This document shows, piece by piece, positions 1 through 64,000 of a stretch of DNA of 64,000 nucleotides. Numbering within the stretch: position 1 is the stretch's first letter; each line of letters opens with the position of its first letter. This stretch comes from Methylotenera sp. Its GTDB lineage: Bacteria > Pseudomonadota > Gammaproteobacteria > Burkholderiales > Methylophilaceae. The notes under the pieces are model-generated. The model searched no databases and was not told the DNA's origin. It saw only the letters and a list, made by a program, of their open reading frames with translations. Both the position numbers and the translations under genes were made by a program. The stretch is from positions 12,330-76,329 of the forward strand of contig JBKJUR010000017.1 of assembly GCA_046590165.1 (NCBI GenBank), in the 5' to 3' direction.

Positions 1-1162
1 AGCCGATTGCAATTGCACCCATTGGGCCTACAAAACCACACGCAGGTGTAATCGCTACCAAACCAGCAACAGCACCAGAAGCAGCACCTAACATAGATGG
101 TTTGCCTTTAAGCAGCCATTCTGAGAATGTCCAAGATAAAGTAGCCGCGCCAGTTGCAATCATTGTGTTAACCAAGGCTAATGCAGCGTAACCGTTAGCT
201 TCAAGATTAGAACCCGCGTTGAAACCGAACCATCCTACCCATAGTAAAGCAGCGCCAGCCATCGTTAAAGTTAAGCTATGAGGAGTCATTGCTTCTTTAC
301 CGTAACCAATACGTTTACCTAACACGAATGCAGCAACAATACCGGCAACACCAGCATTAATATGCACTACAGTACCGCCTGCAAAGTCTAGTGCGCCTTT
401 AGCCCATAACCAACCTGCATTCGCTACTACAGTTTCAAGTGATGCAGCATCAGTAATCGCATCAGGACCGTCCCAATACCAAACCATGTGCGCCATTGGC
501 AAGTAAGCAAATGTGAACCATAAAACCATGAATGCAAGCACAGCAGAGAATTTCATACGCTCAGCAAATGCACCAATAATCAACGCTGGTGTAATAGCAG
601 CAAAAGTCAATTGGAATGCAACAAATACTAGTTCAGGAATGTAAACACCCTTACTAAATGTCGCGCCAACTGAATCTGGCGTAATACCTGCTAAAAACGC
701 TTTTCCTAGGCCACCAAAGAATGGATTGCCGCCCGTAAATGCAACGCTGTAGCCATAAAGCGCCCACAGCACACCCATCATTGAGAAAATCATGAAAGTT
801 TGCATGAGCACTGAAAGCATATTTTTCTGACGCACTAGGCCGCCGTAAAATAAGCCCAAACCTGGGATTGCCATGAGTGTAACTAGCACAGTGGCAATTA
901 GCATCCATGTAGTATCACCTTTGTTTGGAACTGGTGCTGGTGCGGCAGCAGGCTCAGATGCGGCAGGTGCAGCTTCAGTCACTGTTACTGTTTCAACAAC
1001 AGCTTCAGCAGGTGCCATTTCAGCGGCAGGTGCAGCAACTTCTGGAGTAATTACCGCAGTTGCAGCATCAGCAACTGGCGCGCCATCTTCAGCGAATGAA
1101 TTGACTGTAAAACCAAAACCTAGCGTTGTGACCAACGCGAGCATCGAAAGTATTTTTTTCAT
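1..1162 (-). CDS. amtB: Ammonium transporter AmtB (C-terminal end lies beyond window start)
   Basis: The minus-strand frame is open from ATG at 1162-1160 to position 1. It is absent from the ORF track because there is no stop in the window. My translation gives the signal peptide MKKILSMLALVTTLGFGFTVNSFA, then FYGGLVRQKN, DFAGGTVVHINAG and GLVAITPACGFVGPMGAIAIG, which are typical Amt/MEP motifs. It starts 10 nt after the glnK stop. Confidence 0.93.
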   Translation of the reverse strand, partial: MKKILSMLALVTTLGFGFTVNSFAEDGAPVADAATAVITPEVAAPAAEMAPAEAVVETVTVTEAAPAASEPAAAPAPVPNKGDTTWMLIATVLVTLMAIPGLGLFYGGLVRQKNMLSVLMQTFMIFSMMGVLWALYGYSVAFTGGNPFFGGLGKAFLAGITPDSVGATFSKGVYIPELVFVAFQLTFAAITPALIIGAFAERMKFSAVLAFMVLWFTFAYLPMAHMVWYWDGPDAITDAASLETVVANAGWLWAKGALDFAGGTVVHINAGVAGIVAAFVLGKRIGYGKEAMTPHSLTLTMAGAALLWVGWFGFNAGSNLEANGYAALALVNTMIATGAATLSWTFSEWLLKGKPSMLGAASGAVAGLVAITPACGFVGPMGAIAIG

Positions 1163-1172
1163 TATCATCCCC

Positions 1173-1520
<348 letters not shown>

Positions 1521-1596
1521 CTAAATAATGTAATTTTGCGGCAGAAACTTACATCAAGTTCCTACCGCATATTACCAGTAATACCTACTTACGAAA

Positions 1597-2397
1597 TTAG
1601 AACGTTTTTTGAACGAATAATGTAAATTGTTCATCGGCGATACCGCCGCCAGCATATAGTGCATCGCCGTAGAATGAATCGCGGCCATTTGTGTCAGTGT
1701 AGTAACCACCGACGTTAACACCATTGCTCCATGATTTAGTAAGACCAAGTTTATAGTCTGTGTAAGAGCCTAAATCATTTTTAGCGCCTTCAGTTTTGCC
1801 GCTAAAATCTTGACGACCCACGTGCGCATTAACAGTTAAACCAGTTTCACCAATTGGATAGTTTGCATTTAATTCAGCGTAATATGAACCGTCTGCATTT
1901 TTTAAACCAAACGCGCCGTTAGAAGCTACAACAGAAACTTTTGCTTGTAACCATTTGTATGAAAGTGAACCGTATACTTCAGTTGTTTCAGCATTTCTGA
2001 ATGCTGGGTTAACCATATCACCTGGATAGATATATTGGAGTAAACCAACATTATAGCCAATGCCTGTTTCACCGATAGTACTTGCGTAACCACCATAAAC
2101 ATCAAACTCCAAGCTTGAGTTTTGATAAACGCCACCATCTTCTAGCCAGCTAATATTTGAACCCCAAACACCAGCATATAAGCCACTGCTATGTGAGTAA
2201 TCCATACCACCTTGAATAGCTGGGCGTTGTGAGGTTTGTGTTAAACCACGGAAAATATATTGACTATATAAGCCCATATTGTAAGTAAATGTGTGTGGTG
2301 ATGCTGGCTCTGCAGCGGGGGCTGCATCTTCTGCGAACGAAACTGCTGGCATGTAAAGCGCACCTAATACCGCCGTTAGTAATAGTGACTTACGCAT
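1597..2397 (-). CDS. TorF-family putative outer-membrane porin
   Basis: 266 aa with a signal peptide (MRKSLLLTAVLGALYMPAVSFA), alternating beta-strand pattern and a C-terminal F. The N-terminal YSQYIFRGLTQT...GGMDY motif matches my memory of the TorF/Gcw_chp family. It is co-directional with glnK-amtB. Confidence 0.7.
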   Translation of the reverse strand: MRKSLLLTAVLGALYMPAVSFAEDAAPAAEPASPHTFTYNMGLYSQYIFRGLTQTSQRPAIQGGMDYSHSSGLYAGVWGSNISWLEDGGVYQNSSLEFDVYGGYASTIGETGIGYNVGLLQYIYPGDMVNPAFRNAETTEVYGSLSYKWLQAKVSVVASNGAFGLKNADGSYYAELNANYPIGETGLTVNAHVGRQDFSGKTEGAKNDLGSYTDYKLGLTKSWSNGVNVGGYYTDTNGRDSFYGDALYAGGGIADEQFTLFVQKTF

Positions 2398-2448
2398 ATT
2401 GCTTAACTCCTAATGATTATTGAACAAAAAATACACTCAAAGGCACAA

Positions 2449-2463
2449 GCAAGGCATGTGCCA
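2449..2463 (-). promoter_or_regulatory. Sigma-54 (-24/-12) promoter upstream of porin-glnK-amtB
   Basis: The reverse complement of 2441-2464 reads TTGGCACATGCCTTGCTTGTGCCT, that is TGGCAC-N5-TTGC, an exact match to the RpoN consensus spacing. It lies about 50 nt upstream of the porin ATG (2397). Confidence 0.7.
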
Positions 2464-2582
2464 ACTTAAATAATGTTTATAATCAATGACATAATTATGT
2501 AACATTCACCCAAACCTTATGTAATTACAACTTAAAACCTGCTAAACTTAGCTTCAATATTCATTAAATGTAAGGAAATTGT

Positions 2583-2819
2583 ATGTTTAGTTCAGATAAG
2601 TTAAATGAAATATCTAATAAAATCAGAGGGATAGTGGTTAGCTCGCCATTGGCCGATATTGAAAAAAATATTAGCGCACTATTAAAGGGCGCGCTCACCA
2701 AAATGGAGCTTGTTACACGCGAGGAGTTTGATGTGCAGGCAGAAGTGCTACGCAATACACGTGAAAAACTGACATTGCTGGAACAGAAGCTGAGTGAGCT
2801 AGAGTCTCAAATTAAGTAA
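2583..2819 (+). CDS. ubiK: Ubiquinone biosynthesis accessory factor UbiK (YqiC/BMFP family)
   Basis: 78 aa coiled-coil protein. The ...[32 protein letters not shown] pattern is typical of UbiK/YqiC. Confidence 0.75.
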
Positions 2820-2876
2820 TTAGCACAGCTATTCAATCTGCTGTTCATTCAACAAAAATTATAAAAAGTAAATAAA

Positions 2877-2974
2877 ATGAGCCTAGCCGTACTATATAGC
2901 CGCGCTTTGAGCGGCATGGATGCACCAGAGGTGGTGGTAGAAGTGCATCTAGCCAATGGACTGCCAAGCTTTAC
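2877..2974 (+). pseudogene. comM: comM/yifB 5' fragment (first 32 codons plus 2 nt), severed by island insertion
   Basis: ATG at 2877. It translates MSLAVLYSRALSGMDAPEVVVEVHLANGLPSFT(I), the conserved ComM/YifB N-terminus. The frame then runs into island DNA (LCTINFKST) and stops at TGA 3006-3008. Confidence 0.9.
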
Positions 2975-3111
2975 TATATTGTGTACTATTAATTTTAAGT
3001 CCACATGATGGCTTGAAATATGCCAACGATTGTTGGTGTCTCATAAAGTGCAATTGTTAATCATGTGCACTAATGAAGGGCACAACTATGCCCGTGTGTT
3101 TTATCAAGCGC

Positions 3112-3549
3112 TTATTTTGCTATTTCTGATCTGATTGTTTTAGCTGTTGTACTAAGTGTGTTATCTAACTCACCATTTTCTACAGCTTTTTTCAATAGTT
3201 CTATCGCAGGAATTAAAGTTTCAAGATTATCAACTTCAATACCAGTTTTTCCTTTCAGCAACTCAATCCGTTTATTTGCATATCTCACTTCAAAAATAAC
3301 TTTTCCTTCTGGTGTTGTGTACCACCAAGGCTTTATTCGACGCTGCCATTCAACCTGTTCCCGTTGACCAGTTTCAAGTTTAAATGACTTAAAACTAAGA
3401 ACAAAATAATCAGAGCCTTCTACTTTTGCTTTAGCGCACTCAAATTGATGCTCAAGTTTATTCAATAAATTGCTACGTCTTTGTAAAGTTGGTGATAAGT
3501 TTGCAGGCCTATTTGCAGTAATTACTTTTAAACCATCTAAATAACCCAT
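3112..3549 (-). CDS. Hypothetical protein (145 aa), first gene inside the island's left end
   Basis: The ORF has no stops. It is basic and helical (MGYLDGLKVITANRPANLSPTLQRRSNLLNKLEHQ...). It resembles small proteins I recall from ICE/plasmid backbones, but I cannot name the family with confidence. Confidence 0.55.
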   Translation of the reverse strand: MGYLDGLKVITANRPANLSPTLQRRSNLLNKLEHQFECAKAKVEGSDYFVLSFKSFKLETGQREQVEWQRRIKPWWYTTPEGKVIFEVRYANKRIELLKGKTGIEVDNLETLIPAIELLKKAVENGELDNTLSTTAKTIRSEIAK

Positions 3550-3651
3550 TTGAAAATCTCCAATAACGAATTTAATAAAATCACCTATATTTTTTAATGA
3601 AAATTAATACATGTGAGCGAAATGATGAGAAATAATAATCACATCAAGAAA

Positions 3652-3679
3652 ATGTAACATTTTGATAATTATGTTACAT
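3652..3679. promoter_or_regulatory. 28-bp palindromic site (ATGTAACATTT-TGATAA-TTATGTTACAT) in a divergent promoter region
   Basis: There are two copies of the 9-bp palindrome ATGTWACAT spaced 10 bp apart. Read another way, the site has 11-6-11 geometry. The right arm TTATGTTACAT differs by 1 nt from the E. coli dif XerD arm TTATGTTAAAT (from memory). It lies between the 145-aa gene and the tyrosine recombinase gene. Confidence 0.55.
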
Positions 3680-3730
3680 TAACTAAGGATATTATATAAT
3701 ATAACCCATTGAAATATATAGGTTATTTGT

Positions 3731-4300
3731 ATGGCGCAAGCAAAATCATTAACTATTGCACAATTTGAGCAGGTACTAGAATCAATAGTCCCAACAAGAT
3801 ATTCAGCCAGAGATAGAGCGATGATTTTACTTAGTTTTTGGTCTGGGATGAGAGTGGGAGAAATTGCAGCTTTAAAAATGAGCGATGTTATTACAATTGA
3901 AGGAATCATCATTGATGAAATTCGATTAAAGCCTGAACAAACTAAAGGAAAAAATTACAGGATGGTTATGATTGGCTTAAGACTATGTAATGAATTAAAT
4001 ATTTACATATCTACGCTAGGTCACGATGAAGTGGATGCTCCGTTATTTGTTTCTCAAAAAACCAAGAAAAAATTTAATCCAAATGCATTGGGACAAAAAT
4101 TCAAGCGTATGTTTGAGAATGCTGGCATTTATGGCGCTACAAGCCATAGTGGGAGGCGCACTTTTATTACCCAATTAGCAAATAAAGGTATAAGTGTCAG
4201 AGTTTTACAGTCTTTGGCAGGGCATAAGAGTATCGTTACGACCCAACTATATATCGATGTTAATGATGAAATGAAAAGAACAGCTGTAAATATGATGTAA
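3731..4300 (+). CDS. Short tyrosine recombinase (catalytic domain only, 189 aa)
   Basis: The catalytic residues appear in the canonical order: R in WSGMRVGEIAAL, H-x-x-R in SHSGRRTF, and H...Y in AGHKSIVTTQLYIDV. There is no N-terminal SAM-like core-binding domain. Confidence 0.8.
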   Translation: MAQAKSLTIAQFEQVLESIVPTRYSARDRAMILLSFWSGMRVGEIAALKMSDVITIEGIIIDEIRLKPEQTKGKNYRMVMIGLRLCNELNIYISTLGHDEVDAPLFVSQKTKKKFNPNALGQKFKRMFENAGIYGATSHSGRRTFITQLANKGISVRVLQSLAGHKSIVTTQLYIDVNDEMKRTAVNMM

Positions 4301-4365
4301 TAAAATTAAAACACTACTCTTAAAGTATTGATTCAAATGTAAACTTATTGAAAAAAATAGATATA

Positions 4366-4383
4366 TACCAATTTTAATTGGTA
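4366..4383. promoter_or_regulatory. 18-bp perfect palindrome TACCAATTTTAATTGGTA upstream of the SIR2 gene
   Basis: Read directly from the sequence. It sits 34 nt upstream of the SIR2 ATG (4417) and is a candidate operator or hairpin. Confidence 0.4.
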
Positions 4384-4416
4384 CTATATTTAATAATAAT
4401 AATTCAGGGGACCCTG

Positions 4417-5562
4417 ATGGTAGAACGGATAAATTTAGAAGAAATATACGATAAAAACATCAATATTCTTATTGGATCAGGAGCTTCATCTGGGTTGTTT
4501 CCAACCCTATCATTAAATATGAAGAATGATGATTCTTGGCACACTGTTGAAACAATAGCAACATTGATTGAACAATCAAAAAGTTCGGATAAGGTTAAGT
4601 TAAAAGCACTTCTGTTTATGCATTACTACAAAACTTGTATAAAACCCATATCCGAATTTGATGTAGATATACTGGATTCAGCACAGAGTTCAGTAATTGA
4701 AAATTATTCAATATTATTAAAAACAATTTTATACATTTTGGGTAAGCGACGCTCTTCCGACAGAAGGTGTAATTTATTCACAACCAACTATGATGGATGT
4801 CTTGCATTGACTGCAGATAAAATCTTAAAAGAGGGTAAAACTGAATTTATAATTAATGATGGAACACGTGGATTTAGGAAAAAATACTTACAAGCAAAAA
4901 ACTTTAATTCCTATGTCAGACAAACTGGAATATTTTCACTTCAACATAATGATTTGCAACAAATCAATCTAATTCACCTTCATGGTTCAGTATATTGGCA
5001 TAAGGATGGAGAAAATATTGTTGTTGACTACAGTAAGTCAATAAATTCTTTATTAGTATTTGATGAGGTTTACTTAGAAGCATTTTCTACCATGCTCGAA
5101 GATGAAAAGACCACATTTGAAATGCTTGAAATATACGCATCTTTGCTGGATGAAGATTTCGAAATAATTGCATCAAAGTTTTTAAATGAGTACAAACCTC
5201 TCCCAATCGTAAATCCTACAAAATGGAAGTTCCATGAAACGGTATTTGAAGAGCACTATTATCAAATGCTAAGAGCTATGAGTTACGAGCTCGAAAAACC
5301 AAATACTGTATTCATCACATTTGGGTTTTCATTTGCGGATGAACATATTTTAAATTTAGTAAAACGATCATTATCTAACCCAAGTCTACAGCTTTTTATT
5401 TGTTGCTTCGACTCAGCCAATGAAGAAAAATTGCGAGCTAAATTTATTGGTCATGAAAATGTTCAATTTATCGCAGCTAAAAGTGGAAATTTAAATTTCG
5501 AAAAATTTAATACTGAAATTTTCACCTTAAATCCTCCAACCCACCCAGTGAATGATGAGTAA
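4417..5562 (+). CDS. SIR2-like NADase domain protein (defense-type SIR2_2)
   Basis: Motifs GSGASSG (NAD-binding GxGxS), TTNYDGCL (TxNYD) and IHLHGSVYW (catalytic His). I prefer the ATG at 4417 (MVERINLEE...), which is preceded by CAGGGGA, over the track start at 4378. The stop overlaps the herA start (TAATG). Confidence 0.85.
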   Translation: MVERINLEEIYDKNINILIGSGASSGLFPTLSLNMKNDDSWHTVETIATLIEQSKSSDKVKLKALLFMHYYKTCIKPISEFDVDILDSAQSSVIENYSILLKTILYILGKRRSSDRRCNLFTTNYDGCLALTADKILKEGKTEFIINDGTRGFRKKYLQAKNFNSYVRQTGIFSLQHNDLQQINLIHLHGSVYWHKDGENIVVDYSKSINSLLVFDEVYLEAFSTMLEDEKTTFEMLEIYASLLDEDFEIIASKFLNEYKPLPIVNPTKWKFHETVFEEHYYQMLRAMSYELEKPNTVFITFGFSFADEHILNLVKRSLSNPSLQLFICCFDSANEEKLRAKFIGHENVQFIAAKSGNLNFEKFNTEIFTLNPPTHPVNDE

Positions 5563-7337
5563 TGACTATTAATGTAGGTGAAGTCATCGCGGTGAGAGGG
5601 GTTAGCATAACTCTAAAGATTTTCGATGAATCTAATAAAGATGTACTTTTTCATAGAGGGGAAAAATTCAAAGGTATTTCAATAAGGGAATACGTAACTA
5701 TTCAAAGAGGTTTCAAAAGCATTGTTTGTATAGTGCAAGGCGAATATTTAGACGAATCTAAATACGAAAAAGATGGTGTAGAGCGTATATCTTGGATACG
5801 TAAAGTTGAAGTAAAACCAATTGGATATTTTGAAAGTGATCTGTTTTTTGAAGGTATTAAATATCTTCCAATGATTAAGGATTTGGTTTTTTTAGCATCT
5901 GAAGAACAAATCAAAAGCATATTTAGTAAAGAAAATAGTAAAGATAAAGGTTTTGTAATTGGTGAGTTATTAAAAGAAGGACTTCCTATTTCTTTACCTT
6001 GGAAAAACCTATTCAATAGTCATATTGGTATATTTGGGAATACAGGTAGTGGAAAATCAAACACTCTTACCCACCTTTACACCACACTGTTTAAAGAAAA
6101 GAAAGAAAATATACAAGGTAAAAGCAAATTTGTAGTTTTAGATTTTAATGGGGAATATACAAAAAATCAGCTCATAGATGCAAATAATAAAAAAGTATAT
6201 AACTTAAGTACAAAAAATAATGATGGCGATAAATTTCCAGTTACACCAAATGAATTTTGGAATGCAGATACTTTATGCTTACTTTTTAAAGCCACCTCTA
6301 ATACTCAAACTCCCTTTATTAAAAGAGTTGTAAATGGTCAAAAGAAGTATGGTCAAAATGCTAATAGTTTGACAAATTATGTAAAAGCAACTTTTGAAAA
6401 AAATTTTAAAACGCAATCCCAGAAGAGAGAAACCATTGACTTACTAATTACTGTCGCAAAGGTAATCGGGAGTGAAGAGTTAATTAAGAAACTAAGTAGC
6501 CTGTCTTGGCATGGACAAGCTGGTAATTTTTATATCGTGAATGGACCACATTTTAATGGAGGCGATAGTCCTGCTTATGTAGCTATTTTTCAAGAAGAAG
6601 TTACCAACATAAATATTCAGAATTTAAACTTCTTCCAAGAGTTAATTTTAAGAATTAATTTACAGTTGGTGAATGATTTACTATCTGGATACGTTCAATT
6701 TGAGCATATCCAGCCACTTTTAAAACGCATTGAGGCATTAGCATTTAGCTTAGCTCAAATAATTGAAGTCAAAGATAATATTATTGAAAATAGGCTATTA
6801 ACCGTTATATCTTTAAGACAGTGCAATCAAGAGGTTAAAAAAGTTCTTCCCCTTTTAGTTGCCAAACATTTTTATGAAGGACACAAATCAACTGTAAATG
6901 CTCCTCCTGATAAAACTGTCCACTTAATCATCGATGAAGCTCATAATGTTTTATCACAACAATCATTAAGAGAAGAGGAGTCTTGGAAAGACTATCGTTT
7001 AGAACTTTTTGAGGAAATTATTAAGGAAGGAAGGAAGTTCGGATTTTATCTTACTTTGTCGAGTCAAAGGCCAGCAGACATTTCACCTACAATCATGTCG
7101 CAAGTTCATAATTTTTTTATACATAGATTAGTCAATGACCGAGATCTTTTTTTACTAGATAATACGATTAGCACTCTGGATAGTTTATCAAAAAGCATGA
7201 TTCCAAATCTATCTAAAGGGAGTTGTATACTTACTGGAACTGCATTTGATTTGCCTTTGCTAATTCAGGTAAATTTACTGATTAAGGAGCAACAGCCTGA
7301 TAGTGAAGATGTTGATCTAGAAGTTTTATGGACATAA
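5562..7337 (+). CDS. HerA-like (DUF87) hexameric ATPase/helicase
   Basis: 591 aa. Walker A is GIFGNTGSGKSNTL and Walker B is VHLIIDEAHNVL. It is followed by KEGRKFGFYLTLSSQRP, typical of the HerA/FtsK-like clade. It is translationally coupled to the SIR2 gene. Confidence 0.85.
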   Translation: MTINVGEVIAVRGVSITLKIFDESNKDVLFHRGEKFKGISIREYVTIQRGFKSIVCIVQGEYLDESKYEKDGVERISWIRKVEVKPIGYFESDLFFEGIKYLPMIKDLVFLASEEQIKSIFSKENSKDKGFVIGELLKEGLPISLPWKNLFNSHIGIFGNTGSGKSNTLTHLYTTLFKEKKENIQGKSKFVVLDFNGEYTKNQLIDANNKKVYNLSTKNNDGDKFPVTPNEFWNADTLCLLFKATSNTQTPFIKRVVNGQKKYGQNANSLTNYVKATFEKNFKTQSQKRETIDLLITVAKVIGSEELIKKLSSLSWHGQAGNFYIVNGPHFNGGDSPAYVAIFQEEVTNINIQNLNFFQELILRINLQLVNDLLSGYVQFEHIQPLLKRIEALAFSLAQIIEVKDNIIENRLLTVISLRQCNQEVKKVLPLLVAKHFYEGHKSTVNAPPDKTVHLIIDEAHNVLSQQSLREEESWKDYRLELFEEIIKEGRKFGFYLTLSSQRPADISPTIMSQVHNFFIHRLVNDRDLFLLDNTISTLDSLSKSMIPNLSKGSCILTGTAFDLPLLIQVNLLIKEQQPDSEDVDLEVLWT

Positions 7338-7567
7338 AAGAATTTCTATATATCTTAATAAACTAAGATGCCATTTTAAAAAACATAAAACTAAACAATT
7401 TTGACTAGTAATAAGTAGTTAAATCACTTAATTTAATATGGCTATGAGCGTATTCTTGGCAAAATAAATGCTGATGGAATAGTTATTAATTTAGGACATA
7501 TTAAGCGCGGAATGATTTTTACTAATGAAATATAAAACCGATTTAACAAGAAAATACTAAGAATAAA

Positions 7568-10500
7568 ATGTACAAAAAATTGAAATTTTCCTTAAATATT
7601 GATTTCTCCAACAAACAACCAAAACTACATTTATCTGAATATCAAAATAAATTTATAAACGTCGATGGCACTCTGCTTGAGTTGGCTGAAGCAATTAATG
7701 ATGGAGAGGCTTTTAGTTATCAGTTCCACAATGAAGAGCGCAAAACGGCAAATTTCTTATGCTCGGATTTTCTAGTCGTAGATATCGATGAAGGATGGAT
7801 GATATCAGATGTGCTTAACCATCCATTGGTTAGTAAACACTGTAGTCTGCTTTACACTACTCCCCGACATACTTCAGAAAACCATCGATTTCGATTAGTG
7901 TTTGTACTGCCAAAAACTATTTTCGACTCAAGAGAATTAAAGGCTGCAACTAAATCTTTAGTAAGGCGATTAGGCGGTGATATGTCTGCGACCGATGCAG
8001 CAAGGATGTTTTACGGCTCCATAAATTCATATCAAGAAATTTCAAATAAAGAGCTGTCAGAAGAGCTTTTAGCTGAACTGATAGCCGATGGTTTAGTGAA
8101 TCCTGTCAGTGATTCAAGTATGCATAGACCAGCTCTTAGCATGTCTAATTTGACTATTAAACCAGATTTTGAGATTACCACCGCTGTAAGTGGTGTTCTA
8201 AAGTTTATGGATTTCAAGAAAAAAACTAATGTTTACTGTCCTTTTCATCCCGACAAAAATGCGAGTGCCTTTGTCGGCTTAAACGCTAAATCCATCCCTT
8301 ATCTAGTTTGTTCAACTTGCCAATTTACACGCTGGTTAGAAGGAAATCATAAGGAAGATTTTGATTTCCATAGCTTCGAAAATACTGTAAGTGAATATTT
8401 ACGCACTCCACCTACCAAAATAAATGAATTTGAAACTCCTCTTACACGATTACTTTACGATTCAGTACCGCTAGAAAATAAAGGTATTCACTTTTCAAAT
8501 GATCGTTATTTACAAATCAATAAAATTGAAAATGGTATTACTTTTATCAAGAGTCCTAAAGGTACTGGTAAGACAAATTTTCTGAAAGACTATTTAAAGA
8601 AGATTATCTTTAAAAATTCATCTGTCAATTTAGAGAGTTTTGTAGAAGATATTAATACAGGTAAAGATGCACCAATTTACACTAATAAGAAAGTATTATT
8701 AATCGGACACCGGCAGGCTTTAATAAGTGAAATGTGCAAACGACTAGGTTTAGTTTGTTATCTGGATATCAAAAATACCAAAGACTTAGCTAAAGGTGAT
8801 AATCCAAACTACGGAGTTTGTTTAGACAGTTTGTGCGTGGCACTTGGCGACCAATCTAAAACTAAATGGGATCTCATCATTATTGATGAGTCAGAACAAG
8901 TTTTATCACATTTTTTGTCTGAAACATTAGGTGATAAACGCATAGAGATATTCAATCAATTAAACATACTCATCGGTAATGCTAAAAGGGTTGTTGCATT
9001 AGATGCTGATTTAGGATGGATCACATTCAATACCATTACCAGAATGGCGAAATCTCAATCTGATGCCGTCATACCAATTCAAATACATATAAATAAATGG
9101 GTTGATGGCTCGAAGCCTATATTCATTTATCAAACTTCATCTCAATTGATCGATCATCTAAAACAATCCATTATTGATGGCAAACAAATTTTTGTCTCTT
9201 CTAATTCAAAAAATAAAATTCAATCATTAGAAAAAGCGATTGAAGAGTTGGCAAATAAACTAGGTATTCAAATTCCAATGATCTCCATTACTTCGGAGAA
9301 CTCTAAATCGACTATTAACCAACATTTCATTACAAATATTAAGTCAGAGATAATTAAATATAAAGTCATTTTATCTTCACCGTCATTAGGAACCGGTATT
9401 GATATTACTTTTGATAAAAATTCTGAATTTATAGATTGTGTATATGGGTTGTATGAAAACAGAATCAATACCCATTTAGAAATTGATCAGCAGCTAAGAA
9501 GGGTTAGACATCCAAAAGAAGTGCATGTTTGGGTGTCACCAAGTTTGTATAACTTTGAATCTGAATTTGAAGTTGTTAAAGATGAATACCTTAATAATAA
9601 CTTTCTTCTAAATTTGTATTACCAACAAATCCTTACAAATAACCCCCTTAAGATTTCAAATGAATTTGTAGGTAATTTTTTAATGATGGCTGCTCTAATA
9701 ACAGTTTATCAAAGATCTTCAAAAAATAAGCTTAAGCGCAATTTTCTGGAATACAAACAAGCTGATGGCTGGCAGATTTTAGACGTATTGCAAGATGAAA
9801 TAGCAATGAATGTTGGTAAAGAGTTTTTCAAAAGAGGCGCTAACCTATTGAGCGAAGAAATGATTGCAGATATTTTAGCCTCAGCACCATTAAGAAGAGA
9901 GGAGTATGACGATATTAGTGAGCGAATGGATGCCAACGATAAAGAAGTTTCGAGAAGTGAATATTTTTCATTACAAAGAACCAAGCTGGAATTATTTTAT
10001 CGCCAATCTATCAGCCGTCAGCTTATTAAAGATGATAATAAAACAAAACTTCGTCGGGGCATTTTGGCATACGAAAAGATCACCAATTCTGAAAGGATAA
10101 AATTTATTATTCAGGATAAGACAGCAAACAAAATGAATGTTCATGAACTAGGGCTTCATGAAAAAATCCTTCCTGATAAAAATACTGCTGCTATGTTGCT
10201 GTATCAATTATTTGGCAAAACGCCTATTTTCAGTAATGGCATATTCCTTGAATCAATCGAATTTAAGAAAGATGATTTACAGGATTTCATTAAGCTAGTG
10301 ATTAAAAGAAAGTCTTTTATCGAAAATCATTTGGGTTTGAATGTTCGATCAGATATCGTCATGAAACCAGTTCAATTTTTGGGACAGTTACTAAAAGAGG
10401 TTGGTTTAGGTCATTGGAAAGCAAAATCACATATCGTAAAAGGTATGAAAATTTACATTTATATATTAGATCGAGATAAGCTGAATTCAGTTAAAAAAAC

Positions 10501-10594
10501 TGTTCTTTTAAGAGAGAAAATAGAATCTCAATGGAGTTTTTTCTATGATTTACATCATTTTAAAGATGAAGCAATCACCCATTATATTGACTAA
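7568..10594 (+). CDS. Primase-polymerase (AEP-like) / CHC2 zinc finger / P-loop helicase fusion protein (1008 aa)
   Basis: The N-terminus has FLVVDIDEG (DxD) and TTPRHTSENHRFRLVFVLP, an AEP/PriCT-like pattern. YCPFHPDKNASAF...CSTC is a CHC2 primase-type zinc finger. FIKSPKGTGKTNFL is Walker A and WDLIIIDESEQVLSHF is Walker B. The remainder is a long helical C-terminal region. Confidence 0.7.
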   Translation: MYKKLKFSLNIDFSNKQPKLHLSEYQNKFINVDGTLLELAEAINDGEAFSYQFHNEERKTANFLCSDFLVVDIDEGWMISDVLNHPLVSKHCSLLYTTPRHTSENHRFRLVFVLPKTIFDSRELKAATKSLVRRLGGDMSATDAARMFYGSINSYQEISNKELSEELLAELIADGLVNPVSDSSMHRPALSMSNLTIKPDFEITTAVSGVLKFMDFKKKTNVYCPFHPDKNASAFVGLNAKSIPYLVCSTCQFTRWLEGNHKEDFDFHSFENTVSEYLRTPPTKINEFETPLTRLLYDSVPLENKGIHFSNDRYLQINKIENGITFIKSPKGTGKTNFLKDYLKKIIFKNSSVNLESFVEDINTGKDAPIYTNKKVLLIGHRQALISEMCKRLGLVCYLDIKNTKDLAKGDNPNYGVCLDSLCVALGDQSKTKWDLIIIDESEQVLSHFLSETLGDKRIEIFNQLNILIGNAKRVVALDADLGWITFNTITRMAKSQSDAVIPIQIHINKWVDGSKPIFIYQTSSQLIDHLKQSIIDGKQIFVSSNSKNKIQSLEKAIEELANKLGIQIPMISITSENSKSTINQHFITNIKSEIIKYKVILSSPSLGTGIDITFDKNSEFIDCVYGLYENRINTHLEIDQQLRRVRHPKEVHVWVSPSLYNFESEFEVVKDEYLNNNFLLNLYYQQILTNNPLKISNEFVGNFLMMAALITVYQRSSKNKLKRNFLEYKQADGWQILDVLQDEIAMNVGKEFFKRGANLLSEEMIADILASAPLRREEYDDISERMDANDKEVSRSEYFSLQRTKLELFYRQSISRQLIKDDNKTKLRRGILAYEKITNSERIKFIIQDKTANKMNVHELGLHEKILPDKNTAAMLLYQLFGKTPIFSNGIFLESIEFKKDDLQDFIKLVIKRKSFIENHLGLNVRSDIVMKPVQFLGQLLKEVGLGHWKAKSHIVKGMKIYIYILDRDKLNSVKKTVLLREKIESQWSFFYDLHHFKDEAITHYID

Positions 10595-10617
10595 ATTAAT
10601 ACATTTGTCAGGATAAC

Positions 10618-10710
10618 TGTATATTCCGGTAAAAAGAGCCACTCATTCCACTTCAAACCAGCCAGTGATTCCAGTCCAAAACCGCCAACCATAACTACAC
10701 AAAGCTGCCA
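10618..10710 (+). repeat. Left end of nested element: terminal IR plus three direct subterminal repeats
   Basis: The three repeats are tATTCCGGTAAAAAGAGCC, cATTCCACTTCAAACCAGCC and gATTCCAGTCCAAAACCGCC. The ATTCC motifs start at 10623, 10645 and 10668, giving spacings of 22 and 23 bp. Confidence 0.7.
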
Positions 10711-10973
10711 TTTAAATTTATTACTACTGAAATGCTCGAATGAGTAAAAGGTCCACAAAGCGGGCATTAGTGCATCTGGAAATTGCTAATGAGGCTAATT
10801 GACATATTTTGAAAACCTCGATTGACAGTGATTTCAATATGTTCGCTAACAGACATAATATATGAATGCTGAGTGGTATCCTAGTTATGCGAATTTGGAG
10901 TAGAGTGTACGAAGTAATTCGATTATTTTTTAGAAAAAGATTGATGACACTCAACTACAATGTACCTAGCAAC

Positions 10974-11702
10974 ATGCATAATCATTTGCTTGCAGCCTTC
11001 CGCTTCATGAATTCAATCGCATTTCATCAGGCGTTGAGTTAGTTAAAATGCCGCTGGGTGAGGTACTTTGTGAGTCTAATGAAAAGCTCAATCATGTTTA
11101 CTTTCCGACTACCTCTATTATCTCATTGGTCTATGTATTAGAAAATGGCGCGACAGCGGAAATTGCCAGTATAGGTAATGAAGGTATTTTGGGTGTCACT
11201 TTATTGATGGGTGGTAACACAACAACGAGTTTTGCAGTGGTGCAATCTGCAGTGTATGGGTATCGCCTAAAAGCGTCTTTATTATTGGCAGAATTTAATC
11301 GCAGAGGGCCATTGATGCATCTTCTACTGCGCTATACGCAAGCGCTGATCTCGCAAATGACACAAACAGCCGTTTGTAACCGATATCACACCATAGAACA
11401 GCAACTATGCCGCAGATTATTATTAAGCCTAGATCGCAGCCCTCTTGCTCGCTCACCATGACGCAAGAACTCATTGCCAATATGCTAGGTGTACGCCGCG
11501 AAGGCGTGACAGAGGGGCAGGAAAACTTCAACACCTAGGCCTGATTCAATATAAAAGAGGTCGCATTGATGTGATTGATCGAGTTGGGTTAGAAAAATCG
11601 GTTTGTGAGTGTTATCAGGTGTTCAAAAAAGAGTTAGATAGACTAGTCTCAGATATTCCACAAGGCGACCCGCAACATGTGCTTGGTGAGTCGATTACTT
11701 AA
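10974..11702 (+). pseudogene. Crp/Fnr-family transcriptional regulator, multiply frameshifted
   Basis: MHNHLLAA (10974-) shifts frame to LPLHEFNRISSGVELVKMPLGEVLCESNEKLNHVYFP..., which is ORF 11048-11461. A further piece, MTQELIANMLGVRREGVTE, lies in a third frame. The HTH tail AGKLQHLGLIQYKRGRIDVIDR is in ORF 11445-11702. There are at least three frame breaks. Confidence 0.8.
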
Positions 11703-11728
11703 TCTATCCTTATTTTTACAGGTTTAAT

Positions 11729-12283
11729 ATGCAGCTCTTTAAATTAGAATACAGCAAGTACACCTATTACGCAGACTTTGTATTTTACGCAATAGCTCTG
11801 TTTGTTATAGGGTATTTATTGGCGATGACGACTAGCCCAGCGCAATACCCAGCCATCGTGATTTATGCAACCATCGGTTTAATTGGCTGGACCTTAATAG
11901 AATACGTCATACATCGTTTTGTGTTGCATGGTTTACCGCCATTTAAAGCTTGGCATGCAGAGCATCATCGTCGGCCTACTGCTTTTATCTTTGCCCCTAC
12001 GTTCGTGAGTGCTAGCTTAATTACTTTGTTTATATTTATTCCGGCTTGGCTAATGATTGGTATATGGCCTGCTACTGCACTCACTTTTGGAGTGGTAGTC
12101 GGCTACCTTTTTTATACATTATTACACCATGCTACGCATCATTGGCATGCTAATAATACTTGGTTTAAAGAACGTAAGCGCTGGCACGCTTTGCACCACC
12201 TTTCACACAACCAAATGTTGCAACAGCCCAGCCATTTTGGCGTGACCAATGGTTTTTGGGATAAGGTATTTTCGAGTAATTAA
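11729..12283 (+). CDS. Fatty acid hydroxylase / sterol desaturase superfamily membrane protein
   Basis: Histidine boxes HRFVLH, HAEHHRRP, HHATHHWH and HALHH sit between hydrophobic segments. Confidence 0.75.
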   Translation: MQLFKLEYSKYTYYADFVFYAIALFVIGYLLAMTTSPAQYPAIVIYATIGLIGWTLIEYVIHRFVLHGLPPFKAWHAEHHRRPTAFIFAPTFVSASLITLFIFIPAWLMIGIWPATALTFGVVVGYLFYTLLHHATHHWHANNTWFKERKRWHALHHLSHNQMLQQPSHFGVTNGFWDKVFSSN

Positions 12284-12434
12284 AGTGCTAATGGGTTGCC
12301 TTTAACATGGAAGCAGTTGTACTCATCTGAAACAGCAAGTATGAATAGCTTTGTTTATAGTAATAGTTTAACGAAATAAACAAACACCAGATCATTAACA
12401 ACGTGAATGTAATAAACTCAGAAGGAGTTACTCT

Positions 12435-12620
12435 ATGAAGCAAGTCAAAGTAGGTGATACCGAGTATCAAGCGCACTTAAAGGCTCTGGAAGAACATAAA
12501 GCTTTGGTCGATTTAATGGGTGAGGGCCATGAGAATGTTGACTTGGAAGAGTTGAAACGCTCATTACATGAATTAACACAGACAATCGAGGAGTATTTTA
12601 AAGTGATTGGCATTCCTTAA
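12435..12620 (+). CDS. Small hypothetical protein (61 aa)
   Basis: A strong SD (GAAGGAG) lies 7 nt upstream of the ATG. The product is acidic and helical. A weak hairpin plus T-run follows at 12615-12635. Confidence 0.5.
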   Translation: MKQVKVGDTEYQAHLKALEEHKALVDLMGEGHENVDLEELKRSLHELTQTIEEYFKVIGIP

Positions 12621-12739
12621 TCTTAAGGTTTTTTTATTTAAGGACAAGGTCAAACGAACTTCTGTTGATATTTAGTCATTTCAATATAACTATTAAAGAG
12701 TTTTTATAGTTACATTTTCTATGATAATTTCATGAATAT

Positions 12740-13321
12740 TTACAGATACTTAGATTTCCACAATAATGTAATGATTGCAATTTGCTGTGCAATATTTTCT
12801 GGCGATAACACATAATCAATGCAGCCACTCGCTATAGCACTCTCTGGCATTGCTGGCTCAATCGCAGTATCAAGTTTTTGTGCAATTGTAATGCCGCCAA
12901 TATCTTTAATGCCACATAATGCGGCTGAGCCATCCCCATCGTAGCCAGAAACAATCACGGCAATCAACTTACCATCCCAATAATGAGTGATAGAACTCAG
13001 AAAAACTGTGATGACATCAGGCCAGCCTCTAGGCTTAGATATTGGCTCCAATTGAAACTCACCATTGTGCACATGTAAATCTCGATTGGCTGGAATAATA
13101 AACACTTGATTGGGTTCGATTGCCAAATGATCCGTAATCAGTTTAACGGGCATGTTGGTATATTTAGGAAGAATTTCGTGCAGATGCGTTGGCATTTTTG
13201 TAATGTGATTCACGATGACAATCGCTACGCCTAAATCATCAGGCAGATTATCTAATAAACGAATATAGGCATCTAATCCACCAGCTGAACCGCCAACGCA
13301 GACAATAGGAAAACATTTCAC
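12740..13321 (-). CDS. Stand-alone CheB-type methylesterase/deamidase domain protein (193 aa)
   Basis: The CheB catalytic-domain pattern is present: VCVGGSAGGLDA (Ser), VIVNHITK (His) and VSGYDGDGSAA (Asp). There is no receiver domain. Confidence 0.75.
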   Translation of the reverse strand: MKCFPIVCVGGSAGGLDAYIRLLDNLPDDLGVAIVIVNHITKMPTHLHEILPKYTNMPVKLITDHLAIEPNQVFIIPANRDLHVHNGEFQLEPISKPRGWPDVITVFLSSITHYWDGKLIAVIVSGYDGDGSAALCGIKDIGGITIAQKLDTAIEPAMPESAIASGCIDYVLSPENIAQQIAIITLLWKSKYL

Positions 13322-13385
13322 AGAAACTTATCCAATGGAATTATATGCTGTTTGCCACTACTAAAAAAATTAAATAAAATAATCA

Positions 13386-14033
13386 TTACATCATGGGCAA
13401 TGAAGTCGTCCATTCTTTCATCGCATCTTCGCCGGAACGGTCTATTTTAACTTTATTGTTATCAATAGAAGTTACCCAACTAATTGGGATGTAATGGTGA
13501 TGCCCCATATCGTCTTTATTTAATTTAATAAAGTCGAAACCTTCCATATGGTCAACCGTAGCGAATTGACCATCTTGGTTACATACTACTGCCATCTCAG
13601 GTTTAATTTCAGATAAACTTATACTATGCTTAACACCATAGTAGGTGTGTATTGTATTGGCCCACGCCGGATCTGCCATGTTGGGCCAATGATCTTTATC
13701 AAACCCTGGCGCATCTTCAAGACGCTCCTTCTCAACATTAAGCACAAAGTGCTTATTCTGAACATTAAGCTTTAACGCATGCCATGGCACAGCAAAAAGC
13801 TTTTCACCCATGCCAAGAAAGCCACCAAATGAAACTACTGCATATTCAACTTTACCGCTAGACATGTTGAGCATAATTTCTTTTATATCGCCAAGATGTT
13901 CACCTTTATGATTATAGACATCATTACCATTGAGCGTATCTGCTCCCATTAAACCTGGGCCGGGGCCATCGATGGTATGACTTTTATACATGCCATAGCT
14001 ATCACGTTCTTCGTAATTCATATTAATCTCCAA
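13386..14033 (-). CDS. PRC-barrel domain plus DUF2171-like domain protein
   Basis: GEHLGDIKEIMLNMSSGKVEYAVVSFGGFLGMGEKLFAVPWHAL is a PRC-barrel signature. The C-terminal ...VDHMEGFDFIKLNKDDMGHHHYIPISWV resembles DUF2171. Confidence 0.7.
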   Translation of the reverse strand: MEINMNYEERDSYGMYKSHTIDGPGPGLMGADTLNGNDVYNHKGEHLGDIKEIMLNMSSGKVEYAVVSFGGFLGMGEKLFAVPWHALKLNVQNKHFVLNVEKERLEDAPGFDKDHWPNMADPAWANTIHTYYGVKHSISLSEIKPEMAVVCNQDGQFATVDHMEGFDFIKLNKDDMGHHHYIPISWVTSIDNNKVKIDRSGEDAMKEWTTSLPMM

Positions 14034-14395
14034 TTAACTAATTTCATTAAGTTACCTTATAGCGCTGTAATTAATTAGTAACGCAAAAGATAATTAGATT
14101 AGGCTTAATAGATCCCAAATTCAGTTCGGCAACGAACATAGCAAATGAAATATTTGTCTAGTATTGAATAATATCTTTATAATAAATCACTAGATAATGA
14201 CAATCTGCATTTAAGAATAAATCTGTAAACTTCCCATTTAATTCTTTGGATTTTTATTAGGGCTTTATAAAAGCTAATTTTATAACAACTTAGATCTGTG
14301 CATTTAATAAACTCAATCCAGTGTTTTTGTGCGTTATCGTACATACAAACAATGGGCTTATCTAAATACTACTAATAATTTAAGTAGGAATATTT

Positions 14396-15466
14396 ATGCC
14401 AACTATACGTAAAGGGCAAGCACCAGTCGTATTAGGTCGTGATGAATTTCATCTTGAATTTCATAAGTCATTTCTTGACCCTAGTTTTAAGACTGTTTCT
14501 GATCAACTTTATAAGGTTGAAGAAATAGCTTGGATAAATTATAAAGAAGGTCATAAAGCTCCTTCTACAGAAAAGGCAGGCGCTGCATTTTCTGATCCTA
14601 CTTATGAGCTTTCAGTTGAATGGAAAGCTACTAGAGACCGTCTTATATTGGCAGAAGAAAAGCAGAAAGACCGTGCAACTAAATCACGTGTATTGCTTAT
14701 TTGTGGGTCTGCTCGGAATGACGGCAGCTGTCCGGGTGAGGTTTCAAAAACTTGGCGCTTAACCATGTTAGCTAAAGAAGTATTGGTTGCTGAAGGAATG
14801 GAAGTTGATTTACTTGATTTAAGTTTATTGATTTCAGACTACGATAAACATATTCATCCATGTAAAGGTTGTGTTTCAACGGCAATGCCTTTATGTCATT
14901 GGCCTTGTAGTTGTTACCCCAATCATGGGCAACGTCAAACTAATGATTGGATGGCGGATATCTATGAAAAATGGGTAGCTGCTCACGGCATTATTATTTT
15001 CACTCCTGTTTATTGGTATCAAACACCTAGTGTATTGAAGCTAATGATCGATCGCTTAGTTTGTGCTGATGGCGGAAACCCTGACCCAACTACTACTCTT
15101 GGTAAGAATGCTGAAAAAGCGAAACAAATCGAGCTGGCAGGTTGGTCTTATCCAAAACATCTTGCAGGGCGGGCCTATGGTGTGGTAGTGCATGGGGATG
15201 TCGCTGGTATCGAAGGGGTAAGGCGTGGATTATCTGACTGGTTAGACTGGATGGGGCTTATAGATGCTGGTGCAAAGTCTAAACTTGACCGTTTTATTGG
15301 TTATTACGAATCTTATGCCAAAAGTCATGAAGCACTTGACCGTGATCATGCCGTACAAGAGGAAGTTCGTAACGTTGCTAAATCAGTAGGTGTTGCGGTA
15401 GATAAGATACGAAAAGGTAACTTAGAGCCATCAGACTTTGCATTGCAACAGCCTCGGCCAAAGTAA
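14396..15466 (+). CDS. Flavodoxin-like (NADPH-dependent FMN reductase fold) protein with Cys-rich Fe-S-type insert
   Basis: VLLICGSARNDGSCPGE is typical of flavodoxin-like reductases. The cysteine cluster is HPCKGCVSTAMPLCHWPCSCYP. Confidence 0.6.
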   Translation: MPTIRKGQAPVVLGRDEFHLEFHKSFLDPSFKTVSDQLYKVEEIAWINYKEGHKAPSTEKAGAAFSDPTYELSVEWKATRDRLILAEEKQKDRATKSRVLLICGSARNDGSCPGEVSKTWRLTMLAKEVLVAEGMEVDLLDLSLLISDYDKHIHPCKGCVSTAMPLCHWPCSCYPNHGQRQTNDWMADIYEKWVAAHGIIIFTPVYWYQTPSVLKLMIDRLVCADGGNPDPTTTLGKNAEKAKQIELAGWSYPKHLAGRAYGVVVHGDVAGIEGVRRGLSDWLDWMGLIDAGAKSKLDRFIGYYESYAKSHEALDRDHAVQEEVRNVAKSVGVAVDKIRKGNLEPSDFALQQPRPK

Positions 15467-15579
15467 AACTTGCAACACAATAAAAAAACGCTTATTTCGA
15501 TGCTTGCACTATTATTTACCAAATTTAAGGCATAAGCTTTTGGCTTAACTAGACAAAAATAATATGCTTATTAACGGAA

Positions 15580-15807
15580 ATGGTGATTACTATGAATAAT
15601 GATGTTTTCAATATGGATATTCGTAAGTACTTAAAAATGGTAGGAATTAATTCACAGCACGAGATTGAGCAAGCGGTAGCAAAGGCTATTGCTAAGGGTC
15701 TGATCAAGGGTGACGAAACATTGTCTGCGAAAATGACGCTTACTATCGGCCAAGTGAATCTGAATGTCAGTGTTGATGGGATGATTGGTTTGGAGTTAGC
15801 AGCTTAA
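15580..15807 (+). CDS. Small hypothetical protein (75 aa; true start may be 15592)
   Basis: An ORF between two redox genes on the same strand. I recognise no motif. Confidence 0.4.
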   Translation: MVITMNNDVFNMDIRKYLKMVGINSQHEIEQAVAKAIAKGLIKGDETLSAKMTLTIGQVNLNVSVDGMIGLELAA

Positions 15808-16000
15808 TTCTGGATAGTCTTTTGTTTACCTGAGTATTGAAGCAGGTTCTACTTAATTAGTTTCTATTTAAGAATTATTTTATTCTCCAAATAATTACAA
15901 CTCTAAGCGGACTCTTTTTAAATACAGGTGTTAGAGAGTTGCTGTAAAAGATGTATATGGTAGCTAAGATTGTTAATCCTGTTTTCTTAAGGAGTTAGCC

Positions 16001-17206
16001 ATGATAAAGCAAGTTTACGATTACGTGATTGTGGGCGGCGGGTTGGCGGGCTCATCGGCGATAGAGGGTATCCGGGAACTAGATGCGGTGGGAAATATAC
16101 TCATGATTTGCGCAGAAAAGCATCTGCCCTATGACCGTCCACCACTTTCCAAGCAATTGTGGTCTGGCAAACAAAAGGTCGAAGACATCTTCCTGCAAGA
16201 TAAGACATTTTATGACCAACATAAAGCAACACTATTACTGGGCGTGAAAGTAGTAAGGCTTGACCCCAGCGAAAAGACAATAACTACCACCAACGGCGAG
16301 AACTATGGCTTCGTCAAGCTGTTGCTAGCCACAGGTAGCATGGCGCGGCATTTATCTATTCCTGGCAGCAATCTCGAAGGTATCTGCTATTTCCGCAGCA
16401 TAGACGACTATCTACATACTCGAAGCGTAGCTACGGCAGGAAAATCTGCCGTGGTGATCGGTGGGGGATTTATCGGTTCGGAGCTTACTGCTGCGCTCAG
16501 TATCAACAAATTGAATGTCACCATGATTTTCCCAGATACAACTCTTTGCAGTCATGTATTTCCGGACTATTTGGGGCAGGCCATGCTTCGAAAATTCCAA
16601 GAGCGGGGGATTAGTGTTCTGATATCCGACAAGCCTGACTCCTTCAGCAGGAACGGCGATAAATTCATTACACACACAGAGAATGGTAAAACGATAGAAT
16701 CGGACCTGGTCATCGTTGGCGTAGGCGTTACCCCAGAAATGGAACTGGCCAAAAGTGGCGGTTTGCAAGTGGGTAATGGCATTGTAGTGAACGAGTTTCT
16801 TGAAACTTCAAACCCAGCTATTTTTGCTGCAGGAGATAATACTTTCTTCCCCTACTATGCACTGGGACAGCAGATGCGTTTGGAGCACTGGGATAACTCA
16901 CTTAACCAGGGAAAATTGGCAGGGCGCAACATGGCTGGCGCTCATGAACCATTTACCTATCAGCCGTATTTTTTCTCGGATCTTTTCGAGTTTGGCTATG
17001 AAGCTACCGGCGAGGTCGACTCGCGCCTCGAGACTTTCGCTGATTGGCAAAAGGAAAATGATACCGGCGTCATCTACTATCTGCGCGATGGGAAGGTCAG
17101 GGGCGTGATGATGTGTAATGTATGGGATAAGATTGAGGTGGCACGCACACTAATCAAGAAGGCAGAAACTGTAAAGCCAGAAATGCTGCGTGGCCTGATA
17201 CGTTAA
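16001..17206 (+). CDS. FAD-dependent pyridine nucleotide-disulfide oxidoreductase (AIF/ferredoxin-reductase-like)
   Basis: Dinucleotide-binding motifs YVIVGGGLAGSSA and AVVIGGGFIGSEL, plus AAGD near the C-terminal third. Confidence 0.85.
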   Translation: MIKQVYDYVIVGGGLAGSSAIEGIRELDAVGNILMICAEKHLPYDRPPLSKQLWSGKQKVEDIFLQDKTFYDQHKATLLLGVKVVRLDPSEKTITTTNGENYGFVKLLLATGSMARHLSIPGSNLEGICYFRSIDDYLHTRSVATAGKSAVVIGGGFIGSELTAALSINKLNVTMIFPDTTLCSHVFPDYLGQAMLRKFQERGISVLISDKPDSFSRNGDKFITHTENGKTIESDLVIVGVGVTPEMELAKSGGLQVGNGIVVNEFLETSNPAIFAAGDNTFFPYYALGQQMRLEHWDNSLNQGKLAGRNMAGAHEPFTYQPYFFSDLFEFGYEATGEVDSRLETFADWQKENDTGVIYYLRDGKVRGVMMCNVWDKIEVARTLIKKAETVKPEMLRGLIR

Positions 17207-17371
17207 GGCCTAAATTTTTACTTTGAGCAGCTAATAGTTAAATCAAAAGATTTGTGCGTATGCTCAAATCCGTTTTTTGATCGGGAGGGCTAGCACATAA
17301 TTGCGATGACGCGTCACAGCATTTAGTCCAAAAGAAAAGCATTCAAATCCGTGTCGCCTAGGAGCACATCT

Positions 17372-17944
17372 TTAACCAAAGTACGCACCAAGGTTGCTAA
17401 GCGCATCTGCAATTTCTTTCGGTGACAGCACATAGTCAACATAGCCTAAAGCCTGAGCATTACGAGACATATCCTCTACTTCGGCCGACATGTCCTGGGC
17501 AAAGGTTGTTCCTCCCTTTGTCTTGATTGACCTGCATCCCTCACTACCATCGCTATGGTACCCAGAGAGGATAATGCCGATGGCATGTTCCCCCATCGCC
17601 TCTGCTAAGGAACTAAAGAACAAATCTATTTGTACGTTTCTCCTAGAACGCGGGGAGACGACCTTGAAGTTACCTCTTTCTATCTGAAGATCTGCATTCC
17701 CTGGTATGACGTAGATATGATTTGCCTGGATCGGCATCCCTGTCGAAGCCAGCAATGCAGGCATTGTCGTGTAACGCGACAGAATTTTAGCTAACTGACT
17801 ATTGGCTTCAGGATGAATGTGAGAAATAACGACAAAGGCCATGACTGTATTGGATGGCAGAGACTCAAAGAGCGCCTTATAGGCATTAAGAGCGCCAGCC
17901 GAGCCACCAATGCCGACAATGTAGTTCGGGAGGAATTTAGTCAT
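17372..17944 (-). CDS. Stand-alone CheB-type methylesterase/deamidase domain protein (190 aa)
   Basis: IVGIGGSAGALNA (Ser), VVISHIHP (His) and LSGYHSDGSEG (Asp). It starts 35 nt downstream of the kaiC stop on the same strand. Confidence 0.75.
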   Translation of the reverse strand: MTKFLPNYIVGIGGSAGALNAYKALFESLPSNTVMAFVVISHIHPEANSQLAKILSRYTTMPALLASTGMPIQANHIYVIPGNADLQIERGNFKVVSPRSRRNVQIDLFFSSLAEAMGEHAIGIILSGYHSDGSEGCRSIKTKGGTTFAQDMSAEVEDMSRNAQALGYVDYVLSPKEIADALSNLGAYFG

Positions 17945-17979
17945 ACACTAAGCCAGCTTTTAACATACACTTTTTTTGA

Positions 17980-19494
17980 TTAATTTTGACGCACAGTAAT
18001 ACTTTTTCCAACCTTTTGTTTCTGATGGGGTCCAGCAGTCGCGTTAGAATCCATGGTGACCAACTTCAATCCATCATCACTCAATACAAATTTGTGGACA
18101 TCGCTGGAGTGGCCCATGCCGCGAGACTTCACGATGTAAATGCCACGAATGCGTCTTTTCCCCTCATTTTCTTCTAATTCCCGAACGACGATCCAGGTGT
18201 CAATCAAAGACGAGACGCCGATTTCGCCGCTCGTGTCATTTTGTGCGCTCGAAGAAACAAGGCTGGTAAAAAAGCTGGTGATAGCCCTCGATTTTAGGGC
18301 ATCGATCATGCGCGTCAGCATCGATTGAATTTCAAGTTCATTGCCCTGACCAATAAGACTAGTCAAGGGATCGATGATGACCGCTTTGGGTTTGAAATCC
18401 GCAATCATCTTGTATAAATCGAGTAAATGCATTTCCAGGCCAAAAAAGGAAGGCCGGGTAGACACAATCTTCAAAAGCCCTTTTTTAATTAAAGGATCTA
18501 AATCAAATCCAATAGAACGCATGTTTTGTATGAGTTGCCCTGACGATTCCTCATATGACAAGAAAAGACACCGTTCTCCACGTTTACACGATTGCACAGC
18601 GAATGCCGCCGCGAGGCTTGTTTTACCGGTGCCTGCAGTACCTGAAGCGAGAACTGTGCTGCCTCTTGTATAGCCGCCTCCCTGAAACAATTTGTCCAAC
18701 GAGGCAATACCCGTCGGAACCCTCTCTGAGGTGCCAGGATGATCGAGTCCTGCTGAAGTGATGGGAATGACTGACAGCCCGTCTCGATCTATGACGAAGG
18801 GATATTCATTTGTGCCGTGATTTGAACCGCGATACTTGATGATACGCATTCTACGGGTGGAAATTTGTTCTCTAACTCTGTTGTCCACGAGAATGATGCA
18901 ATCAGAAATGTACTCCTCCAGGCCATGACGGGTATAAGAGCCTTGTCTGAGCTCGCCGGTAATGAGTGCCGTCACTTGTTTATCCTTAAGCCACCGGAAC
19001 AGTCTTTTTATCTCCAAGCGAAGAATGCCGGCATCGGTGACGCCTGCAAAGAGTGATTCAATGGAATCCAAAACAACGCGTTTGGCGCCAATGCTATCAA
19101 TGGCCAATTCCAAACGTATGAACAGTCCTTCAAGATTAAATTCGCCTTGCGATTGAATATCTCCACGCTCCAACAGGACATAGTCGAGCACAATCTTTTT
19201 TTGCGTAACAAGTTCTTTCAGATCAAAATTGAGAGAAATCACGTCATTATAAAGTTCATCTTCTGTCTCTTCGAAAGACAAGAAGACACCTGGCTCGTTG
19301 TACTTAGTCGCTCCGTGGATTAAAAAATCAATCCCCAGGAGGGTTTTTCCAGTGCCGGTACTGCCACACAATAAAGTGATTCTATTTCTTGGAATTCCGC
19401 CTTCTGTAATTTCGTCAAAGCCCTGGATGCCGGTGAGGCATTTCTGGAAATTATTATCATCAGAGGCAATTTTTGTCTTAGGAGTTTTAGGCAT
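17980..19494 (-). CDS. kaiC: KaiC-family double RecA-like ATPase
   Basis: 504 aa with two tandem domains. Each has a Walker A (LLCGSTGTGKT; LASGTAGTGKT) followed by the EE motif (SFEETEDEL; LSYEESSGQL). Confidence 0.85.
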   Translation of the reverse strand: MPKTPKTKIASDDNNFQKCLTGIQGFDEITEGGIPRNRITLLCGSTGTGKTLLGIDFLIHGATKYNEPGVFLSFEETEDELYNDVISLNFDLKELVTQKKIVLDYVLLERGDIQSQGEFNLEGLFIRLELAIDSIGAKRVVLDSIESLFAGVTDAGILRLEIKRLFRWLKDKQVTALITGELRQGSYTRHGLEEYISDCIILVDNRVREQISTRRMRIIKYRGSNHGTNEYPFVIDRDGLSVIPITSAGLDHPGTSERVPTGIASLDKLFQGGGYTRGSTVLASGTAGTGKTSLAAAFAVQSCKRGERCLFLSYEESSGQLIQNMRSIGFDLDPLIKKGLLKIVSTRPSFFGLEMHLLDLYKMIADFKPKAVIIDPLTSLIGQGNELEIQSMLTRMIDALKSRAITSFFTSLVSSSAQNDTSGEIGVSSLIDTWIVVRELEENEGKRRIRGIYIVKSRGMGHSSDVHKFVLSDDGLKLVTMDSNATAGPHQKQKVGKSITVRQN

Positions 19495-19899
19495 ACACTA
19501 AATCCTTATTTAAGTTGGTCATTCAGCGCTATTCCGAATCAGCCTGAAATCGACAACGTCATCCGAGAAAAGAAATAAGGTGGGCATATTGTCGTTCACG
19601 GTAATGGAATTCTGTGCAGGTCACGTCGACAGTTGCAATCCTTGGCTATGTTGAGTTTGGCACGCTGCGTAGCGCCCAGTCGGTTCGTCAGCACACATAT
19701 AGTAGCGAGTTGTGAACAGTCTATTTTTGCAAAAGTACAATTACTTCAAAATTTTGTCTATATCACTATGTAGGCTAGCGTACAGATGGCAGGAAAGTAT
19801 TGGCATAGTCTTAATATTGCTCAGTTAAAGGCATAACCAATGGTTATGCTGTGACGACCGAAAAAACCTCAAATTAAATATTTAGAAAGACAATTAATA

Positions 19900-20376
19900 A
19901 TGAATCAATACACCCTTACTGCACCCCGCATTGATAAGAGTGCTACGCTCTGGGCCGCGATTATTGCTGGCGCTGTCTTTATGATGCTGGAAATGATGAT
20001 GGTACCTGTTTTTATGGGTGGGAGCCCATGGGGGCCACCGCGTATGATCGCGGCGATTGGCATGGGTAAAAGTGTGTTGCCCCCGCCAGCTACATTTGAT
20101 GCTGGCATCATGGGGATGGCGATGTTGATTCACTACGGACTATCGATACTCCTTGCGTTCTTGTTCGCGTTTATAGCTCGCGGACGCACCATTGGTATGG
20201 CGACGATGTTAGGTGCAGTATTCGGTCTGGTTGTGTATTTGGTCAATTTCTATGGAATGACGGCGGTATTTCCCTGGTTTGCCATGGCCCGGGGTTGGGT
20301 TGGAATTTTTGCGCATATTGTATATGGCGGTGTACTAGGCTTGGTCTACGCATCAATTGCTCGAAGACAGACGTGA
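19900..20376 (+). CDS. Hydrophobic membrane protein (158 aa, about 4 TM segments)
   Basis: The hydrophobic profile supports this strand. The overlapping minus-strand ORFs (19894-20133, 19905-20111) look like shadows. Confidence 0.55.
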   Translation: MNQYTLTAPRIDKSATLWAAIIAGAVFMMLEMMMVPVFMGGSPWGPPRMIAAIGMGKSVLPPPATFDAGIMGMAMLIHYGLSILLAFLFAFIARGRTIGMATMLGAVFGLVVYLVNFYGMTAVFPWFAMARGWVGIFAHIVYGGVLGLVYASIARRQT

Positions 20377-20553
20377 GAGCCTAATTATTATTAATTGGAC
20401 CAGTGAATCGATATCATGATATTCAAATTGTTTGATTAGCTATTATATCGATCAATAGTATCAAATATTGACTGAACTCTGGGAAGACCAGTGTTCATTA
20501 GACATTTACCTTGGAGAGCACCCATTCTCCATGTGCTTTGAAGGAGATATTAA

Positions 20554-21309
20554 ATGACCTGGGATCTTAGCTGGATAGCTTTCGTTATTGCCTTTGCTAT
20601 CGTATTTGCTTCTTCCGCAATCCGTATCTTTCGTGAGTATGAGCGCGGTGTCGTTTTCACTTTGGGTCGATTCTCGAAGATCAAGGGCCCTGGACTGGTC
20701 ATCATCATCCCAATAATCCAACAAGTGGTAAGAGTGGATTTGCGCACTAGGGTACTAGAGGTGCCCACTCAAGATGTAATATCACGTGATAACGTATCAG
20801 TAAAAGTTAGTGCAGTCGTTTATTTGCGAGTGATTGATGCAGAAAAAGCGATCATTCAGGTAGTAGATTATCTCAACGCAACAAGCCAACTGGCGCAGAC
20901 CATGTTACGTTCAGTGCTTGGCAAACACTTGTTAGATGATATGCTGGCAGAAAGAGAGAAATTGAACCTAGACATTCAGCAGGCACTGGATGCACAAACC
21001 GATAGTTGGGGCATCAAAGTATCAAACGTCGAGATTAAACAAGTTGACCTAACTGAATCCATGATACGGGCCATCGCAAGGCAAGCAGAAGCCGAGCGCG
21101 AGCGCCGCGCCAAAGTGATTCATGCCGAAGGCGAACTGCAAGCCGCTGAGAAGTTGTTCCAAGCCGCCAAAATATTGGCACAAGAACCACAAGCGATTCA
21201 GCTTCGTTACTTAGAAACGCTTACAGTGATTGGCGCAGACAAAAATACCACGGTCATCTTCCCGTTACCAATGGACCTAGTCAATGCTTTCTTGGGAAAA
21301 GCAAAGTGA
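20554..21309 (+). CDS. SPFH/band-7 (stomatin-like, slipin) protein
   Basis: An N-terminal TM segment, then [32 protein letters not shown]...[14 protein letters not shown]...[17 protein letters not shown], a typical SPFH pattern. Confidence 0.88.
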
Positions 21310-22119
21310 AATTAATGCAGGTGTTTAACTTACAAGACTGAAGTCAAGTAGCAAATTTCTTAATTTAGTAGTTGTAAGGCACAGAGATGTAAACACCTTT
21401 TCTGCAACAAAAAATATAGCCTTCGGTAATTAGTCAGCAGTTCACTTAGACTAGTTTATTGTAGGGTTATACCAGCAAAATTGACTGTTGAAGAATTTGC
21501 CCTGAACTGTTGAGAAGATATGCTTTGTGAACAAAAGCATCACTCATTCAATTAACGTTAATAATTTAAATAATTACCCTGATCTAAAATCTGGTTCAAC
21601 TCCCATGACTTCAAACTAGATCATATTATTTAGGCCTACGAAACCTTTGGGCATGCCGCCAAAACTAGTGCGCTTAAGGTCATTATTGAAGTTCTCATTT
21701 TTTGCCTCATTTGAAGATCTAAAAATGGCTCGAAATGTTAGTCCGGTTCTGGCGCTAAAGGTTCTGCCGCGATATTAACCGGAAAATCAAAATTCGTTGT
21801 GCCAATTACTGCAACAACAGACAACAAACTTTCTGGTAATGGTCAATATGCCTATGACGTCAATACTAAGATTGTCGTATCCATTACCTTTGCTGATAAA
21901 ACGACTGAGCAAGCACGACTCACCCATTCGACTGCGTCACCATTAGGAGATATGGCTCAAATGGAAGGAATGAAAGATATGAAATAGTCTTTCAGCGAAT
22001 AGGCTAATGACTCGACCAAGTCTATGTTCGCTAACGAACAGCTTGAATCTTAGTTTTGGTTGTAAGCTGATTTAGAGTTCGCTTTATTTTTGCCTAACTT
22101 GAATAACTTTTATAAATGA

Positions 22120-22527
22120 ATGGAATTTAAAATGACCAATATTTTATATATTAAAAGAAGCCTTTCAGCAAGCTTGATATTGTCAGTGTTAGCTTTACCT
22201 GTTTGGACTTTAGCTCAATCTGCTCCAATGGCAGACGAATCCCACATGGGCTCTTCAATGGATATGAGCCATTCAATGGGTAGCATGGATGAAAAAATGA
22301 AAGCAATGCCCATGTCTGGCGATGTAGATTATGACTTTGCAATGATGATGCGCATACATCATCAGGGTGCATTAGACATGGCAAAATCCGAGTTAAATAA
22401 GGGCAAAAACCCTGAAATGCGCATGATGGCTAAAAAGATTATCGCAGCACAGAAAAAAGAAATTGCGCAGTTTGATAAATGGATTGCAAAACATAAAAAG
22501 ATGGAAGCGATGCCAACAACAAAATAA
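22120..22527 (+). CDS. DUF305-family periplasmic protein (metal homeostasis-associated)
   Basis: A signal peptide, a Met/His-rich stretch, and DYDFAMMMRIHHQGALDMAK...MRMMAKKIIAAQKKEIAQFDKWI, matching the DUF305 pattern. Confidence 0.75.
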   Translation: MEFKMTNILYIKRSLSASLILSVLALPVWTLAQSAPMADESHMGSSMDMSHSMGSMDEKMKAMPMSGDVDYDFAMMMRIHHQGALDMAKSELNKGKNPEMRMMAKKIIAAQKKEIAQFDKWIAKHKKMEAMPTTK

Positions 22528-22698
22528 TGCCTGACACTCAGGTCGCTTGCCAAATCGTACAAAAAGTGTCAATTGAGACCCGTAATTAATTGTAAGTTTT
22601 CAGTAAACTCAAAATCAACCTAAATTGTAGTTAAATGTTATATCTTCGGATGAGTGACAATCTCATCCGATTTTTATTGATAAATAAGGAAGTATCAA

Positions 22699-23038
22699 AT
22701 GAAAAAAATGATGTTAGCAATACTCGTATTTCCCCCTTTTAAGCACCGTTACTGTTTCAAGTTATGCAATGGGTAAGATGGTGGAAATGGCCATGCCTGC
22801 AAAAGCTACAGCCAGCCATACAACAATTAGAGGTCAGGGCAAGGTCGTTCTAATTAACCAAGAAAAAACGATGGTCACCCTTAAACATGACCCTATTGCA
22901 TCCATACAATGACCAGCAATGACAATGGCCTTTAAGGTTAAAAACAGTGCTGTTTTAGCTAAAACGAAAGTGGGTGATAAAGTGAATTTTACTTTGGTGC
23001 CTGATGGAAAAAACTATATGGTGACCAGTATTAAATAA
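22699..23038 (+). pseudogene. cusF: CusF-like periplasmic copper-binding protein, inactivated
   Basis: The signal peptide frame (MKKMMLAILVF) breaks at the C5 run and continues in the +1 frame (PLLSTVTVSSYAMGK...). An in-frame TGA at 22910-22912 replaces the conserved Trp of the H-x...-W-P-A-M-T-M motif (...HDPIASIQ*PAMTMAFKV). Confidence 0.8.
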
Positions 23039-23134
23039 ATGTATTGACCCTTGGATTAACCCTAAGTAGATTCCATAAATGGCTGCTTAGGGCCCAATTT
23101 ACCAGTTCGCTTATTATTAAAATCAAACTATCAC

Positions 23135-23182
23135 TGACAGCTTTTCGTAATTAGGGGTGGCGGCTTTGGAGTGGAATATACA
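23135..23182 (-). repeat. Right end of nested element: terminal IR plus a single subterminal repeat
   Basis: The reverse complement reads TGTATATTCCACTCCAAAGCCGCCACCCCTAATTACGAAAAGCTGTCA. Its first 10 nt are identical to the left terminus (10618-10627). From the ATTCC onward it matches about 34 of 44 positions of the left end's third repeat and adjoining sequence (10667-10710). Confidence 0.7.
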
Positions 23183-23318
23183 GGATAACTAATTTTTAGT
23201 TATAAAATATTATAAATATTAGTTAGGTTATCCTTTTTTACGAAAAAATTTATATTGTCTATTTCAGTCGGGTGGTGAGTTTATGTATAAATAGATATAT
23301 AAACGTGAGATTGATAAG

Positions 23319-23774
23319 ATGGATAAAGCAGTATTGATAGCCAAATTAATTGAATGGACTGCTAGTGGTGAGAAAGGCTTCTTTGTAACTTTAAATGCAA
23401 AAACAAATGACAAAATTTGTTTTGAGCAGGATTTAAGTAAATTTGCACATAAGCTAAATGACTATTGTTATGGTCGCGTTTATAAGCGAAAAGAAAAACA
23501 ATTGAAATTAATGGCTGGAATTGAAATTGGCCAATTAAATCAGATGCTGCATGCTCATCTTTTCATTCAGCACGATGACCAAATGAAAAGAACCTATTCA
23601 GAAGTAAATTCACATATTAGAAAACAGTGGTATGGATTAATCGGTTCAAAAAATTCAAATGGCAATATGGTGGATGTTGCACCCTTAGGTAATGTGCCAA
23701 CACGTATTTCCTATATGGTAAAAGATACAGTTTATTTAAAGCGTAATGACTTTTTAAATTTAATTTGGTTATAA
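23319..23774 (+). CDS. HUH-motif endonuclease-like protein (RCR Rep / relaxase-like, 151 aa)
   Basis: Three motifs occur in canonical order: GFFVTLNAK (motif I, FxTLx), MLHAHLFIQ (HUH) and RISYMVKD (YxxK). Confidence 0.55.
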   Translation: MDKAVLIAKLIEWTASGEKGFFVTLNAKTNDKICFEQDLSKFAHKLNDYCYGRVYKRKEKQLKLMAGIEIGQLNQMLHAHLFIQHDDQMKRTYSEVNSHIRKQWYGLIGSKNSNGNMVDVAPLGNVPTRISYMVKDTVYLKRNDFLNLIWL

Positions 23775-24408
23775 ATAGTAATACTTGAAGCCTGAGGCGA
23801 ACTCGGCAATTAATATGATGAAATACTTTTTGTATGGTAGATAACCCCATAGGTATTGGGATATCTAAAATATTAATAATTAGAGTATTGTTTCAATCAA
23901 AACAGAAACAACAGATCAACATTACATACCTAAGCAATCAAACTTGTTTGATTTTTAAATCTGGTCATTTATAGATACATTTTACAGCTTTAAGTCTCCA
24001 CTGAATATTGTTCAAAGTAGCACCCCAAACTGATTCAAGAAATCCATCTATAATTATGCAATAAAGCCATTCAGAATAATTACTTTAGGTTATGAACATT
24101 AGCAAAAAAGTCCCCGTAGCTGACACGCACACCTGAATGTCTCAAAATTGTCACGTTAATTTTTATTGACTGACTGCTTTTTCCTGCGAATTCAACTGGT
24201 CGATGCAATACATTGGTTAAATATCACGGTAACTAAGGGAAAATGGCAATAGAGTCAGAAAAAAATGACTGATGATTTCGTTTGAGAAATGATGAAATGG
24301 TAAAGAGGGTCTTTTTTTCATGCTTCACTTTACTTCACAGTTCCATATAAGCTAAACAAAGTCGAAGTTAAGCTGACAATGCCAATTTAATATTATGGGC
24401 ATATAGAT

Positions 24409-24948
24409 TCAAACCCTCTCCTTATTAATCTTCAGCCAATACCCAATCACATGGCCTGTAACGGATAAGACAATTCCAAGAAGAAGCGCACCAAAAACAA
24501 AACGAAGTTGAAAGTCAATAAACCAAAAACTTCCTAAAATAGTTCCTATTATCCAATCGGTCTGATCCCAGAAGTACCAAGAGTGCCCCAGTGCAATGTG
24601 CTTCTGTCGCTTCAACAAACTTTTTATGGCATCACCCATCAATGCAGAAAACCCCATCCATGGTCCCAACCACCAAGTATAATAATTCTCATCAATGGAT
24701 AGCCCCTGAAATGATTCATGATGCGTCACAAGGTATCGTTGCACTTGGTGAATCAAAAAGGAGACAATCACTCCAGCAATTATACCTCTGATCGTTTTAT
24801 GAGCCCCCAAAATTCTTTGGCTGCGCCACTGCTGGTTAAAATCCAACGGCCAATCCCAATTTGGAAGCAGCTTTGCGGCCACCGGAGGGATGGCATTGGC
24901 GAAACTTGCAGGAACTAAAAACCATAAAATACTGAGCAGAAAATCCAC
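24409..24948 (-). CDS. CarS-family (DUF46, CDP-archaeol synthase-like) membrane cytidylyltransferase
   Basis: ASFANAIPPVAAKLLP...WPLDF...RILGAHKTIRGIIAG and MGDAIKSLLKRQ...WDQTDW match the DUF46/CarS pattern as I remember it. Confidence 0.65.
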   Translation of the reverse strand: MDFLLSILWFLVPASFANAIPPVAAKLLPNWDWPLDFNQQWRSQRILGAHKTIRGIIAGVIVSFLIHQVQRYLVTHHESFQGLSIDENYYTWWLGPWMGFSALMGDAIKSLLKRQKHIALGHSWYFWDQTDWIIGTILGSFWFIDFQLRFVFGALLLGIVLSVTGHVIGYWLKINKERV

Positions 24949-25493
24949 TAATTACTTTCCCTCCACAAAATAATCATGTACTGGAGTGCGGCAAGAACAC
25001 CGACAATAGCTGCCGTGGTTACCAGTGCTGATATAGGTTCATTTATTTGAAATAGAATTGCCAAAAACACTAGATACTGAATAAGCGTTGTGATTTTGCT
25101 TAATAGTTTTGCCTTAACTGATTTTGTCTTTGTAACGCGGCCGGTTACCGTTAGAGCAACCGCAATTAGTAAAACCCCAAGGTCTCGGGCACTCAATAAA
25201 ACCCAATAATATAGAGATAGCTTTTCCAACCATACCCACGTCAGACTGACCGATAGAAAAAACAATTTATCAGCAATTGGATCTAGCACCTGTCCGAAAT
25301 AACTATGCCAGCTAAACATTCTTGCAAGAAAGCCATCAAGAAATTCAGTGGCCATTGCAATCAGAATTATTGTTAAATGCCATGACTCTGATGCAAATGG
25401 AAATAGTAAGGCTAAAAATAGACGTAACCAGGTCAGCGCGTTAGGGACGTGCCGTAATGGAGAAGCTATTGATGATTTAGGTGCTTGGCTCAT
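24948..25493 (-). CDS. CDP-alcohol phosphatidyltransferase family protein
   Basis: The signature D-G-x2-A-R-x8-G-x3-D-x3-D is present in EFLDGFLARMFSWHSYFGQVLDPIADKL. The stop overlaps the start of the downstream CarS-like gene by 1 nt. Confidence 0.85.
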   Translation of the reverse strand: MSQAPKSSIASPLRHVPNALTWLRLFLALLFPFASESWHLTIILIAMATEFLDGFLARMFSWHSYFGQVLDPIADKLFFLSVSLTWVWLEKLSLYYWVLLSARDLGVLLIAVALTVTGRVTKTKSVKAKLLSKITTLIQYLVFLAILFQINEPISALVTTAAIVGVLAALQYMIILWRESN

Positions 25494-25648
25494 AACTACT
25501 TATTTGCTGCATACTAAATACAATTTTTTCACATTGGCATTGTAAGGACCTAAAAAGTCACTCAACGCGTAGCCCACTTTTATAAAGCAATGAAAACAGT
25601 GTGTACTCAAATTACAATATGCGCAATGACTGTGCAATGCGAATAGAC

Positions 25649-25683
25649 TTAAAAAAACGACTTGAGCGTTAACTTAAGTCGTT
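25649..25683 (-). terminator. Rho-independent terminator following the tRNA-Phe fragment
   Basis: On the minus strand it reads AACGACTT-N12-AAGTCGTT followed by T7. It lies directly 3' of the CCA end at 25700. Confidence 0.7.
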
Positions 25684-25699
25684 GTTTTAATTTTAAATT

Positions 25700-25744
25700 T
25701 GGTGGCCGTGGACAGAATCGAAGTGTCTACACGCGGATTTTCAA
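25700..25744 (-). pseudogene. tRNA-Phe(GAA) 3' half (anticodon loop to CCA), relic attachment site
   Basis: The reverse complement reads TTGAAAA-TCCGC-GTGTA-GACAC-TTCGATT-CTGTC-CACGGCC-A-CCA. It parallels E. coli tRNA-Phe (TTGAAAA-TCCCC-GTGTC-CTTGG-TTCGATT-CCGAG-TCCGGGC-A-CCA, from memory). There is no 5' half upstream, and the T-stem has one C-C mismatch. Confidence 0.75.
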
Positions 25745-25961
25745 TTGTAAAATTATCATTTATATAGTGTTATAGGCTCGCCCTCACTCGTTTATGCTCG
25801 TTAAGGTGATGACATTTCACAAAGTAAAACAAAACAAGAGTAGTTAGGTGAATAATTTTTAGAAAAGTCTACAAACCCTAAAATTATCGAGGAAAATTAT
25901 ATGGCAAGCTCCTTTAATTATGATTAAATAGGATAAAACTTTCTAAGTTAAGTGAGCCAAT

Positions 25962-26354
25962 ATGGCAATTGAACTCTTATGTTTAGTCTGGTCCGTGGTA
26001 TTGGGACTTACCCACATTTTAATAGCTGGGCAAGCGCGAACTAATGAACTAGGTACTAAATGGAATACAAGTGCAAGAGATGGTGTGCAACCTGTTTTGA
26101 GCACCGTAACTAATCGGCTGTTTAGAGCACAAGCAAATTTCTTTGAAACATTTCCACTATTTGCAGTTGTAATATTAATAACTGCCGTCACTCAACTTTA
26201 TTCAATATACAGTCAGATCGGAGCAATCTTATATCTTGTAGCAAGATCTGTTTACCTTCCCTTGTATGCTTTTGGAATTCCTTATATCCGTACTGTTGTT
26301 TGGTTAATTTCGTTACTAAGAATTATGTTAGTGTTGTTTCCACTTGTCTTTTGA
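25962..26354 (+). CDS. MAPEG-family membrane protein
   Basis: 130 aa with about 4 TM segments. ...RLFRAQANFFETFPLFAVVILI... is typical of bacterial MAPEG proteins. Confidence 0.65.
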   Translation: MAIELLCLVWSVVLGLTHILIAGQARTNELGTKWNTSARDGVQPVLSTVTNRLFRAQANFFETFPLFAVVILITAVTQLYSIYSQIGAILYLVARSVYLPLYAFGIPYIRTVVWLISLLRIMLVLFPLVF

Positions 26355-26452
26355 TTAGTGTCAGACGTAACATAAATTTATTGAATTCATTTAGCATTTA
26401 GGAGTTCAGGCTATTCTGAATTGGCTTATCTTATATTTTTAAAGTCGATGGT

Positions 26453-26986
26453 TTACTCTAAGCTATCAACTCCATTCCATACAGCCACGCCATCTGGACT
26501 TGTGATAAATTTCTTTTCATACACTTTATAGATGAGTTTATTAACTTCTTTAAACTCACTTAATAATTTATCACAATCGGCTCTATTCGCAGCCTCACAC
26601 CGAAACGCCATATCCACATTCACGTGATCTGTAGAGCCGACGTCTATTATTCGTTTAACTACACTAGGGTGTGCATAATGCCCACCTTCGGTAAATGCCC
26701 ATTCAATATATTTACCTTCTTTAACAACATACCAAGGACCAGTTCGCTCTTGCCAACCGAAGGGTTTGGTATTGGCTTTTAAAACAGTATCTTTGCGCTC
26801 TTTAACTGAATTGATCGCCATTGCGATAGTTGGATAGCCAATTTCAATGACATATGCCGGATCTACTTGAGTTATTTTTTTAGATTTGACGTTGCCCTTC
26901 TTTTTACTCGAAGTTTTTGTTAAAGCATCTGCATTTATTGATGCAAGGCCAATTAAAATGGCTAGTATGTAAACAATGATTTTCAA
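26453..26986 (-). CDS. Secreted hypothetical protein (177 aa)
   Basis: A signal peptide (MKIIVYILAILIGLASINA) followed by a Lys-rich linker. No motif recognised. Confidence 0.5.
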   Translation of the reverse strand: MKIIVYILAILIGLASINADALTKTSSKKKGNVKSKKITQVDPAYVIEIGYPTIAMAINSVKERKDTVLKANTKPFGWQERTGPWYVVKEGKYIEWAFTEGGHYAHPSVVKRIIDVGSTDHVNVDMAFRCEAANRADCDKLLSEFKEVNKLIYKVYEKKFITSPDGVAVWNGVDSLE

Positions 26987-27551
26987 TTAAATCTAATAAC
27001 TTGTCTGTTCAGATTAGTAACGAGGAGTAAGGGTTAACCGTAAGCAGCTCTCAGTGAACTGCTCTTTTATGGCTGTAGTTGACAAGAGTTCCTTAATGGC
27101 GACAAGTTCAGCTGCGCGCTTTCCCATTGTATTCATTTTAAAATACCAGCTTAGTCTCGTCTTGCCCCATATCATACATCAGCTCAGTTAGCTGTAATGT
27201 TGATCGCAATTGTAAAATGTCCCTAGGGCCGCTTTTAAATTCACGAAGAGGTAGGGCTAAAAGGAGACGGTTATGCACTTTTCTGGTCGAATTGTAAGTA
27301 ATTGACATCAATAATTTTCAAAAAAATCACTTTTAATGAATCACTTACCCACTCGAAATTTAGTAATTGAATATACTATTAATCATACGTCATGTCCGTT
27401 AACTAGCATAACGAAATTAACTGTGATATGGAATGTCCAAGAATTAATAAACAAATAGTCTTTCTTGGATGGATGTTTTTGGCCCAGAGCGGTCATTTAC
27501 CTCCTAAAAATAATTGAGAAATGAGTGTTGCCATTGTGTAAAAGATGCGCC

Positions 27552-29354
27552 TTATAAACAATTCTCTGTGGCTCCTTTTTTTAGGAATACTGAATGAACA
27601 AATGAAGAATCTCTACCTGTATAAAATTTTCTAACTATTCCTGTTCTGTAAGTGATACGAACTGATCGATTATAATTACGATTGAAAAGCTCGAAATCAG
27701 GATGGTTGATTATTTCTTCTAATGTTAGATTTGATCTACTTTTAAATGTTTTTCTAAATTCAATAAAAACTATATCTTCTTCTGGATTTGTAGCAGTCTC
27801 CATATCATCTGAATCATTATCGCTATCAAACTCCCACGGCATAATATGCTGTTGGTCATAAACCAATTCTATTTTAGTGATAAATTTAATTAGGAATTGG
27901 TTCAGTGTTGATCGAAAAATGTAATCATCTTGATGATCTTCAATCTTAGAAATCATTTGTTTTAGTTCTACTGTATTGAATAACTTTACAGTGGCTGATT
28001 CTTCATCTATGAGTTTTTTTATATTAATTATTTCAGATTCAAGTTGATGAATTTCTAGATCTAATAAATTTTGTTTAGTTATGAATTTCTTTCTGACGTT
28101 ATCAGATAATTCTTTTTCAATACTTAAATCCATCGCACGATCTAGTTCTTCTTCTTTATTCTTTTTATTTGAAATTACAGCGCTCATCTGATCACTCAGG
28201 GACACTTTCTTATCGTCAGATGATATATCTATTAACTCAGAAAAATTAATCTCTCTAAGGTGCTTAAAAAGCATCCCTTCAAATTCTGATAAATTCCAAC
28301 TCGGTAATTGACACCCCGCAGATACATTTTTATTCGAGCAAACAAGATATTTTCCACTTTTTGATTTTGAATTGTGATTTCTGATCATTATTCTGTAACC
28401 ACAAAGGCCACAATGTAATAATCCAGAAAACAAGTTGGTGAAATTGCTGCCTTTCCTGCCCTTGCCTGAAACAGATCTCTTACCGATGGCAACTTGAGCA
28501 AGTAGAAATGTTTGCTCATCAATGACTTTGGGATAATAGTCGCTAACAGGCTCATCAATTTTTTTTCGTTTGCCGTCAATATAATGATGAGGTGTTAGCT
28601 CTCCAATAACAGAACGATTTTCGATGATTTTTTTAATATAAGAAACATACCAGATTTTACCTTTACCAAATTGTGGAGTATTGGTTTCATTCAGATGCCG
28701 TGCAATTGAGTATAGACCGCATGTGTTGATACACATATCAAATATCTTTATAACAATCTCACCTCGTTCTGGAACAATTACGAATTTTTCAGATTTTTCA
28801 TCGTATTCCAACCAAGCTGGACAATTTCGAGTGAGTATTTTACTTTGAGCGTTATTACGTTTGTTAATCCATGATGCAATTAACCTTTTCGATTTAATTT
28901 CTGATTCTTCATTGGCTCTGAACATTACACCAAGGCTTATGAATAATGATCCAGAATTAGAATCAATGATTTTTTTAGTGTATTTTTGGTTGTCAATTAG
29001 TGTGACAATTTCTATATCTTTTTTTAATATACTAAAAAACTGTGGCATTGCCTCAGATATTTTATCTCGTGATAATCGGTCAAGACTTTCAATGAGTAAT
29101 ACGCTATTTTTCTCAATATTCCCTTGTTCTAATGCTTCTAAGAATATTGCAAGAACCCCTTTTTGAGTGTTTTTTCCGTTGAATCCAGAAACACCAATAT
29201 CGCGTAGTACAACACCATCAATGGAGTTTACTAATTCAAGATTATTATTAATAGCATAGGTTTCTGATGCTTCAAGCTGACGTCTTAGACTATCTCCTTT
29301 AAGTTGGATGTCTGTTGACATTCGGATATAAGAATAAGCTTTTCTAATTTTCAT
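27552..29354 (-). CDS. Large serine recombinase (integrase of the comM island)
   Basis: The N-terminal resolvase catalytic domain has YSYIRMSTDIQ (nucleophile Ser) and ESLDRLSRD. A recombinase domain follows, then a Cys-rich zinc ribbon (LLHCGLCGYRIM...YLVCSNKNVSAGC) and a coiled-coil region. 600 aa. The ATG lies 38 bp from the attR crossover. Confidence 0.92.
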   Translation of the reverse strand: MKIRKAYSYIRMSTDIQLKGDSLRRQLEASETYAINNNLELVNSIDGVVLRDIGVSGFNGKNTQKGVLAIFLEALEQGNIEKNSVLLIESLDRLSRDKISEAMPQFFSILKKDIEIVTLIDNQKYTKKIIDSNSGSLFISLGVMFRANEESEIKSKRLIASWINKRNNAQSKILTRNCPAWLEYDEKSEKFVIVPERGEIVIKIFDMCINTCGLYSIARHLNETNTPQFGKGKIWYVSYIKKIIENRSVIGELTPHHYIDGKRKKIDEPVSDYYPKVIDEQTFLLAQVAIGKRSVSGKGRKGSNFTNLFSGLLHCGLCGYRIMIRNHNSKSKSGKYLVCSNKNVSAGCQLPSWNLSEFEGMLFKHLREINFSELIDISSDDKKVSLSDQMSAVISNKKNKEEELDRAMDLSIEKELSDNVRKKFITKQNLLDLEIHQLESEIINIKKLIDEESATVKLFNTVELKQMISKIEDHQDDYIFRSTLNQFLIKFITKIELVYDQQHIMPWEFDSDNDSDDMETATNPEEDIVFIEFRKTFKSRSNLTLEEIINHPDFELFNRNYNRSVRITYRTGIVRKFYTGRDSSFVHSVFLKKGATENCL

Positions 29355-29394
29355 CTTTGAATTATACTATTGAAATAATAGTATACAATATCAC

Positions 29395-30856
29395 TATTGT
29401 TGGTTTGCCTGAAGCGGAAGTCAAAGAAAGCAAAGACCGGGTTCGCGCTGCTTTGCAAACTGCGCAGTTTGAGTTTCCAGCAAGGCGTATTACGGTAAAT
29501 CTGGCGCCAGCGGACTTGCCAAAGGAAAGTGGACGTTACGATTTGCCGATTGCATTGGGTATATTGGCGGCTTCTGGACAGATTCCTACGGAGCCATTAA
29601 GTCATTATGAGTTTGCCGGTGAATTGGCACTCACTGGCGAATTACGTCCTATACGCGGTGCCTTGGCAATGACTTCCAGTATGATACGAAGTCAAAATCA
29701 TTCAGCCAATCAGAAGTTAGAACAAGCTGGGTCAGCTGAGACTAGTACGACCTCAAAACGGGCGTTTATTTTGCCCCAAACTAGTGCGGCGGAAGCTGCA
29801 CTCGTTCGTGAAGCGATAATTTATCCTGCAAAATCGTTACTTGAAGTGTGTGCACATTTAAGTGGTCATACAGCGTTAAAACAACTAGGGCCCGTAGATA
29901 ATTTTACAGAAATCAATTATCCGGATTTTAATGATGTAAAGGCGCAAAGTATGCCTAAACGTGCCTTAGAAATTGCTGCTGCGGGCGGCCATAGTGTGAT
30001 TTTAAGTGGCCCTCCAGGTACTGGTAAAAGTATGCTTGCATCAAGATTTGTAGGCATATTGCCAACTATGACTGAAACAGAAGCGCTTGAATCTGCTGCG
30101 ATACAATCACTTAATGGCGGTTACAAGTTAGAAAACTGGAAGCGCAGACCTTACCGAGCGCCGCATCACACGGCATCTGGCGTGGCATTAGTAGGCGGTG
30201 GAAGTATTCCACGCCCAGGCGAAATTAGTTTGGCGCATCATGGCGTTTTGTTTTTAGATGAATTACCCGAGTTTGACCGTAAAGTATTAGAAGTGTTACG
30301 TGAACCACTTGAGAGTGGTCATATCACTATTTCTCGCGCTGCTAGGCAGGCAGATTTTCCAGCCAGCTTTCAACTGATCGCTGCGATGAATCCATGCCCA
30401 TGTGGGTATTTAGGGCATCACAATAATAAATGTCGCTGTACGCCAGACCAAGTGTCACGTTATAAAGCCAAGATTTCAGGCCCGCTGTTAGATCGCATCG
30501 ACTTACATATTGAGGTGCCTGCGCTAAAAGAGGATGAACTGGTTAAAGCGAGTGAAAGTGAGTATTCACATGCTATCAAAATGAGAGTAGAAAGTGCCCG
30601 TGCAAAACAGTTAAGTCGACAAGGCAAGCCAAATAATTTACTTGGAACTAAAGAAATCGATACGCACTGTATGGCGGATGAGGCTGGTTTGACTTTGCTT
30701 AAAACAGCTATTTCCCGATTAAGTTTATCCGCGCGTGCCTATCATCGGATTTTAAAAGTGGCTCGGACTATAGCAGACTTGGCGGGTGAAGATGCGATAC
30801 AACCTGCACACATAGCAGAAGCTGTGCAATATCGCCGTTATGATAAAACTGCTTAG
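29395..30856 (+). pseudogene. comM: comM/yifB 3' portion (Mg-chelatase-like AAA+ competence protein), separated from its 5' end
   Basis: ...(T)IVGLPEAEVKESKDRVRAAL...GPPGTGKSMLA...GVLFLDELPEF...ARAYHRILKVARTIADL is full-length ComM/YifB apart from the N-terminus. The track ORF start (TTG 29357) lies in island DNA. Confidence 0.92.
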
Positions 30857-30879
30857 TAATTTAGTTATAAGGTAATCAA

Positions 30880-31566
30880 ATGTCTGTTAAAAAAATCTCA
30901 CTAAGAGAGCTGGCTTTAGAAAAAGTCACTGGTTATCCTTCCGCATGGTTGTTGCTAGTGCAATTGGTTAGCATTGTCCTGCATCCCGTTTTAGAAACAG
31001 CCAAGTTTAACCAAGCAATATTTAGTTGTTTTAATGTAGCGGCACTGGCATTAGCCGTTTGGGTAGTGAATCGTAGTCCAGCTATTAACTGGGTAGCATG
31101 GGTATTGGCTGTGCCAGCCGTAATATTAACGGCCATGTACGTAGTGAATGAAAATACACAATATTTGCTATGGGCACAAATTCTAGAAAGTATCATGTAT
31201 CTTTACACCGCCATTGGCTTAGTGATGTACATGTTTAATGACGATATTATCACCCGTGATGAACTGTTCGCGGCCGCCACAACTTTTACTGTATTAGCTT
31301 GGGGCTTTGCGCTTGCCTATGCGGTATGCCAGCAAATTTATCCTGGCAGCATTACCGGAATGCTTAATCAAGACCAGCCGCGCACTTGGGTGGAATTGAT
31401 ATTTTTAAGTTTTTCTATACTTTCCAGCACAGGTTATGGGGATGTGATGCTGGTTCATCCAATCGCCAAAGTAATCGGAACATTCCAAATGTTTATCGGT
31501 TTAATGTACATGGCGCTGATAGTCTCGCGGCTTGTTACGCTCATGTCGCCAATACGCAGAGATTAG
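30880..31566 (+). CDS. Two-TM-pore potassium channel-like membrane protein
   Basis: Contains the K+ selectivity-filter sequence SSTGYGDV and is multi-TM. Confidence 0.75.
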   Translation: MSVKKISLRELALEKVTGYPSAWLLLVQLVSIVLHPVLETAKFNQAIFSCFNVAALALAVWVVNRSPAINWVAWVLAVPAVILTAMYVVNENTQYLLWAQILESIMYLYTAIGLVMYMFNDDIITRDELFAAATTFTVLAWGFALAYAVCQQIYPGSITGMLNQDQPRTWVELIFLSFSILSSTGYGDVMLVHPIAKVIGTFQMFIGLMYMALIVSRLVTLMSPIRRD

Positions 31567-31623
31567 CATGATAAAATGACGCATATATTTTATGCAGACA
31601 GAATAATTCGTCGAAAGAACTAA

Positions 31624-34600
31624 ATGCAAGACTCCCACACACTCCCCCTAGACATGTCAGCTACTGAGCAGCGGTTGCGTGCTTTATTAGCACAGCGCAT
31701 CTTAATTCTAGATGGCGCGATGGGAACAATGATTCAGCAATACAAGCTGACAGAAGCAGATTACCGAGGCACACGATTCGTTGAATTTGCAGCACCTGCA
31801 GGCCAGCGTGAGCTATTTGTAAAAGGCAATAACGAACTGCTAACCCTTACACAGCCGCAAGTCATTTCAGAGATTCATGAAAAGTATCTAGCCGCAGGCG
31901 CAGATATTATTGAAACCAATACGTTTGGCGCCACTACCGTTGCTCAAGACGATTATCATATGGGGCATCTTGCGTATGAAATGAACGTCGAAGCAGCTAA
32001 ATTAGCTAAAGCGGCTTGCCTTAAATACAGTACACCCGATAAACCGCGCTTTGTAGCAGGCGCATTAGGCCCTACTCCAAAAACGGCCAGCATCTCACCT
32101 GATGTAAATGACCCCGCCGCACGTAACGTGAGTTTTGACCAGTTAGTAGGCGCTTACTTAGAGCAAACGCGAGGCTTAGTGGATGGCGGCGCCGATATTT
32201 TAATGGTGGAAACCATTTTTGATACGCTCAACTGTAAGGCAGCCTTATTCGCGATTGATACTTACTTCGCCGAAACGCAAACCCGTTTGCCAATCATGTT
32301 ATCGGGCACCGTGACTGATGCTTCAGGTCGCATTCTTTCTGGTCAAACGGTCACTGCATTCTGGAACTCAGTGCGTCATGCTAAACCGTTAACCATCGGG
32401 CTAAATTGTGCGTTGGGTGCCACATTAATGCGTCCCTATGTAGATGAACTGTCAAGAATCGCTGATACGTTTGTGTGTATTTATCCTAATGCAGGATTGC
32501 CCAATCCAATGTCTGACACTGGCTTTGATGAAACGCCAGACGTGACGTCTAGCCTGCTCAAAGAATTTGCAGAAAGTGGCTTTTTGAATATGGCTGGCGG
32601 TTGCTGTGGCACTACGCCAGACCATATTCATGCGATTTACAATGAAATAAAATACCTACCGCCGCGCAGGGTGCCAGAGCTACCGCATACTATGAAGCTC
32701 GCGGGTTTAGAACCATTTGTCATAGATGACGAATCGCTCTTTGTAAACGTGGGCGAACGCACCAATGTCACTGGCTCAAAAGCTTTCGCAAGGCTGATTA
32801 TTAACGAGCAATACGATGAAGCGCTCACGGTAGCGCGCCAGCAGGTAGAAAATGGCGCACAAGTGATTGATATCAACATGGATGAAGGCATGCTAGACGC
32901 CATCAAAGCCATGACACATTTCCTGAACTTAATCGCCTCTGAGCCTGACATTGCACGGGTGCCTATCATGATTGACTCAAGTAAATGGAGCGTTATCGAG
33001 GCTGGCTTGAAGTGTGTGCAAGGCAAAGCGATCGTCAATTCAATCTCGATGAAAGAAGGCGAAGCCGAGTTTATTCGCCAAGCTACGCTGTGTAAACGTT
33101 ACGGTGCAGCGGCAATTGTGATGGCCTTTGATGAAAAGGGTCAGGCAGATACCTTTGAACGCAAGATTGAAATCTGCAAACGTGCCTACGATTTATTGGT
33201 GGAAAAAGTAGCGTTTGCGCCAGAAGACATTATTTTTGACCCGAATATCTTTGCCATTGCGACGGGGATTGAAGAGCACAATAATTATGCGGTGGATTTT
33301 ATTAATGCCACCCGTTGGATCAAAGAGAATCTACCTTACGCCAAGATTTCAGGCGGTGTTTCCAATGTAAGTTTCAGTTTTAGGGGTAATGACCCTGCGC
33401 GCGAGGCAATTCACACAGTGTTCCTTTACCACGCCATTAAAGCTGGTATGACCATGGGTATTGTCAATGCTGGCATGATGGGTGTGTACGATGATTTAAC
33501 CCCTGAATTAAAAGAACGTGTTGAAGATGTAGTATTAAATCGGGTTGTGGATGAGAACAACCTATTAGCCGCCACCGAACGCATGATTGAAATTGCTAGC
33601 ACGTTAGTAGCAGGCGGTAAAAAAGAAGCTGCAACGTTAGAGTGGCGCGGCACGGCTGAAGCGCCGACGCCAGTGGAAAAACGCTTAAGTCACGCCATGG
33701 TGCATGGCATTACAGAGTTCATCGTAGGAGATACTGAAGAAGCTCGCGCTGCAGTTGAGGCCAAAGGCGGCAGACCGATTCATGTGATTGAAGGTCCGCT
33801 AATGGATGGCATGAATGTCGTCGGTGACTTGTTTGGGCAAGGCAAGATGTTTTTGCCGCAAGTAGTTAAATCCGCCCGCGTCATGAAATCCGCCGTGGCA
33901 CATTTAATTCCATTCATTGAGGCTGAAAAAGCCGCTGATGAAGCTAGAACAGGCATTGTCGCCAAGCCTAAAGGCAAAATGGTGATTGCTACGGTAAAAG
34001 GCGATGTGCATGACATCGGCAAAAATATCGTATCGGTCGTGTTGCAATGCAATAATTTTGAAGTGGTTAACATGGGTGTCATGGTGCCAGCCTCAGAGAT
34101 TCTTGCCATGGCTAAAGCGGAAAATGCCGATATTATCGGTTTGTCAGGCTTGATCACGCCTTCGCTTGAAGAGATGGCGCATATTGCAAAAGAAATGCAG
34201 CGTGACCCTTATTTCAAAGGTTTAAAAATGCCTTTGTTAATCGGCGGTGCTACTACTTCGCGCGCTCACACCGCCGTTAAAATCGCCCCGCATTATGATG
34301 GGCCGATTATTTACGTGGCTGACGCCTCACGGTCGGTCTCAGTCATGCAGTCGCTACTCACGTTAGAGACGCGTGATGCTTATATCGCTGAAGTCGCCAC
34401 TGATTACGAAAAAGCGCGTACGCAACATGCCAATAAAAAGGGCACGCCGATGCTCACCATTGCACAGGCGCGGGCTAATAAAGCCAAGCTTTCATTTACA
34501 GGCGAAAATACACCTGTAAAGCCTAAATTTATTGGTCGGCGTGAAATTAAAAATACCGATTTAAGTATCATCGCCCAATACATTGATTGGACACCATTCT

Positions 34601-35430
34601 TTCAAACATGGGATTTAGCCGGGTTTTACCCTGCTATTTTGAAAGATGAAGTAGTAGGGGATGCAGCGACCAAACTATTTGCTGAAGCACAAGCTATGCT
34701 GAAGAAAATCATTGATGGCCGCTGGTTAACTGCTAATGGCGTAGTGGCGTTGCTGCCTGCCAATATGGTGAATGACGATGATATTGAGATTTACACGGAT
34801 GAAACGCGCAACCAATTAGCATTTACATATTATGGTATGCGTCAGCAAACGGTTAAGCCTGTTATTGAAGGTGTGCCACGCCCTAACCAGTGCTTAGCAG
34901 ATTTCATCGCACCTAAAGGTACCTCAGATTATATTGGCATGTTTGCCGTTACCGCTGGTTTAGGCATTGAAAAGCACGTGAAAAGATTTGAAGACGCGCA
35001 TGATGATTACAGCAGCATCATGTTAAAAGCCCTTGCTGATAGGCTGGCAGAGGCGTTTGCAGAGTATATGCATGAACGTGTTCGACTAGACTTCTGGGGT
35101 TATGCAGCCGATGAAAACTTGACTAAAGAAGCGCTCATCAAAGAGAAATATCAGGGTATTCGCCCTGCGCCAGGTTATCCTGCTTGCCCTGACCATACCG
35201 TAAAACCCGATATGTTTAAGGTGCTGCAAGCTGAGGCGATTGATATGCAGCTTACCGAGTCTTTTGCCATGAGCCCAGGCGCAGCAGTGTCTGGCTTCTA
35301 CTTTGCACATGCCGAATCTAAATATTTTAGTGTGGATAAAATCGGTGAGGATCAATTAGTAGATATGGCGAATCGTCGTGGATTAACAAAAGAGTATTTA
35401 GAGCGGTGGCTGTCACCCAATTTATCTTAA
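31624..35430 (+). CDS. metH: Cobalamin-dependent methionine synthase
   Basis: 1268 aa. The Hcy-binding domain ([11 protein letters not shown]), pterin-binding domain, B12-binding motif ([10 protein letters not shown]) and AdoMet activation domain appear in order. Confidence 0.97.
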
Positions 35431-35521
35431 TATTAAGAATTAAAAATAGCATATATCAAATAAAAAGTGCTTATAAACTATGTATTTGCTAAAATTAGTT
35501 AACTTAACACTTTAGTTTAAT

Positions 35522-36922
35522 ATGCATATTCATATATTAGGTATTTGCGGCACATTCATGGGTGGCATCGCCGCGCTTGCTAAAGCTGAAGGCCATCAAG
35601 TCACTGGTTGCGACAGCAATGTGTATCCGCCTATGAGTACGCAGCTTGAGGCGCAAGGCATTGCACTCATAGAGGGTTTTGATCCTTCACAAACTTCACT
35701 TAATCCAGATATTTATGTGATTGGCAATGTGGTTTCACGTGGCAACCCATTAATGGAAGAAATCCTTAACCGTGGTTTACCTTATATTTCGGGGCCACAA
35801 TGGTTGGCGGAAAATGTGCTGCAAGGCAAGTGGGTGTTGGCGGTTGCAGGTACACATGGTAAAACAACCACTTCTTCGATGTTGGCTTGGATACTGGAAT
35901 ACGCAGGGCTAGCGCCAGGTTTCCTGATTGGCGGGGTGCCGCAGAACTTTGAAGTTTCTGCACGATTACCGCAGTCACCAGCACAAGATGCTAACAGTGT
36001 CTCGCCTTTTTTTGTCATTGAAGCCGACGAGTATGACACGGCCTTTTTTGATAAACGCTCGAAATTCGTGCACTATCGTCCGCGTACCGCTGTATTGAAT
36101 AATCTAGAGTTTGACCATGCAGATATATTTGACGATCTAGCCGCGATTGAAAAGCAGCTCCATCACTTGGTAAGAACCGTTCCGCAGAATGGTTTGATCG
36201 TGAGTAACGGTAAAGAAGCGAGCCTGAAAAGAGTGATTGATAAGGGCTGCTGGAGCAGCGTGGAGCAATTTGGCACTGATGCTGATTGGCAAGCGACAAA
36301 TGCTGAGGGTAATGGTAGTTTTGATGTGATGTTTGCAGGTAAGGTACAAGGTCGTGTGTTGTGGGATTTGCTCGGCGAGCATAATCGCATGAATGCGCTG
36401 GCAAGTATCGCTGCTGCCCGCCATGTTGGTGTCAGTGTTGAGGTAAGTATTGAAGCTTTAGCTGAATTTAAAAATGTAAAACGTCGTATGGAGGTACGTG
36501 GCGTTGAAAACGGTGTGACTGTTTATGATGATTTCGCACATCATCCAACGGCAATCACCACCACCGTTGCAGGTCTGCGTGGTAAAGTTGGCCAGGCACG
36601 TATATTGGCAGTATTGGAGCCACGTTCTAATACGATGAAATTGGGTGTGATGAAAAAGGCTTTGCCTGAAAGCTTAAAAGATGCAGATTTAGTCTATTGT
36701 TATGGTGCCAATTTAGGTTGGGACGCTACTGAAGCGCTCGCGCCGATTGAAGCCAAAGCTAAGGTATATGAAGACTTAACTGAAATGGTTACAGCAATTA
36801 CTCAGGTAGCAGAATGTGGTGATCAAATATTAGTCATGAGTAATGGTGGTTTTGGTGGTGTGCATCAAAAAATTCTTGATGCTTTAAGAAGTAAAGCAGA
36901 AACAGAGTTGAGGCATGGCTAA
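35522..36922 (+). CDS. mpl: UDP-N-acetylmuramate:L-alanyl-gamma-D-glutamyl-meso-DAP ligase
   Basis: MHIHILGICGTFMGGIAALAK...VAGTHGKTTTSSM is a Mur ligase family pattern with an Mpl-type N-terminus. Confidence 0.9.
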   Translation: MHIHILGICGTFMGGIAALAKAEGHQVTGCDSNVYPPMSTQLEAQGIALIEGFDPSQTSLNPDIYVIGNVVSRGNPLMEEILNRGLPYISGPQWLAENVLQGKWVLAVAGTHGKTTTSSMLAWILEYAGLAPGFLIGGVPQNFEVSARLPQSPAQDANSVSPFFVIEADEYDTAFFDKRSKFVHYRPRTAVLNNLEFDHADIFDDLAAIEKQLHHLVRTVPQNGLIVSNGKEASLKRVIDKGCWSSVEQFGTDADWQATNAEGNGSFDVMFAGKVQGRVLWDLLGEHNRMNALASIAAARHVGVSVEVSIEALAEFKNVKRRMEVRGVENGVTVYDDFAHHPTAITTTVAGLRGKVGQARILAVLEPRSNTMKLGVMKKALPESLKDADLVYCYGANLGWDATEALAPIEAKAKVYEDLTEMVTAITQVAECGDQILVMSNGGFGGVHQKILDALRSKAETELRHG

Positions 36923-37904
36923 GTCGCTTAATTCGACAGAAGCCAGATTACTCGCTTCTGTGAGCAGCAGGTCTAAAAAAATGAGCTTAATGAGTATTGC
37001 GATTTGGGTCTCAATATTAGTGCATGCAGCAGTATTAAGTATCCAATTTGAGCCTGAGTTAAAAAGATTCAAAGATAATCTGCCTGTGTTGGAAGTCTTT
37101 TTGGTGAATGCTAAAACCGCCACTAAGCCAGATAATGCTGAGGTTTTTGCACAGGCTAACTTGGATCGCGGCGGCAATACTGTGCAGAATCGCAAAATGA
37201 AAACAGCATTGCCAGCAGTTAAGCAGCAAAGTGCAGAATTCACGGTTAAGCCTGTTGCGCAAGAAAAAAAAGGTGCAAGGTCAGCGAATCAAACGGCAGA
37301 AGAAACAAAGGAGCAAAGACGTGTTGCGGAGCTTGAAAAACAATCGCAAGAATTGATGACACAAATTCAGTCTAGTAAAAAAGTCGAATCAAAAGCTTTG
37401 CAAAAAGCGGTGACAATAGAGTCGGCTGCAGGTAACCAAGAAGCTCCCAATAAAAAACTCGACCTCAGTGATATTACAGCAGCTGCTTTAGAAATGGATA
37501 AGCTTGAAGCCTTAATTTCTAAGCAACAAGACCAATATCAGAAACGCCCTAAACGTAAATTTGTAGGGGCAAGAGCTAAAGAATACCGCTATGCGCTTTA
37601 TGTAGATTCATGGCGTCAAAAGGTAGAGAAAGTAGGTAACCTTAACTATCCTGAGGCGGCTAAAGATTTGAAATTGTATGGTCAATTGCAAATGACGGTG
37701 TCTATCAATGCGGATGGTAGCATCGAGGATGTTGTAATCAATCGTAGCTCAGGGCACAAAGTATTAGATGAAGCCGCTAAGCATATTGTTGAGTTGGCAG
37801 CACCTTATGCACATTTTCCAGAAGATGTACATAAGGAAACGGATATTCTGAGTATTACACGTACTTGGACGTTTACTAAAGAAGACAGTTTGGCTACTGA
37901 ATAA
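36915..37904 (+). CDS. TonB-family protein (C-terminal TonB domain)
   Basis: An N-terminal TM segment, a charged linker, then the C-terminal YPEAAKDLKLYGQLQMTVSINADGSIEDVVINRSSGHKVLDEAA. Confidence 0.75.
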   Translation: MAKSLNSTEARLLASVSSRSKKMSLMSIAIWVSILVHAAVLSIQFEPELKRFKDNLPVLEVFLVNAKTATKPDNAEVFAQANLDRGGNTVQNRKMKTALPAVKQQSAEFTVKPVAQEKKGARSANQTAEETKEQRRVAELEKQSQELMTQIQSSKKVESKALQKAVTIESAAGNQEAPNKKLDLSDITAAALEMDKLEALISKQQDQYQKRPKRKFVGARAKEYRYALYVDSWRQKVEKVGNLNYPEAAKDLKLYGQLQMTVSINADGSIEDVVINRSSGHKVLDEAAKHIVELAAPYAHFPEDVHKETDILSITRTWTFTKEDSLATE

Positions 37905-37939
37905 CATCAGAATTTATTGAAAATTATCAAGCGATTATA

Positions 37940-38251
37940 ATGACCAATCACTTTGAACATCATGTGTTTTTTTGCCTCAATCAACGTGAAGACGGTGAAT
38001 CCTGCTGTATGGCTAAAGGTGCCGAAGCGGCGTTTGATCACATGAAATCACGTGTTAAGAAGTTGCACTTGAATGTTAAAGGAAAAGTGCGGATTAATCG
38101 TGCGGGTTGTTTCGATCGCTGTAACGAAGGCCCGCTATTGGTTGTGTATCCACAAGCGATTTGGTATACATTTGTCGATAATGAAGATATTGATGAGATT
38201 ATCAACAGTCATCTGATTAATGGCAATGTGGTTGAGCGTTTGGTAGTTTAA
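37940..38251 (+). CDS. Thioredoxin-like [2Fe-2S] ferredoxin domain protein
   Basis: The HHVFFCLNQRE...CC...GCFDRCNEGPLLVVYP pattern. Confidence 0.75.
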   Translation: MTNHFEHHVFFCLNQREDGESCCMAKGAEAAFDHMKSRVKKLHLNVKGKVRINRAGCFDRCNEGPLLVVYPQAIWYTFVDNEDIDEIINSHLINGNVVERLVV

Positions 38252-38252
38252 C

Positions 38253-38699
38253 TTAGTGGGTGGCTGAATTTAATGCGCATTGTATATGCGCGGTAATTTT
38301 TTCAATAAGCGGTTCGATATCTTCCCTGTTTAAATGCGCAGGGTTCACGTCCCTCAAAGCCTCACCCCAGTGCGAGTTAGGAAAATGTTTATCGTTTTCA
38401 AAACGCGGAATCACATGCCAATGCACATGCGGCGTTTTGTTACCTAGGCTGGCTAAATTGATTTTGTCAGGATTCAATAATTCTCTTAAGGCCAACTCTA
38501 CAGCAAACACGGTTTTCATCATCCGTGCGCGTTCAGTTGGCGTTAAATCACTCATTTCTTTGACATGTGCAAGCAGTTCAACGCGACAATAAGCTGGATA
38601 ATCAGCATCGTTCAATAGCACCACGCGACAAAAGTCATCTTGCCAAAGTATCGTATTGGTTGTGGATTCACACAACGCGCAAACTTGATTTGAATTCAA
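38253..38699 (-). CDS. HIT-family hydrolase
   Basis: The histidine triad is present: PHVHWHVIPR. Confidence 0.88.
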   Translation of the reverse strand: MNSNQVCALCESTTNTILWQDDFCRVVLLNDADYPAYCRVELLAHVKEMSDLTPTERARMMKTVFAVELALRELLNPDKINLASLGNKTPHVHWHVIPRFENDKHFPNSHWGEALRDVNPAHLNREDIEPLIEKITAHIQCALNSATH

Positions 38700-38700
38700 T

Positions 38701-39837
38701 TTACGAAGCTGCCAGCATGCGGTCTAAAGTCAGCTTAGCTAACTTAGCCTCGTGTGTAGGCACTTTGATTTGATTCACAATATTACCTTCGACCAAGTTC
38801 TCTAAAGTCCATGCTAAGTGTTGCGAGTCTATGCGGGCCATTGTAGAGCATTCACAAACTACGTGGCTCATGAACTGCACTAACTTGCCCTGCGATTTCA
38901 TATTATCTGCCAGGCGATTGACCAAATTAAGCTCCGTACCGACTAGCCATTTGGTGTTCGCGGGCGCTTCAGAAACAGTTTTGAGAATATATTCGGTAGA
39001 ACCTACATAGTCTGAATTTAAACATACTTCAAACGGCGCTTCGGGGTGCGAAATGACAAAACCATCAGGATGCTCTGCGCGAAATTTGGTGATATTCTGC
39101 AAGCGGAACATTTGATGTACAGCACAGTGCCCTTTCCATAGCAGGATTTTTGCATTTTTGATTTGCTCAACCGTTAAGCCGCCCATCGGTTGATCAGGGT
39201 CCCAAATCGGCATCTGTTCTAATGGAATGCCCATTTTGTACCCAGACCATCTGCCTAAGTTCTGGTCAGGAAAGAACAATACTTTTTCACGTTGTGCAAA
39301 ACCCCACTCAATAATTTTTGTTGCATTGGTACTGGTGCAAACAATCCCGCCATGCTCGCCGCAAAACGCTTTTAAGTCAGCGGCTGAGTTAATGTAAGTG
39401 ATGGGCGTAATTTGCTCATCAAAATTAAGCACTTTATTCAGTTCGCGATAGCTACGCTCTACTTTAGCAAGGTTCGCCATATCAGCCATTGAGCAGCCCG
39501 CAGCAAGGTCTGGCAAAATCACTATTTGCTCTGGTCGGCTCAAAATATCAGCCACTTCAGCCATAAAATGCACACCTAGAAATACGATGAACTCAGCATC
39601 AAGATTTTCTGTATAGCGGGAGAGTTTAAGTGAATCACCTGTGAAATCAGCATGGCGATATACACCTTCATTTTGGTAATGATGACCTAAGATGACTAAA
39701 CGTTTGCCTAATTTTTCTTTGGCGGCAATAATCCTCTGTTGGCAATCAGCATCATCTGAAGCTTGATAGCGCTCAAACTTGATTGGAATGTTTTTGATTT
39801 GACTAACAGAAGTCTTTGAAATGGTATCGGTTTGCAT
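38701..39837 (-). CDS. nadA: Quinolinate synthase
   Basis: 378 aa. ...ILGHHYQ...FLGVHFMAE...TSTNA... is the NadA pattern. Confidence 0.9.
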   Translation of the reverse strand: MQTDTISKTSVSQIKNIPIKFERYQASDDADCQQRIIAAKEKLGKRLVILGHHYQNEGVYRHADFTGDSLKLSRYTENLDAEFIVFLGVHFMAEVADILSRPEQIVILPDLAAGCSMADMANLAKVERSYRELNKVLNFDEQITPITYINSAADLKAFCGEHGGIVCTSTNATKIIEWGFAQREKVLFFPDQNLGRWSGYKMGIPLEQMPIWDPDQPMGGLTVEQIKNAKILLWKGHCAVHQMFRLQNITKFRAEHPDGFVISHPEAPFEVCLNSDYVGSTEYILKTVSEAPANTKWLVGTELNLVNRLADNMKSQGKLVQFMSHVVCECSTMARIDSQHLAWTLENLVEGNIVNQIKVPTHEAKLAKLTLDRMLAAS

Positions 39838-39907
39838 AGTATTAATGACGATTACTTAATGGGTCTTAAAGAGATAGTTTACTACTTTTAAATTGCTTGG
39901 TTGAAGT

Positions 39908-40357
39908 TTATAAGCTTAGTCCGTGGCGTTCACCTAACTTAGCGATTGCAGCTACATTCGTCCAAGAAAAAACGCGTTTAGCAGCCTCGCGCCAGTCCAC
40001 CCACTCATATCTTACATGTTCATCTGGTGCCAGTTTTATGGGTAGCGGCTTTGGTAATTCCAAGCCAAATACATGTTCTGTATTTTGCGTAACGCCTAGG
40101 GCATAACGATATCGCCAATGTTCGTAGATTTCATACACATTTGATATCTGCCAATCTTGCAAGTCATATTGCATCGTATCAATACCAGTTTCTTCTTCAA
40201 CTTCACGCATGGCAGCATGTAGAGGTGTTTCATCTTGCTCCAAACTGCCAGTGACTGATTGCCAAAAACCTGCTTTGTCTGCACGCTCCATAATAAGCAC
40301 TTGTAAATCACTAGTGTGAATAAGAATTAAGGCGGAAATTGGCGTTTTAAACATCAA
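39908..40357 (-). CDS. nudB: Nudix hydrolase, dihydroneopterin triphosphate diphosphatase-like
   Basis: FWQSVTGSLEQDETPLHAAMREVEEETGI contains the Nudix box and is NudB-like overall. Confidence 0.75.
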   Translation of the reverse strand: MMFKTPISALILIHTSDLQVLIMERADKAGFWQSVTGSLEQDETPLHAAMREVEEETGIDTMQYDLQDWQISNVYEIYEHWRYRYALGVTQNTEHVFGLELPKPLPIKLAPDEHVRYEWVDWREAAKRVFSWTNVAAIAKLGERHGLSL

Positions 40358-40509
40358 TAAGTTTTGTAATTTATAGAGTCAATACATCTGACAAAAAATA
40401 AGCTGCTAAGTGCGGTGAAAAACTTAGTGCAGTGAAAGGTTAATAGTTGCAGTGCTAAATTATTAATTTAAACAGAAAATTCGGCAGATAATTTACGTTA
40501 AGTTTTAGA

Positions 40510-41526
40510 CTAAACTTCAGTAGCTTTTGAATTTTTAGCATTAGTTAAATTTTTTGGTAGCTGGAATACAACACTTTCAATTACACCGTGCAGTTCTTGT
40601 ACTTGATTTGCACCCAATTGCTGCAATTTGGCGATGACCTCTTGAACTAATACCTCAGGGGCTGAAGCGCCAGCAGATACGCCAATTTTCTTCTTGGCCT
40701 TTAACCATTCAGGTTTAAGATGACTTGCGTTATCTATCATGTAAGCTTCTACACCTTGATTTTCAGCCACTTCTCGTAGGCGGTTAGAGTTAGAGCTATT
40801 TGGCGAACCAACTATAATCACTAAATCACAATCCTTAGCCATGATTTTTACTGCATCTTGGCGATTTTGCGTGGCATAACAAATATCATCGCTTTTAGGC
40901 GCTTGAATAGTAGGAAATCTGGCTCTCAAAGCTTTAATTACTAAGGCGGCATCATCAATAGATAAGGTGGTTTGTGTGACGTAAGCTATTTTTAACGGAT
41001 TTTTTACATTTAGCGTGGCCACATCTTCAGGTGTTTCCACTAAATGCATACCTGTATTTCCGTGATGGTCATCAGATTCATCAGCCTCACTCTGACCCAT
41101 AGTCCCTTCAACTTCAGGATGACCTCTATGGCCAATCATGACAATTTCCATATTTGCGGCACGCATCTTAGCCACTTCAATATGTACTTTTGTGACTAAA
41201 GGGCATGTTGCATCAAAGGCTATAAGACCGCGAACATCAGCCTCAGCGCGGATAGCTTTTGAAACACCATGCGCACTAAAAATCACCGTACTGCCCGTTG
41301 GAATTTCATCTAACTCTTCTACAAATACTGCGCCTTTGTTGCGTAATTCATCCACTACAAATTTGTTATGTACCACTTCATGGCGTACATAAATCGGCGC
41401 GCCAAATTTTTCGAGTGCCTGCTCAACGATAATGATTGCTCTATCAACGCCCGCGCAAAAACCACGCGGGTTTGCGAGTAAAACATCAGCAGCTGGTTTG
41501 TTTAAGTCTAGGTCTAACATACACAC
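40510..41526 (-). CDS. ispH: 4-hydroxy-3-methylbut-2-enyl diphosphate reductase
   Basis: [15 protein letters not shown]...HEVVHN...FSAHGVS...[10 protein letters not shown] is the IspH/LytB pattern. Confidence 0.95.
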
Positions 41527-41600
41527 TTATTATTCATAAAAATTCACTCAAGGTATAATGCGTATATTAACTCAAATTCGGACATGCTTAAAATCAGGGC

Positions 41601-42497
41601 ATGCTTAAAAATATGAAAAATATCGCTGCTAAAAGCGTAGCTACTAAAAATACAGCCACATTATTGATTACCTGCCCAGATAGCAAAGGCATTGTGGCAG
41701 CAATCGCAGATTTTTTATACCAGCACGATGCCAACATTTTGCATGCAGATCAGCACCAAGATGCCGAAAATAACCTATTTTTAATGCGTGTTGAATGGGA
41801 TTTAGCGGGTTTTTCCTTAGCACCAGATGATTTCGAGCAACATTTCGCAGCAATCTCGACTAGGTTCAACATGGAATGGCAACTAAAGCTATCTCATAAA
41901 CCACTACGCGTCGCGATTATGGTCTCTCAATACGACCACTGCTTAGCAGATTTGTTGCATAGACATAAAAATGGCGAGTTGGTATGTGATATTCCGCTCA
42001 TAATCAGTAACCACCGTGATACTGAGGCGTTGGCTAAATTTTACGGTGTTGATTTTCATTATATTGAAGTGAATAAAGAGAATAAACCTGCTGCTGAAGC
42101 GCAACAGTTTGCACTGTTTGCCCAATATGAAATTGATTTAATCGTATTAGCGCGCTATATGCAAATTTTGTCACCAGATTTTGTTGCGCGCTATCCTAAG
42201 CAGATTATTAATATTCACCACTCTTTCTTACCTGCATTTATTGGCGCGCGACCTTATCATCGGGCTTTTGAGCGCGGCGTAAAGCTCATCGGCGCAACTG
42301 GTCATTACGTGACAGAGGTATTAGATGAAGGTCCGATCATTGAGCAAGATATTGACCGCATATCACATCGTGACCAAGTAGAAGATTTGATTCAAAAAGG
42401 TCGCGATCTAGAGCGTATAGTACTTTCAAAAGCCGTACGCTGGCATATTGAAAACCGCATTTTGTTGTACGCCAATAAAACGGTTATTTTTGATTAA
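41601..42497 (+). CDS. purU: Formyltetrahydrofolate deformylase
   Basis: An N-terminal ACT domain (LLITCPDSKGIVAAIADFL) plus the formyltransferase motif IINIHHSFLPAF. Confidence 0.93.
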   Translation: MLKNMKNIAAKSVATKNTATLLITCPDSKGIVAAIADFLYQHDANILHADQHQDAENNLFLMRVEWDLAGFSLAPDDFEQHFAAISTRFNMEWQLKLSHKPLRVAIMVSQYDHCLADLLHRHKNGELVCDIPLIISNHRDTEALAKFYGVDFHYIEVNKENKPAAEAQQFALFAQYEIDLIVLARYMQILSPDFVARYPKQIINIHHSFLPAFIGARPYHRAFERGVKLIGATGHYVTEVLDEGPIIEQDIDRISHRDQVEDLIQKGRDLERIVLSKAVRWHIENRILLYANKTVIFD

Positions 42498-42524
42498 TAA
42501 ACAATCGCTGACTTAAGGCCTGAT

Positions 42525-42560
42525 AAAAAAGCCAAGCTTAAAATTGAGCTTGGCTTTTTT
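42525..42560. terminator. Bidirectional rho-independent terminator between purU and lysA
   Basis: AAAAAA-GCCAAGCT-taaaattg-AGCTTGGC-TTTTTT. Confidence 0.85.
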
Positions 42561-42582
42561 ATTAAATTGCGGATTACGGTTA

Positions 42583-43851
42583 TTAACTTTTGGGTAATAT
42601 ACTTTCCAAAGCGAACAAATCAGCAATTAATTCACGCTTTCTAACAAGGTGGCATTGCTCCCCATCTACCATGACTTCTGCAGCACGTGGTCGGGTATTG
42701 TAGTTGCTTGCCATGCTCATACCATAAGCGCCTGCTGACATAATGGCCAGCAAATCACCTTCTTCTAAGGCAAGCGTTCTATCGTGACCTAAAAAGTCAC
42801 CACTTTCACATACGGGGCCTACGATTTCATAAGTGAGCGTCTTTGTTTTACTTAGGACTCGAGTCTCGTGCGGCTGCACAGCTTTAATATCATGATATGC
42901 ATCATATAAAGCAGGACGCATCAAGTCATTCATCGCTGCGTCAACAATAGCGAAATTCTTACTTTCAGTCTGTTTTAGGTATTCAACTTTTGTCAGTAAT
43001 ACGCCTGCGTTACCTACCAATGCTCTGCCAGGCTCAAATACTAGTTTTATATCACGGTCGCCTAGTTTTGCACGCATCGCAGTTGCATAGGCTGCGAATT
43101 CTGGCGGCGTTTCATCGTTGTAACAAATACCAATGCCGCCGCCAGCATCAATATGTTGAATATGAATGCCTTTTTCTTCTAACGCATCAACCAGCGCTAA
43201 TACGCGATCAAAAGCGTCTAAAAAAGGCGATAACTCAGTAATTTGCGAACCTATGTGGCAATCAACACCATGTATCACAATGTTTGGCATGGCTTCAGCT
43301 TGCAAATAAATATCAAGCGCTTCTTCATAAGCCACGCCAAATTTATTATTTTTTAATCCAGTTGAGATATATGGGTGAGTTTTAGCATCAACATTAGGGT
43401 TAACGCGTAATGATATTGGTGCTACTTTACCCATGCTTGCAGCTACTTTATTCAGGCGGGTTAACTCACTGGCTGACTCAACATTGAAGCAAAAAATATT
43501 TGCGTTGAGCGCTACTTGCATTTCAATTTCAGTTTTACCAACACCAGAAAATACAATTTTATTTGGATCACCACCCGCCGCCAATACGCGCGCTAATTCG
43601 CCACCAGAAACAATATCAAATCCAGCGCCTAATTTAGCAAATAAATTCAAAATAGCGAGACTAGGATTGGCTTTTACTGCAAAGCAAATCAAGTGGTTAG
43701 TGCCTATAAAGCCAGCACTAAATTGCTCAAAAGCTTGCGTAAGCGCTAATTTTGAATAGATATAACAAGGTGTGCTAAATTCTTTTGCTATTTTGTTTAA
43801 TGCAACATTTTCGGCATGCAATTCGCCATTTTTTAATTCAAAAATATTCAC
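42583..43851 (-). CDS. lysA: Diaminopimelate decarboxylase
   Basis: The pattern ...CFAVKANP...GGGIG...CESGD... is present. I place the start at GTG 43851 (M/V-NIFELKNGELHAE), because the longer track ORF (to 43914) would overlap the upstream lipoprotein gene. Confidence 0.9.
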   Translation of the reverse strand: MNIFELKNGELHAENVALNKIAKEFSTPCYIYSKLALTQAFEQFSAGFIGTNHLICFAVKANPSLAILNLFAKLGAGFDIVSGGELARVLAAGGDPNKIVFSGVGKTEIEMQVALNANIFCFNVESASELTRLNKVAASMGKVAPISLRVNPNVDAKTHPYISTGLKNNKFGVAYEEALDIYLQAEAMPNIVIHGVDCHIGSQITELSPFLDAFDRVLALVDALEEKGIHIQHIDAGGGIGICYNDETPPEFAAYATAMRAKLGDRDIKLVFEPGRALVGNAGVLLTKVEYLKQTESKNFAIVDAAMNDLMRPALYDAYHDIKAVQPHETRVLSKTKTLTYEIVGPVCESGDFLGHDRTLALEEGDLLAIMSAGAYGMSMASNYNTRPRAAEVMVDGEQCHLVRKRELIADLFALESILPKS

Positions 43852-43855
43852 GAAA

Positions 43856-44023
43856 TTATTCTTTAGTAGTAGGTTGTGTTGTTGGGAAGGGTTGAGGCGC
43901 AGGCATTTCTTCATGCTGTTGAGGGTAGCGCTGCTCAGGAATGTACAACGGTCCTTTTGTGCCGCAACCTGCTAAAGCCAAATAGCCGCATAGCAAAAAA
44001 ATCATTAAAGTTTGTTTTGGCAT
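43856..44023 (-). CDS. Small lipoprotein, LptM/YifL-like
   Basis: MPKQTLMIFLLCGYLALAGCGTKGPLYIP has the lipobox LAGC and a GPLY motif. Its position upstream of lysA is typical. Confidence 0.7.
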   Translation of the reverse strand: MPKQTLMIFLLCGYLALAGCGTKGPLYIPEQRYPQQHEEMPAPQPFPTTQPTTKE

Positions 44024-44195
44024 TACGTTTTTCACTATATTTTCATGATTAAGTGAACATTTTATCATTAATGTTATGGAAGGTAAGAGATGGTTTTACC
44101 GCTTATTTTGTATAAATTACCGCCTATCGGATACTGCTAGACGCGCATTATTAGCTTTGGCATGATTCAAGTGATTATTGGAGGGTTGAAAAGTA

Positions 44196-44594
44196 ATGAA
44201 TATTACAAAAGTTTTGCAAAAAGGTTTTACGCTAATTGAGCTAATGATTGTAGTAGCGATTATCGGCCTACTCGCAGCCATTGCAATTCCCAGTTATCGC
44301 GAATATATAATTCGTAGTAATCGAGCGGCAGCGCAATCTCAAATGCTAACGATAGCTAACCGCGAAGAACAATATTTGCTGGCAAACCGTGCTTATGCAG
44401 ATAAAGCTACTATCACATCCAGCGGTTATGCCTTGCCTAGCGAGGTTAGTTCAAAATACGGTTATGATATTGTGATTGGCGCGGGAACAGTACCATCTTA
44501 CACCATCACCTTCACACCATCAGGCTCTCAAACAAGCGATGGCAACCTTACGCTGAATAGTGCAGGTGTTAAAACTCCTGCCGCTAAATGGTAA
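44196..44594 (+). CDS. pilE: Type IV pilin (PilE-like)
   Basis: Prepilin leader and N-terminal helix: [26 protein letters not shown]. Confidence 0.85.
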
Positions 44595-45160
44595 TCATGA
44601 AATCGTTATCTAAGCAACATCGTCAGCTAGGCCTCTCAATGCTTGAGGTGCTTATTACGATTGTAATATTATCAATAGGCTTGCTAGGTTTGGCAGGATT
44701 ACAGTCTCGTTTACAAATATCAGAAATGGAAGCATATCAGCGCGCGCAAGCACTTATTTTGCTAGAAGACATGGCTAACCGTATTGCGGTAAACCGTAAT
44801 AACGCAGCTAGTTATGTTACTGGTGCAGGTAGCCCACTTGGTGCGGACATTTCCTGCCCAACCGCTACAACCACCAGTAAAGATAAAGATGTGAGGGAAT
44901 GGTGCAATACCTTGCAAGGCGCTTCAGAAACCTCAGGGAGTAGCAAAGTGGGTGCATTTATTGGCGGGCGTGGCTGCGTAGAAGACCTAGGTAGTGACCA
45001 ATATATGGTAACCGTGGCTTGGCAGGGCCTGGCGCCGGTTTCTGCCCCGCCAGCAAGTGTTGCTTGTGGGAAAGATCTCTACAATAGCGGCACTGTTTGT
45101 ACTGGTGATCTGTGCCGCCGTGCACTTACAACCATTGTGCGTATTGCGAAGCTAACATGA
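44588..45160 (+). CDS. pilV: Type IV pilus minor pilin PilV
   Basis: [25 protein letters not shown] is a PilV-type N-terminus. The start could instead be 44597. Confidence 0.8.
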
Positions 45161-46227
45161 ATTATATGAGCCGAAAATTACACACTAATTTTTTTACCCC
45201 AGCTGCACGTGTTTTGCAATCTGGCTTCAGCTTGATTGAGTTGATGGTTGCCATCACCATAGGTTTATTGATTTTGGTTGCTCTTAGTGCGCTTTTTCTA
45301 AATATCACGCGTGCAAATAATGAAATGGCCAAGACCAATATGCAAATAGAAAATGGTCGTTTTGCGATGCAGCTTCTGCAAAGTGACCTGGTACACGCTG
45401 GGTTCTGGGGCAGACTCGGTTATACGCAGGCACCAGCACCTACTTTTGCTGCGCCAACTGCCATTCCAGCCCCGTGTGTCGTCAGCGGGTGGAATGATGT
45501 CTACAAAAAGAACCTGCTCGCCATCCCAGTGCAAGGCTTTGCTGACGGTAGCGCACTTGGGGGTTGTAACGTGACGGGCGTGCAGGCCAGTAGCGACGTG
45601 CTGGTGGTGCGCCACGCCAACACCTGCACAGCGGGAAGCGCGAACTGCGACGGTGGTGCCGATACAGGGGCGCATATTCAGGTATCTGCTTGCCAAGCTG
45701 GCTCACCGCCGCCAGAAGCAGCATATGTAATTGACTCAGCAACGTTCCCGCTCAGGGAAAAAAACTGCGTAACGATTGCCACTCGTCGCAAGATTGTTTC
45801 TAATATTTACTATGTTGCCACCAGCAATAATCAACCTACTTTAATGCGTGTCTCGCTGGTTAACGGTGCCTACTCTGCCCCGCAGCCACTTATTGAGGGT
45901 ATTGAGGCATTCCGCGTTGAATACGGCATTGATTCACTGGGTAAGAATGGCCTGCCGGTTAGCACCGCTAATCCAGGTGACGGAAGCGCCGATTCCTACG
46001 TGTCCTGTCCCGCAGCTGGCTGCACGCTAGACAAGCTTGCCAATATCGTCGCCGTCAAGATTTATGTGCTGGCGCGCAATCTTGAAACAACGCCTGGCTA
46101 TACGGACAACAAGTCCTATCAACTGGGAGCTACGACTATTGCCGCAGCGACAGATAGCTACAAGCGTCATGTTTTTTCTACTACTGTTCGTCTGGTTAAC
46201 CCATCCAGCAGGAGGGAGACTCCATGA
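45157..46227 (+). CDS. pilW: Type IV pilus assembly protein PilW
   Basis: ATG at 45157 overlaps the pilV stop (ATGA). SGFSLIELMVAITIGLLIL is the prepilin-type N-terminus. Confidence 0.8.
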   Translation: MNYMSRKLHTNFFTPAARVLQSGFSLIELMVAITIGLLILVALSALFLNITRANNEMAKTNMQIENGRFAMQLLQSDLVHAGFWGRLGYTQAPAPTFAAPTAIPAPCVVSGWNDVYKKNLLAIPVQGFADGSALGGCNVTGVQASSDVLVVRHANTCTAGSANCDGGADTGAHIQVSACQAGSPPPEAAYVIDSATFPLREKNCVTIATRRKIVSNIYYVATSNNQPTLMRVSLVNGAYSAPQPLIEGIEAFRVEYGIDSLGKNGLPVSTANPGDGSADSYVSCPAAGCTLDKLANIVAVKIYVLARNLETTPGYTDNKSYQLGATTIAAATDSYKRHVFSTTVRLVNPSSRRETP

Positions 46228-46715
46228 ATACTTGTGCTTCAAGGCACGTTCAGCGCGGAGCCACTCTCCTAGTTGGCCTGATTATGTTGGTGCTCATTAC
46301 GCTGATCGTGACCACTGCCTTCACGTTGAGTATTAGCAACCTCAAGTCTGTAGGCAATATGCAGTTTCGGAATGAGGCGCTTGCGGCGGCCAATGCGGCG
46401 ATAGAACAGGTGATAAGTAGCGATGCTATTTTCTTTGCGCCTGTGATCAGGTCCATTACGGTAGGGAGTTATGCGGTGACCGTTGCCAAACCAGTTTGTT
46501 CGTACGCAGTAGATGTGGATGACGGAACTGGTGATGATGCTAACCCAAACATTGTCATTGTGGGAGGTGTTCCAGGTGGTGGCGTTGGAACTGGCTTTCA
46601 GAATACCTACTGGGATATTGCTGCAACAGTGAATGATACTATGAGTGGGACGCGTGTCACAGCTCATCAGGGGATCAAGATCACGCTCCCCGCGAACCCG
46701 AACCCTTGCCCGTGA
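46224..46715 (+). CDS. pilX: Type IV pilus minor pilin PilX
   Basis: RGATLLVGLIMLVLITLIVTTAF is PilX-N-like. The assignment also rests on its position in the operon. Confidence 0.7.
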   Translation: MNTCASRHVQRGATLLVGLIMLVLITLIVTTAFTLSISNLKSVGNMQFRNEALAAANAAIEQVISSDAIFFAPVIRSITVGSYAVTVAKPVCSYAVDVDDGTGDDANPNIVIVGGVPGGGVGTGFQNTYWDIAATVNDTMSGTRVTAHQGIKITLPANPNPCP

Positions 46716-46750
46716 TGCAGCTACTATGCTTTAAATCTGGAGACATCAGT

Positions 46751-49700
46751 ATGAAATTTAACCGCCAATTCATTAAGGCCTTGCTCATGCTAGTGTGCAG
46801 TGGCATTTATCCTGCCTCGGCCGAGGATATTGATATTTTTCTTGCAACTTCCAGCGTCACAGGAACAAAACCGAATGTGCTGTTGGTGCTGGATAACGCC
46901 GCTAGCAATAACAGTAGCATCACTATGATGGATGGAGTGACCAGCGGTGATAAGCTGGAAATGCTACGTCAGGTGCTGAACAACATCGTTGATCCGCTCA
47001 ACTCGACCTATTTTCCTGCCTGCAATGCTGCTGTAAATCCACGCGTCCCCGCTGGCTGCGTCACGCGGAGCGAGGTTGATGCTTTGCTCAAGAATATCAA
47101 TCTGGGCTTGATGATCGCCAACCCATCTGGCAACGGCAAGGGCGGCTATGTACGCTATCACGTGCGGCCTATGGATGTTGCCACTAATCGAACCAACCTG
47201 GTGGCGAAGATCAACCCTGGTATTCCGCAAGGCAATAATGCGCCTTATGCCAAAACCATGTACGAGGCTTATCAGTACTATGGCGGCAGACCTGCCTATG
47301 TTGGGTTTGATAGTAACCAATATGACGCGGCGGCAAAAAGCGGCTTGAATTACGTTAGTCCAGCCACTAACAGTTGTCAGGATAATTACATTCTATTTGT
47401 TGGCAACGGTGGCCCCGATTCTAGTGAAGAGAATGACAGCCGATCGCTTCTCAATGCTGTTGGTGGTGTGTTGACGACCGACCCCGTTTCTTTTACACCT
47501 AACAACCTGACCAGTAGTTGGTTCGATGAGTTTGCGCGCACTCTGAAAAGCCAGGATGTGGTCCCAGCGCTTACCGGTATTCAGAATATCACGACCTATA
47601 CCATCGCGGTACAGAACCCTGCTGCGAATAATTATAATACAGCCACCAATAAAAGCTCGAGAGCGCTGCTAAACAGTGCCGCGACCTTGGGCGGCGGCGA
47701 ATACTTTCTCGCTAGCGATGGCCAAGCTGTAATGAAAGCCTTTGTTGACTTACTGCAGAAATTTCAATCGGTGGATAGCGTGTTTGCTGCATCCAGTTTG
47801 CCTGTGAGCGTGAATGTGCGCGGTACATTTCTCAACCAAGTTTACATGGGGCAGTTCCGCCCAGATGCTGGTGCTGGCCCGAGATGGCCAGGCAACCTAA
47901 AGCAATACCAGATTGCGCTTGACGTGAATAGTAAGCCGATTCTGGCCGACCGCTTTGGTAATGGGGTGGAGGACACAGTCAATGGCTTTATCAAGGCGGA
48001 TAAAACCAGTTTATGGACTCAGACCTCGACTTATTGGGCATTCGGTCCGCTGGGCAATCCGAAATCGGCCAGCGATGCGCCGGATGGCAACATCGTGGAA
48101 AAAGGTGGTGCCGCCCAGCGTCTGCGCCAGAATTTTGCCACTAGCCAGACCACGCGCAATTTGTATACTTGCAACGGGTCGTGTGTTGCAAATGCTGCGC
48201 TCTCTAGCAATCTCTTTAACAACAGTAATACGGTTGGGATCACTACGGGTCTTCTCGGCGTCGCTGACGCAACCGAGCGTACTGACCTTATCAACTGGGT
48301 GCGCGGTGCCGACAACAAAGATAACGAAGACAGCAATGGCGTCTCGACCGACATCCGCGCCCGTATTCATGGCGATCTGCTGCACTCTCGCCCAGCAGTG
48401 GTGAACTATAACCGCTATGGAAATGACAGCGATGTCATGGTTTACTATGGCACCAATGGCGGCATTTTCCATGCTGTTAAGGGTGGGCAGGCCGACACCG
48501 ACGGTGGCGAGAAGTGGGGTATGGTTTTCCCTGAGTTTTTTGGCAAGCTGAAACGGCTACGTGACAATAATCCAGATATTTCGTCCACCGATCCGAAACC
48601 CTATTTCGCCGACGGCTCGGTTTCCGTTTATCAGAAGGATGCCAACGACGACCAAAAGTACACTGCTAGCAGTGGCGACAAAGTCTATCTCTATATCGGC
48701 ATGCGGCGCGGCGGGAAGTTTGCCTATGGGCTAGATGTGAGCGACCCAGATACGCCGAAATATCTCTGGAAAATCGACAACACCACGGCTGGGTTTGCTG
48801 AGCTTGGACAAACATGGTCCACACTGCGCCCCGCGGTTATCCGTGCCGTAACAGGTGACCCAGTAGTGATATTTGGCGCTGGCTACGATCCGGAAAATGA
48901 GGATGCGCTCCCTGCTACCACCAATAACAAGGGACGCGGAATTTTTGTGGTCAACGGGCGCACTGGCGCGCTGGTCAAGCATATCCTGCCAGCAGGCATG
49001 GGCAGTGTCCCTGCTGATCTTGCAGTGCTAGACAGGGATAACGATGGATTGTATGATCGTATTTACGCTACCGATACCAAGGGTAACGTCTGGCGGGTGG
49101 ATATCGATGATGCAAGTCCAGGCAACTGGCAAAGCTACAAAATAGCCTCTTTGGGTGGGGGTGGCGCTAATGCACGCAAGTTTCTCAATAAGCCTGACGT
49201 GGTCTTTGGCGCAACTTACGATGCTGTATTAGTTGGCTCTGGCGATCGCGAACATCCCTTCGAGAATACTGTTACAAATCGTTTTTACATGCTAAAAGAC
49301 ACGAAAGTCGGCCTAACTGGAGGAATGTTCTGTGGGAGCAGTGGCGCGGAGCGAACCTGCGTCGAGAGCGACCTCGTGGATGTCACTAGCAACCCCTATC
49401 AAGATACGCAATTACCCAGTACTGCAAATGGATGGTATCTCACGCTTGCTACGGGCGAGAAAGTGGTGGGCAATGCCACTACCGTTTTCGGTGCCACTTT
49501 TTTCGGCACTAACCGCCCTTTGCCGCCTGAACCTGGAGTGTGCAGTAGTAATCTTGGAGAAGCGAAGCTCTACGCTGTGGGATACGAGGCAGGCAAAGCC
49601 GTGTCTGACAGAAATAACGATGGTGTGATTACTTCCAGCGATCGTTACGAGCTGGTGACTGGAGGTGGCTTCCCCCCATCGCCAGTTTATTCCAGAGTTG

Positions 49701-49813
49701 AGGTGGATGGTAAAGTGATTGATGTGATTTGCACGGGAGCCCACTGCGCAGCCCCCCCAAACCCCACGACCACTACCAAACGGTTCCGCACCTATTGGCA
49801 TATCGAGCAATAA
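46751..49813 (+). CDS. pilY1: Type IV pilus tip adhesin / biogenesis factor PilY1
   Basis: A signal peptide from M at 46751, then a vWA-like N-terminal stretch (VLLVLDNAASNNSS). The C-terminal beta-propeller region carries the Ca-binding-like loop DRDNDGLYDRIYATDTKGNVWRVD. Confidence 0.85.
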   Translation: MKFNRQFIKALLMLVCSGIYPASAEDIDIFLATSSVTGTKPNVLLVLDNAASNNSSITMMDGVTSGDKLEMLRQVLNNIVDPLNSTYFPACNAAVNPRVPAGCVTRSEVDALLKNINLGLMIANPSGNGKGGYVRYHVRPMDVATNRTNLVAKINPGIPQGNNAPYAKTMYEAYQYYGGRPAYVGFDSNQYDAAAKSGLNYVSPATNSCQDNYILFVGNGGPDSSEENDSRSLLNAVGGVLTTDPVSFTPNNLTSSWFDEFARTLKSQDVVPALTGIQNITTYTIAVQNPAANNYNTATNKSSRALLNSAATLGGGEYFLASDGQAVMKAFVDLLQKFQSVDSVFAASSLPVSVNVRGTFLNQVYMGQFRPDAGAGPRWPGNLKQYQIALDVNSKPILADRFGNGVEDTVNGFIKADKTSLWTQTSTYWAFGPLGNPKSASDAPDGNIVEKGGAAQRLRQNFATSQTTRNLYTCNGSCVANAALSSNLFNNSNTVGITTGLLGVADATERTDLINWVRGADNKDNEDSNGVSTDIRARIHGDLLHSRPAVVNYNRYGNDSDVMVYYGTNGGIFHAVKGGQADTDGGEKWGMVFPEFFGKLKRLRDNNPDISSTDPKPYFADGSVSVYQKDANDDQKYTASSGDKVYLYIGMRRGGKFAYGLDVSDPDTPKYLWKIDNTTAGFAELGQTWSTLRPAVIRAVTGDPVVIFGAGYDPENEDALPATTNNKGRGIFVVNGRTGALVKHILPAGMGSVPADLAVLDRDNDGLYDRIYATDTKGNVWRVDIDDASPGNWQSYKIASLGGGGANARKFLNKPDVVFGATYDAVLVGSGDREHPFENTVTNRFYMLKDTKVGLTGGMFCGSSGAERTCVESDLVDVTSNPYQDTQLPSTANGWYLTLATGEKVVGNATTVFGATFFGTNRPLPPEPGVCSSNLGEAKLYAVGYEAGKAVSDRNNDGVITSSDRYELVTGGGFPPSPVYSRVEVDGKVIDVICTGAHCAAPPNPTTTTKRFRTYWHIEQ

Positions 49814-49891
49814 GGAAAATCAGAAATGCACAATGGCTGTCACATAATAAGATCAGAACTATTGGCGTTAAATAGTTTGCGCATATCGGCC

Positions 49892-50371
49892 ATGCGAGGT
49901 TTTACCTTAGTGGAATTAATGGTCACTATTTCGATAGTTGGAATTTTGTCTGCCATTGCCGTGCCAAACTTTAATGAGGCGTTGCTGAGCAGCAAACTTA
50001 GGGCAAATGCAAATAAACTAGTTGCCAGCATTTATTTAGCGCGTGGCGAGGCGATTAAACGTAATTCGGTTGTTACCTTATGTGCTTCTGCCAACGGCAC
50101 AAGCTGCACAGGCGCTTGGAAAGATGGCTGGGTTATGTTGAGTGGCACCACACTGATAAGCGCACAAAATGCGATAACCTCTGGACTGAGAATAATTGAG
50201 GCTGGTGGATTGACTAGTTTAAGCTTTCAACCAACAGGCGTGGGCTCTACGCAGGCGACACTCACCGTTTGCCGCGCAACGCCTAGTATTGGCGGCCAAG
50301 AGCGCGTGGTGACCATTAGCGCAACAGGGCGTGCCTCAGTTGCTAAAACATACGCTGGTGCTTGCTCGTGA
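49892..50371 (+). CDS. fimT: GspH/FimT-family minor pilin
   Basis: MRGFTLVELMVTISIVGILSAIAVPNF. The start is chosen at the prepilin leader. Confidence 0.75.
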   Translation: MRGFTLVELMVTISIVGILSAIAVPNFNEALLSSKLRANANKLVASIYLARGEAIKRNSVVTLCASANGTSCTGAWKDGWVMLSGTTLISAQNAITSGLRIIEAGGLTSLSFQPTGVGSTQATLTVCRATPSIGGQERVVTISATGRASVAKTYAGACS

Positions 50372-50467
50372 TTAGAGATTAGTTAATTTAATCTTTATCA
50401 ATATTTTCTGGTTTGCTTATTTACTGGTGCAATTTCTGAATTTGCTTTTTGATATTTTTCCACCAAA

Positions 50468-51109
50468 ATGACCTTTCCAATAAATCCGCGATTCATCGTA
50501 TTGCTTGGCATCTCTGTGCTGTTACACGGACTTTTGTTTTCGCTCATTTTTCCTAAAATCGCCTTATCATCAAACCCAAACAGTCATACATTAACGGTAG
50601 ATTTTATGCAATCGCCAGCCAAGGCTGAATCTGCGAGTTTATTAGCAAAGCCTACTGGAAACATTAAAGATAATGATGCTGAACTAACTGAAGCGGATAA
50701 ACCTGAAGCAAAAGCGGATAAGCCAGCAGCCATAACCAACGAACTAGCTGCAAACGAAAATTTGCATGCGATATCACCAGTATTTGCAGCGACTAAATAT
50801 TATGCATTTAAAGAGTTGGATCACATGCCAGCGGTATTAGAAAACATTAATGCTGATCCGCCGGATTTGCTGGAATATCCACAAGGCGGTAGCTTAACCA
50901 TACAACTTTGGGTGGATGAAGCGGGCAGCGTGATAAAGGCGGAAGTTGTCGAATCAGACCTGCCTGCCCAATTTTCTGAAAATGCCACCAAAGCCTTCCT
51001 GCAGGTTAAGTTTTCACCAGGCTTAAAAGATAAGCTAGCAGTGCGGGCTATGGCAAAGGTGGTTGTTCACTATGCGCCATTAAATGGTAGGGCATTAACC
51101 AGTAATTAA
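50468..51109 (+). CDS. TonB-C-like domain membrane protein
   Basis: An N-terminal TM segment. The C-terminal YPQGGSLTIQLWVDEAGSVIKAEVV resembles a TonB C-terminal domain. Confidence 0.5.
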   Translation: MTFPINPRFIVLLGISVLLHGLLFSLIFPKIALSSNPNSHTLTVDFMQSPAKAESASLLAKPTGNIKDNDAELTEADKPEAKADKPAAITNELAANENLHAISPVFAATKYYAFKELDHMPAVLENINADPPDLLEYPQGGSLTIQLWVDEAGSVIKAEVVESDLPAQFSENATKAFLQVKFSPGLKDKLAVRAMAKVVVHYAPLNGRALTSN

Positions 51110-51128
51110 TTTAAGGCAAACATTAGAT

Positions 51129-51641
51129 TTAGGGAATATCTATTTTGAGTAATTTGGCCGTAATTAAGCCATTGATTAATCCAAAAAATAGAGCCGCTAA
51201 AGAAAAAATAGGAATTAAATAGCTAATGCCTGCATGTGGAATCAACCATAATCTTACTATGATTAGCTGGCCTGCAATATGTCCAAAAGCGGCTAATATA
51301 CTTAGTGTAATTACACTAAAGTATTGTTTTGGTAAGTGCTTGGCTAACCATAACACCCCTAAGCTCAATAATGCCCCACTTAAGCTAAGGGCAAAAGTTG
51401 GTGATAAAAACTGTCCCATTAGCAAGCTGCTGGCGAATACCCGTAAAATGCTCACCCATGCTGCCGCACCGAAACCGTATTGATAGAGCACATATAAAGT
51501 CACAATATTGGCTATACCTGGTTTTACACCCGGTAGAGGCGATGGAACTATCGCTTCAAGCATGTGCAGCACAATCGAAAAAGCAGCAAGCTTGGCGATG
51601 TGATGATCATCCGCAGTGGTTTTAATGTGAGTAGGTTTCAA
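51129..51641 (-). CDS. Gx transporter family (heptaprenyl diphosphate synthase component I-like) membrane protein
   Basis: LHMLEAIVPSPLPGVKPGIANIVTL pattern. Its context with the NusG-II and ApbE genes supports the call. Confidence 0.6.
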   Translation of the reverse strand: MKPTHIKTTADDHHIAKLAAFSIVLHMLEAIVPSPLPGVKPGIANIVTLYVLYQYGFGAAAWVSILRVFASSLLMGQFLSPTFALSLSGALLSLGVLWLAKHLPKQYFSVITLSILAAFGHIAGQLIIVRLWLIPHAGISYLIPIFSLAALFFGLINGLITAKLLKIDIP

Positions 51642-51666
51642 ATTAAGCTTTAGTTTGAGTTAACTC

Positions 51667-52131
51667 TTAATAATTTAGCGAATCATATGGCTTGACCTCG
51701 CCAAGTAATTCTAGGCTGATTTGATTAGGCAAACAAATTGCGGCTTGTCCTGCATGCGATAGCCAGCCTTGATGAACACAATATTGGGTGTGGCAAGGTG
51801 ATTTTACGAATCTTGCTTTGCCTCGCGCAATATTAATGACAGCTTCACCAAGTTGACCGTGTAAATGAATTTCACGTTGTTGATTCAGACTGAATGTACC
51901 GTAGATTTTATCGCCTACCTTAATCTGAACTTTAGTTGCATGCTCATTAGACCAAAAACATGCAAATAAATAGCTAATCAATAGCAAGCTGGCCAATATA
52001 ACTAGCCAGTCGCCAAGACGTAATTCGTTAATTAGTAACTTAGGGTAACGTAGTAAATTTAACATCAGGTGAAGACCAGTTGAGTTTTTGTGCCATTTTT
52101 TTTGATACCAAAATATTGGCCTTGTCATCAA
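51667..52131 (-). CDS. NusG domain II-containing (DUF1312) protein; true start probably near 52065
   Basis: A TM segment plus beta-rich domain in a conserved neighbourhood with apbE. The long ORF overlaps the apbE 3' end. Confidence 0.55.
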   Translation of the reverse strand: MMTRPIFWYQKKWHKNSTGLHLMLNLLRYPKLLINELRLGDWLVILASLLLISYLFACFWSNEHATKVQIKVGDKIYGTFSLNQQREIHLHGQLGEAVINIARGKARFVKSPCHTQYCVHQGWLSHAGQAAICLPNQISLELLGEVKPYDSLNY

Positions 52132-53125
52132 TCACCATATAATTTTCAATGCCTAACGTCTGTGCTGCTTTACTCTTTTTATCGTATGATTCTATGAAAA
52201 TAGGTTTTGAAGCTACATCTGATAATACGCCAGCTTGGCTTAGATGCGCTGGCTGTGGAGGTACCAGCACGGTAACCGCTTGGGTATGCTGTGCGGGATA
52301 ACCAGTGCGTGGGTCAATAATATGGCAGTAGCGTTTACCATTTAACATAAAATAACGCTGATAATCGCCGGATGTACCAATAGCCCAGCCATTAGGTAGA
52401 TCTAAGGTAGCAAGTGCCATCGGTAAGCGCGGGTGCTGTATGCCAACACGCCATGGTTTATCTCCATGTTGACCAAGCGCAATAATGTTACCTCCAATAT
52501 TAATTAACACGTTATTAACATACTCTTTGCGTAAGTACGCGGCGGCACTATCAAGTGCATAGCCTTTAGCGTAACCGCCTAAATCAAGTTTAACTTCAGG
52601 GTTGTTGCTGTAAGCGGTAGTATTTTTAATATTAATATCGTTCATACTGGGGTTGGCTTTAACTAGAGCTTTAATTTTTATATCATCTATTGCAACTGCG
52701 TTAAATTCATCCCGCTGAAATCCCCAAGTGCCAATTAATTGACCAATGGCGGGGTTAAATAAGCCGTTAGATTTAACAGAAAGCTCTGTTGCGTCTTTAA
52801 GTATATTAGCTAGTTCAGGCCTAATGATAACTGGCTGATTAGATTCCGAAAAAGCTTTATTCAGTATACCTAACTCACTAGGCTGTCCTGCTGAAATTGG
52901 TTTCCATGCATGCAAGCGGTTATGTAAGTTCTGGAAGTCTTGCAATACATGATCGGCTAGTAATCTAGCGCGCTCATTGGATTCACCATAAATAGTAATG
53001 TCTACCAGCGTACCAAAAACATAACTTTCGCTATGGTAAAGTGGCTCTTTAAAATAGCTTTTGAGTGCAAAAATACCTAGGATTAAAATAGCTATCGAAG
53101 CTAAGTAGAAGAATGCCTTGCGCAT
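52040..53125 (-). CDS. apbE: FAD:protein FMN transferase
   Basis: FGTLVDITIY...LDLGGYAKGYALD...GTSGDYQRYF is the ApbE signature. Confidence 0.9.
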   Translation of the reverse strand: MRKAFFYLASIAILILGIFALKSYFKEPLYHSESYVFGTLVDITIYGESNERARLLADHVLQDFQNLHNRLHAWKPISAGQPSELGILNKAFSESNQPVIIRPELANILKDATELSVKSNGLFNPAIGQLIGTWGFQRDEFNAVAIDDIKIKALVKANPSMNDINIKNTTAYSNNPEVKLDLGGYAKGYALDSAAAYLRKEYVNNVLINIGGNIIALGQHGDKPWRVGIQHPRLPMALATLDLPNGWAIGTSGDYQRYFMLNGKRYCHIIDPRTGYPAQHTQAVTVLVPPQPAHLSQAGVLSDVASKPIFIESYDKKSKAAQTLGIENYMVIDDKANILVSKKMAQKLNWSSPDVKFTTLP

Positions 53126-54100
53126 TTATTGAGTGTTGGCGTGTGCCTGATGTCGCGCTATATTATGTTCTAGCGCACTTACCATGATGTTGGCCGGGTT
53201 GCAGGGTTTTGTCATGTTAATTGTTTGTTGCGCTATTTCCACCATCCCCGTAGGGCTAGTGACGTTAATTTCAGTTAAATGGTCGCCAATCACGTCTAAT
53301 CCAACTAAAAATAAGCCTTTTTCCTTAAGTACCTTGCCAACAGTAGTTGCAATTTCTAAATCACGTGCACTTAATAGTTGTGCAACGCCTGTACCACCAG
53401 CGGCTAAGTTGCCACGTGTTTCCCCCGCTTTTGGAATGCGTGCCAGTGAATACGGAAGTGGTACGCCATCAATCACAATAATCCGTTTGTCGCCTTGCAG
53501 AATGGCAGGTAAGTAACGTTGCGCCATAATGGTACGGGTGCCAAAGTTGGTAATGGTCTCTAGTATCACGCTGATATTAGGGTCTTTTAAACCTAGTCTA
53601 AAAATACTGCTGCCACCCATGCCGTCAAGCGGTTTAACAACAATATCTTGATGCGTATTTAAGAATTCTCGAATTAAATCATTATCTGCCGTGACTAAAA
53701 ATTCAGGCGTAAATTGCGGAAAACGGGTGACTGACAATTTCTCATTCCAGCTACGAATGGAGGCTGCGTTATTAAATACTTGTGCACCTTGGTTTGCTGC
53801 AATTTCTAATAGATAGGTACTGTAAAGATATTCATTATCAAAAGGGGGGTCTTTACGCATCAATACTGCATCAAACTCAGCCGGTTTGTATTCAATTGTT
53901 TCTGCTACTGAGAAATTTTTCTCAGTAAAGGTAAACTTTTTAGCATTGATTTTTGCAATATCCCCACGTAAAAACAGGTCATGCTGCATACTGACAAACA
54001 GCTCATGACCACGGCTTGCTGCCTCGCGCATGATAGCAATGCTCGTATCTTTGACCGTTTTTAGGCTTGCTAGTGGGTCAAGAATGAATAGTAGTTTCAT
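53126..54100 (-). CDS. gshB: Glutathione synthetase
   Basis: MKLLFILDPL...MRKDPPFD...VVKPLDGMGG is prokaryotic GshB with an ATP-grasp fold. Confidence 0.93.
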   Translation of the reverse strand: MKLLFILDPLASLKTVKDTSIAIMREAASRGHELFVSMQHDLFLRGDIAKINAKKFTFTEKNFSVAETIEYKPAEFDAVLMRKDPPFDNEYLYSTYLLEIAANQGAQVFNNAASIRSWNEKLSVTRFPQFTPEFLVTADNDLIREFLNTHQDIVVKPLDGMGGSSIFRLGLKDPNISVILETITNFGTRTIMAQRYLPAILQGDKRIIVIDGVPLPYSLARIPKAGETRGNLAAGGTGVAQLLSARDLEIATTVGKVLKEKGLFLVGLDVIGDHLTEINVTSPTGMVEIAQQTINMTKPCNPANIMVSALEHNIARHQAHANTQ

Positions 54101-54124
54101 ATGCTGGTTTGCTAATAATATAGC

Positions 54125-55420
54125 CTATTGATTTAACGGGTCTTGCTCTTGTAACTCAATCGCAGCAGCAAGCAATGCTAAACGTGCCACTACACCGTAA
54201 GCATAAAAGCGATTAGGCAAAGCATCGGGTGCGCCAGCACAGTCTGGCAATGTACATGGTTTTTCAAAAGCTAATGGTACAAAATGCGAGCCCGGTGCAT
54301 TTAAATTCTCATCTACACCACGGCCAGTATGCACACGGTAGAAACCGCCAATCACAAAGTGATCCATCATATATACGACAGGCTCAGCAACGGCATCGTT
54401 AATGCTCTCAAAGGTATAAACACCCTCTTGAATGATCACTTCTGAAACTTGTAAACCTTCTTTCACAACAGACATTTTATTGCGCGCTTTACGGTTTAAA
54501 TCACGCACGTCATCAGGCGACTTTACCGTCATAATACCCATACCATAAGTGCCGGCATCCGCTTTTACAATGACAAATGGTTCCTGTGTAACACCATATT
54601 GTGCATATTTAATTTTAATTTTTGCGAGTAGTTCTTCTACTTTCAGTGCTAGGCAATCTTCACCCGTACGCGCATGAAAGTCTATTTCGCCACAGGTCTC
54701 AAAATATGGGTTCAATAACCATTCATCAATATTGAGTAATGCTGCAAATTCGCTAGCCACTTTATTATAAGCAGCAAAATGCTGTGATTTACGACGTGTG
54801 CTCCAACCAGCATGCAATGGTGGGATTAAGTCTTGTTCAAGGTCGGTAAGTATTTCTGGAATTCCAGCAGATAGGTCATTATTGAGTAGAATTGCGCAAC
54901 TATCAAAATCACCAAGTTCTTTGTTAATGAGTTTAATACGGTTACCGACACGCACCACAGGTTCTAAAAGTAAGTGATGGCCGTCGTGTGTTTCTAAAGT
55001 GGTAGGTTCCGTAATTTCAGGAGAGATTGAGCCTACTCTTACGTCTAGACCAGCCTGTTTCATAATGTTTACAAGTTCAACTACATTACGTAAGTAGTAG
55101 GTATTGCGGGTGTGGTTTTCAGGAATAATCAGTAAACGATGTGCCTCCGGGCAGATTTTTTCAACAGCTACCATTGCTGCATGCACACTTAATGTTATAA
55201 ATTCTGGGTTAAGGTTGTTAAAGCCGCCAGGAAATAAGTTGGTATCTACAGGTGCTAATTTGAAACCAGAGTTGCGTAAATCGACGCTAGCGTAAAATGG
55301 TGATGCATATTCCAGCCACTGTGAGCGAAACCAATGCTCAATTTTCGGCATAGCATTTAGCATGCTTTTTTCTAGCGATAGTAATGGGCCATTGAGTGCT
55401 GTAGTTAAATGAGGAACCAT
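54125..55420 (-). CDS. gshA: Glutamate-cysteine ligase (about 430-aa proteobacterial type)
   Basis: 431 aa, adjacent to gshB. ...FVIVKADAGTYGMGIM... resembles the non-enteric GshA family. Confidence 0.8.
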   Translation of the reverse strand: MVPHLTTALNGPLLSLEKSMLNAMPKIEHWFRSQWLEYASPFYASVDLRNSGFKLAPVDTNLFPGGFNNLNPEFITLSVHAAMVAVEKICPEAHRLLIIPENHTRNTYYLRNVVELVNIMKQAGLDVRVGSISPEITEPTTLETHDGHHLLLEPVVRVGNRIKLINKELGDFDSCAILLNNDLSAGIPEILTDLEQDLIPPLHAGWSTRRKSQHFAAYNKVASEFAALLNIDEWLLNPYFETCGEIDFHARTGEDCLALKVEELLAKIKIKYAQYGVTQEPFVIVKADAGTYGMGIMTVKSPDDVRDLNRKARNKMSVVKEGLQVSEVIIQEGVYTFESINDAVAEPVVYMMDHFVIGGFYRVHTGRGVDENLNAPGSHFVPLAFEKPCTLPDCAGAPDALPNRFYAYGVVARLALLAAAIELQEQDPLNQ

Positions 55421-55526
55421 AAATTTTCTTCTTTGTATCCGTTAATTTATCTTTGTCTATATCACTCTGGGGCCTAACGCATTTATAAACTGATCGTTTT
55501 AAACTATAAGTTGTGTTGAAATCACC

Positions 55527-56489
55527 TTATATAACCGAATGCGCTTGTGCGTCAGCATGATAGCTACTTCTTACCATGGGGCCGCTCGCAGTATTATTAA
55601 AGCCCATTGCATCTGCTTTTTGTTTTAATTCATCAAAAATTGTAGGCGCTACATAACGCATTACGGGCAGATGATGCACACTGGGTTGTAAATATTGCCC
55701 CAGTGTTAGCATGCTAACGTTGTGCGCACGCAGGTCTTGCATGACGGCTAAAATTTCCTCATCAGTTTCACCTAAGCCTAGCATTAAGCCAGACTTAGTT
55801 GGTATGTGTGGGTACATTTCACCAAAAGTTTTTAGTAGTGTGAGTGAGTTCTGATAATCTGAGCCCGGCCTTGCTTGCTTGTAAAGGCGTGGCACGGTTT
55901 CAAGGTTGTGATTCATGACATCTGGAGGCGCACTATTTAGAATTTTCATCGCCACATCTAAGCGACCTCGAAAATCCGGCACTAAGATTTCTATTTTAAT
56001 ATGTGGTGAATGTGCACGAACTGCTTGAATACAATCTACAAAATGTTGTGCACCGCCATCACGTAAATCATCTCGATCTACAGAAGTAATCACTACGTAT
56101 TTAAGCTTCATTTGTGCAATGGTGCGTGCTAAATTTTCAGGCTCGTTCACATCAGGTGCGAGTGGTTTTCCGTGAGCTACATCACAAAATGGACATCTTC
56201 GTGTACAAATGTCACCTAAAATCATGAATGTGGCTGTGCCGCCACTGAAGCATTCACCAATGTTGGGGCAGCTAGCTTCTTCACATACGGTATGCAGATT
56301 ATTTTCGCGTAATATACTTTTAATCTCTTGGTAGCGTGCAGAGTCTGGCACTTTCATGCGTATCCATTCGGGTTTACGCTGCATAGGTTGCGGGATTATT
56401 TTGATAGGGATGCGAGACGTTTTCGCCGCATCAATTTCTTTTACGCCCGCAATCTTGCGTGTGCTTATTTCAGTCATGCGTATTTCCAT
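55527..56489 (-). CDS. lipA: Lipoyl synthase
   Basis: [12 protein letters not shown] and the radical-SAM motif CTRRCPFC. Confidence 0.96.
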
Positions 56490-57114
56490 TTGCTAAATGA
56501 GTGGTGAGTATCGTGAGTAATAACTCACCAATGGTTTCTTTACCGGCAGCGATGCCTAAATCGCTAGTTTGCGTTACTTTTAAGCCTACATAACCGCAAG
56601 GATCTATTCTTGTAAAGGGTGTTAAGTCCATGTTTACATTCAAACTTAAGCCATGATAGCAGCAATTATTTTTAATGCGTAACCCGAGCGAGGCAATTTT
56701 TGCCTCATTACCAAACAGGTCATGTACATACACTCCAGGTGCGTCTAGTTTAGCCGTCGCTGAAATGCGGTAGTTTGCTAATAGTGCAATTGTCGCATTT
56801 TCTAACTTACTGACTAAGCTACGAATATTGAGATTATTGCGTTTTAAATCTAAAAGGACATAAACGATGATCTGTCCAGGACCATGGTAAGTAATTTTTC
56901 CACCACGATCAGTGTGTACTAATGGGATGTCTGGACTGACTGGTAGTCGAGCCTGTTTGCGATTGAGGCCTAGCGTATATACTGGCGGATGCTCAGTTAG
57001 CCATAGCTCATCAGGCGTATCTGCTGACCGAGTAGCGGTAAACAGTTGCATTGCCTGGCTAGTAGTTTCAAAATCAGTAATACCTAATTGCCTAATGATT
57101 AAAGGCGGTTGCAT
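56470..57114 (-). CDS. lipB: Octanoyltransferase
   Basis: ...HPPVYTLG...[14 protein letters not shown]...K... is the LipB signature. The start is placed at M20 of the track ORF (57114), downstream of the ybeD stop. Confidence 0.9.
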
Positions 57115-57139
57115 ACTAAATATGTTGAGAGTCGACGTG

Positions 57140-57421
57140 TTAGAGTGCAAATTTAACGAGTGGGTGCGCACTTAAAAGTCTATAAATATCATCTAGTTGC
57201 ACTTGTGAAGCCACATGTATAGTGCAGGTTAGGCTGATATATTTACCGCCGGAGCTTGCGCGCATATCAACTTGTGCTGCGTTGAAAGTTGGTACTATCG
57301 TTTGGATAACACCAATAATTGTATTAGCGAACGAATCCTGCATTTCCCCCATCACTTTGATGGGGAAGTCGCATGGAAAATCAATTAAAGGTCCTGCGGT
57401 ATGTTCTTCAATGTCGGCCAT
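57140..57421 (-). CDS. ybeD: DUF493 family protein YbeD
   Basis: 93 aa. [11 protein letters not shown] motif, and the conserved position upstream of lipB. Confidence 0.85.
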
Positions 57422-57451
57422 AATCAGTTAGGTATTTATCGTAAGGACTGC

Positions 57452-58627
57452 TTATTCTAGAAGAAGTTTAATTGAATCCCATGCGCGGCCTAGAATTCCT
57501 GCGGTATCAATAGACTTAGCTGCCACTAGTGCGCGTTCGTCTATCGTTTTACCATTTAATGTAAATTTAACGTTACCAATCACTTGGCCTTTTTTAATTG
57601 GCGCGATTAAAGGCTGTGTGCTGGACATGACAGCTTTTACATTGGCATATTCACCTTTTGGTAATGTGAGATACAAATCACTGGCCACACTTGAGGCTAC
57701 CTGATTTTCTGCACCTTTCCATACCTTAAGTTGATTGATACTTTGGCCTTGCTTGTAGACCAGTTTTGAATCAAAAAATTGGAAGCCATAATTAAGTAAT
57801 TTTTGGCTCTCTGTCGCGCGAGCGGCATCGGTCGGTGCACCTAATACGACAGAAATGCGACGAACGCCGTCACGCTTTGCTGATGAAATTAAGCAAAAGC
57901 CAGCAGATTCAGTATGACCGGTTTTCATACCATCTACATTCGGGTCTAGCCATAGCAAACGATTGCGGTTGGGTTGAGTGATATTGTTATAGGTATATTC
58001 TTTTACAGAATACAAACGCTGGTATTCAGCAGGAAAGTCATGAATTAGTGCCGTCGCTAATATGCCTAAATCGTTTGCCGTAGTGTAATGTTGTACATCT
58101 GGCAAGCCGGTTGAGTTCATGTAATGGGTGTTTTTCATGCCCAAACGTTGTGCTTCTTTATTCATCATCTCCGTAAATTGCATTTCTGAGCTGGCAATAC
58201 CTTCAGCTAAAGCAATGGAAGAGTCGTTACCCGACTGGATAATTGTGCCATGTAATAGTTCGTCCACAGTCACGGGTTTATTTGGCTCAATAAACATCTT
58301 AGAGCCTTCAACCTTCCATGCCAGTTCACTTACAGGTAACGTTTGTGTTAGTTGTAGGTGTCCATTTTTAAGTGCTTTGAAAGCCAGATAAGCAGTCATT
58401 AATTTAGTTAGGGACGCTGGTTCCACTCGCATATCGCTTTTCTGCGATGCGATGATATTGCCGCTGTTGTAGTCTTTAAGCAGGTACGCTTTAACAGCTA
58501 AGCTTGGTGGCGGTGCAATTTGCGCGCCACCAGCTTGAGCAGATTGACTTAACGATAATGTAGAAACACTTGCGATAACAAAAGTTAAAGCGACATTTTT
58601 TAAAATACTACGTGTATTGAATAGCAT
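57452..58627 (-). CDS. D-alanyl-D-alanine carboxypeptidase (PBP5/6 class)
   Basis: A signal peptide plus SLTK (SxxK), SGND (SxN) and KTG (MKTGHT) motifs. Confidence 0.93.
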   Translation of the reverse strand: MLFNTRSILKNVALTFVIASVSTLSLSQSAQAGGAQIAPPPSLAVKAYLLKDYNSGNIIASQKSDMRVEPASLTKLMTAYLAFKALKNGHLQLTQTLPVSELAWKVEGSKMFIEPNKPVTVDELLHGTIIQSGNDSSIALAEGIASSEMQFTEMMNKEAQRLGMKNTHYMNSTGLPDVQHYTTANDLGILATALIHDFPAEYQRLYSVKEYTYNNITQPNRNRLLWLDPNVDGMKTGHTESAGFCLISSAKRDGVRRISVVLGAPTDAARATESQKLLNYGFQFFDSKLVYKQGQSINQLKVWKGAENQVASSVASDLYLTLPKGEYANVKAVMSSTQPLIAPIKKGQVIGNVKFTLNGKTIDERALVAAKSIDTAGILGRAWDSIKLLLE

Positions 58628-58641
58628 GGGTTTTGATTGAC

Positions 58642-59736
58642 TTATTGATTAGTTACGATAGCTGCAGTGTTTAATTGCTTGCGAATATTAGCGGCTGAAG
58701 CATCTGCCTCATTCCTGCTCGTGTAAGGCCCAAGCTTTACACGATACAATCCATTATTATACACGTTAGCAACCCCTACATTTTCGGCAAGTGCTAAGCC
58801 TTGTATTTTTTTCTGTAAGAGATCACCGTTAATTTCGTTTTTAAAAGCGCCTGCCTGTACGTAGTAACCAGCGATTATGTTATCCGTTGCAGAGTTAAAG
58901 GTCGTTGATGAGTTTGGCGTGTTATCGTTTGAATTGATCTCGTAGTTTGTCTTGACAGCCAGTGTAGCTGTATCAGTTTGCATCGATGTCTTTTCAGTGA
59001 CTACTTCTTGCGTCACTGCATTTGAATTATTAGCAGTTGAATTGTTTGACATTTTCAGCATTGCCTCAGGGCTGGTATCAATCGCTTCAACTTCAACTAA
59101 ACCACTACCTTGTGAAATTAATCTTAATTTATGTGCGGCGGCATAAGATAAATCAATCAGCCTTGCATGTTTAAACGGACCCCTATCATTAATTCTAACT
59201 ATTACAGAGCGTCCGTTAGCTAGATTGGTGACTTTTACATAACTAGGCAGTGGTAATGTGGTGTGAGCGCCTGACATTGCGTACATGTCATACACTTCAC
59301 CGTTGGAAGTTTTTTTGCCATGAAAACGTTTGCCATACCAAGAAGCAATTCCTTGTTTTTTATATGGTACGTATTTGGTCATTGGTGTGTATTTTCGACC
59401 AAGAGCAGAATAGGGTTTGTTAGCACGTTCTAGTGGTGCTTCTGTTTTTAACTTGGCATCTGGGATGCTATCGATATCGGCAGGTGCATTTTCGCCTGGG
59501 CCATCATCTAAGTAATAACCGCCCGAGCCAGGTTTTGCATTCGTATCATTTTTTGTAGTTGGCGGTACGACTTTTACACCAGACGATTGTTGGCGAGTAG
59601 CTGGCGCTTCTGGTTTGGTTACGGGCGCGCCACCACATGATGCCAAAACGCTGATACACAAAATGAGAAAAGTTCTTTTAACGTCAACTAAGTTCAAATG
59701 AAATGCCTTGTAGTTCAAAATTGGGAAATGATGCAT
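58642..59736 (-). CDS. rlpA: Septal ring lytic transglycosylase RlpA (DPBB plus SPOR domains)
   Basis: Lipobox LASC, GIASWYGKRFHGKKTSNGEVYD (DPBB domain), and the C-terminal SPOR-like YYVQAGAF...YRVKLGPY. Confidence 0.9.
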   Translation of the reverse strand: MHHFPILNYKAFHLNLVDVKRTFLILCISVLASCGGAPVTKPEAPATRQQSSGVKVVPPTTKNDTNAKPGSGGYYLDDGPGENAPADIDSIPDAKLKTEAPLERANKPYSALGRKYTPMTKYVPYKKQGIASWYGKRFHGKKTSNGEVYDMYAMSGAHTTLPLPSYVKVTNLANGRSVIVRINDRGPFKHARLIDLSYAAAHKLRLISQGSGLVEVEAIDTSPEAMLKMSNNSTANNSNAVTQEVVTEKTSMQTDTATLAVKTNYEINSNDNTPNSSTTFNSATDNIIAGYYVQAGAFKNEINGDLLQKKIQGLALAENVGVANVYNNGLYRVKLGPYTSRNEADASAANIRKQLNTAAIVTNQ

Positions 59737-60830
59737 CAGGACGCCACCAATTTTTTATGTGTTTGTATACTCATCAAAATGCCGAAGCTTAAACATAACA
59801 TCACCATAGAGGTACCACCGTAACTAATTAACGGTAATGGTACACCCACTACAGGCAAAATGCCGCTTACCATACCCATGTTGACAAAAGCATAGGTAAA
59901 AAAAGTGAGTGTTATGCTGCCAGCGAGCAATCTGGTAAATGTACTTTGAGCTTGTGAAGCAATCATTAAGCCGCGTAAGATAATTAAACTAAACAATAAC
60001 AAAAGTAAGATGTTGCCTAAAAAACCAAACTCCTCGCCAAATACTGCAAAAATAAAGTCAGTGGTACGTTCAGGTAAAAAATCCAGTTGAGTTTGTGTGC
60101 CTTGCAGCCAGCCCTTTCCAGCCGTACCTCCAGAGCCTAGGGCAATGATTGCCTGTATAGTGTGATAGCCTGCACCTAAAGGGTCTTGAGTTGGATCCAA
60201 TAAAATCTCAATGCGCCGTCGTTGGTAATCGTGCAACATAGACCACAAAATAGGGGTTGATGCGGCAAAGGCTACTGCGCCACCTACTAGTAGTTTCCAG
60301 CTTAGGCCCGCTAAAAATAACACATAAAAACCTGATGCTGTAATTAATAAGCCAGTGCCTAAATCCGGTTGTTTAATAATTAAAGCTGCAGGTATTAACA
60401 ATAGTAAACCACCAATCACAAAGTCAGCCACTTTTGCATGGCCTTCTCGCTTGGAAAAGTACCAAGCAAGCATCATGGGCATTGCTATACGCATGATTTC
60501 AGAAGGTTGAATTTGTGTGAAACCTAAATTGAGCCAGCGACGCGCACCGTGACTAATTGACCCGAATAAAGCCACAGCAATCAATAGCAATACGCCTAAT
60601 GTATATAGTGGCAGTGCGATACGTTCGAGTTGATTTGGTGGAATGTTTGCCGCTGCCCACATCACACTTAATGCCACAATAATGTTAATGCCCTGCCCAT
60701 ATATACGCGCGACACTTTGACCAGATGCACTGTAAAGTACAAATAGGCCCACCATTAATGTAAAAAATAAACACGCCATTAAGAATGAATCAATGTGCTT
60801 GAACAAATACTGGAATAATTTACTAATCAT
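59736..60830 (-). CDS. mrdB: Peptidoglycan glycosyltransferase RodA (SEDS)
   Basis: FtsW/RodA family membrane protein (...QPSEIMRIA...PERTTDFIF...). The start is placed at M14 of the track ORF, so the overlap with mrdA is minimal. Confidence 0.9.
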   Translation of the reverse strand: MISKLFQYLFKHIDSFLMACLFFTLMVGLFVLYSASGQSVARIYGQGINIIVALSVMWAAANIPPNQLERIALPLYTLGVLLLIAVALFGSISHGARRWLNLGFTQIQPSEIMRIAMPMMLAWYFSKREGHAKVADFVIGGLLLLIPAALIIKQPDLGTGLLITASGFYVLFLAGLSWKLLVGGAVAFAASTPILWSMLHDYQRRRIEILLDPTQDPLGAGYHTIQAIIALGSGGTAGKGWLQGTQTQLDFLPERTTDFIFAVFGEEFGFLGNILLLLLFSLIILRGLMIASQAQSTFTRLLAGSITLTFFTYAFVNMGMVSGILPVVGVPLPLISYGGTSMVMLCLSFGILMSIQTHKKLVAS

Positions 60831-62790
60831 GTAATTCTTCCTCGGGTATAGCTGTTGGTCCAGCTGCACTAGTCGAATTGGCAGAGTTGTTAGTTGGTGT
60901 TTTAGCAGTATTTTTCAAAGGATCAGGCGCAATCACGGGTGCTGGTATTTTGCCTTGTAAATAATAATCCATTACTTTTCTGGCAATAGGACCAGCGGTA
61001 GAACCGCCATGTCTGCCATTTTCAACAATAATGGCTAAAGCGATTGTCGGGTCTTCAGCGGGTGCGTAGGCAACAAACAATGCATGGTCAAGATGACGTT
61101 CATTAATTGCACTCTCATTGTATTTCTCATTCTGTTTAATGCCAATCACTTGGGCAGTACCAGTTTTTGCCGCGATATTGTAACCCGCGTTAGCGCCCAC
61201 ACTCGCCGCCGTTCCGCCAGGTAATGTAACTCCTATCATGCCATTTTTTACAATTTCAACATTTTCGGGATTGAGTGTGATTCTATCTTGCACAACCGCT
61301 GGTATCATCTGGCTTTCACCCGTAATAGCCTTTTGAATCTGCGTGACTAAATGCGGCTTCATGGCCACACCATTATTAGCCAAAATTGACGTTGCCTGCG
61401 CTAACTGAAGTGGCGTTACTAAAGTATAGCCTTGTCCGATACCAACAATCACGGTTTCACCTGGGTACCATGGTTGCTTGAATCGGCGTTTTTTCCATTC
61501 TGGAGTGGGAAGTAGCCCCTCTATTTCACCTTGTATATCTATGTCAGCTTTTCTACCAAAACCAAAATGACGCACAAAAGAAGTTAGCTTTTCTATGCCT
61601 AACTCCATTGCCAAACCGTAAAAAAATGTATCGCATGAAATTGTAATCGCACGTTGCATATCAACCATACCATGTCCGCCTGGCTTCCAATCCCTGTAGC
61701 GATGCGTGCTATTTGGCAAGGTAAAGTAACCTGAGTCATGAATTGAATATGGAGGCGTACGCTTGCCAGCCTCTAGACCTGCTAATGCTACAAACGGCTT
61801 AAAAGTGGAGCCAGGGGGGTAGATGCCGCGCAAAGGGCGGTTGATGAGCGGTTTATCTATAGAGTCATTCAGTAGTTTCCAGTTATCAACATCAATGCCG
61901 TCTACGAATAAATTAGGGTCAAACGCAGGCAAGCTTACGTAGCTTAGTACCTCGCCGGTTTTGGGGTTAATCGCTACCATCGCGCCGCGATGATCGCCGA
62001 ATGCGGTTTCAGCAATTTCTTGTAATTTACTGTCAATTGATAAAATAAGGTTATCACCTGGTAATGGTGCGGTGCTTGATAATACTCGCACTGCGTGGCC
62101 ATCAGCATCAATCTCTACTTGTTGAAAGCCAGTTGTGCCATGTAAGTTAGACTCATAAAACTGTTCAATGCCACTTTTACCAATGTGATCAGAGCCTTTG
62201 TAATTGGAAATGCTGCCAGAGGCGTCTAATTTCATTAAATCTTTATCGTTAATTCGTCCAATATAACCGACCATATGGGCACCCAGCTTGCCCAGCGGAT
62301 AATGCCTGAATAATCGTGATTTAATCTCCACACCTGGAAAACGATAATGATTTACCGCAAACTTGGCTGCTTCAATTTCATTCAAATGAGTGCGGATAGG
62401 CACGCTTTCAAAGCTGTGACTTTGTTCACGAAATTTCTTAAAGCGTTTACGGTCTAGCGTGCTAATTTCAACCAGTTGACTCACTTCAGCAATAGTTGCT
62501 TCAAGGTCTTTAACTTTTGCAGGCGTGATTTCTAAGGTATAGACAAAAAAGTTATGGGCAAGCACCACACCGTTTTTATCAAGAATCAAGCCACGGTTAG
62601 GTACAACAGGCACGAGTGAAATGCGATTGTTTTCAGCGAGTGTCTGGTAATGATTATATTGGGTAATCTGCAGATATAAAAAACGTGAAGCGAGTAGGCC
62701 AAACATGCCCAGTACTACAAAAGCAGCAAAGCCTAATCTGAGCTTAAAGTAATATTGCTCATGCTGGTAGTTTTTAAGTTCAGCGCGCAT
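60823..62790 (-). CDS. mrdA: Penicillin-binding protein 2 (elongasome transpeptidase)
   Basis: STFK (SxxK), the KTGTA motif, and the position between mreD and rodA. Confidence 0.95.
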   Translation of the reverse strand: MRAELKNYQHEQYYFKLRLGFAAFVVLGMFGLLASRFLYLQITQYNHYQTLAENNRISLVPVVPNRGLILDKNGVVLAHNFFVYTLEITPAKVKDLEATIAEVSQLVEISTLDRKRFKKFREQSHSFESVPIRTHLNEIEAAKFAVNHYRFPGVEIKSRLFRHYPLGKLGAHMVGYIGRINDKDLMKLDASGSISNYKGSDHIGKSGIEQFYESNLHGTTGFQQVEIDADGHAVRVLSSTAPLPGDNLILSIDSKLQEIAETAFGDHRGAMVAINPKTGEVLSYVSLPAFDPNLFVDGIDVDNWKLLNDSIDKPLINRPLRGIYPPGSTFKPFVALAGLEAGKRTPPYSIHDSGYFTLPNSTHRYRDWKPGGHGMVDMQRAITISCDTFFYGLAMELGIEKLTSFVRHFGFGRKADIDIQGEIEGLLPTPEWKKRRFKQPWYPGETVIVGIGQGYTLVTPLQLAQATSILANNGVAMKPHLVTQIQKAITGESQMIPAVVQDRITLNPENVEIVKNGMIGVTLPGGTAASVGANAGYNIAAKTGTAQVIGIKQNEKYNESAINERHLDHALFVAYAPAEDPTIALAIIVENGRHGGSTAGPIARKVMDYYLQGKIPAPVIAPDPLKNTAKTPTNNSANSTSAAGPTAIPEEELHD

Positions 62791-62829
62791 TTTTAAATAT
62801 TTGTAGTGCTGGATTTAAATGCTGCAAGG

Positions 62830-63324
62830 TTAAACACCACGTGAACGGCCGCCTGTATTTAAACCTAAGGCTACGGCAATCATCCAGATTAAAACGCCAG
62901 TAATGCTTGGCATAAAATAAGACCAGCCAAGCCACTCCGCTCCAGAAAAAGTTTTGAGTATCAATAAGATGATTTGTGAAGTAATGAGTAATAAAAATAC
63001 GTAAAAAATTTGTTGAGTACCATTAAATAAGACTAACCTACGCTGATAAATAGCCGCAAAAAACGCAGTGACAGTATAAGCCAGCGCATATTGACCAAAA
63101 ATACCGCCCGTAGCTAAATCTACCAATAAGCCTATTAACCAAGCTGTGCCGATATTACATAAATTAGGAGCACGTATCAGCCAAAATATAATCACCAGTA
63201 GTAAGAAATCAGGGCGTAACGTTAGCGCAAGCCCAGACCATGGCAACAATAGGCAAAGTAGCGCTAAGAATAATGAAACATAAATAGTTTTGAGCTTACT
63301 GGGATGCATGTGGTTTGCTCGCAT
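62830..63324 (-). CDS. mreD: Rod shape-determining protein MreD
   Basis: A small polytopic membrane protein downstream of mreC. Confidence 0.85.
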   Translation of the reverse strand: MRANHMHPSKLKTIYVSLFLALLCLLLPWSGLALTLRPDFLLLVIIFWLIRAPNLCNIGTAWLIGLLVDLATGGIFGQYALAYTVTAFFAAIYQRRLVLFNGTQQIFYVFLLLITSQIILLILKTFSGAEWLGWSYFMPSITGVLIWMIAVALGLNTGGRSRGV

Positions 63325-64000
63325 TATTAGTTTGCGGGTTTGCAGGTAATTTGATTAACGGTGTACTGGTTGGCTCTGCTGGTGGAGTAGCTACTGTGCC
63401 AGCTTCTGCGTTGGCTGTTGTTAATGGCTTAACGACTAACTTTCCCTGTGTTTTTACTACTGTTTCTGGTGAACCAGAAGATGGTTTACTAGCTAAATTC
63501 GTCTTGGTTTGATTATTCAAGGCATCTTTAGGTAATGTTTCAAGGCGTGGAATGCTGACCAAAAGTACTTGCCTGTGATTTTCCACGCCACCTGTAGGTA
63601 CGCATACTATGCGTGCAAAAGGAGAATCAGCGGTAATTTCAATTTGAGATACTTTTGCCACAGCAAGGCCTGCTGGATAAATGCCATCTATACCTGATGT
63701 AACTAGGGTATCACCACGACGTATATCTACATTAGTTGGTAAATATGGTAAATCTAGGGTGCTATCCCTGCCGTGACCAAAAGCGATGGCCCGCAAGCCA
63801 TTTCGTTCTATCTGAATTGGAATCGCCAGTGATTTATCGGTAATTAGCGTTACTTCACTACTGGATGGATAGACGCGCGTTACTTGTCCAATAACGCCAG
63901 TTGAATCAACTACAGCTTCACCAGCAGAAATAAGATGTTTTTCGCCACGATTTACAATGACCTTTTTGGTAAACGGATCGCGACCAACATGCATAATCTC
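63296..64000 (-). CDS. mreC: Rod shape-determining protein MreC (N-terminal part beyond window end)
   Basis: The frame is open to position 64000. ...VVDSTGVIGQVTRVYPSSSEVTLITD...GLRAIAFG...LVTSGIDGIYPAGLAVA is the MreC beta-barrel domain, followed by a Pro/Thr-rich tail. Confidence 0.9.
   Translation of the reverse strand, partial: EIMHVGRDPFTKKVIVNRGEKHLISAGEAVVDSTGVIGQVTRVYPSSSEVTLITDKSLAIPIQIERNGLRAIAFGHGRDSTLDLPYLPTNVDIRRGDTLVTSGIDGIYPAGLAVAKVSQIEITADSPFARIVCVPTGGVENHRQVLLVSIPRLETLPKDALNNQTKTNLASKPSSGSPETVVKTQGKLVVKPLTTANAEAGTVATPPAEPTSTPLIKLPANPQTNNASKPHASQ

Follow-up and report, generated by a model that had tools for sequence, protein, structure and literature searches.

Characterized large serine recombinases (LSRs) recombine attP with attB unaided, whereas recombination of attL with attR requires a directionality factor. 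Several LSR elements rebuild the gene that they interrupt: SPbeta in spsM (SprA/YokA), skin in sigK (SpoIVCA), and A118/phi10403S in comK. Regulated excision has been established experimentally for SPbeta, skin, and the comK prophages, as has the directionality factor of SPbeta. In the survey of Durrant et al. 2022 (PMC10083194), 12.4% of site-specific LSRs target Mg-chelatase/comM-family genes, the single commonest documented target of such enzymes, and LSR targets are enriched for competence genes. Likewise, the sr1WO prophages (phage WO of Wolbachia) integrate via an LSR into a magnesium chelatase gene (PMC9203015). Croucher et al. 2016 (PMC4774983) describe mobile genetic elements in the comM genes of Aggregatibacter, Mannheimia, Francisella, and Pseudomonas syringae, and insertions in comM have been interpreted as a defense against curing by transformation (PMC4774983, PMC11472951).

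The locus described here lies in a 64,000-nucleotide stretch of Methylotenera sp. DNA (the window) and is best read, with a probability of roughly 0.85, as a plasmid-like mobile island inserted in comM by its own LSR, through attP × attB recombination with exchange at an AC dinucleotide. The interrupted gene encodes a YifB/ComM-family, Mg-chelatase-like AAA+ protein (577 bits to NCBIfam TIGR00368, cut-off 362) that shares 92% identity with intact YifB proteins of Methylotenera. Its breakpoints are at 2974/2975 on the left and 29394/29395 on the right. The 5′ fragment (2877–2974, plus strand) holds codons 1 to 32 and the AC that opens the Thr33 codon, and its amino acids are identical to the N-termini of three intact Methylotenera orthologues (L001–L003); positions 2877–2978 translate as MSLAVLYSRALSGMDAPEVVVEVHLANGLPSFTI. 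The 3′ fragment (29395–30856, plus strand) begins with the last base of that Thr33 codon and ends at the stop, with the translation from 29393 on reading TIVGLPEAEVKESKDRV..., and appears in public gene calls as a 499-aa open reading frame (ORF) (P0121) with a TTG start at 29357, within the island end. The direct repeat ACTAT is present at both junctions (2973–2977 and 29393–29397). When 2877–2974 is joined to 29395–30856, the result is an in-frame gene of 1560 nt (519 aa, zero internal stops), and the residues spanning the join, SFTIVGLP, are those of the three orthologues, whose comM genes are uninterrupted and sit in the same gene neighborhood as in the window. The first-pass annotation had described comM as split by a 26.4-kb island whose junctions rebuild an in-frame gene; every one of its sequence statements was reproduced (both terminal translations, the ACTAT repeats, and the length of the joined gene), and the relatives with intact comM have the same residues across its predicted join.

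The island itself (2975–29392; 26,418 bp) has no counterpart in the relatives with intact comM, and the insert as a whole adds a single copy of the core to it. G+C content is 0.31 to 0.34 at both island ends, versus 0.44 to 0.47 in the flanks. Identical attL or attR junctions recur in contigs independently assembled from several samples (L216–L223), such that the junctions are not an assembly artifact. Furthermore, in a second comM allele, which has many synonymous differences, the island end is 99.9% identical over 783 bp and the breakpoint is the same (L158, L222, and L224), which shows that the element is mobile between hosts.

The two attachment sites, both given on the plus strand, share the crossover dinucleotide: attL (2953–2994) consists of a host B arm (2953–2972), AC (2973–2974), and an island P′ arm (2975–2994), and attR (29373–29414) of an island P arm (29373–29392), AC (29393–29394), and a host B′ arm (29395–29414). 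The attP rebuilt from the island ends, …AATAATAGTATACAATATC-AC-TATATTGTGTACTATTAATT…, is an imperfect inverted repeat whose 2-bp center recurs in both attL and attR. The first-pass annotation had counted 16 of 19 complementary arm positions about AC; this count was reproduced, rises to 17 of 20 with longer arms, and the best dyad center falls exactly on AC. Of the ~64,000 window positions scored for a 2-nt-gapped dyad, just two reach at least 16/20, and the attP dyad is therefore not due to chance; the symmetry of attB is modest (8/20). The crossover was assigned from the window's own two junctions together with the attR of three further islands (L004, L225, and L226). These four independent insertions, made by related LSRs (58 to 100% identity), all break at the same AC: ATATC-AC-T in the window, ATATC-AC-G in L004, ATATT-AC-C in L225, and ATATC-AC-C in L226. 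The nucleotide 3′ of AC tracks the Thr codon of each host, which pins the 2-bp crossover. On the 5′ side, the base is the island's C in three of the four junctions and T in L225, which makes L225 uninformative on island versus host; AC is the only sequence that island and host can share at the attR of L004 and L226, and L225 is compatible. The proposal of a serine-integrase attP with a 2-bp crossover is thereby borne out, and island copies elsewhere, including those in the second comM allele, have the same end point.

The LSR (600 aa; 27552–29354, minus strand) has its start codon 38 bp from the crossover and matches the Pfam families Resolvase, Recombinase, and Zn_ribbon_recom. Its catalytic domain (PF00239, E = 4.4e-13) spans residues 6 to 166, with Ser13, in the motif YIRMSTDxQ, invariant across 42 homologues; the C-terminal part matches PF07508 and PF13408, and Cys315, Cys318, Cys339, and Cys348 are invariant in the homologue alignment. 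The AF2 model has a coiled coil at 386–458, formed by long helices at 386–411 and 418–458, and Foldseek places the SPbeta integrase at the top (9dxh, E = 3.9e-18), with the phiC31 integrase (E = 2.9e-13) and the LI integrase (4kis, E = 7e-9) also matched. The best database relative is 74% identical. Among 80 LSR relatives from other species and genomes, 38 have a comM fragment no more than 150 bp away, an adjacency that is consistent down to ~35% identity and that falls at two sites in the gene: 8 to 9 relatives at ~aa 31 to 37 (~33) and 29 at ~aa 217 to 239 (~235). In L225 and L226, further related LSR elements are integrated in comM.

Gene content was assigned with Pfam on all island ORFs of at least 80 aa and with PHROGs on ten selected ORFs. 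At the left end lies a 145-aa DUF6641/phrog_31551 protein (3112–3549, minus strand; Pfam E = 3.2e-8, PHROG E = 7e-19), homologues of which are present in other comM-LSR islands. Next is a short tyrosine recombinase (189 aa; 3731–4300, plus strand) comprising a catalytic domain only (PF00589, E = 2.8e-28); it is of about the length of FimB/FimE, recurs in seven other comM-LSR islands, and stays under the cut-offs of all NCBIfam Xer and invertase models. A SIR2-HerA anti-phage defense pair (4378–7337, plus strand; SIR2 at 4378–5562, PADLOC E = 4.6e-51; HerA at 5562–7337, E = 9e-183) matches SIR2_2 and DUF87 in Pfam. It is followed by a CyRepA1-family, plasmid-type replication protein (Rep) with a primase-like N-terminus (1008 aa; 7568–10594, plus strand), assigned by NCBIfam NF042913 (330.6 bits, cut-off 200) and by the PHROG category "replication" (E = 2.5e-53); its plasmid matches carry the CyRepA1 annotation, and it is 63% identical to its homologue in the L004 island. 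A cargo block (11048–22527), annotated with Pfam, separates the Rep gene from a 151-aa backbone gene and encodes a cNMP-binding protein, a fatty-acid hydroxylase, two CheB-methylesterase-domain proteins, and PRC/DUF2171, plus an FMN reductase, a pyridine-nucleotide disulfide oxidoreductase, a KaiC homologue, SPFH, and DUF305; G+C content at 16 to 21 kb, within this block, is 0.45 to 0.47. The 151-aa backbone protein (23319–23774, plus strand) has weak similarity to REP_ORF2-G2P, below the Pfam cut-off (25.8 against 27.8 bits), and shares 80% identity with its L004 counterpart and 44% with that of L007. The Rep gene of L004 and L226 adjoins the 151-aa gene directly, without the cargo block between them, and genes of this same length adjoin the Rep gene in L226 and L227.

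Two familiar element classes were considered for the island and rejected. The Pfam and PHROG searches returned no capsid, tail, terminase, or lysis genes of a temperate prophage, the phage-related matches being confined to the integrases and the replication protein. Nor are there relaxase, coupling-protein, or type IV secretion genes of an integrative conjugative element among the island ORFs; a weak TrwB_AAD_bind match falls inside the HerA ATPase of the defense pair. Judged by its genes, the island resembles a plasmid: it has a CyRepA1 Rep and SIR2-HerA but no phage or conjugation genes.

On the reading that we prefer, the island's own LSR would have recombined a ~40-bp near-palindromic attP with an attB encoding the conserved peptide FTIVGLP, with strand exchange at the nonpalindromic AC of the Thr33 codon. 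Integration leaves comM divided between a 33-codon stub and a 3′ portion that lacks a promoter, and the gene is therefore presumably inactive for as long as the island resides there. With attL, attR, the LSR gene, and the two parts of comM all intact, attL × attR excision by the LSR could release a 26.4-kb circle and restore comM exactly. The circle might replicate via its CyRepA1-family Rep, and the DUF6641 gene would in that form read across attP towards the LSR gene. The likeliest beneficiary would be the element itself: comM may serve as a conserved, nonessential landing site, loss of ComM would lower deletion of the island by the host through transformation, and the island could pay its way via SIR2-HerA phage defense and metabolic cargo.

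Two other routes of integration were weighed. Since ACTAT is directly repeated at both junctions, it could represent a 5-bp target-site duplication, with the symmetric ends as terminal inverted repeats, left by a transposon (Tn7-like, as for AbaR, or another DDE type); duplications of 5 bp are made by Tn7-like elements, for which comM is a known target (PMC11472951). We consider this very improbable: no transposase family, TnsABC and TniABQ included, was found among the island ORFs (Pfam, PHROG, and NCBIfam), flush termini under an ACTAT duplication match at only 9/20 positions versus 17/20 about AC, and L004, L225, and L226 have G or C after AC, such that the island shares at most AC with the host there. 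The consistency with which even remote LSR relatives abut comM also argues against it. Slightly less credible still is integration by the short tyrosine recombinase, with ACTAT as the overlap region and the LSR as cargo or in another role. Its complete catalytic domain, 750 bp from attL, and the recurrence of similar short recombinases in other comM islands speak for this route; however, it lacks an N-terminal DNA-binding domain, is Xer/Fim-like yet under every curated cut-off, and has no detected homologue in the closest related islands, L004 and L226, which have the same breakpoint and whose retrieved parts stop short of the attL-proximal ends. Moreover, an att dyad centered on 2 bp, with an LSR gene 38 bp away, is the signature of an LSR.

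A further rival reading is that the island acts as a regulated switch, in which cue-driven excision restores comM and renders the cell transformable, followed by re-integration or loss of the island, as in the parallels offered by skin/sigK, SPbeta/spsM, and the Listeria comK prophage. Consistent with this are the precise in-frame restoration of comM in silico, the intact excision components, and the resemblance of the LSR to the SPbeta integrase, which itself works as such a switch. The rebuilt comM also shows no signal of decay, as its dN/dS against intact orthologues (0.04 to 0.06) is like that between two intact orthologues (0.045); however, with a dS of 0.87 to the nearest orthologue, a recent insertion would give the same picture, and recent spread is favored by the near-identical island copy in another host. 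No directionality-factor family was recognized among the island ORFs, although such factors are too diverse for detection by sequence. Products of excision were likewise absent from public data: the attP circle junction was found neither in a viral scan nor among the metagenome matches listed, and a collection of 15 billion proteins has no exact match to the rebuilt ComM. The comM of L225 has two interruptions and an in-frame TAG, and that of L226 has a further cut near aa 326, which fits a dumping ground rather than a switch; the published reading is also one of competence disruption benefiting the element (PMC10083194, PMC4774983). We thus regard a regulated switch as unlikely. Equally doubtful is a conditional version, in which, on some cue, a directionality factor would trigger excision of the island, ComM-dependent recombination would come back, and a stage as a CyRepA1 plasmid would precede re-integration, with the LSR clade toggling two comM "sockets" (~aa 33 and ~aa 235); candidate directionality factors on that account are the DUF6641 protein, the catalytic-domain-only tyrosine recombinase, and the 151-aa backbone protein. 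Of the first-pass interpretation, then, the LSR element, the attP dyad, the AC crossover, and precise excision in silico all stand, whereas the regulated switch has found neither support nor refutation.

Set against described systems, the comM island closely resembles the elements of Durrant et al. 2022 (PMC10083194), with which it shares enzyme class, target gene family, an intragenic attB, disruption of a competence-associated gene, and the convergence of many distantly related LSRs on that gene (here 38 of 80 relatives); this particular LSR, its att sequences, the Methylotenera host, and the plasmid-like CyRepA1 backbone were not found described. Phage WO is alike in its LSR, in the gene halves that flank the element, and in having attB and attP inferred the same way, but it is a complete tailed prophage, whereas the Methylotenera island is without phage structural genes and has a plasmid Rep and a defense system. 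SPbeta, skin, and the comK prophages share an LSR, an attB within coding sequence, and exact restoration of the ORF on excision (here in silico), and the SPbeta integrase is the best structural match of the Methylotenera LSR; in contrast to them, the island's relative L225 shows a decayed comM. The AbaR/AbGRI islands of Acinetobacter baumannii have the same target and are likewise cargo islands that lower transformation (PMC11472951, PMC11441513), but they differ in using Tn7-like transposition with a 5-bp duplication, the genes for which are absent here; the earlier remark that they reach comM by a different mechanism was correct. The elements of Croucher et al. 2016 (PMC4774983) are similar as site-conserved comM insertions across genera, in other hosts. 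With comM/Mg-chelatase genes already so common an LSR target, the novelty implied by the first reading was overstated: the Methylotenera island is a clean example of a documented kind, not a discovery.

The comM gene, which encodes a YifB/Mg-chelatase-like AAA+ protein, is interrupted in the window by a 26,418-bp island (2975–29392): the ComM N-terminus is encoded at 2877–2978, the comM frame picks up again at 29393 (TIVGLPEAEV...), and ACTAT is present at both junctions (2973–2977 and 29393–29397). Joined in silico, 2877–2974 and 29395–30856 form an unbroken open reading frame of 1,560 nt, whose 519-aa product is 90 to 92% identical to full-length Methylotenera YifB/ComM proteins. The G+C content at both island ends is 0.31 to 0.34, versus 0.44 to 0.47 in the flanks. 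All three loci fetched for comparison (L001–L003, which encode two of these orthologues) have an uninterrupted comM, with a junction region of CCAAGCTTTACGATTGTTGGTTTGCC or CCAAGTTTTACCATAGTGGGTTTGCC that encodes SFTIVGLP, as in the rebuilt gene; they also share the neighbors of comM with the window (upstream, amt, P-II, Gcw_chp, and BMFP; downstream, an ion-channel gene and metH). Both island–host junctions, attL and attR, were found again in independently assembled contigs from several sequencing runs (L216–L223), showing that the split is not an assembly artifact; the island is carried in SRR31159416, SRR31159417, SRR31159421, SRR34294544, SRR22742762, and ERZ1739049. The first-pass annotation had described a split comM whose junctions rebuild an in-frame gene and had proposed looking for the intact gene in relatives: the split gene and its att architecture are confirmed at these coordinates, and the relatives read SFTIVGLP across the join.

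Rebuilding the host and island sites yields junction 40-mers of GGACTGCCAAGCTTTACTATTGTTGGTTTGCCTGAAGCGG for attB and AATAGTATACAATATCACTATATTGTGTACTATTAATTTT for attP. The latter, ...AAATAATAGTATACAATATC-AC-TATATTGTGTACTATTAATT..., is complementary at 17 of 20 arm positions, with its best dyad center exactly on AC; only 2 of the ~64,000 window positions center dyads of ≥16/20, and the rebuilt attB is far less symmetric (8/20). Three close relatives of the island's large serine recombinase (LSR), namely P0001, P0004, and P0008 (74%, 70%, and 58% identity, respectively), are placed with respect to comM as the window's LSR is. The attR junction reads ATATC-AC-TATTGTT in the window, ATATC-AC-GATTGTC in the related island L004, ATATT-AC-CATAGTT in L225, and ATATC-AC-CATCGTT in L226. 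In all four, the island arm is kept up to the base preceding AC, and the base 3′ of AC follows the third position of the Thr codon in the respective host, which is as predicted by a 2-bp serine-recombinase crossover. Among these relatives, for which AC is assigned from attR only (attL lies outside the retrieved flanks), the only sequence that island and host can share in L004 and L226 is AC; L225 has a T before AC, as does comM, which is compatible with AC and makes a third shared base possible. In the window and these three relatives alike, the LSR gene and the comM 3′ part point away from each other, a single fixed orientation that fits the nonpalindromic AC. The 17/20 dyad and the related attR junctions thus uphold the earlier proposal of a palindromic attP centered on AC with a 2-bp crossover, and we place the probability of an LSR mechanism with an AC core at roughly 85%.

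The ACTAT identity in the window is AC plus three bases that match by chance. The same pentamer could be taken for the 5-bp duplication of a Tn7-like transposon, but that reading fails: there are no transposition genes among the island ORFs, flush termini match at only 9 of 20 positions (versus 17 of 20 about AC), and other insertions have only AC in common. The island also encodes a short tyrosine recombinase near its left end (3731–4300, +), which offers a second candidate for the integrating enzyme. Integration by this protein is unlikely, as the att architecture is of the LSR type and no homologue was detected in the sequence retrieved from the closest related islands, which share the breakpoint (sequence away from the attL-proximal ends, where the window's copy is sited).

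The LSR itself (600 aa; 27552–29354, −) contains Resolvase, Recombinase, and Zn_ribbon_recom domains, and across 42 homologues its Ser13 and the four cysteines of the zinc ribbon do not vary. Its AlphaFold2 model (mean pLDDT, 77) comprises a catalytic domain, a long E-helix, a recombinase domain, a zinc ribbon, and a coiled coil (residues 386–458), and in structure the LSR is closest to the full-length serine integrases of SPbeta (9dxh, E = 3.9e-18) and phiC31 and to Listeria LI integrase (4kis). These matches are borne out by a profile search against PDB sequences; a PDB search from the single LSR sequence returned no match. The start codon lies 38 bp from the crossover, such that the promoter of the integrated-state LSR gene must lie across attR, within comM. 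In the circular form, read-through from the DUF6641 gene at the left island end (3112–3549, −) would cross attP and enter the LSR gene (29355–29424, 2975–3549). We infer that LSR expression would differ between the integrated and circular states; scanning the junctions for promoters and terminators yielded matches at chance level only.

A search restricted to one genome per species recovered LSR relatives (32 to 74% identity) at 80 loci (L006–L085), 38 of which have a comM fragment within 150 bp. Two sites are used. Site 1, around codons 31 to 37 (FTIVGLP; 2967–2974 plus 29395–29410 in the window), is occupied in the window and in L004, L014, L015, L032, L036/37, L040, L060, and L069 (8 to 9 loci). 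Site 2, around codons 217 to 239, directly before the Walker A motif GPPGTGKS, is occupied in 29 loci and corresponds in the window to codons ~232 to 239 (~29995–30020). In a rough neighbor-joining tree, site-1 users fall in at least five separate places amid site-2 users, a pattern that suggests repeated retargeting inside comM within one LSR clade. The peptides encoded at the two sites resemble each other (TIVGLP and VILSGPP). In five site-2 loci, the flanks extend into both comM fragments, bounding islands of ~9 to 11 kb; four of the five yielded junction sequences at either end (for L028, only the 3′ one was obtained), and the arms of the L012 island, the sole site-2 locus checked, form a dyad by eye. 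In L225 (9296–10000), a comM fragment lying between sites 1 and 2 is bordered on either side by a different LSR island and contains an in-frame TAG, and in L226 (9091–10000), the site-1 comM 3′ fragment is cut again near codon 326, beside a tyrosine-integrase element. One integrase clade is thereby documented at two discrete comM sites, sometimes at both together.

Family searches found no phage structural, conjugation, or transposase families among the island ORFs, and the island is best described as integrative and plasmid-like. Its 1,008-aa Rep protein (7568–10594, +), with a primase-like N-terminus, scores above the NCBIfam CyRepA1 cutoff (330.6 bits versus 200). This plasmid replication family was defined on the cyanobacterial plasmid pSYSA (PMC10079941); here, a member resides inside a betaproteobacterial chromosomal island. 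Homologues of Rep and of a 151-aa backbone protein are adjacent in the L004 island, as are genes of matching length (1,019 and 151 aa) in L226/L227. The Rep gene of the window is parted from this usual neighbor (23319–23774, +) by an inserted 12-kb block of cargo. Cargo includes a complete SIR2-HerA antiphage pair (4378–7337, +; PADLOC, HerA E = 9e-183 and SIR2 E = 4.6e-51), in place of which the L004 island has a SIR2-nSTAND protein and an arsenic-resistance operon. Further cargo comprises a KaiC homologue, two CheB-methylesterase-domain proteins, redox enzymes, and lipid-related genes. The KaiC homologue (NCBIfam PRK09302, 625 bits) is directly upstream of a stand-alone CheB-methylesterase-domain protein, with the second such protein 4 kb off (12740–13321, 17372–17944, and 17980–19494, all −); the G+C content of this region is host-like (0.45 to 0.47), unlike that of the island ends. 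An unusual lipid-related cluster near the LSR end (24409–26354) encodes a CDP-archaeol-synthase-like protein (PF01864), a CDP-alcohol phosphatidyltransferase, and a MAPEG-family protein. Tyrosine recombinases consisting only of a catalytic domain (~185 to 195 aa, the length of FimB/E) recur in comM-targeting LSR islands at 30 to 38% identity: besides the window's copy, they occur in L011, L018, L020, L024, L028, L038 (attL-adjacent), and L076, and could act in multimer resolution of the circle, as an invertase, or as a cofactor. The spacer of the divergent DUF6641 and tyrosine-recombinase genes contains a 22-nt inverted repeat (3578–3599/3707–3728; 86% complementary) around a 107-bp segment; it looks like an invertible promoter, but its orientation is identical in 6/6 independent contigs.

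A metagenome scan for the left arm of the island recovered contig L158 (refetched as L224), with which L222, from another sample, agrees. The 783 bp of island sequence in L158 are 99.9% identical to the window, its comM 5′ part and upstream spacer differ from the window at many synonymous and intergenic positions, and its breakpoint is identical (TTT-AC-TATATTGTG). A near-identical island end at the same breakpoint in a diverged comM indicates that at least two host lineages have acquired the element, each time at this dinucleotide; copies with other end points, which the first-pass annotation held would count against it, are not what L158 and L222 present. We scanned for the circular attP and additional attL copies with the pattern ACNATATTGTRTACTATTA. 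No attP circle junction was present in the viral collection (10 matches, all unrelated) or among the at least 120 metagenome matches listed, nearly all of which were one unrelated repeat and of which only L158 (attL, second host) was relevant. Dozens of contigs from a few metagenome studies (L098–L215, e.g., those prefixed Ga0209149_ and Ga0209339_) also fit the attL pattern through a shared conserved sequence (…CTGTCTCTGTGTT-ACAATATTGTGTACTATTATAATGGTGCACAAAGATACGAGCAGTTCTT). This sequence resembles a repeated element and has no relation to either comM or the island. Contigs with an identical LSR or DUF6641 gene (L217, L218, L222, and L223) stop 7 to 28 bp past the junction; graph branching from attP/attB variants was rejected as the cause, since the retained bases are host-type, and these ends fit strain variation or low coverage, not excision.

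The sequences show that comM is split, how the att sites are built, that their core is AC, that the LSR family targets comM, and that the island has spread between hosts. During integration, comM would be inactive, its 3′ part being without a promoter and the first 33 codons; the LSR would excise the island with the help of a putative directionality factor, and the excised circle would replicate via the Rep protein. Candidates for the directionality factor are the DUF6641 protein, the 151-aa protein, a 177-aa ORF (26453–26986), and small ORFs at 27014–27311. The first-pass annotation went further and read the split gene as a reversible competence switch; a regulated switch of this kind is unproven and, in our estimation, improbable. 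No directionality factor was recognized among the island ORFs, and no attP or attB product was found in the viral collection, among the at least 120 metagenome matches listed, or by exact look-up of the rebuilt 519-aa ComM in the protein collection. The relatives L225 and L226 have a decayed or multiply interrupted comM. The dN/dS of the rebuilt comM is low (0.04 to 0.06), but a recent insertion would give the same value, and the ratio is uninformative on comM decay, since the nearest orthologue is at a dS of 0.87. In published work, such elements are read as breaking competence and thereby escaping deletion by transformation (PMC4774983; PMC10083194, Supplementary Note 1; PMC11472951).

The island offers a clean case of the commonest serine-integrase target class, with attL, attR, inferred attP and attB, and a 2-bp core backed by related elements. 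It also supplies a new betaproteobacterial integrase/att pair that could be tried for genome engineering, and its plasmid-like CyRepA1 backbone carries SIR2-HerA defense between Methylotenera lineages. In the literature compared (the Durrant database itself lying outside the comparison), we found no published description of two-site use with repeated switching in one LSR clade, simultaneous double occupancy of comM, a CyRepA1 backbone in Betaproteobacteria, or a recurrent short tyrosine recombinase in such islands. These are increments, and knowledge of how and why mobile elements target comM is left unchanged. Durrant et al. 2022 (PMC10083194) report no gene family as more enriched among LSR targets than Mg-chelatase/ATP-dependent-protease homologues, at which 12.4% of predicted site-specific LSRs are directed; competence genes as a whole are enriched too. 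Phage WO sr1WO likewise uses an LSR to integrate in the Mg-chelatase gene of Wolbachia (PMC9203015), and Tn7-like AbaR islands and other elements, often with defense systems, have a hotspot in comM as well (PMC4774983, PMC11472951). The island in the window is a well-resolved case of an already known kind of comM-targeting LSR element.

Follow-up and report, generated by a model that had tools for sequence, protein, structure and literature searches.

The window, by which we mean the whole stretch of 64,000 nucleotides of Methylotenera sp. DNA that was analysed, contains a comM gene that is split by an island of about 26.4 kb (window positions ~2977-29396). The island carries rep, which encodes the protein under study (Rep), together with recombinase genes, the SIR2-HerA pair of phage-defence genes and a small HUH nuclease gene. 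The genes and features at the locus, numbered by position in the window, are the following:

2877-2976, + strand: comM 5' fragment (MSLAVLYSRALSGMDAPEVVVEVHLANGLPSFT...), whose end is attL
3112-3549, - strand: DUF6641 gene (Pfam DUF6641), a backbone gene at the left end of the island
3731-4300, + strand: small tyrosine recombinase of 189 aa, catalytic domain only, a backbone gene (Pfam Phage_integrase, E 2.8e-28)
4378-5562, + strand: SIR2 (PADLOC, E 4.6e-51)
5562-7337, + strand: HerA (PADLOC, E 9e-183)
7568-10594, + strand: rep, 1008-aa primase-helicase with a CyRepA1-family body and an AEP and zinc-finger head
7568-8101, + strand: AEP (PrimPol-like) primase domain of Rep, residues 1-178 (AlphaFold model and Foldseek)
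8165-8347, + strand: CHC2 zinc finger of DnaG type, residues ~200-260 (invariant ligands, weak profile matches)
8495-9547, + strand: SF2 helicase core, UL9/origin-binding-protein-like, residues ~310-660 (Walker motifs, profile, BLASTP)
9548-10591, + strand: C-terminal helical domain with a terminal helix-hairpin-helix (winged-helix-like) unit (structure model)
10609-10618, + strand: direct repeat of 10 bp, CAGGATAACT, left copy, within the rep-HUH spacer (the window has just two exact copies of this 10-mer)
10619-23180, no strand: transposon-like insertion of 12,562 bp between rep and the HUH gene (repeat-flanked block)
23181-23318, + strand: right copy of the 10-bp repeat and the AT-rich spacer between rep and the HUH gene, which contains an inverted repeat (aligned with the spacer of L004)
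23319-23774, + strand: mini HUH (Rep/relaxase-type) nuclease of 151 aa (invariant motifs, weak match to Pfam PF23343)
27552-29354, - strand: large serine recombinase at the right end of the island, adjoining attR (Pfam Resolvase, Recombinase and Zn_ribbon_recom)
29397-30856, + strand: rest of comM, whose start is attR (…VGLPEAEVKESKDRV…)

When the segment between the two comM fragments is removed, the gene is rebuilt as an ORF of 520 aa with no internal stop. Its identity as ComM was established through the orthologue at the related locus L004, which is 79% identical and matches the Pfam families Mg_chelatase and ChlI. The island ends in imperfect inverted repeats (TTGTGTACTATTA at one terminus, TAATAGTATACAA at the other), and the same comM site is occupied in L004 and in a second related locus, L082. 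The large serine recombinase is 74% identical to the L004 copy, and members of the same cluster were found in 17 of the 76 reference-genome loci that form our neighbourhood set. At the other end, the small tyrosine recombinase (86% identical to the L004 copy) has the catalytic residues R41, H149-x-x-R152, H175 and Y184, and the DUF6641 gene (94% identical to the L004 copy) has homologues in seven related loci. The comM insertion is a site-specific genomic island with a large serine recombinase at one end.

The earlier note on this DNA had proposed a satellite- or PICI-like integrative element. The integrative part of that proposal holds, with comM precisely interrupted and a large serine recombinase present, but the satellite part is not supported: no terminase, capsid or packaging families were found among the island genes. 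Of the features of a phage satellite or PICI-like element, the island has recombinases and rep, and the full Rep architecture is absent from IMG/VR, which holds only 15 distant relatives, all of them without the AEP head.

The ORF call and its translation bear out the 1008-aa ORF, and all the motifs reported before are found in the product: VVDIDEG (with D72 and D74), HRFRLVFVLP (residues 106-115), CPFH...CSTC (C224, H227, C248 and C251), SPKGTGKTN (residues 329-337) and IIIDESEQ (residues 437-444). These motifs are no chance strings, because the residues quoted are invariant or nearly so across 53 homologues of 36-63% identity. Rep begins with an AEP/PrimPol-fold primase and a DnaG-type CHC2 zinc finger, which are followed by a UL9-like SF2 helicase and a C-terminal domain, four parts in all. 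The strongest family assignment came from the NCBIfam model NF042913 (CyRepA1), a domain model without the head region, which scored 330.6 bits (E 2.3e-98) against a curated cutoff of 200 bits and aligned its positions 2-590 of 595 to residues 322-947. PHROG matches of Rep were annotated as “replication”, “replication origin binding” and “DNA primase”. On the window Rep itself Pfam gave no match, with PF01807 and PF02399 below significance and no DUF3854.

At least 532 homologues of Rep were found, and one that is 63% identical already carries the NCBI (PGAP) name CyRepA1 family. Homologues in the AEP-headed clade are mostly chromosomal and the full-length ones lie mostly on chromosomal contigs; among 222 plasmid records, only two reach a coverage of 80% or more of Rep. 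The same protein, in the same gene arrangement, was found again in several independent metagenome samples.

Regarding the primase head, the suggestion of an archaeo-eukaryotic primase was borne out by structure comparison. The AlphaFold model of residues 1-178 (pLDDT 80, pTM 0.70) had as its top Foldseek match the AEP domain of the cyanophage S-2L PrimPol (6zp9_A, E 1.3e-6, probability 1.0, over all 185 target residues), followed by human PrimPol (E 4.6e-3). PHROG DNA-primase families match residues 43-162. In the set of 53 homologues D72, H101, D138 and D143 are invariant, while D74 and H106 are kept in at least 90%; as read from the alignment, the acidic and histidine motifs of AEPs (DxD, sxH and hD) are present in the head. 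The PriCT module that had also been suggested was not detected in Rep. The claim of a DnaG/TraC-style zinc finger is supported by its ligands C224, H227, C248 and C251, which are invariant (P225 nearly so) in a C-x2-H ... C-x2-C arrangement within a CPFHxD...PS.F context, and by weak matches of the Rep profile to the zinc-binding domain of Aquifex DnaG (2au3, E 0.17 and 0.056). In addition, PF01807 is precomputed for a few Rep homologues.

The P-loop helicase could be assigned to a type, namely the UL9/origin-binding-protein-like SF2 helicases. The Walker A (G332-T336) and Walker B (D440-E441) motifs do not vary among the 53 homologues, most Rep homologues have a precomputed PF02399, and phrog_3712 (“replication origin binding”) matches Rep with E 8.5e-15. 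Furthermore, the profile of full-length Rep matched structures of herpesvirus origin-binding proteins (E 0.001-0.003). The C-terminus had been described as about 400 helical residues with no recognisable motif; it is indeed helical, but about 350 of its residues resemble the C-terminal part of giant-virus origin-binding helicases. The model of this domain (pLDDT 79) gave 16 matches in BFVD (E<=1e-3, probability 1.0), all to giant-virus proteins annotated as “replication origin-binding protein” or SF2 helicase; origin-binding helicases of Bodo saltans virus, Marseillevirus and Samba virus match it with E 5e-7 to 3e-3. Against the PDB the same model gave only weak winged-helix matches. The NF042913 alignment also extends into this domain, up to residue 947. 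We propose it as a putative origin-recognition domain.

The comparison of loci included the 76 reference-genome loci and, besides them, L082-L085, which are closer relatives from metagenomes. In 52 of the 76 a tyrosine or large serine recombinase is encoded at most 10 kb from Rep, and in 49 the distance is at most 5 kb; a tyrosine recombinase is near rep in 45. The interval between the integrase gene and rep varies in its contents. In L004, with a 63% identical Rep, this slot holds a SIR2-STAND protein, an S24 peptidase and an SNase, and in L082 (58% identical Rep) it holds two unknown ORFs and an SNase fragment. The loci L083-85, whose Rep is 50% identical, show the order HTH-Rep-HUH-...-serine recombinase and carry metal-resistance cargo. 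It is clear that rep is a conserved backbone gene of the island, and that the genes between the integrase and rep vary between close relatives.

Downstream of rep, the mini HUH nuclease has the motifs TL, HxH (H78, H80) and YxxK (Y132, K135), which are invariant in five homologues with identities down to 22%. The Pfam family PF23343 (REP_ORF2-G2P) scored 25.8 bits for the window protein, which is below the cutoff of 27.8, and 28.2 bits for the L004 protein. The HUH gene directly adjoins rep in L004 and L083-85, and across the loci searched it turned up in only four distinct types of related island. We regard the protein as a candidate nickase of the replicon. In the window the two genes are separated by the insertion of 12,562 bp, which carries metabolic and signalling genes and in which no transposase was found. 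The 10-bp repeat stands on either side of it, its inner ends form an imperfect inverted repeat (35/43 matches), and its left end has a 23-bp tandem repeat. Once joined, its flanks give the rep-HUH spacer of L004. The spacers of L004 and L083 have in common the motif TTAGTTATCYT, of which the window has a variant split by GG (TTAGTTAGGTTATCCT). We infer that the rep-HUH spacer is a candidate origin or nick site.

Taken together, these results make it probable that the product of rep is the replication protein (primase, helicase and probable origin binder) of the ~26.4-kb comM island, and that it stands outside the SIR2-HerA system. A self-replication protein of an integrative element was also the reading that the earlier note had favoured, and it is supported by the CyRepA1 score, by the position of rep in the backbone of the comM island and by the recombinases at 52 of 76 loci; from these we infer that Rep replicates the island. 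In the mechanism that we propose, the serine recombinase would excise the island as a circle, and Rep would use its winged-helix-like C-terminal domain to recognise the origin, which is probably the AT-rich spacer with the inverted repeat that separates rep from the small HUH gene. The SF2 motor would then unwind the DNA, the AEP and zinc-finger head would prime synthesis, and a host polymerase would extend the primers. Nicking of the origin may be the task of the HUH nuclease of 151 aa encoded next to rep, and this would lead to a rolling-circle or a transfer-coupled mode. Replication of this kind would save the excised circle from loss before its reintegration or transfer, and SIR2-HerA would ride along as cargo on the replicating island.

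It should be noted that some observations count against a replicative role. Experiments on the family were done only on a cyanobacterial protein that is 22% identical, has another primase head and belongs to a true plasmid. There is also the precedent of the Thermus element ICETh2, for which an island-borne PrimPol and its adjacent helicase are described as dispensable for replication of the element and linked to defence against environmental DNA (PMC7693054, in its account of this pair). In the window, the candidate origin spacer is interrupted by the 12.6-kb insertion, so the replicon is possibly impaired. Finally, no JGI metagenome contig was found to contain an exact copy of the predicted attP junction, a weak negative as the strain is perhaps absent there, and no small circular contigs carrying rep were seen.

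As a wider and doubtful, though possible, extension of the replicative role, the islands that target comM may be an uncharacterised class of replicative integrative elements of Proteobacteria, with a two-part replicon and an exchange slot for anti-phage genes. If this were so, the backbone would consist of the large serine recombinase, the minimal tyrosine recombinase with DUF6641, and the AEP-headed CyRepA1-like Rep with the 151-aa HUH nickase. The interval between the integrase and rep would be a dedicated slot, occupied by SIR2-HerA in the window and by SIR2-STAND in L004, and the two unknown ORFs of L082 would be candidate new defence genes. A replicating excised island could, moreover, raise the dosage of the defence genes.

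Another explanation, which we find improbable, is that Rep and the mini HUH protein form a mobilisation module. In that case the spacer would contain an oriT, at which the HUH protein would serve as the relaxase, and Rep would unwind the transferred strand and prime its complement in the recipient, as plasmid Sog/TraC primases do. The island would then count among the integrative mobilisable elements and use the mating pore of a helper. The invariant HUH motifs, the position of the HUH gene directly beside rep in relatives, the DnaG/TraC-like zinc finger and the inverted repeat in the spacer are all consistent with this. The same can be said of the island lacking detected mating-pore or packaging genes, and therefore any transfer would need a helper. 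Nevertheless, a gene found in only four distinct related island types is not a general partner of Rep. The only Pfam similarity of the HUH protein, a weak one, is to the rolling-circle family REP_ORF2-G2P and not to relaxases, and Rep has a body that is homologous to a protein on which the replication of a plasmid depends. Mobilisation and replication are roles of Rep that are compatible with each other.

We also give little credit to the idea that rep is a relic, that is, that the island is now neither mobile nor replicative and that rep is functionless or has been co-opted by the host. The disruption of the rep-HUH spacer and the failure to find attP would fit such a history, as would the split or truncated rep ORFs of several related loci (e.g. 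L047, L050, L057-L062) and the copy on a Bradyrhizobium plasmid, annotated as two CDSs amid IS elements. However, the ORF of 1008 codons is intact in the window and keeps all conserved catalytic residues, the serine recombinase is likewise intact, as are the two att half-sites, and an identical protein recurs in the same arrangement in independent metagenome samples. Close relatives differ in cargo, and this turnover argues for recent activity.

The remaining explanations place Rep in defence. That it acts in DNA interference or repair on its own account, apart from SIR2-HerA, seems to us very unlikely. Such a role was proposed for the PrimPol-helicase pair of ICETh2 in the account mentioned above (PMC7693054), and the surroundings of rep are rich in defence genes both in the window and in L004. 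Against this, PADLOC has no model that matches Rep, no known defence genes were found among the genes adjacent to rep in five other loci, the conserved partners across loci are recombinases, and for the body of Rep the homologues are a bona fide plasmid Rep and viral origin-binding helicases. As for the earlier note's other option, Rep as a third (sensor or effector) component of SIR2-HerA, rep is indeed co-directional with this pair across a gap of 230 bp, and because a simple scan of that gap on the + strand revealed no terminator-like site, co-transcription is possible; yet we consider this option practically dismissed, since homologues of SIR2 and HerA are absent from the 10 kb on either side of Rep in all 76 loci (0/76) and from its neighbourhood in L082-L085, other genes occupy the same slot where Rep is 58-63% identical, and PADLOC treats SIR2 and HerA as a complete system by themselves. 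The homologues of Rep travel with recombinases and not with SIR2-HerA, which is most likely a swappable cargo of the slot between the integrase and rep rather than a partner of Rep.

Returning to Rep as the probable replication protein of the island, the closest known system is CyRepA1 Slr7037 of the pSYSA plasmid of Synechocystis PCC 6803, which is genetically required for autonomous replication of that plasmid (PMC9978351). Residues 284-982 of Rep align by BLASTP to residues 287-938 of Slr7037 (E 8e-22, 22% identity), and both are proteins of about 1000 aa that combine a primase head with a helicase. The heads, however, are not homologous, and the N-terminus of Rep does not align to Slr7037: the cyanobacterial protein has a Toprim-like DUF3854 (E 3.4e-50), a head found in the characterised members Slr7037 and CyRepA2, whereas the window Rep lacks DUF3854 and has AEP and CHC2 domains instead. 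The genetic context differs too, with rep in a chromosomal comM island with recombinases and slr7037 on a plasmid. On pSYSA there is, in addition, the antisense-RNA control locus ssr7036/asRNA1. Rep is a head-swapped variant of the CyRepA1 family, which already has its name.

The domain combination had been reported before as unrecognised. This holds only in part, since PGAP already gives close homologues the CyRepA1 name, and AEP primases fused to UL9-like (PF02399-related) SF2 helicases were described bioinformatically as the “All3500 family” by Kazlauskas et al. 2018 (PMC5862659). As that family is presented there, Rep is the same in kind, with an AEP and a C-terminal, remotely SF2-like helicase nearest to herpesvirus UL9, the likeness being one of architecture. 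The fusions of the All3500 type are likewise described on integrated mobile elements bounded by att sites of tyrosine or serine recombinases. Since the source is a bioinformatic survey, its passages on the family contain no biochemically characterised member; the CHC2 finger and the link with comM and a large serine recombinase are features of the window Rep that go beyond those passages (PMC5862659).

A more remote similarity exists with the origin-binding proteins of herpesviruses (UL9) and giant viruses, in which, as in Rep, a C-terminal domain comes after the SF2 helicase. These viral proteins are without a fused AEP and zinc-finger head, and the herpesvirus primase UL52 is a separate protein.

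In its anatomy, the island can also be compared with the staphylococcal SCC elements, which have Ccr recombinases and a Cch helicase and are inserted into rlmH. Both are chromosomal cassettes, put site-specifically into a conserved gene by a large serine recombinase, and both have a replication gene of helicase or primase type of their own and variable cargo. The likeness is one of anatomy; the comM island belongs to another host phylum, occupies comM instead of rlmH and encodes a UL9-like SF2 helicase instead of an MCM-like one.

The gene of the 1008-aa primase-helicase (rep; protein, Rep) lies within a genomic island of ~26.4 kb (~2977-29396) that interrupts comM and is the real genetic unit around rep. 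The ends of the island were located by recognition of the split comM: the ComM N-terminus is encoded at one side, the frame resumes at the other, and in-silico removal of ~2977-29396 produced a 520-aa ComM ORF without internal stop. The ORF listing at 29357-30856 corresponds to the 3' portion of comM with an artificial extension into island DNA. The features on which the argument rests are the following.

2877-2976, ComM N-terminus fragment, encoding MSLAVLYSRALSGMDAPEVVVEVHLANGLPSFT...
3112-4300, DUF6641 gene (- strand) and 189-aa tyrosine recombinase gene, a divergent pair conserved at the left end of the island
4378-5562, + strand, SIR2, directly upstream of rep together with HerA
5562-7337, + strand, HerA, directly upstream of rep
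7568-10594, + strand, rep, 1008 aa
23319-23774, + strand, 151-aa putative HUH nuclease with motifs TL, HxH and YxxK
27552-29354, - strand, large serine recombinase of 600 aa (Resolvase, Recombinase and Zn_ribbon_recom domains), at the right end of the island
~29397-30856, remainder of comM, the frame resuming at ~29397 (...VGLPEAEVKESKDRV)

At its two ends the island has imperfect inverted repeats that share an ACTAT core; a generic search of 2.3-11.2 kb for direct or inverted repeats as att sites gave chance-level matches only. Integration linked to a tRNA was ruled out, since the window contains no tRNA genes. A literature search on comM islands with serine recombinases returned nothing specific, its matches being mostly unrelated. 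Insertion in comM may lower natural transformation of the host. The 189-aa tyrosine recombinase has a complete catalytic set and no N-terminal core-binding domain; short tyrosine recombinases (~190-210 aa) adjoin rep in many related loci, and multimer resolution or cargo exchange are the candidate roles.

The motifs described for Rep in the earlier note are all present in the translation: VVDIDEG (with D72 and D74), HRFRLVFVLP (residues 106-115), the CPFH...CSTC zinc finger (C224, H227, C248 and C251), Walker A SPKGTGKTN (329-337) and Walker B IIIDESEQ (437-444). When 53 full-length homologues (36-63% identity) were aligned, these residues proved invariant or near-invariant. The Rep sequence had no match in Pfam or PADLOC, nor in the PDB when searched as a single sequence. 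The NCBIfam model NF042913, “plasmid replication protein, CyRepA1 family”, matched residues 322-947 with 330.6 bits (curated cutoff, 200 bits). In PHROGs, the middle of Rep matched “replication” (E 2.5e-53) and “replication origin binding” families, and residues 43-162 matched “DNA primase” families. The database search yielded at least 532 homologues, mostly of ~1000 aa, many with a precomputed PF02399 (Herpes_ori_bp) domain and some with PF01807 (zf-CHC2); a homologue with 63% identity already carries the name “CyRepA1 family” at NCBI. As judged from sequence, the body of Rep is a member of this named family, the head of its characterised members is absent, and the protein is borne by an island and not by a plasmid.

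The domain architecture was established region by region. The AlphaFold model of the N-terminal head (residues 1-320; pLDDT 80, pTM 0.70) had as its best structural match the AEP domain of the cyanophage S-2L PrimPol, over the whole target (E 1.3e-6, probability 1.0), followed by human PrimPol, ASFV PrimPol and the herpesvirus helicase-primase. The four ligands of the zinc finger are invariant among homologues, and its profile matched the zinc-binding domain of Aquifex DnaG weakly (E 0.17 and 0.056). With the full-length profile, the helicase matched herpesvirus origin-binding protein structures (E 0.001-0.003). The earlier note had described a helical C-terminus without recognised motif. The model of this region (residues 640-1008, pLDDT 79) had no significant neighbour in the PDB, where winged-helix proteins were the sole recurring weak matches; only a library of predicted viral structures resolved it, through matches to SF2 helicases and “replication origin-binding protein” entries of giant viruses (E down to 4.8e-7; 16 matches at E<=1e-3). 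On the basis of these giant-virus matches, the region corresponds to the C-terminal domain found in origin-binding helicases.

What remained to be weighed is whether Rep replicates the island, which was the preferred reading of the earlier note, or acts as a third, sensing or effector, component of the SIR2-HerA defence locus. It was confirmed that rep is co-directional with SIR2-HerA and 230 bp downstream of it, and a simple scan found no terminator on the + strand of this gap. We analyzed 76 neighbourhoods of Rep homologues from reference genomes; most come from Alpha- and Betaproteobacteria and lie on large chromosomal contigs. None of the 76 had a SIR2 or HerA homologue within 10 kb, and a tyrosine or large serine recombinase was found within 10 kb in 52 and within 5 kb in 49, often as the immediate neighbour. 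By type, 45 loci had a tyrosine recombinase, 17 a serine recombinase and 10 both.

The interval between the 189-aa tyrosine recombinase gene and rep, filled by SIR2-HerA in the window, was then compared among close relatives. In the closest one (L004, Rep 63% identical) the same comM site is occupied, and DUF6641, the 189-aa tyrosine recombinase, Rep, the 151-aa ORF and the serine recombinase are common to both islands. A second relative (L082, Rep 58% identical) is also inserted at this site. The contents of the interval are as follows.

L004:4306-8825, 1060-aa protein with SIR2, nSTAND5 NTPase, TPR and cold-shock (CSD) domains; S24 peptidase; SNase nuclease
L082:7750-9380, ORFs of 397 aa and 146 aa; also an SNase fragment

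The 1060-aa protein of L004 matched PADLOC PDC-S25 and ThsA-like SIR2. The 397-aa and 146-aa ORFs had no significant match in Pfam or PADLOC, and because of their position in the interval they are candidate uncharacterised defence genes. In a third group (L083-85, Rep 50% identical) an HTH gene precedes rep, the 151-aa ORF follows it, a serine recombinase lies further on, and the cargo is copper/metal resistance (multicopper oxidase, OEP, cation efflux, MerR and P-type ATPase). The insertion of this group adjoins moaC and is not in comM, and its arrangement recurs in many metagenome samples. Since the interval varies between close relatives, SIR2-HerA is exchangeable cargo. With these differing contents and no SIR2 or HerA within 10 kb in any of the 76 loci, Rep as a third component of the defence locus was rejected. 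A general defence hotspot beside Rep was also dropped, because PADLOC had no match to a known defence gene among the Rep neighbours of five other loci (L082, L023, L031, L069 and L027); a defence-rich neighbourhood is thus claimed for the window and L004 only. Self-replication of an integrative element is supported by the CyRepA1 body, the island boundaries and the recombinase linkage. For annotation, a false lead is removed: the large multidomain gene beside SIR2-HerA is most likely the replication gene of the island and not a new defence component.

Regarding other vehicles, only 2 of the 222 matching plasmid records in PLSDB covered at least 80% of Rep; one of them is a 318-kb Bradyrhizobium plasmid that has its own replicon, where the copy is split and lies among IS elements. 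No contig carrying rep had terminal overlaps, no circular contigs were seen, and the attP junction pattern of an excised circle was absent from JGI metagenomes. A phage or satellite origin is unsupported, as the 15 relatives in IMG/VR were all distant and all without the AEP head.

Directly after rep, in L004 and L083-85, lies the gene of the 151-aa protein, whose HUH motifs do not vary among five homologues with identities as low as 22% and which is weakly similar to Pfam REP_ORF2-G2P; it could be a minimal nickase of rolling-circle or relaxase type. In the window, both genes are parted by a block of 12,562 bp (10619-23180), flanked by CAGGATAACT, which occurs in the window at these two places only (10609-23190 with both copies), and with imperfect inverted repeats at its inner ends. 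When the flanks were joined, the L004 spacer was reproduced. The block looks like a transposon-like insertion into the AT-rich spacer, and no transposase gene was recognised in it. The tandem repeat of 23-bp units downstream of rep, at 10632-10687, was rejected as iterons, since it belongs to the left end of this insertion. The spacer itself bears an inverted repeat and would be the best candidate for an origin or nick site, one that is interrupted in the window copy of the island.

The cargo of the block includes two CheB genes, KaiC, a PRC-domain gene, FMN reductase, Pyr_redox_2, Band_7, fatty-acid hydroxylase and DUF305. A gene for a KaiC-like double ATPase (504 aa) adjoins a CheB methylesterase-domain gene at 17372-19494, a signalling pair that is unusual on a mobile element. 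A cNMP-binding (Crp-like) gene at 11048-11702 appears to be broken into two ORFs, of 137 aa and 85 aa, that overlap, probably a frameshifted regulator; the same gene is split in independent metagenome contigs.

Altogether, the evidence supports Rep as the island's own replication gene product. In the mechanism that we propose, the serine recombinase would excise the island as a circle, the C-terminal domain of Rep would bind the origin, the SF2 motor would unwind the DNA, and the AEP and zinc-finger head would prime synthesis; the HUH protein may introduce a nick at the origin, serving rolling-circle replication or transfer. The island, ordered as split comM, integrase and rep, and serine recombinase, offers a usable frame for reading off variable cargo, which in relatives includes uncharacterised candidate defence genes. 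The island family and its variable interval are more useful leads than Rep itself.

The characterised relative is Slr7037 of pSYSA, of 958 aa, with a DUF3854 (Toprim-like) domain and a DEXDc helicase (PMC10079941); we confirmed DUF3854 in it (E 3.4e-50). BLASTP aligned Rep with Slr7037 only at residues 284-982 (22% identity, E 8e-22), which indicates a common helicase/C-terminal chassis with non-homologous primase heads: the N-terminal heads do not align, Rep carrying AEP and zinc finger whereas Slr7037 carries the Toprim-like DUF3854. For the “All3500 family” of AEPs, PMC5862659 already describes such primases fused to a UL9-like SF2 helicase and carried by integrated mobile elements. A caveat to the proposed mechanism comes from PMC7693054, in which a Thermus island PrimPol is reported to be dispensable for replication of its element. 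The window type of head is widespread: the profile of AEP and zinc finger matched 343 representative clusters (clusters at 50% identity, E<=1e-30), and with a limit of E<=1e-10 the number was 1818, the best matches being mostly of 950-1100 aa. The “cyanobacterial plasmid” CyRepA1 body is therefore shared by a very large clade with AEP heads, whose members reside mainly in alpha- and betaproteobacterial chromosomal islands; this adds one more case of primase heads without homology, Toprim-like and AEP, being swapped on one helicase chassis.

Follow-up and report, generated by a model that had tools for sequence, protein, structure and literature searches.

The 12,565-bp block at positions 10618–23182 (plus strand) of the window, by which we mean the whole 64-kb stretch of DNA analysed here, is predicted to be a non-autonomous derivative of the IS21 family that has the layout of a mobile insertion cassette (MIC) and was put in place by IS21-type transposition. 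We assign this reading a probability of about 0.8. It draws on the kinship of the ends with those of IS21 elements, a 7-bp target-site duplication, an intact version of the insertion site in a related island (locus L063), and the absence of istA and istB. The 12.6-kb block is real mobile DNA of an ordinary kind, nested in a genomic island. A first-pass annotation had proposed a transposase-less cargo element of the DDE type, which either is mobilised in trans or had its transposition module deleted, and the IS21-type ends, the duplication, the empty site and the lack of a transposase all agree with that proposal.

The element has TG...CA termini, reading TGTAT from 10618 and ATACA up to 23182. 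The sequence TGTATATTCC occupies 10618–10627 and its reverse complement, GGAATATACA, occupies 23173–23182. By direct reading, a GGATAAC 7-mer abuts both ends exactly, as the left (10611–10617) and right (23183–23189) copies of the target-site duplication. Both the 10-bp perfect inverted repeat and the flanking 7-mers had been reported at these coordinates, and they were found again when the sequence was re-read. The left terminal inverted repeat (IRL type; 10618–10713, plus strand) consists of the TGTAT tip (10618–10622) followed by four phased repeats of the IstA-binding type, L1 (10623–10644), L2 (10645–10667), L3 (10668–10690) and L4 (10691–10713), at spacings of 22, 23 and 23 bp. Three of these, starting at 10623, 10645 and 10668, had already been described as direct repeats spaced by 22–23 bp; the weaker L4 (ATAACTACACAAAGCTGCCATTT), which agrees with 12 of 16 consensus positions, is an addition. 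The right terminal inverted repeat (IRR type; 23132–23182, minus strand) is composed of a TGTAT tip (23178–23182), R1 (23155–23177), which matches all 16 consensus positions on the minus strand, and R2 (23132–23154), which is half degenerate and matches 8 of 16. L3–L4 aligns with R1–R2. From ATTCC inward, the right end is identical to the third left repeat and its adjoining sequence at 35 of 44 positions, a figure first estimated as about 34.

Ends of this kind are those of IS5376 and IS21, where direct repeats 23 bp apart are the recognition sites of an IstA tetramer and IstB acts as an AAA+ helper that presents the target (PMC10122671, PMC11208146). Each terminal repeat of an IS21 element is expected to hold two or more direct repeats with a period of about 23 bp (PMC10122671); there are four at the left end, and a single perfect one at the right end together with R2 at 8 of 16. 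In vitro integration of IS5376 required two complete repeats per end (PMC10122671), and because R2 is half degenerate, the present-day competence of the element for transposition appears doubtful.

For the family assignment, an end-architecture pattern taken from the left end was used to scan public genomes and metagenomes, and it matched 8 genome loci and 35 metagenome loci. Many of the loci whose sequence extends inward past the matching end carry istA and istB immediately interior to it, and the encoded proteins exceed the NCBIfam IS21 cutoffs (IstA, 251–300 bits against 160; IstB, 272 bits against 200). The matched ends also share the GCCAC half of each repeat, which had been left unspecified in the pattern. 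An nhmmer profile was derived solely from the termini of ISs that carry istAB, with the window excluded; it matched the 64-kb window at 10618–10664 (E = 3.6e-8), 23182–23155 (E = 7e-4) and 10667–10710 (E = 9.5e-4), and gave no other match there below an E value of about 1. L029, the IS whose repeats are most like those of the element, encodes an IstA 56% identical to that of ISPsy14. Judged by these sequence comparisons, the ends are those of the IS21 family and fall in the ISPsy14/ISS12 clade. IS21 was among five candidate families named in the first-pass annotation and is supported by the ends that adjoin istAB, whereas the pointer to Tn552 taken from the 7-bp duplication did not stand.

The duplication of 7 bp fits the length made by the ISPsy14/ISS12 clade. 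ISPsy14/ISPre4-type ISs on finished Pseudomonas plasmids, in which the ATTCC repeats recur every 23 bp, have target duplications of 7, 8, 8 and 7 bp, a value that derives from relatives with TG[CG]GG tips; no target duplications were seen at the full-length relatives with TGTAT-type tips on metagenome and MAG contigs, probably due to chimeric assembly of repeats. ISS12, a related IS21-family IS of P. putida S12, makes a duplication of about 7 bp, and this strain also has ISPsy14-like variants (PMC5658596). The length varies across the family, since IS5376 duplicates 5 bp (PMC10122671) rather than the 7 bp found here. Like ISPsy14, ISS12 and ISPre4 (IS21 family, Pseudomonas), the element has a 5-nt TG tip followed by ATTCC repeats every 22–23 bp, a left end richer in repeats than the right one, 3'-CA ends and a duplication in the range of 7–8 bp (PMC5658596 for ISS12). 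However, those ISs are autonomous, 2.6 kb long and equipped with IstA and IstB, whereas the element spans 12.6 kb and has neither. Their tips read TG[CG]GG instead of TGTAT, and the 3' half of the repeat is ..ATCCGGACAC in that type and ..AAA..GCCAC here.

With two mismatches or fewer, the motif ATTCCANTNCAAANCNGCC occurs in only three places in the 64 kb, all of them at the element ends, against 0.23 expected from shuffles, none of which (0 of 100) attained three. The end motif is confined to the two element ends, and the scattered REP-like repeat family that had been raised as a possible source of such ends was not seen within the 64-kb window. The duplication together with the 10-bp inverted repeat is by itself weakly significant: of 100 block-shuffled windows, 12 contained one or more 10-bp perfect inverted repeats directly bordered by 7-bp direct repeats. 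The weight of the argument is therefore carried by the phased repeats, the resemblance of the ends to those of IS21 elements and the empty site. A third perfect copy of TGTATATTCC, at 6152–6161 on the minus strand, lacks adjoining repeats and is due to chance.

Genes of the host island lie on both sides of the insertion. At 7568–10594 (plus strand) is a gene for a CyRepA1-family replication protein (NCBIfam NF042913, 331 bits against a cutoff of 200), with its stop codon 16 bp upstream of the left GGATAAC, and at 23319–23774 (plus strand) is a gene for a 151-aa REP_ORF2-G2P-like (HUH-type) protein, identified by a weak Pfam match. In the related island at L063, the CyRepA1 protein is 63% identical and the HUH gene comes next, after 148 bp; the corresponding spacer in the window is 152 bp long once 10618–23189 is removed. 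The L063 spacer contains one GGATAAC, and L063 shows a single caGGATAACTAA and lacks IS21-type repeats. An empty site in which the primase-helicase gene precedes the HUH gene with one GGATAAC between them had been predicted from the window, and L063 provides it. This locus is an empty site, and it establishes insertion as one unit, although as a homologous island at that level of protein identity and not as an isogenic strain. No second copy of the element was found, and all public contigs with its flanks or its first gene show the same occupied site.

The composition is explained by one nested insertion, which places a GC-richer block in a low-GC island. The GC content of the element is 41.4%, compared with 32.2% and 34.8% in the island flanks and 43.8% in the chromosome. 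This contrast had been noticed earlier, but the 58% then given for the kaiC region was too high; kaiC measures 45.3%, and the top 300-bp window, near 19.9 kb, reaches 53%.

Pfam searches of all open reading frames of the element and the window identified no transposase, consistent with the earlier statement that none is visible among the roughly 15 inner genes. Searches by tblastn with four IstA/IstB proteins (E limit 10) found neither istA nor istB in the element or in the 64-kb window, with P-loop noise in kaiC as the only signal. The element thus differs from autonomous IS21 members, which carry IstA and IstB between their ends.

The cargo comprises about 15 stress, redox and metal genes, classified by Pfam. 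A Crp/Fnr-like regulator (11048–11702, plus strand) is split by a frameshift into a cNMP-binding part (11048–11461) and a weakly matching HTH_Crp_2 part (11445–11702) in a different reading frame. It is followed by genes for a fatty-acid hydroxylase family protein (PF04116, E = 2e-17; 11729–12283, plus strand) and, on the minus strand, a stand-alone CheB-methylesterase-domain protein (12740–13321) and a PRC-barrel/DUF2171 protein (13386–14033). A redox group on the plus strand includes an FMN_red-like protein (14396–15466), a DUF6494 protein (15580–15807) and a Pyr_redox_2 flavoprotein (16001–17206). A KaiC-like double ATPase (17980–19494, minus strand) has a CheB-methylesterase-only gene downstream (17372–17944, minus strand), and this gene pair recurs in unrelated contexts (L065–L071). 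The remaining genes are on the plus strand and encode a DUF1440-like membrane protein (19900–20376), an SPFH/Band 7 protein (20554–21309) and two metal-related products, a DUF305 protein (22120–22527) and CusF (22769–23038), the translation of which is interrupted by an in-frame stop at 22910–22912. The two broken cargo genes, the Crp/Fnr-like regulator and cusF, suggest that the element is decaying.

The element lies in the spacer between the CyRepA1 and HUH genes of the host island, where IS21-type transposition would have placed it. A tetramer of the DDE transposase IstA would bind the repeats, pair both ends and expose their 3'-CA ends, while the AAA+ helper IstB would present the target DNA. 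Strand transfer with a 7-bp stagger, and subsequent repair, would duplicate GGATAAC. IstA and IstB presumably catalysed the insertion; to move again, the element would depend on an autonomous IS with matching ends at another place in the cell. Neither a second locus nor a cognate autonomous IS was found: every contig recovered has the element at the same locus, and the 64-kb window contains no IS21 element.

Potentially, the transposition genes were instead lost in place, an alternative to which we give a minor but real share of the probability. An autonomous IRL-istA-istB-cargo-IRR unit would have inserted with its own transposase, and istAB would have been removed afterwards by a deletion immediately interior to the left end, in which case the 12.6-kb transposase-less unit itself never moved. 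A single deletion in this autonomous unit yields an identical final structure. A passenger gene located downstream of istB is on record for IS21 modules (PMC13139386). Internal-deletion derivatives do exist, as L026 and L046 retain IstA residues 225–273 and IstB residues 176–252 between their ends. The existence of only one known copy, and broken cargo genes that point to an old, decaying insertion, are also in keeping with loss in place. However, no istA or istB remnant was detected in the element by tblastn at an E limit of 10, and nothing positively supports this history over movement in trans.

Other explanations of the ends appear far less probable. TG...CA termini, unequal numbers of repeats of about 22 bp and a 7-bp duplication could indicate another multi-repeat family with an ATPase helper (Tn552, Tn7-like, Tn402/Tn5053 or Mu), but this is highly improbable, given that identifiable coding sequence beside matching ends is always IS21-type IstA and IstB, and never a TnsB/TniA/MuA-type set. 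Tn552 has inverted repeats of about 116 bp recognised by the p480 transposase, along with an ATPase and a resolvase, and its duplications of 6–7 bp, as given in the first-pass annotation, are compatible with the one here; it was rejected on the match of the ends to IS21 and on the 7–8-bp duplications that are usual in the ISPsy14 clade. Tn7, Mu and Tn402 each duplicate 5 bp. Tn7-like, Tn402-Tn5053 and Mu elements were rejected on the 7-bp duplication, the absence of their own transposase and ATPase genes, and the IS21 genes that adjoin matching ends. A similarly slight probability attaches to the idea that the block is bracketed by chance, whether by a REP-like repeat or by a pair of solo IS21 ends of separate origin, with the matching 7-mers a coincidence, so that it is not one insertion. 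Ends without istAB inside do occur at L016, L025 and L053, and about 12% of shuffled windows contain a comparable duplication and inverted repeat, but the ends here are correctly inverted, one of left type and one of right type, agree at 35 of 44 positions past the tip and abut an identical 7-mer exactly. In addition, the motif occurs at no other place in the 64 kb, and the site in L063 is precisely uninterrupted. Least probable is an integrative element that a site-specific recombinase moved by crossing over within GGATAAC. A short direct repeat does flank the block, and genes for a large serine recombinase and a short tyrosine-recombinase-like protein are present in the host island; however, no recombinase lies inside the block, these proteins belong to the enclosing island and are present in L063 without it, and att sites do not characteristically have IS21-type inverted ends beginning right at the repeat.

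Read as a transposase-less IS21 derivative, the element can be compared with MICs, which depend for movement on transposase supplied in trans (a concept as cited in PMC4444841 and PMC9330008). It shares with MIC231 (from IS231) and the qnrS2 mic an arrangement in which passenger genes, none of them a transposase gene, lie between IS-type inverted ends flanked by a duplication. The MICs known so far are small one-gene or few-gene units of other IS families. The element differs in its IS21-type multi-repeat ends and its approximately 15 genes, and its own mobilisation in trans is hypothetical. Class 1 integrons derived from Tn402 but lacking tni are defective transposons that kept multi-repeat ends and cargo and lost their transposition genes. 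They offer an analogy only, being of a different family; Tn402 elements use TniA and TniB and have 25-bp inverted repeats and 5-bp duplications. In the istA-istB-blaOXA-1054 platform, IS21 transposition functions are linked to accessory genes, with metal-resistance operons nearby, but that platform retains istA and istB and its boundaries do not form a single IRL...IRR unit, whereas here both genes are absent and both ends are defined (PMC13139386).

As it stands, the element is another non-autonomous transposon, probably in decay, and its mechanism is no departure from what is known of the IS21 family. It indicates that IS21-type ends can enclose a large passenger block (12.6 kb, about 15 genes) without a transposase, a layout overlooked by annotation pipelines keyed to IS transposases. 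Our literature search found no description of a large transposase-less passenger block with IS21-type ends for this family. We consider it speculative, and rather unlikely, that large transposase-less IS21-ended cassettes are a recurrent overlooked class in which IstA and IstB move multi-gene stress, metal or defence modules in trans between integrative islands and plasmids. If such cassettes were common and active, elements encoding IstA and IstB would be gene movers, beyond gene disrupters. The istAB-less ends at L016, L025 and L053, the last of which has defence-like genes next to it, would then count as additional cases, and the extra left repeats, with L3–L4 matching R1–R2, would reflect how such ends are built or tuned.

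We consider the 12.6-kb element (10618-23182, 12,565 bp) to be real and to represent a known kind of mobile DNA. The 7-bp direct repeat GGATAAC occurs at 10611-10617 and 23183-23189, abutting the tip TGTATATTCC (10618-10627) and its reverse complement (23173-23182). Left-end repeats beginning with ATTCC start at 10623, 10645 and 10668 (spacings of 22 and 23 bp), and a single repeat unit on the minus strand lies inside the right tip (23155-23177). These flanks, tips and repeats, read directly from the sequence, are as described in the first-pass annotation, to which we add a weaker fourth left repeat (10691-10713) and a half-degenerate second right repeat (23132-23154). Once both are recognised, left repeats three and four align with the two right repeats at 35 of 44 positions. 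A cognate autonomous IS would be predicted to have ends of the form TGTATATTCC...ATTCCA.T.CAAA..GCCA; the predicted empty junction is TTTGTCAGGATAACTAATTTTTAG and the predicted abutted-end junction GGAATATACA-(0-10 nt)-TGTATATTCC. With up to two mismatches allowed, ATTCCANTNCAAANCNGCC occurs at exactly three places in the 64 kb, all within the two element ends, against 0.23 expected. A third TGTATATTCC, at 6152, was rejected as an element end and is a chance occurrence. By themselves, the direct repeat and the 10-bp inverted repeat are weak evidence: a 7-bp direct repeat abutting a perfect 10-bp inverted repeat arose at least once per window in 12 of 100 block-shuffled windows, so the case depends on the remaining evidence.

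The ends are of IS21 type. GTDB species genomes and JGI metagenomes were scanned with the pattern TGTANATTCCNNTNNAAAN{9,10}ATTCCNNTNNAAA, which comprises the tip and two phased repeats and specifies 22 bases, yielding 8 and 35 loci, respectively. These loci carry additional phased repeats farther in and have in common the ..GCCAC half of the repeat unit, which the pattern leaves unspecified. Many of those with enough inner sequence (for example L018, L019, L024, L029, L039 and L043) encode proteins of ~500 and ~250 aa immediately inside the end, identified by Pfam as Mu-transpos_C_2 and IstB_IS21. The pair scores 251-300 bits as IS21 family transposase (curated NCBIfam cutoff 160) and 272 bits as IS21 helper ATPase IstB (curated cutoff 200). 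A tblastn survey of the loci agrees that genes of IstA/IstB type lie inside the ends; it detected no IstA at one locus, L022. When a profile was made solely from ends of istAB-carrying insertion sequences (ISs), it matched the window at 10618-10664 (E=3.6e-8), 23182-23155 (E=7e-4) and 10667-10710 (E=9.5e-4), and nowhere else in the window did a score fall below E ~1. Because the right end lay outside the search pattern, its match to the profile is non-circular. Four matches to the two-repeat pattern in viral contigs, all without the TG tip, were dismissed as chance, and a family with TGTAA tips (L020-type matches) was set aside as a more remotely related group within IS21. No plasmid matched the whole element by megablast.

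The length of the duplication also fits this assignment. The first-pass annotation had taken 7 bp as a hint of Tn552; this length is normal for the ISPsy14-type IS21 clade. L029 is the IS with repeats most like those of the window (ATTCCAGTCCAAAGTTGCCAC), and its IstA shares 56% identity with the IstA of ISPsy14/ISPre4-type ISs from finished Pseudomonas plasmids. Four finished copies of the latter (L058, L059, L061 and L062) have TG[CG]GG tips, ATTCCA repeats every 23 bp behind them, and target duplications of 7, 8, 8 and 7 bp; in L058, the ISPsy14 copy, the repeats number five on the left and three on the right. The IS21-family element ISS12 of P. putida S12, a strain that also has ISPsy14-like variants, duplicates ~7 bp on transposition (PMC5658596). 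Duplication length varies within the IS21 family, since that of IS5376 is 5 bp (PMC10122671, PMC11208146), and for IS21 it is established that the end repeats are phased at 23 bp and are recognised by IstA (PMC10122671). In contigs from MAGs and metagenomes, no full-length relative showed a target duplication, and two of these loci (L019 and L024) have the left flank in common and different right flanks. Together these observations suggest that such contigs are probably chimeric assemblies across multi-copy ISs, and inference from duplications in them needs caution.

A related island lacks the insertion. The 1008-aa protein flanking the element belongs to the CyRepA1 family of replication proteins, and a homologue with 63% identity (P0003) is encoded on L063, a Pseudomonadota MAG contig of 98.7 kb whose island occupies the same slot in the chromosome. 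In order, L063 has chromosomal amt, P-II, Gcw_chp and BMFP genes, the island boundary, DUF6641, a 189-aa integrase-like gene, defence genes, CyRepA1, the HUH gene, cargo genes and a large serine recombinase, followed on the far side by a chromosomal comM-like (ChlI/Mg-chelatase family) gene. The spacer between CyRepA1 and the 151-aa HUH gene is 148 bp in L063 versus 152 bp in the window once 10618-23189 is removed; the L063 spacer reads ...tgcaGGATAACTAAaatttt..., contains GGATAAC once and has no IS21-type repeats. The empty site proposed in the first-pass annotation, CyRepA1 followed directly by the HUH gene with one GGATAAC, is thus present, in an island that is homologous and not isogenic. 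In a second relative, L064, the spacer behind CyRepA1 is short too.

The reconstituted target site (window 10608-10617 joined to 23183-23236; L063 11880-11940) lies inside an inverted repeat, GATAACTAA...TTAGTTATC, that is conserved between the replication genes of both islands; because of the duplication, the repeat copy beside the HUH gene stays intact. In the window, the target region also contains recurring TTAGTTA motifs and a hairpin of 8 perfectly paired bp (ATAACTAA-ttt-TTAGTTAT), and looks origin-like. The host island (~2900-29354, 32-35% GC; L063 counterpart 3024-18631) encloses the element. Besides its replication genes (CyRepA1 and HUH-like), it has DUF6641, an integrase-like gene of 189 aa, the defence pair SIR2+HerA, genes for lipid synthesis and a large serine recombinase of 600 aa; only 2 bp separate the recombinase start codon from the TTG with which comM/ChlI begins. 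Its homologue in L063 sits in the same slot but differs in defence and cargo genes. Another contig (L006, GCA_025450695.1; L006 859-1088) matches window 23226-24082 and diverges beyond, indicating an island variant downstream of the HUH gene in another sample.

Pfam annotation of every ORF in 10618-23182 identified no transposase, ATPase helper, resolvase or integrase, and istA/istB are absent from the whole 64-kb window. The cargo comprises a Crp-like regulator, a fatty-acid hydroxylase, two stand-alone CheB-methylesterase-domain proteins, a PRC/DUF2171 protein, an FMN-reductase-like protein, DUF6494, a Pyr_redox_2 flavoprotein, KaiC, a DUF1440-like membrane protein, an SPFH protein, DUF305 and cusF. 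Two of these genes are broken. A frameshift at 11445-11461 splits the regulator into ORFs of 137 and 85 aa, and the same two ORFs are called in independent metagenome contigs; cusF has an in-frame stop at 22910-22912 (...HDPIASIQ*PAMTMAF...), at a position where CusF proteins presumably have a conserved Trp. One CheB-only gene lies at 12740-13321. The other, of ~190 aa, follows the KaiC-like ATPase gene (17372-19494 for the pair), and the two form a conserved module at the loci of KaiC homologues (L065-L071), with KaiC identities of 89-96% in the closest homologues and at least 80% among the matches listed. The contexts of the pair there are unrelated, with heavy-metal ATPases adjoining some, and no IS21 ends surround it. 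Only this pair is kept at those loci; the rest of the cargo has no synteny there, which argues that the cargo is a mosaic. The element has a GC content of 41.4%, the island on its two sides 32-35% and the chromosome 43.8%. The 58% earlier reported for the kaiC region was not reproduced (kaiC, 45.3%). An Rfam search of the window gave no match.

The element has IS21-family ends and predicted IS21-like transposon behaviour, but lacks both istA and istB, the defining genes of autonomous members, and is best classified as a mobile insertion cassette (MIC) derived from IS21. The first-pass reading of a transposase-less element was essentially right. MICs and other transposase-less derivatives are already known (PMC9330008, PMC4444841), and there are reports of IS21 modules that carry passenger genes (PMC13139386); no example of an IS21-derived MITE or MIC was found in the literature searched.

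The istAB genes may have been lost before insertion, which would make this true mobilisation in trans, or after it, by deletion in place. Related ISs have both internal-deletion derivatives (L026 330-1159, the same as L046, an element of ~830 bp that retains only fragments of istA and istB) and a miniature of ~100 bp in which a left and a right end are joined head to head (L040 2417-2515); neither L026 nor L040 has a clean target duplication. Every public contig with the exact CyRepA1, HUH or first-cargo protein represents the same occupied locus, with no empty or alternative site, and exact-sequence look-up of DUF305 and KaiC returned no record. No second copy or cognate autonomous IS was found in the window or in public contigs with the flanks or first cargo gene. 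In vitro, IS5376 requires each end to have two complete repeats (PMC10122671). Given that a single copy and no cognate IS were found, and given the degenerate second right repeat and the two broken cargo genes, present-day mobility is doubtful.

Ends of IS21 type, each carrying two or three phased repeats, also occur at L053 (2990-10897), L025 and L016 (1592-8000), where no istA/istB lies within 3-8 kb inside the end. The DNA covered contains one end at each, and these could be either solo ends or more transposase-less cargo elements. Genes of EEP-nuclease, TIR-like and metallo-beta-lactamase-fold type come after the L053 end, which adjoins a T4SS coupling protein. An IS21-type family present in many copies, its ends reading TGTAAATTCCGGT[AT]GAAAACCGGAGGG (L023, L027, L028, L030-L032, L034, L035, L037, L038, L041, L042, L044, L047-L049, L051, L054-L056 and L020), accounts for most of the matches from a few metagenomes (Ga0123353 and Ga0082212 series). 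Its flanks differ for each copy, and its IstA is only ~25% identical to the L029 type.
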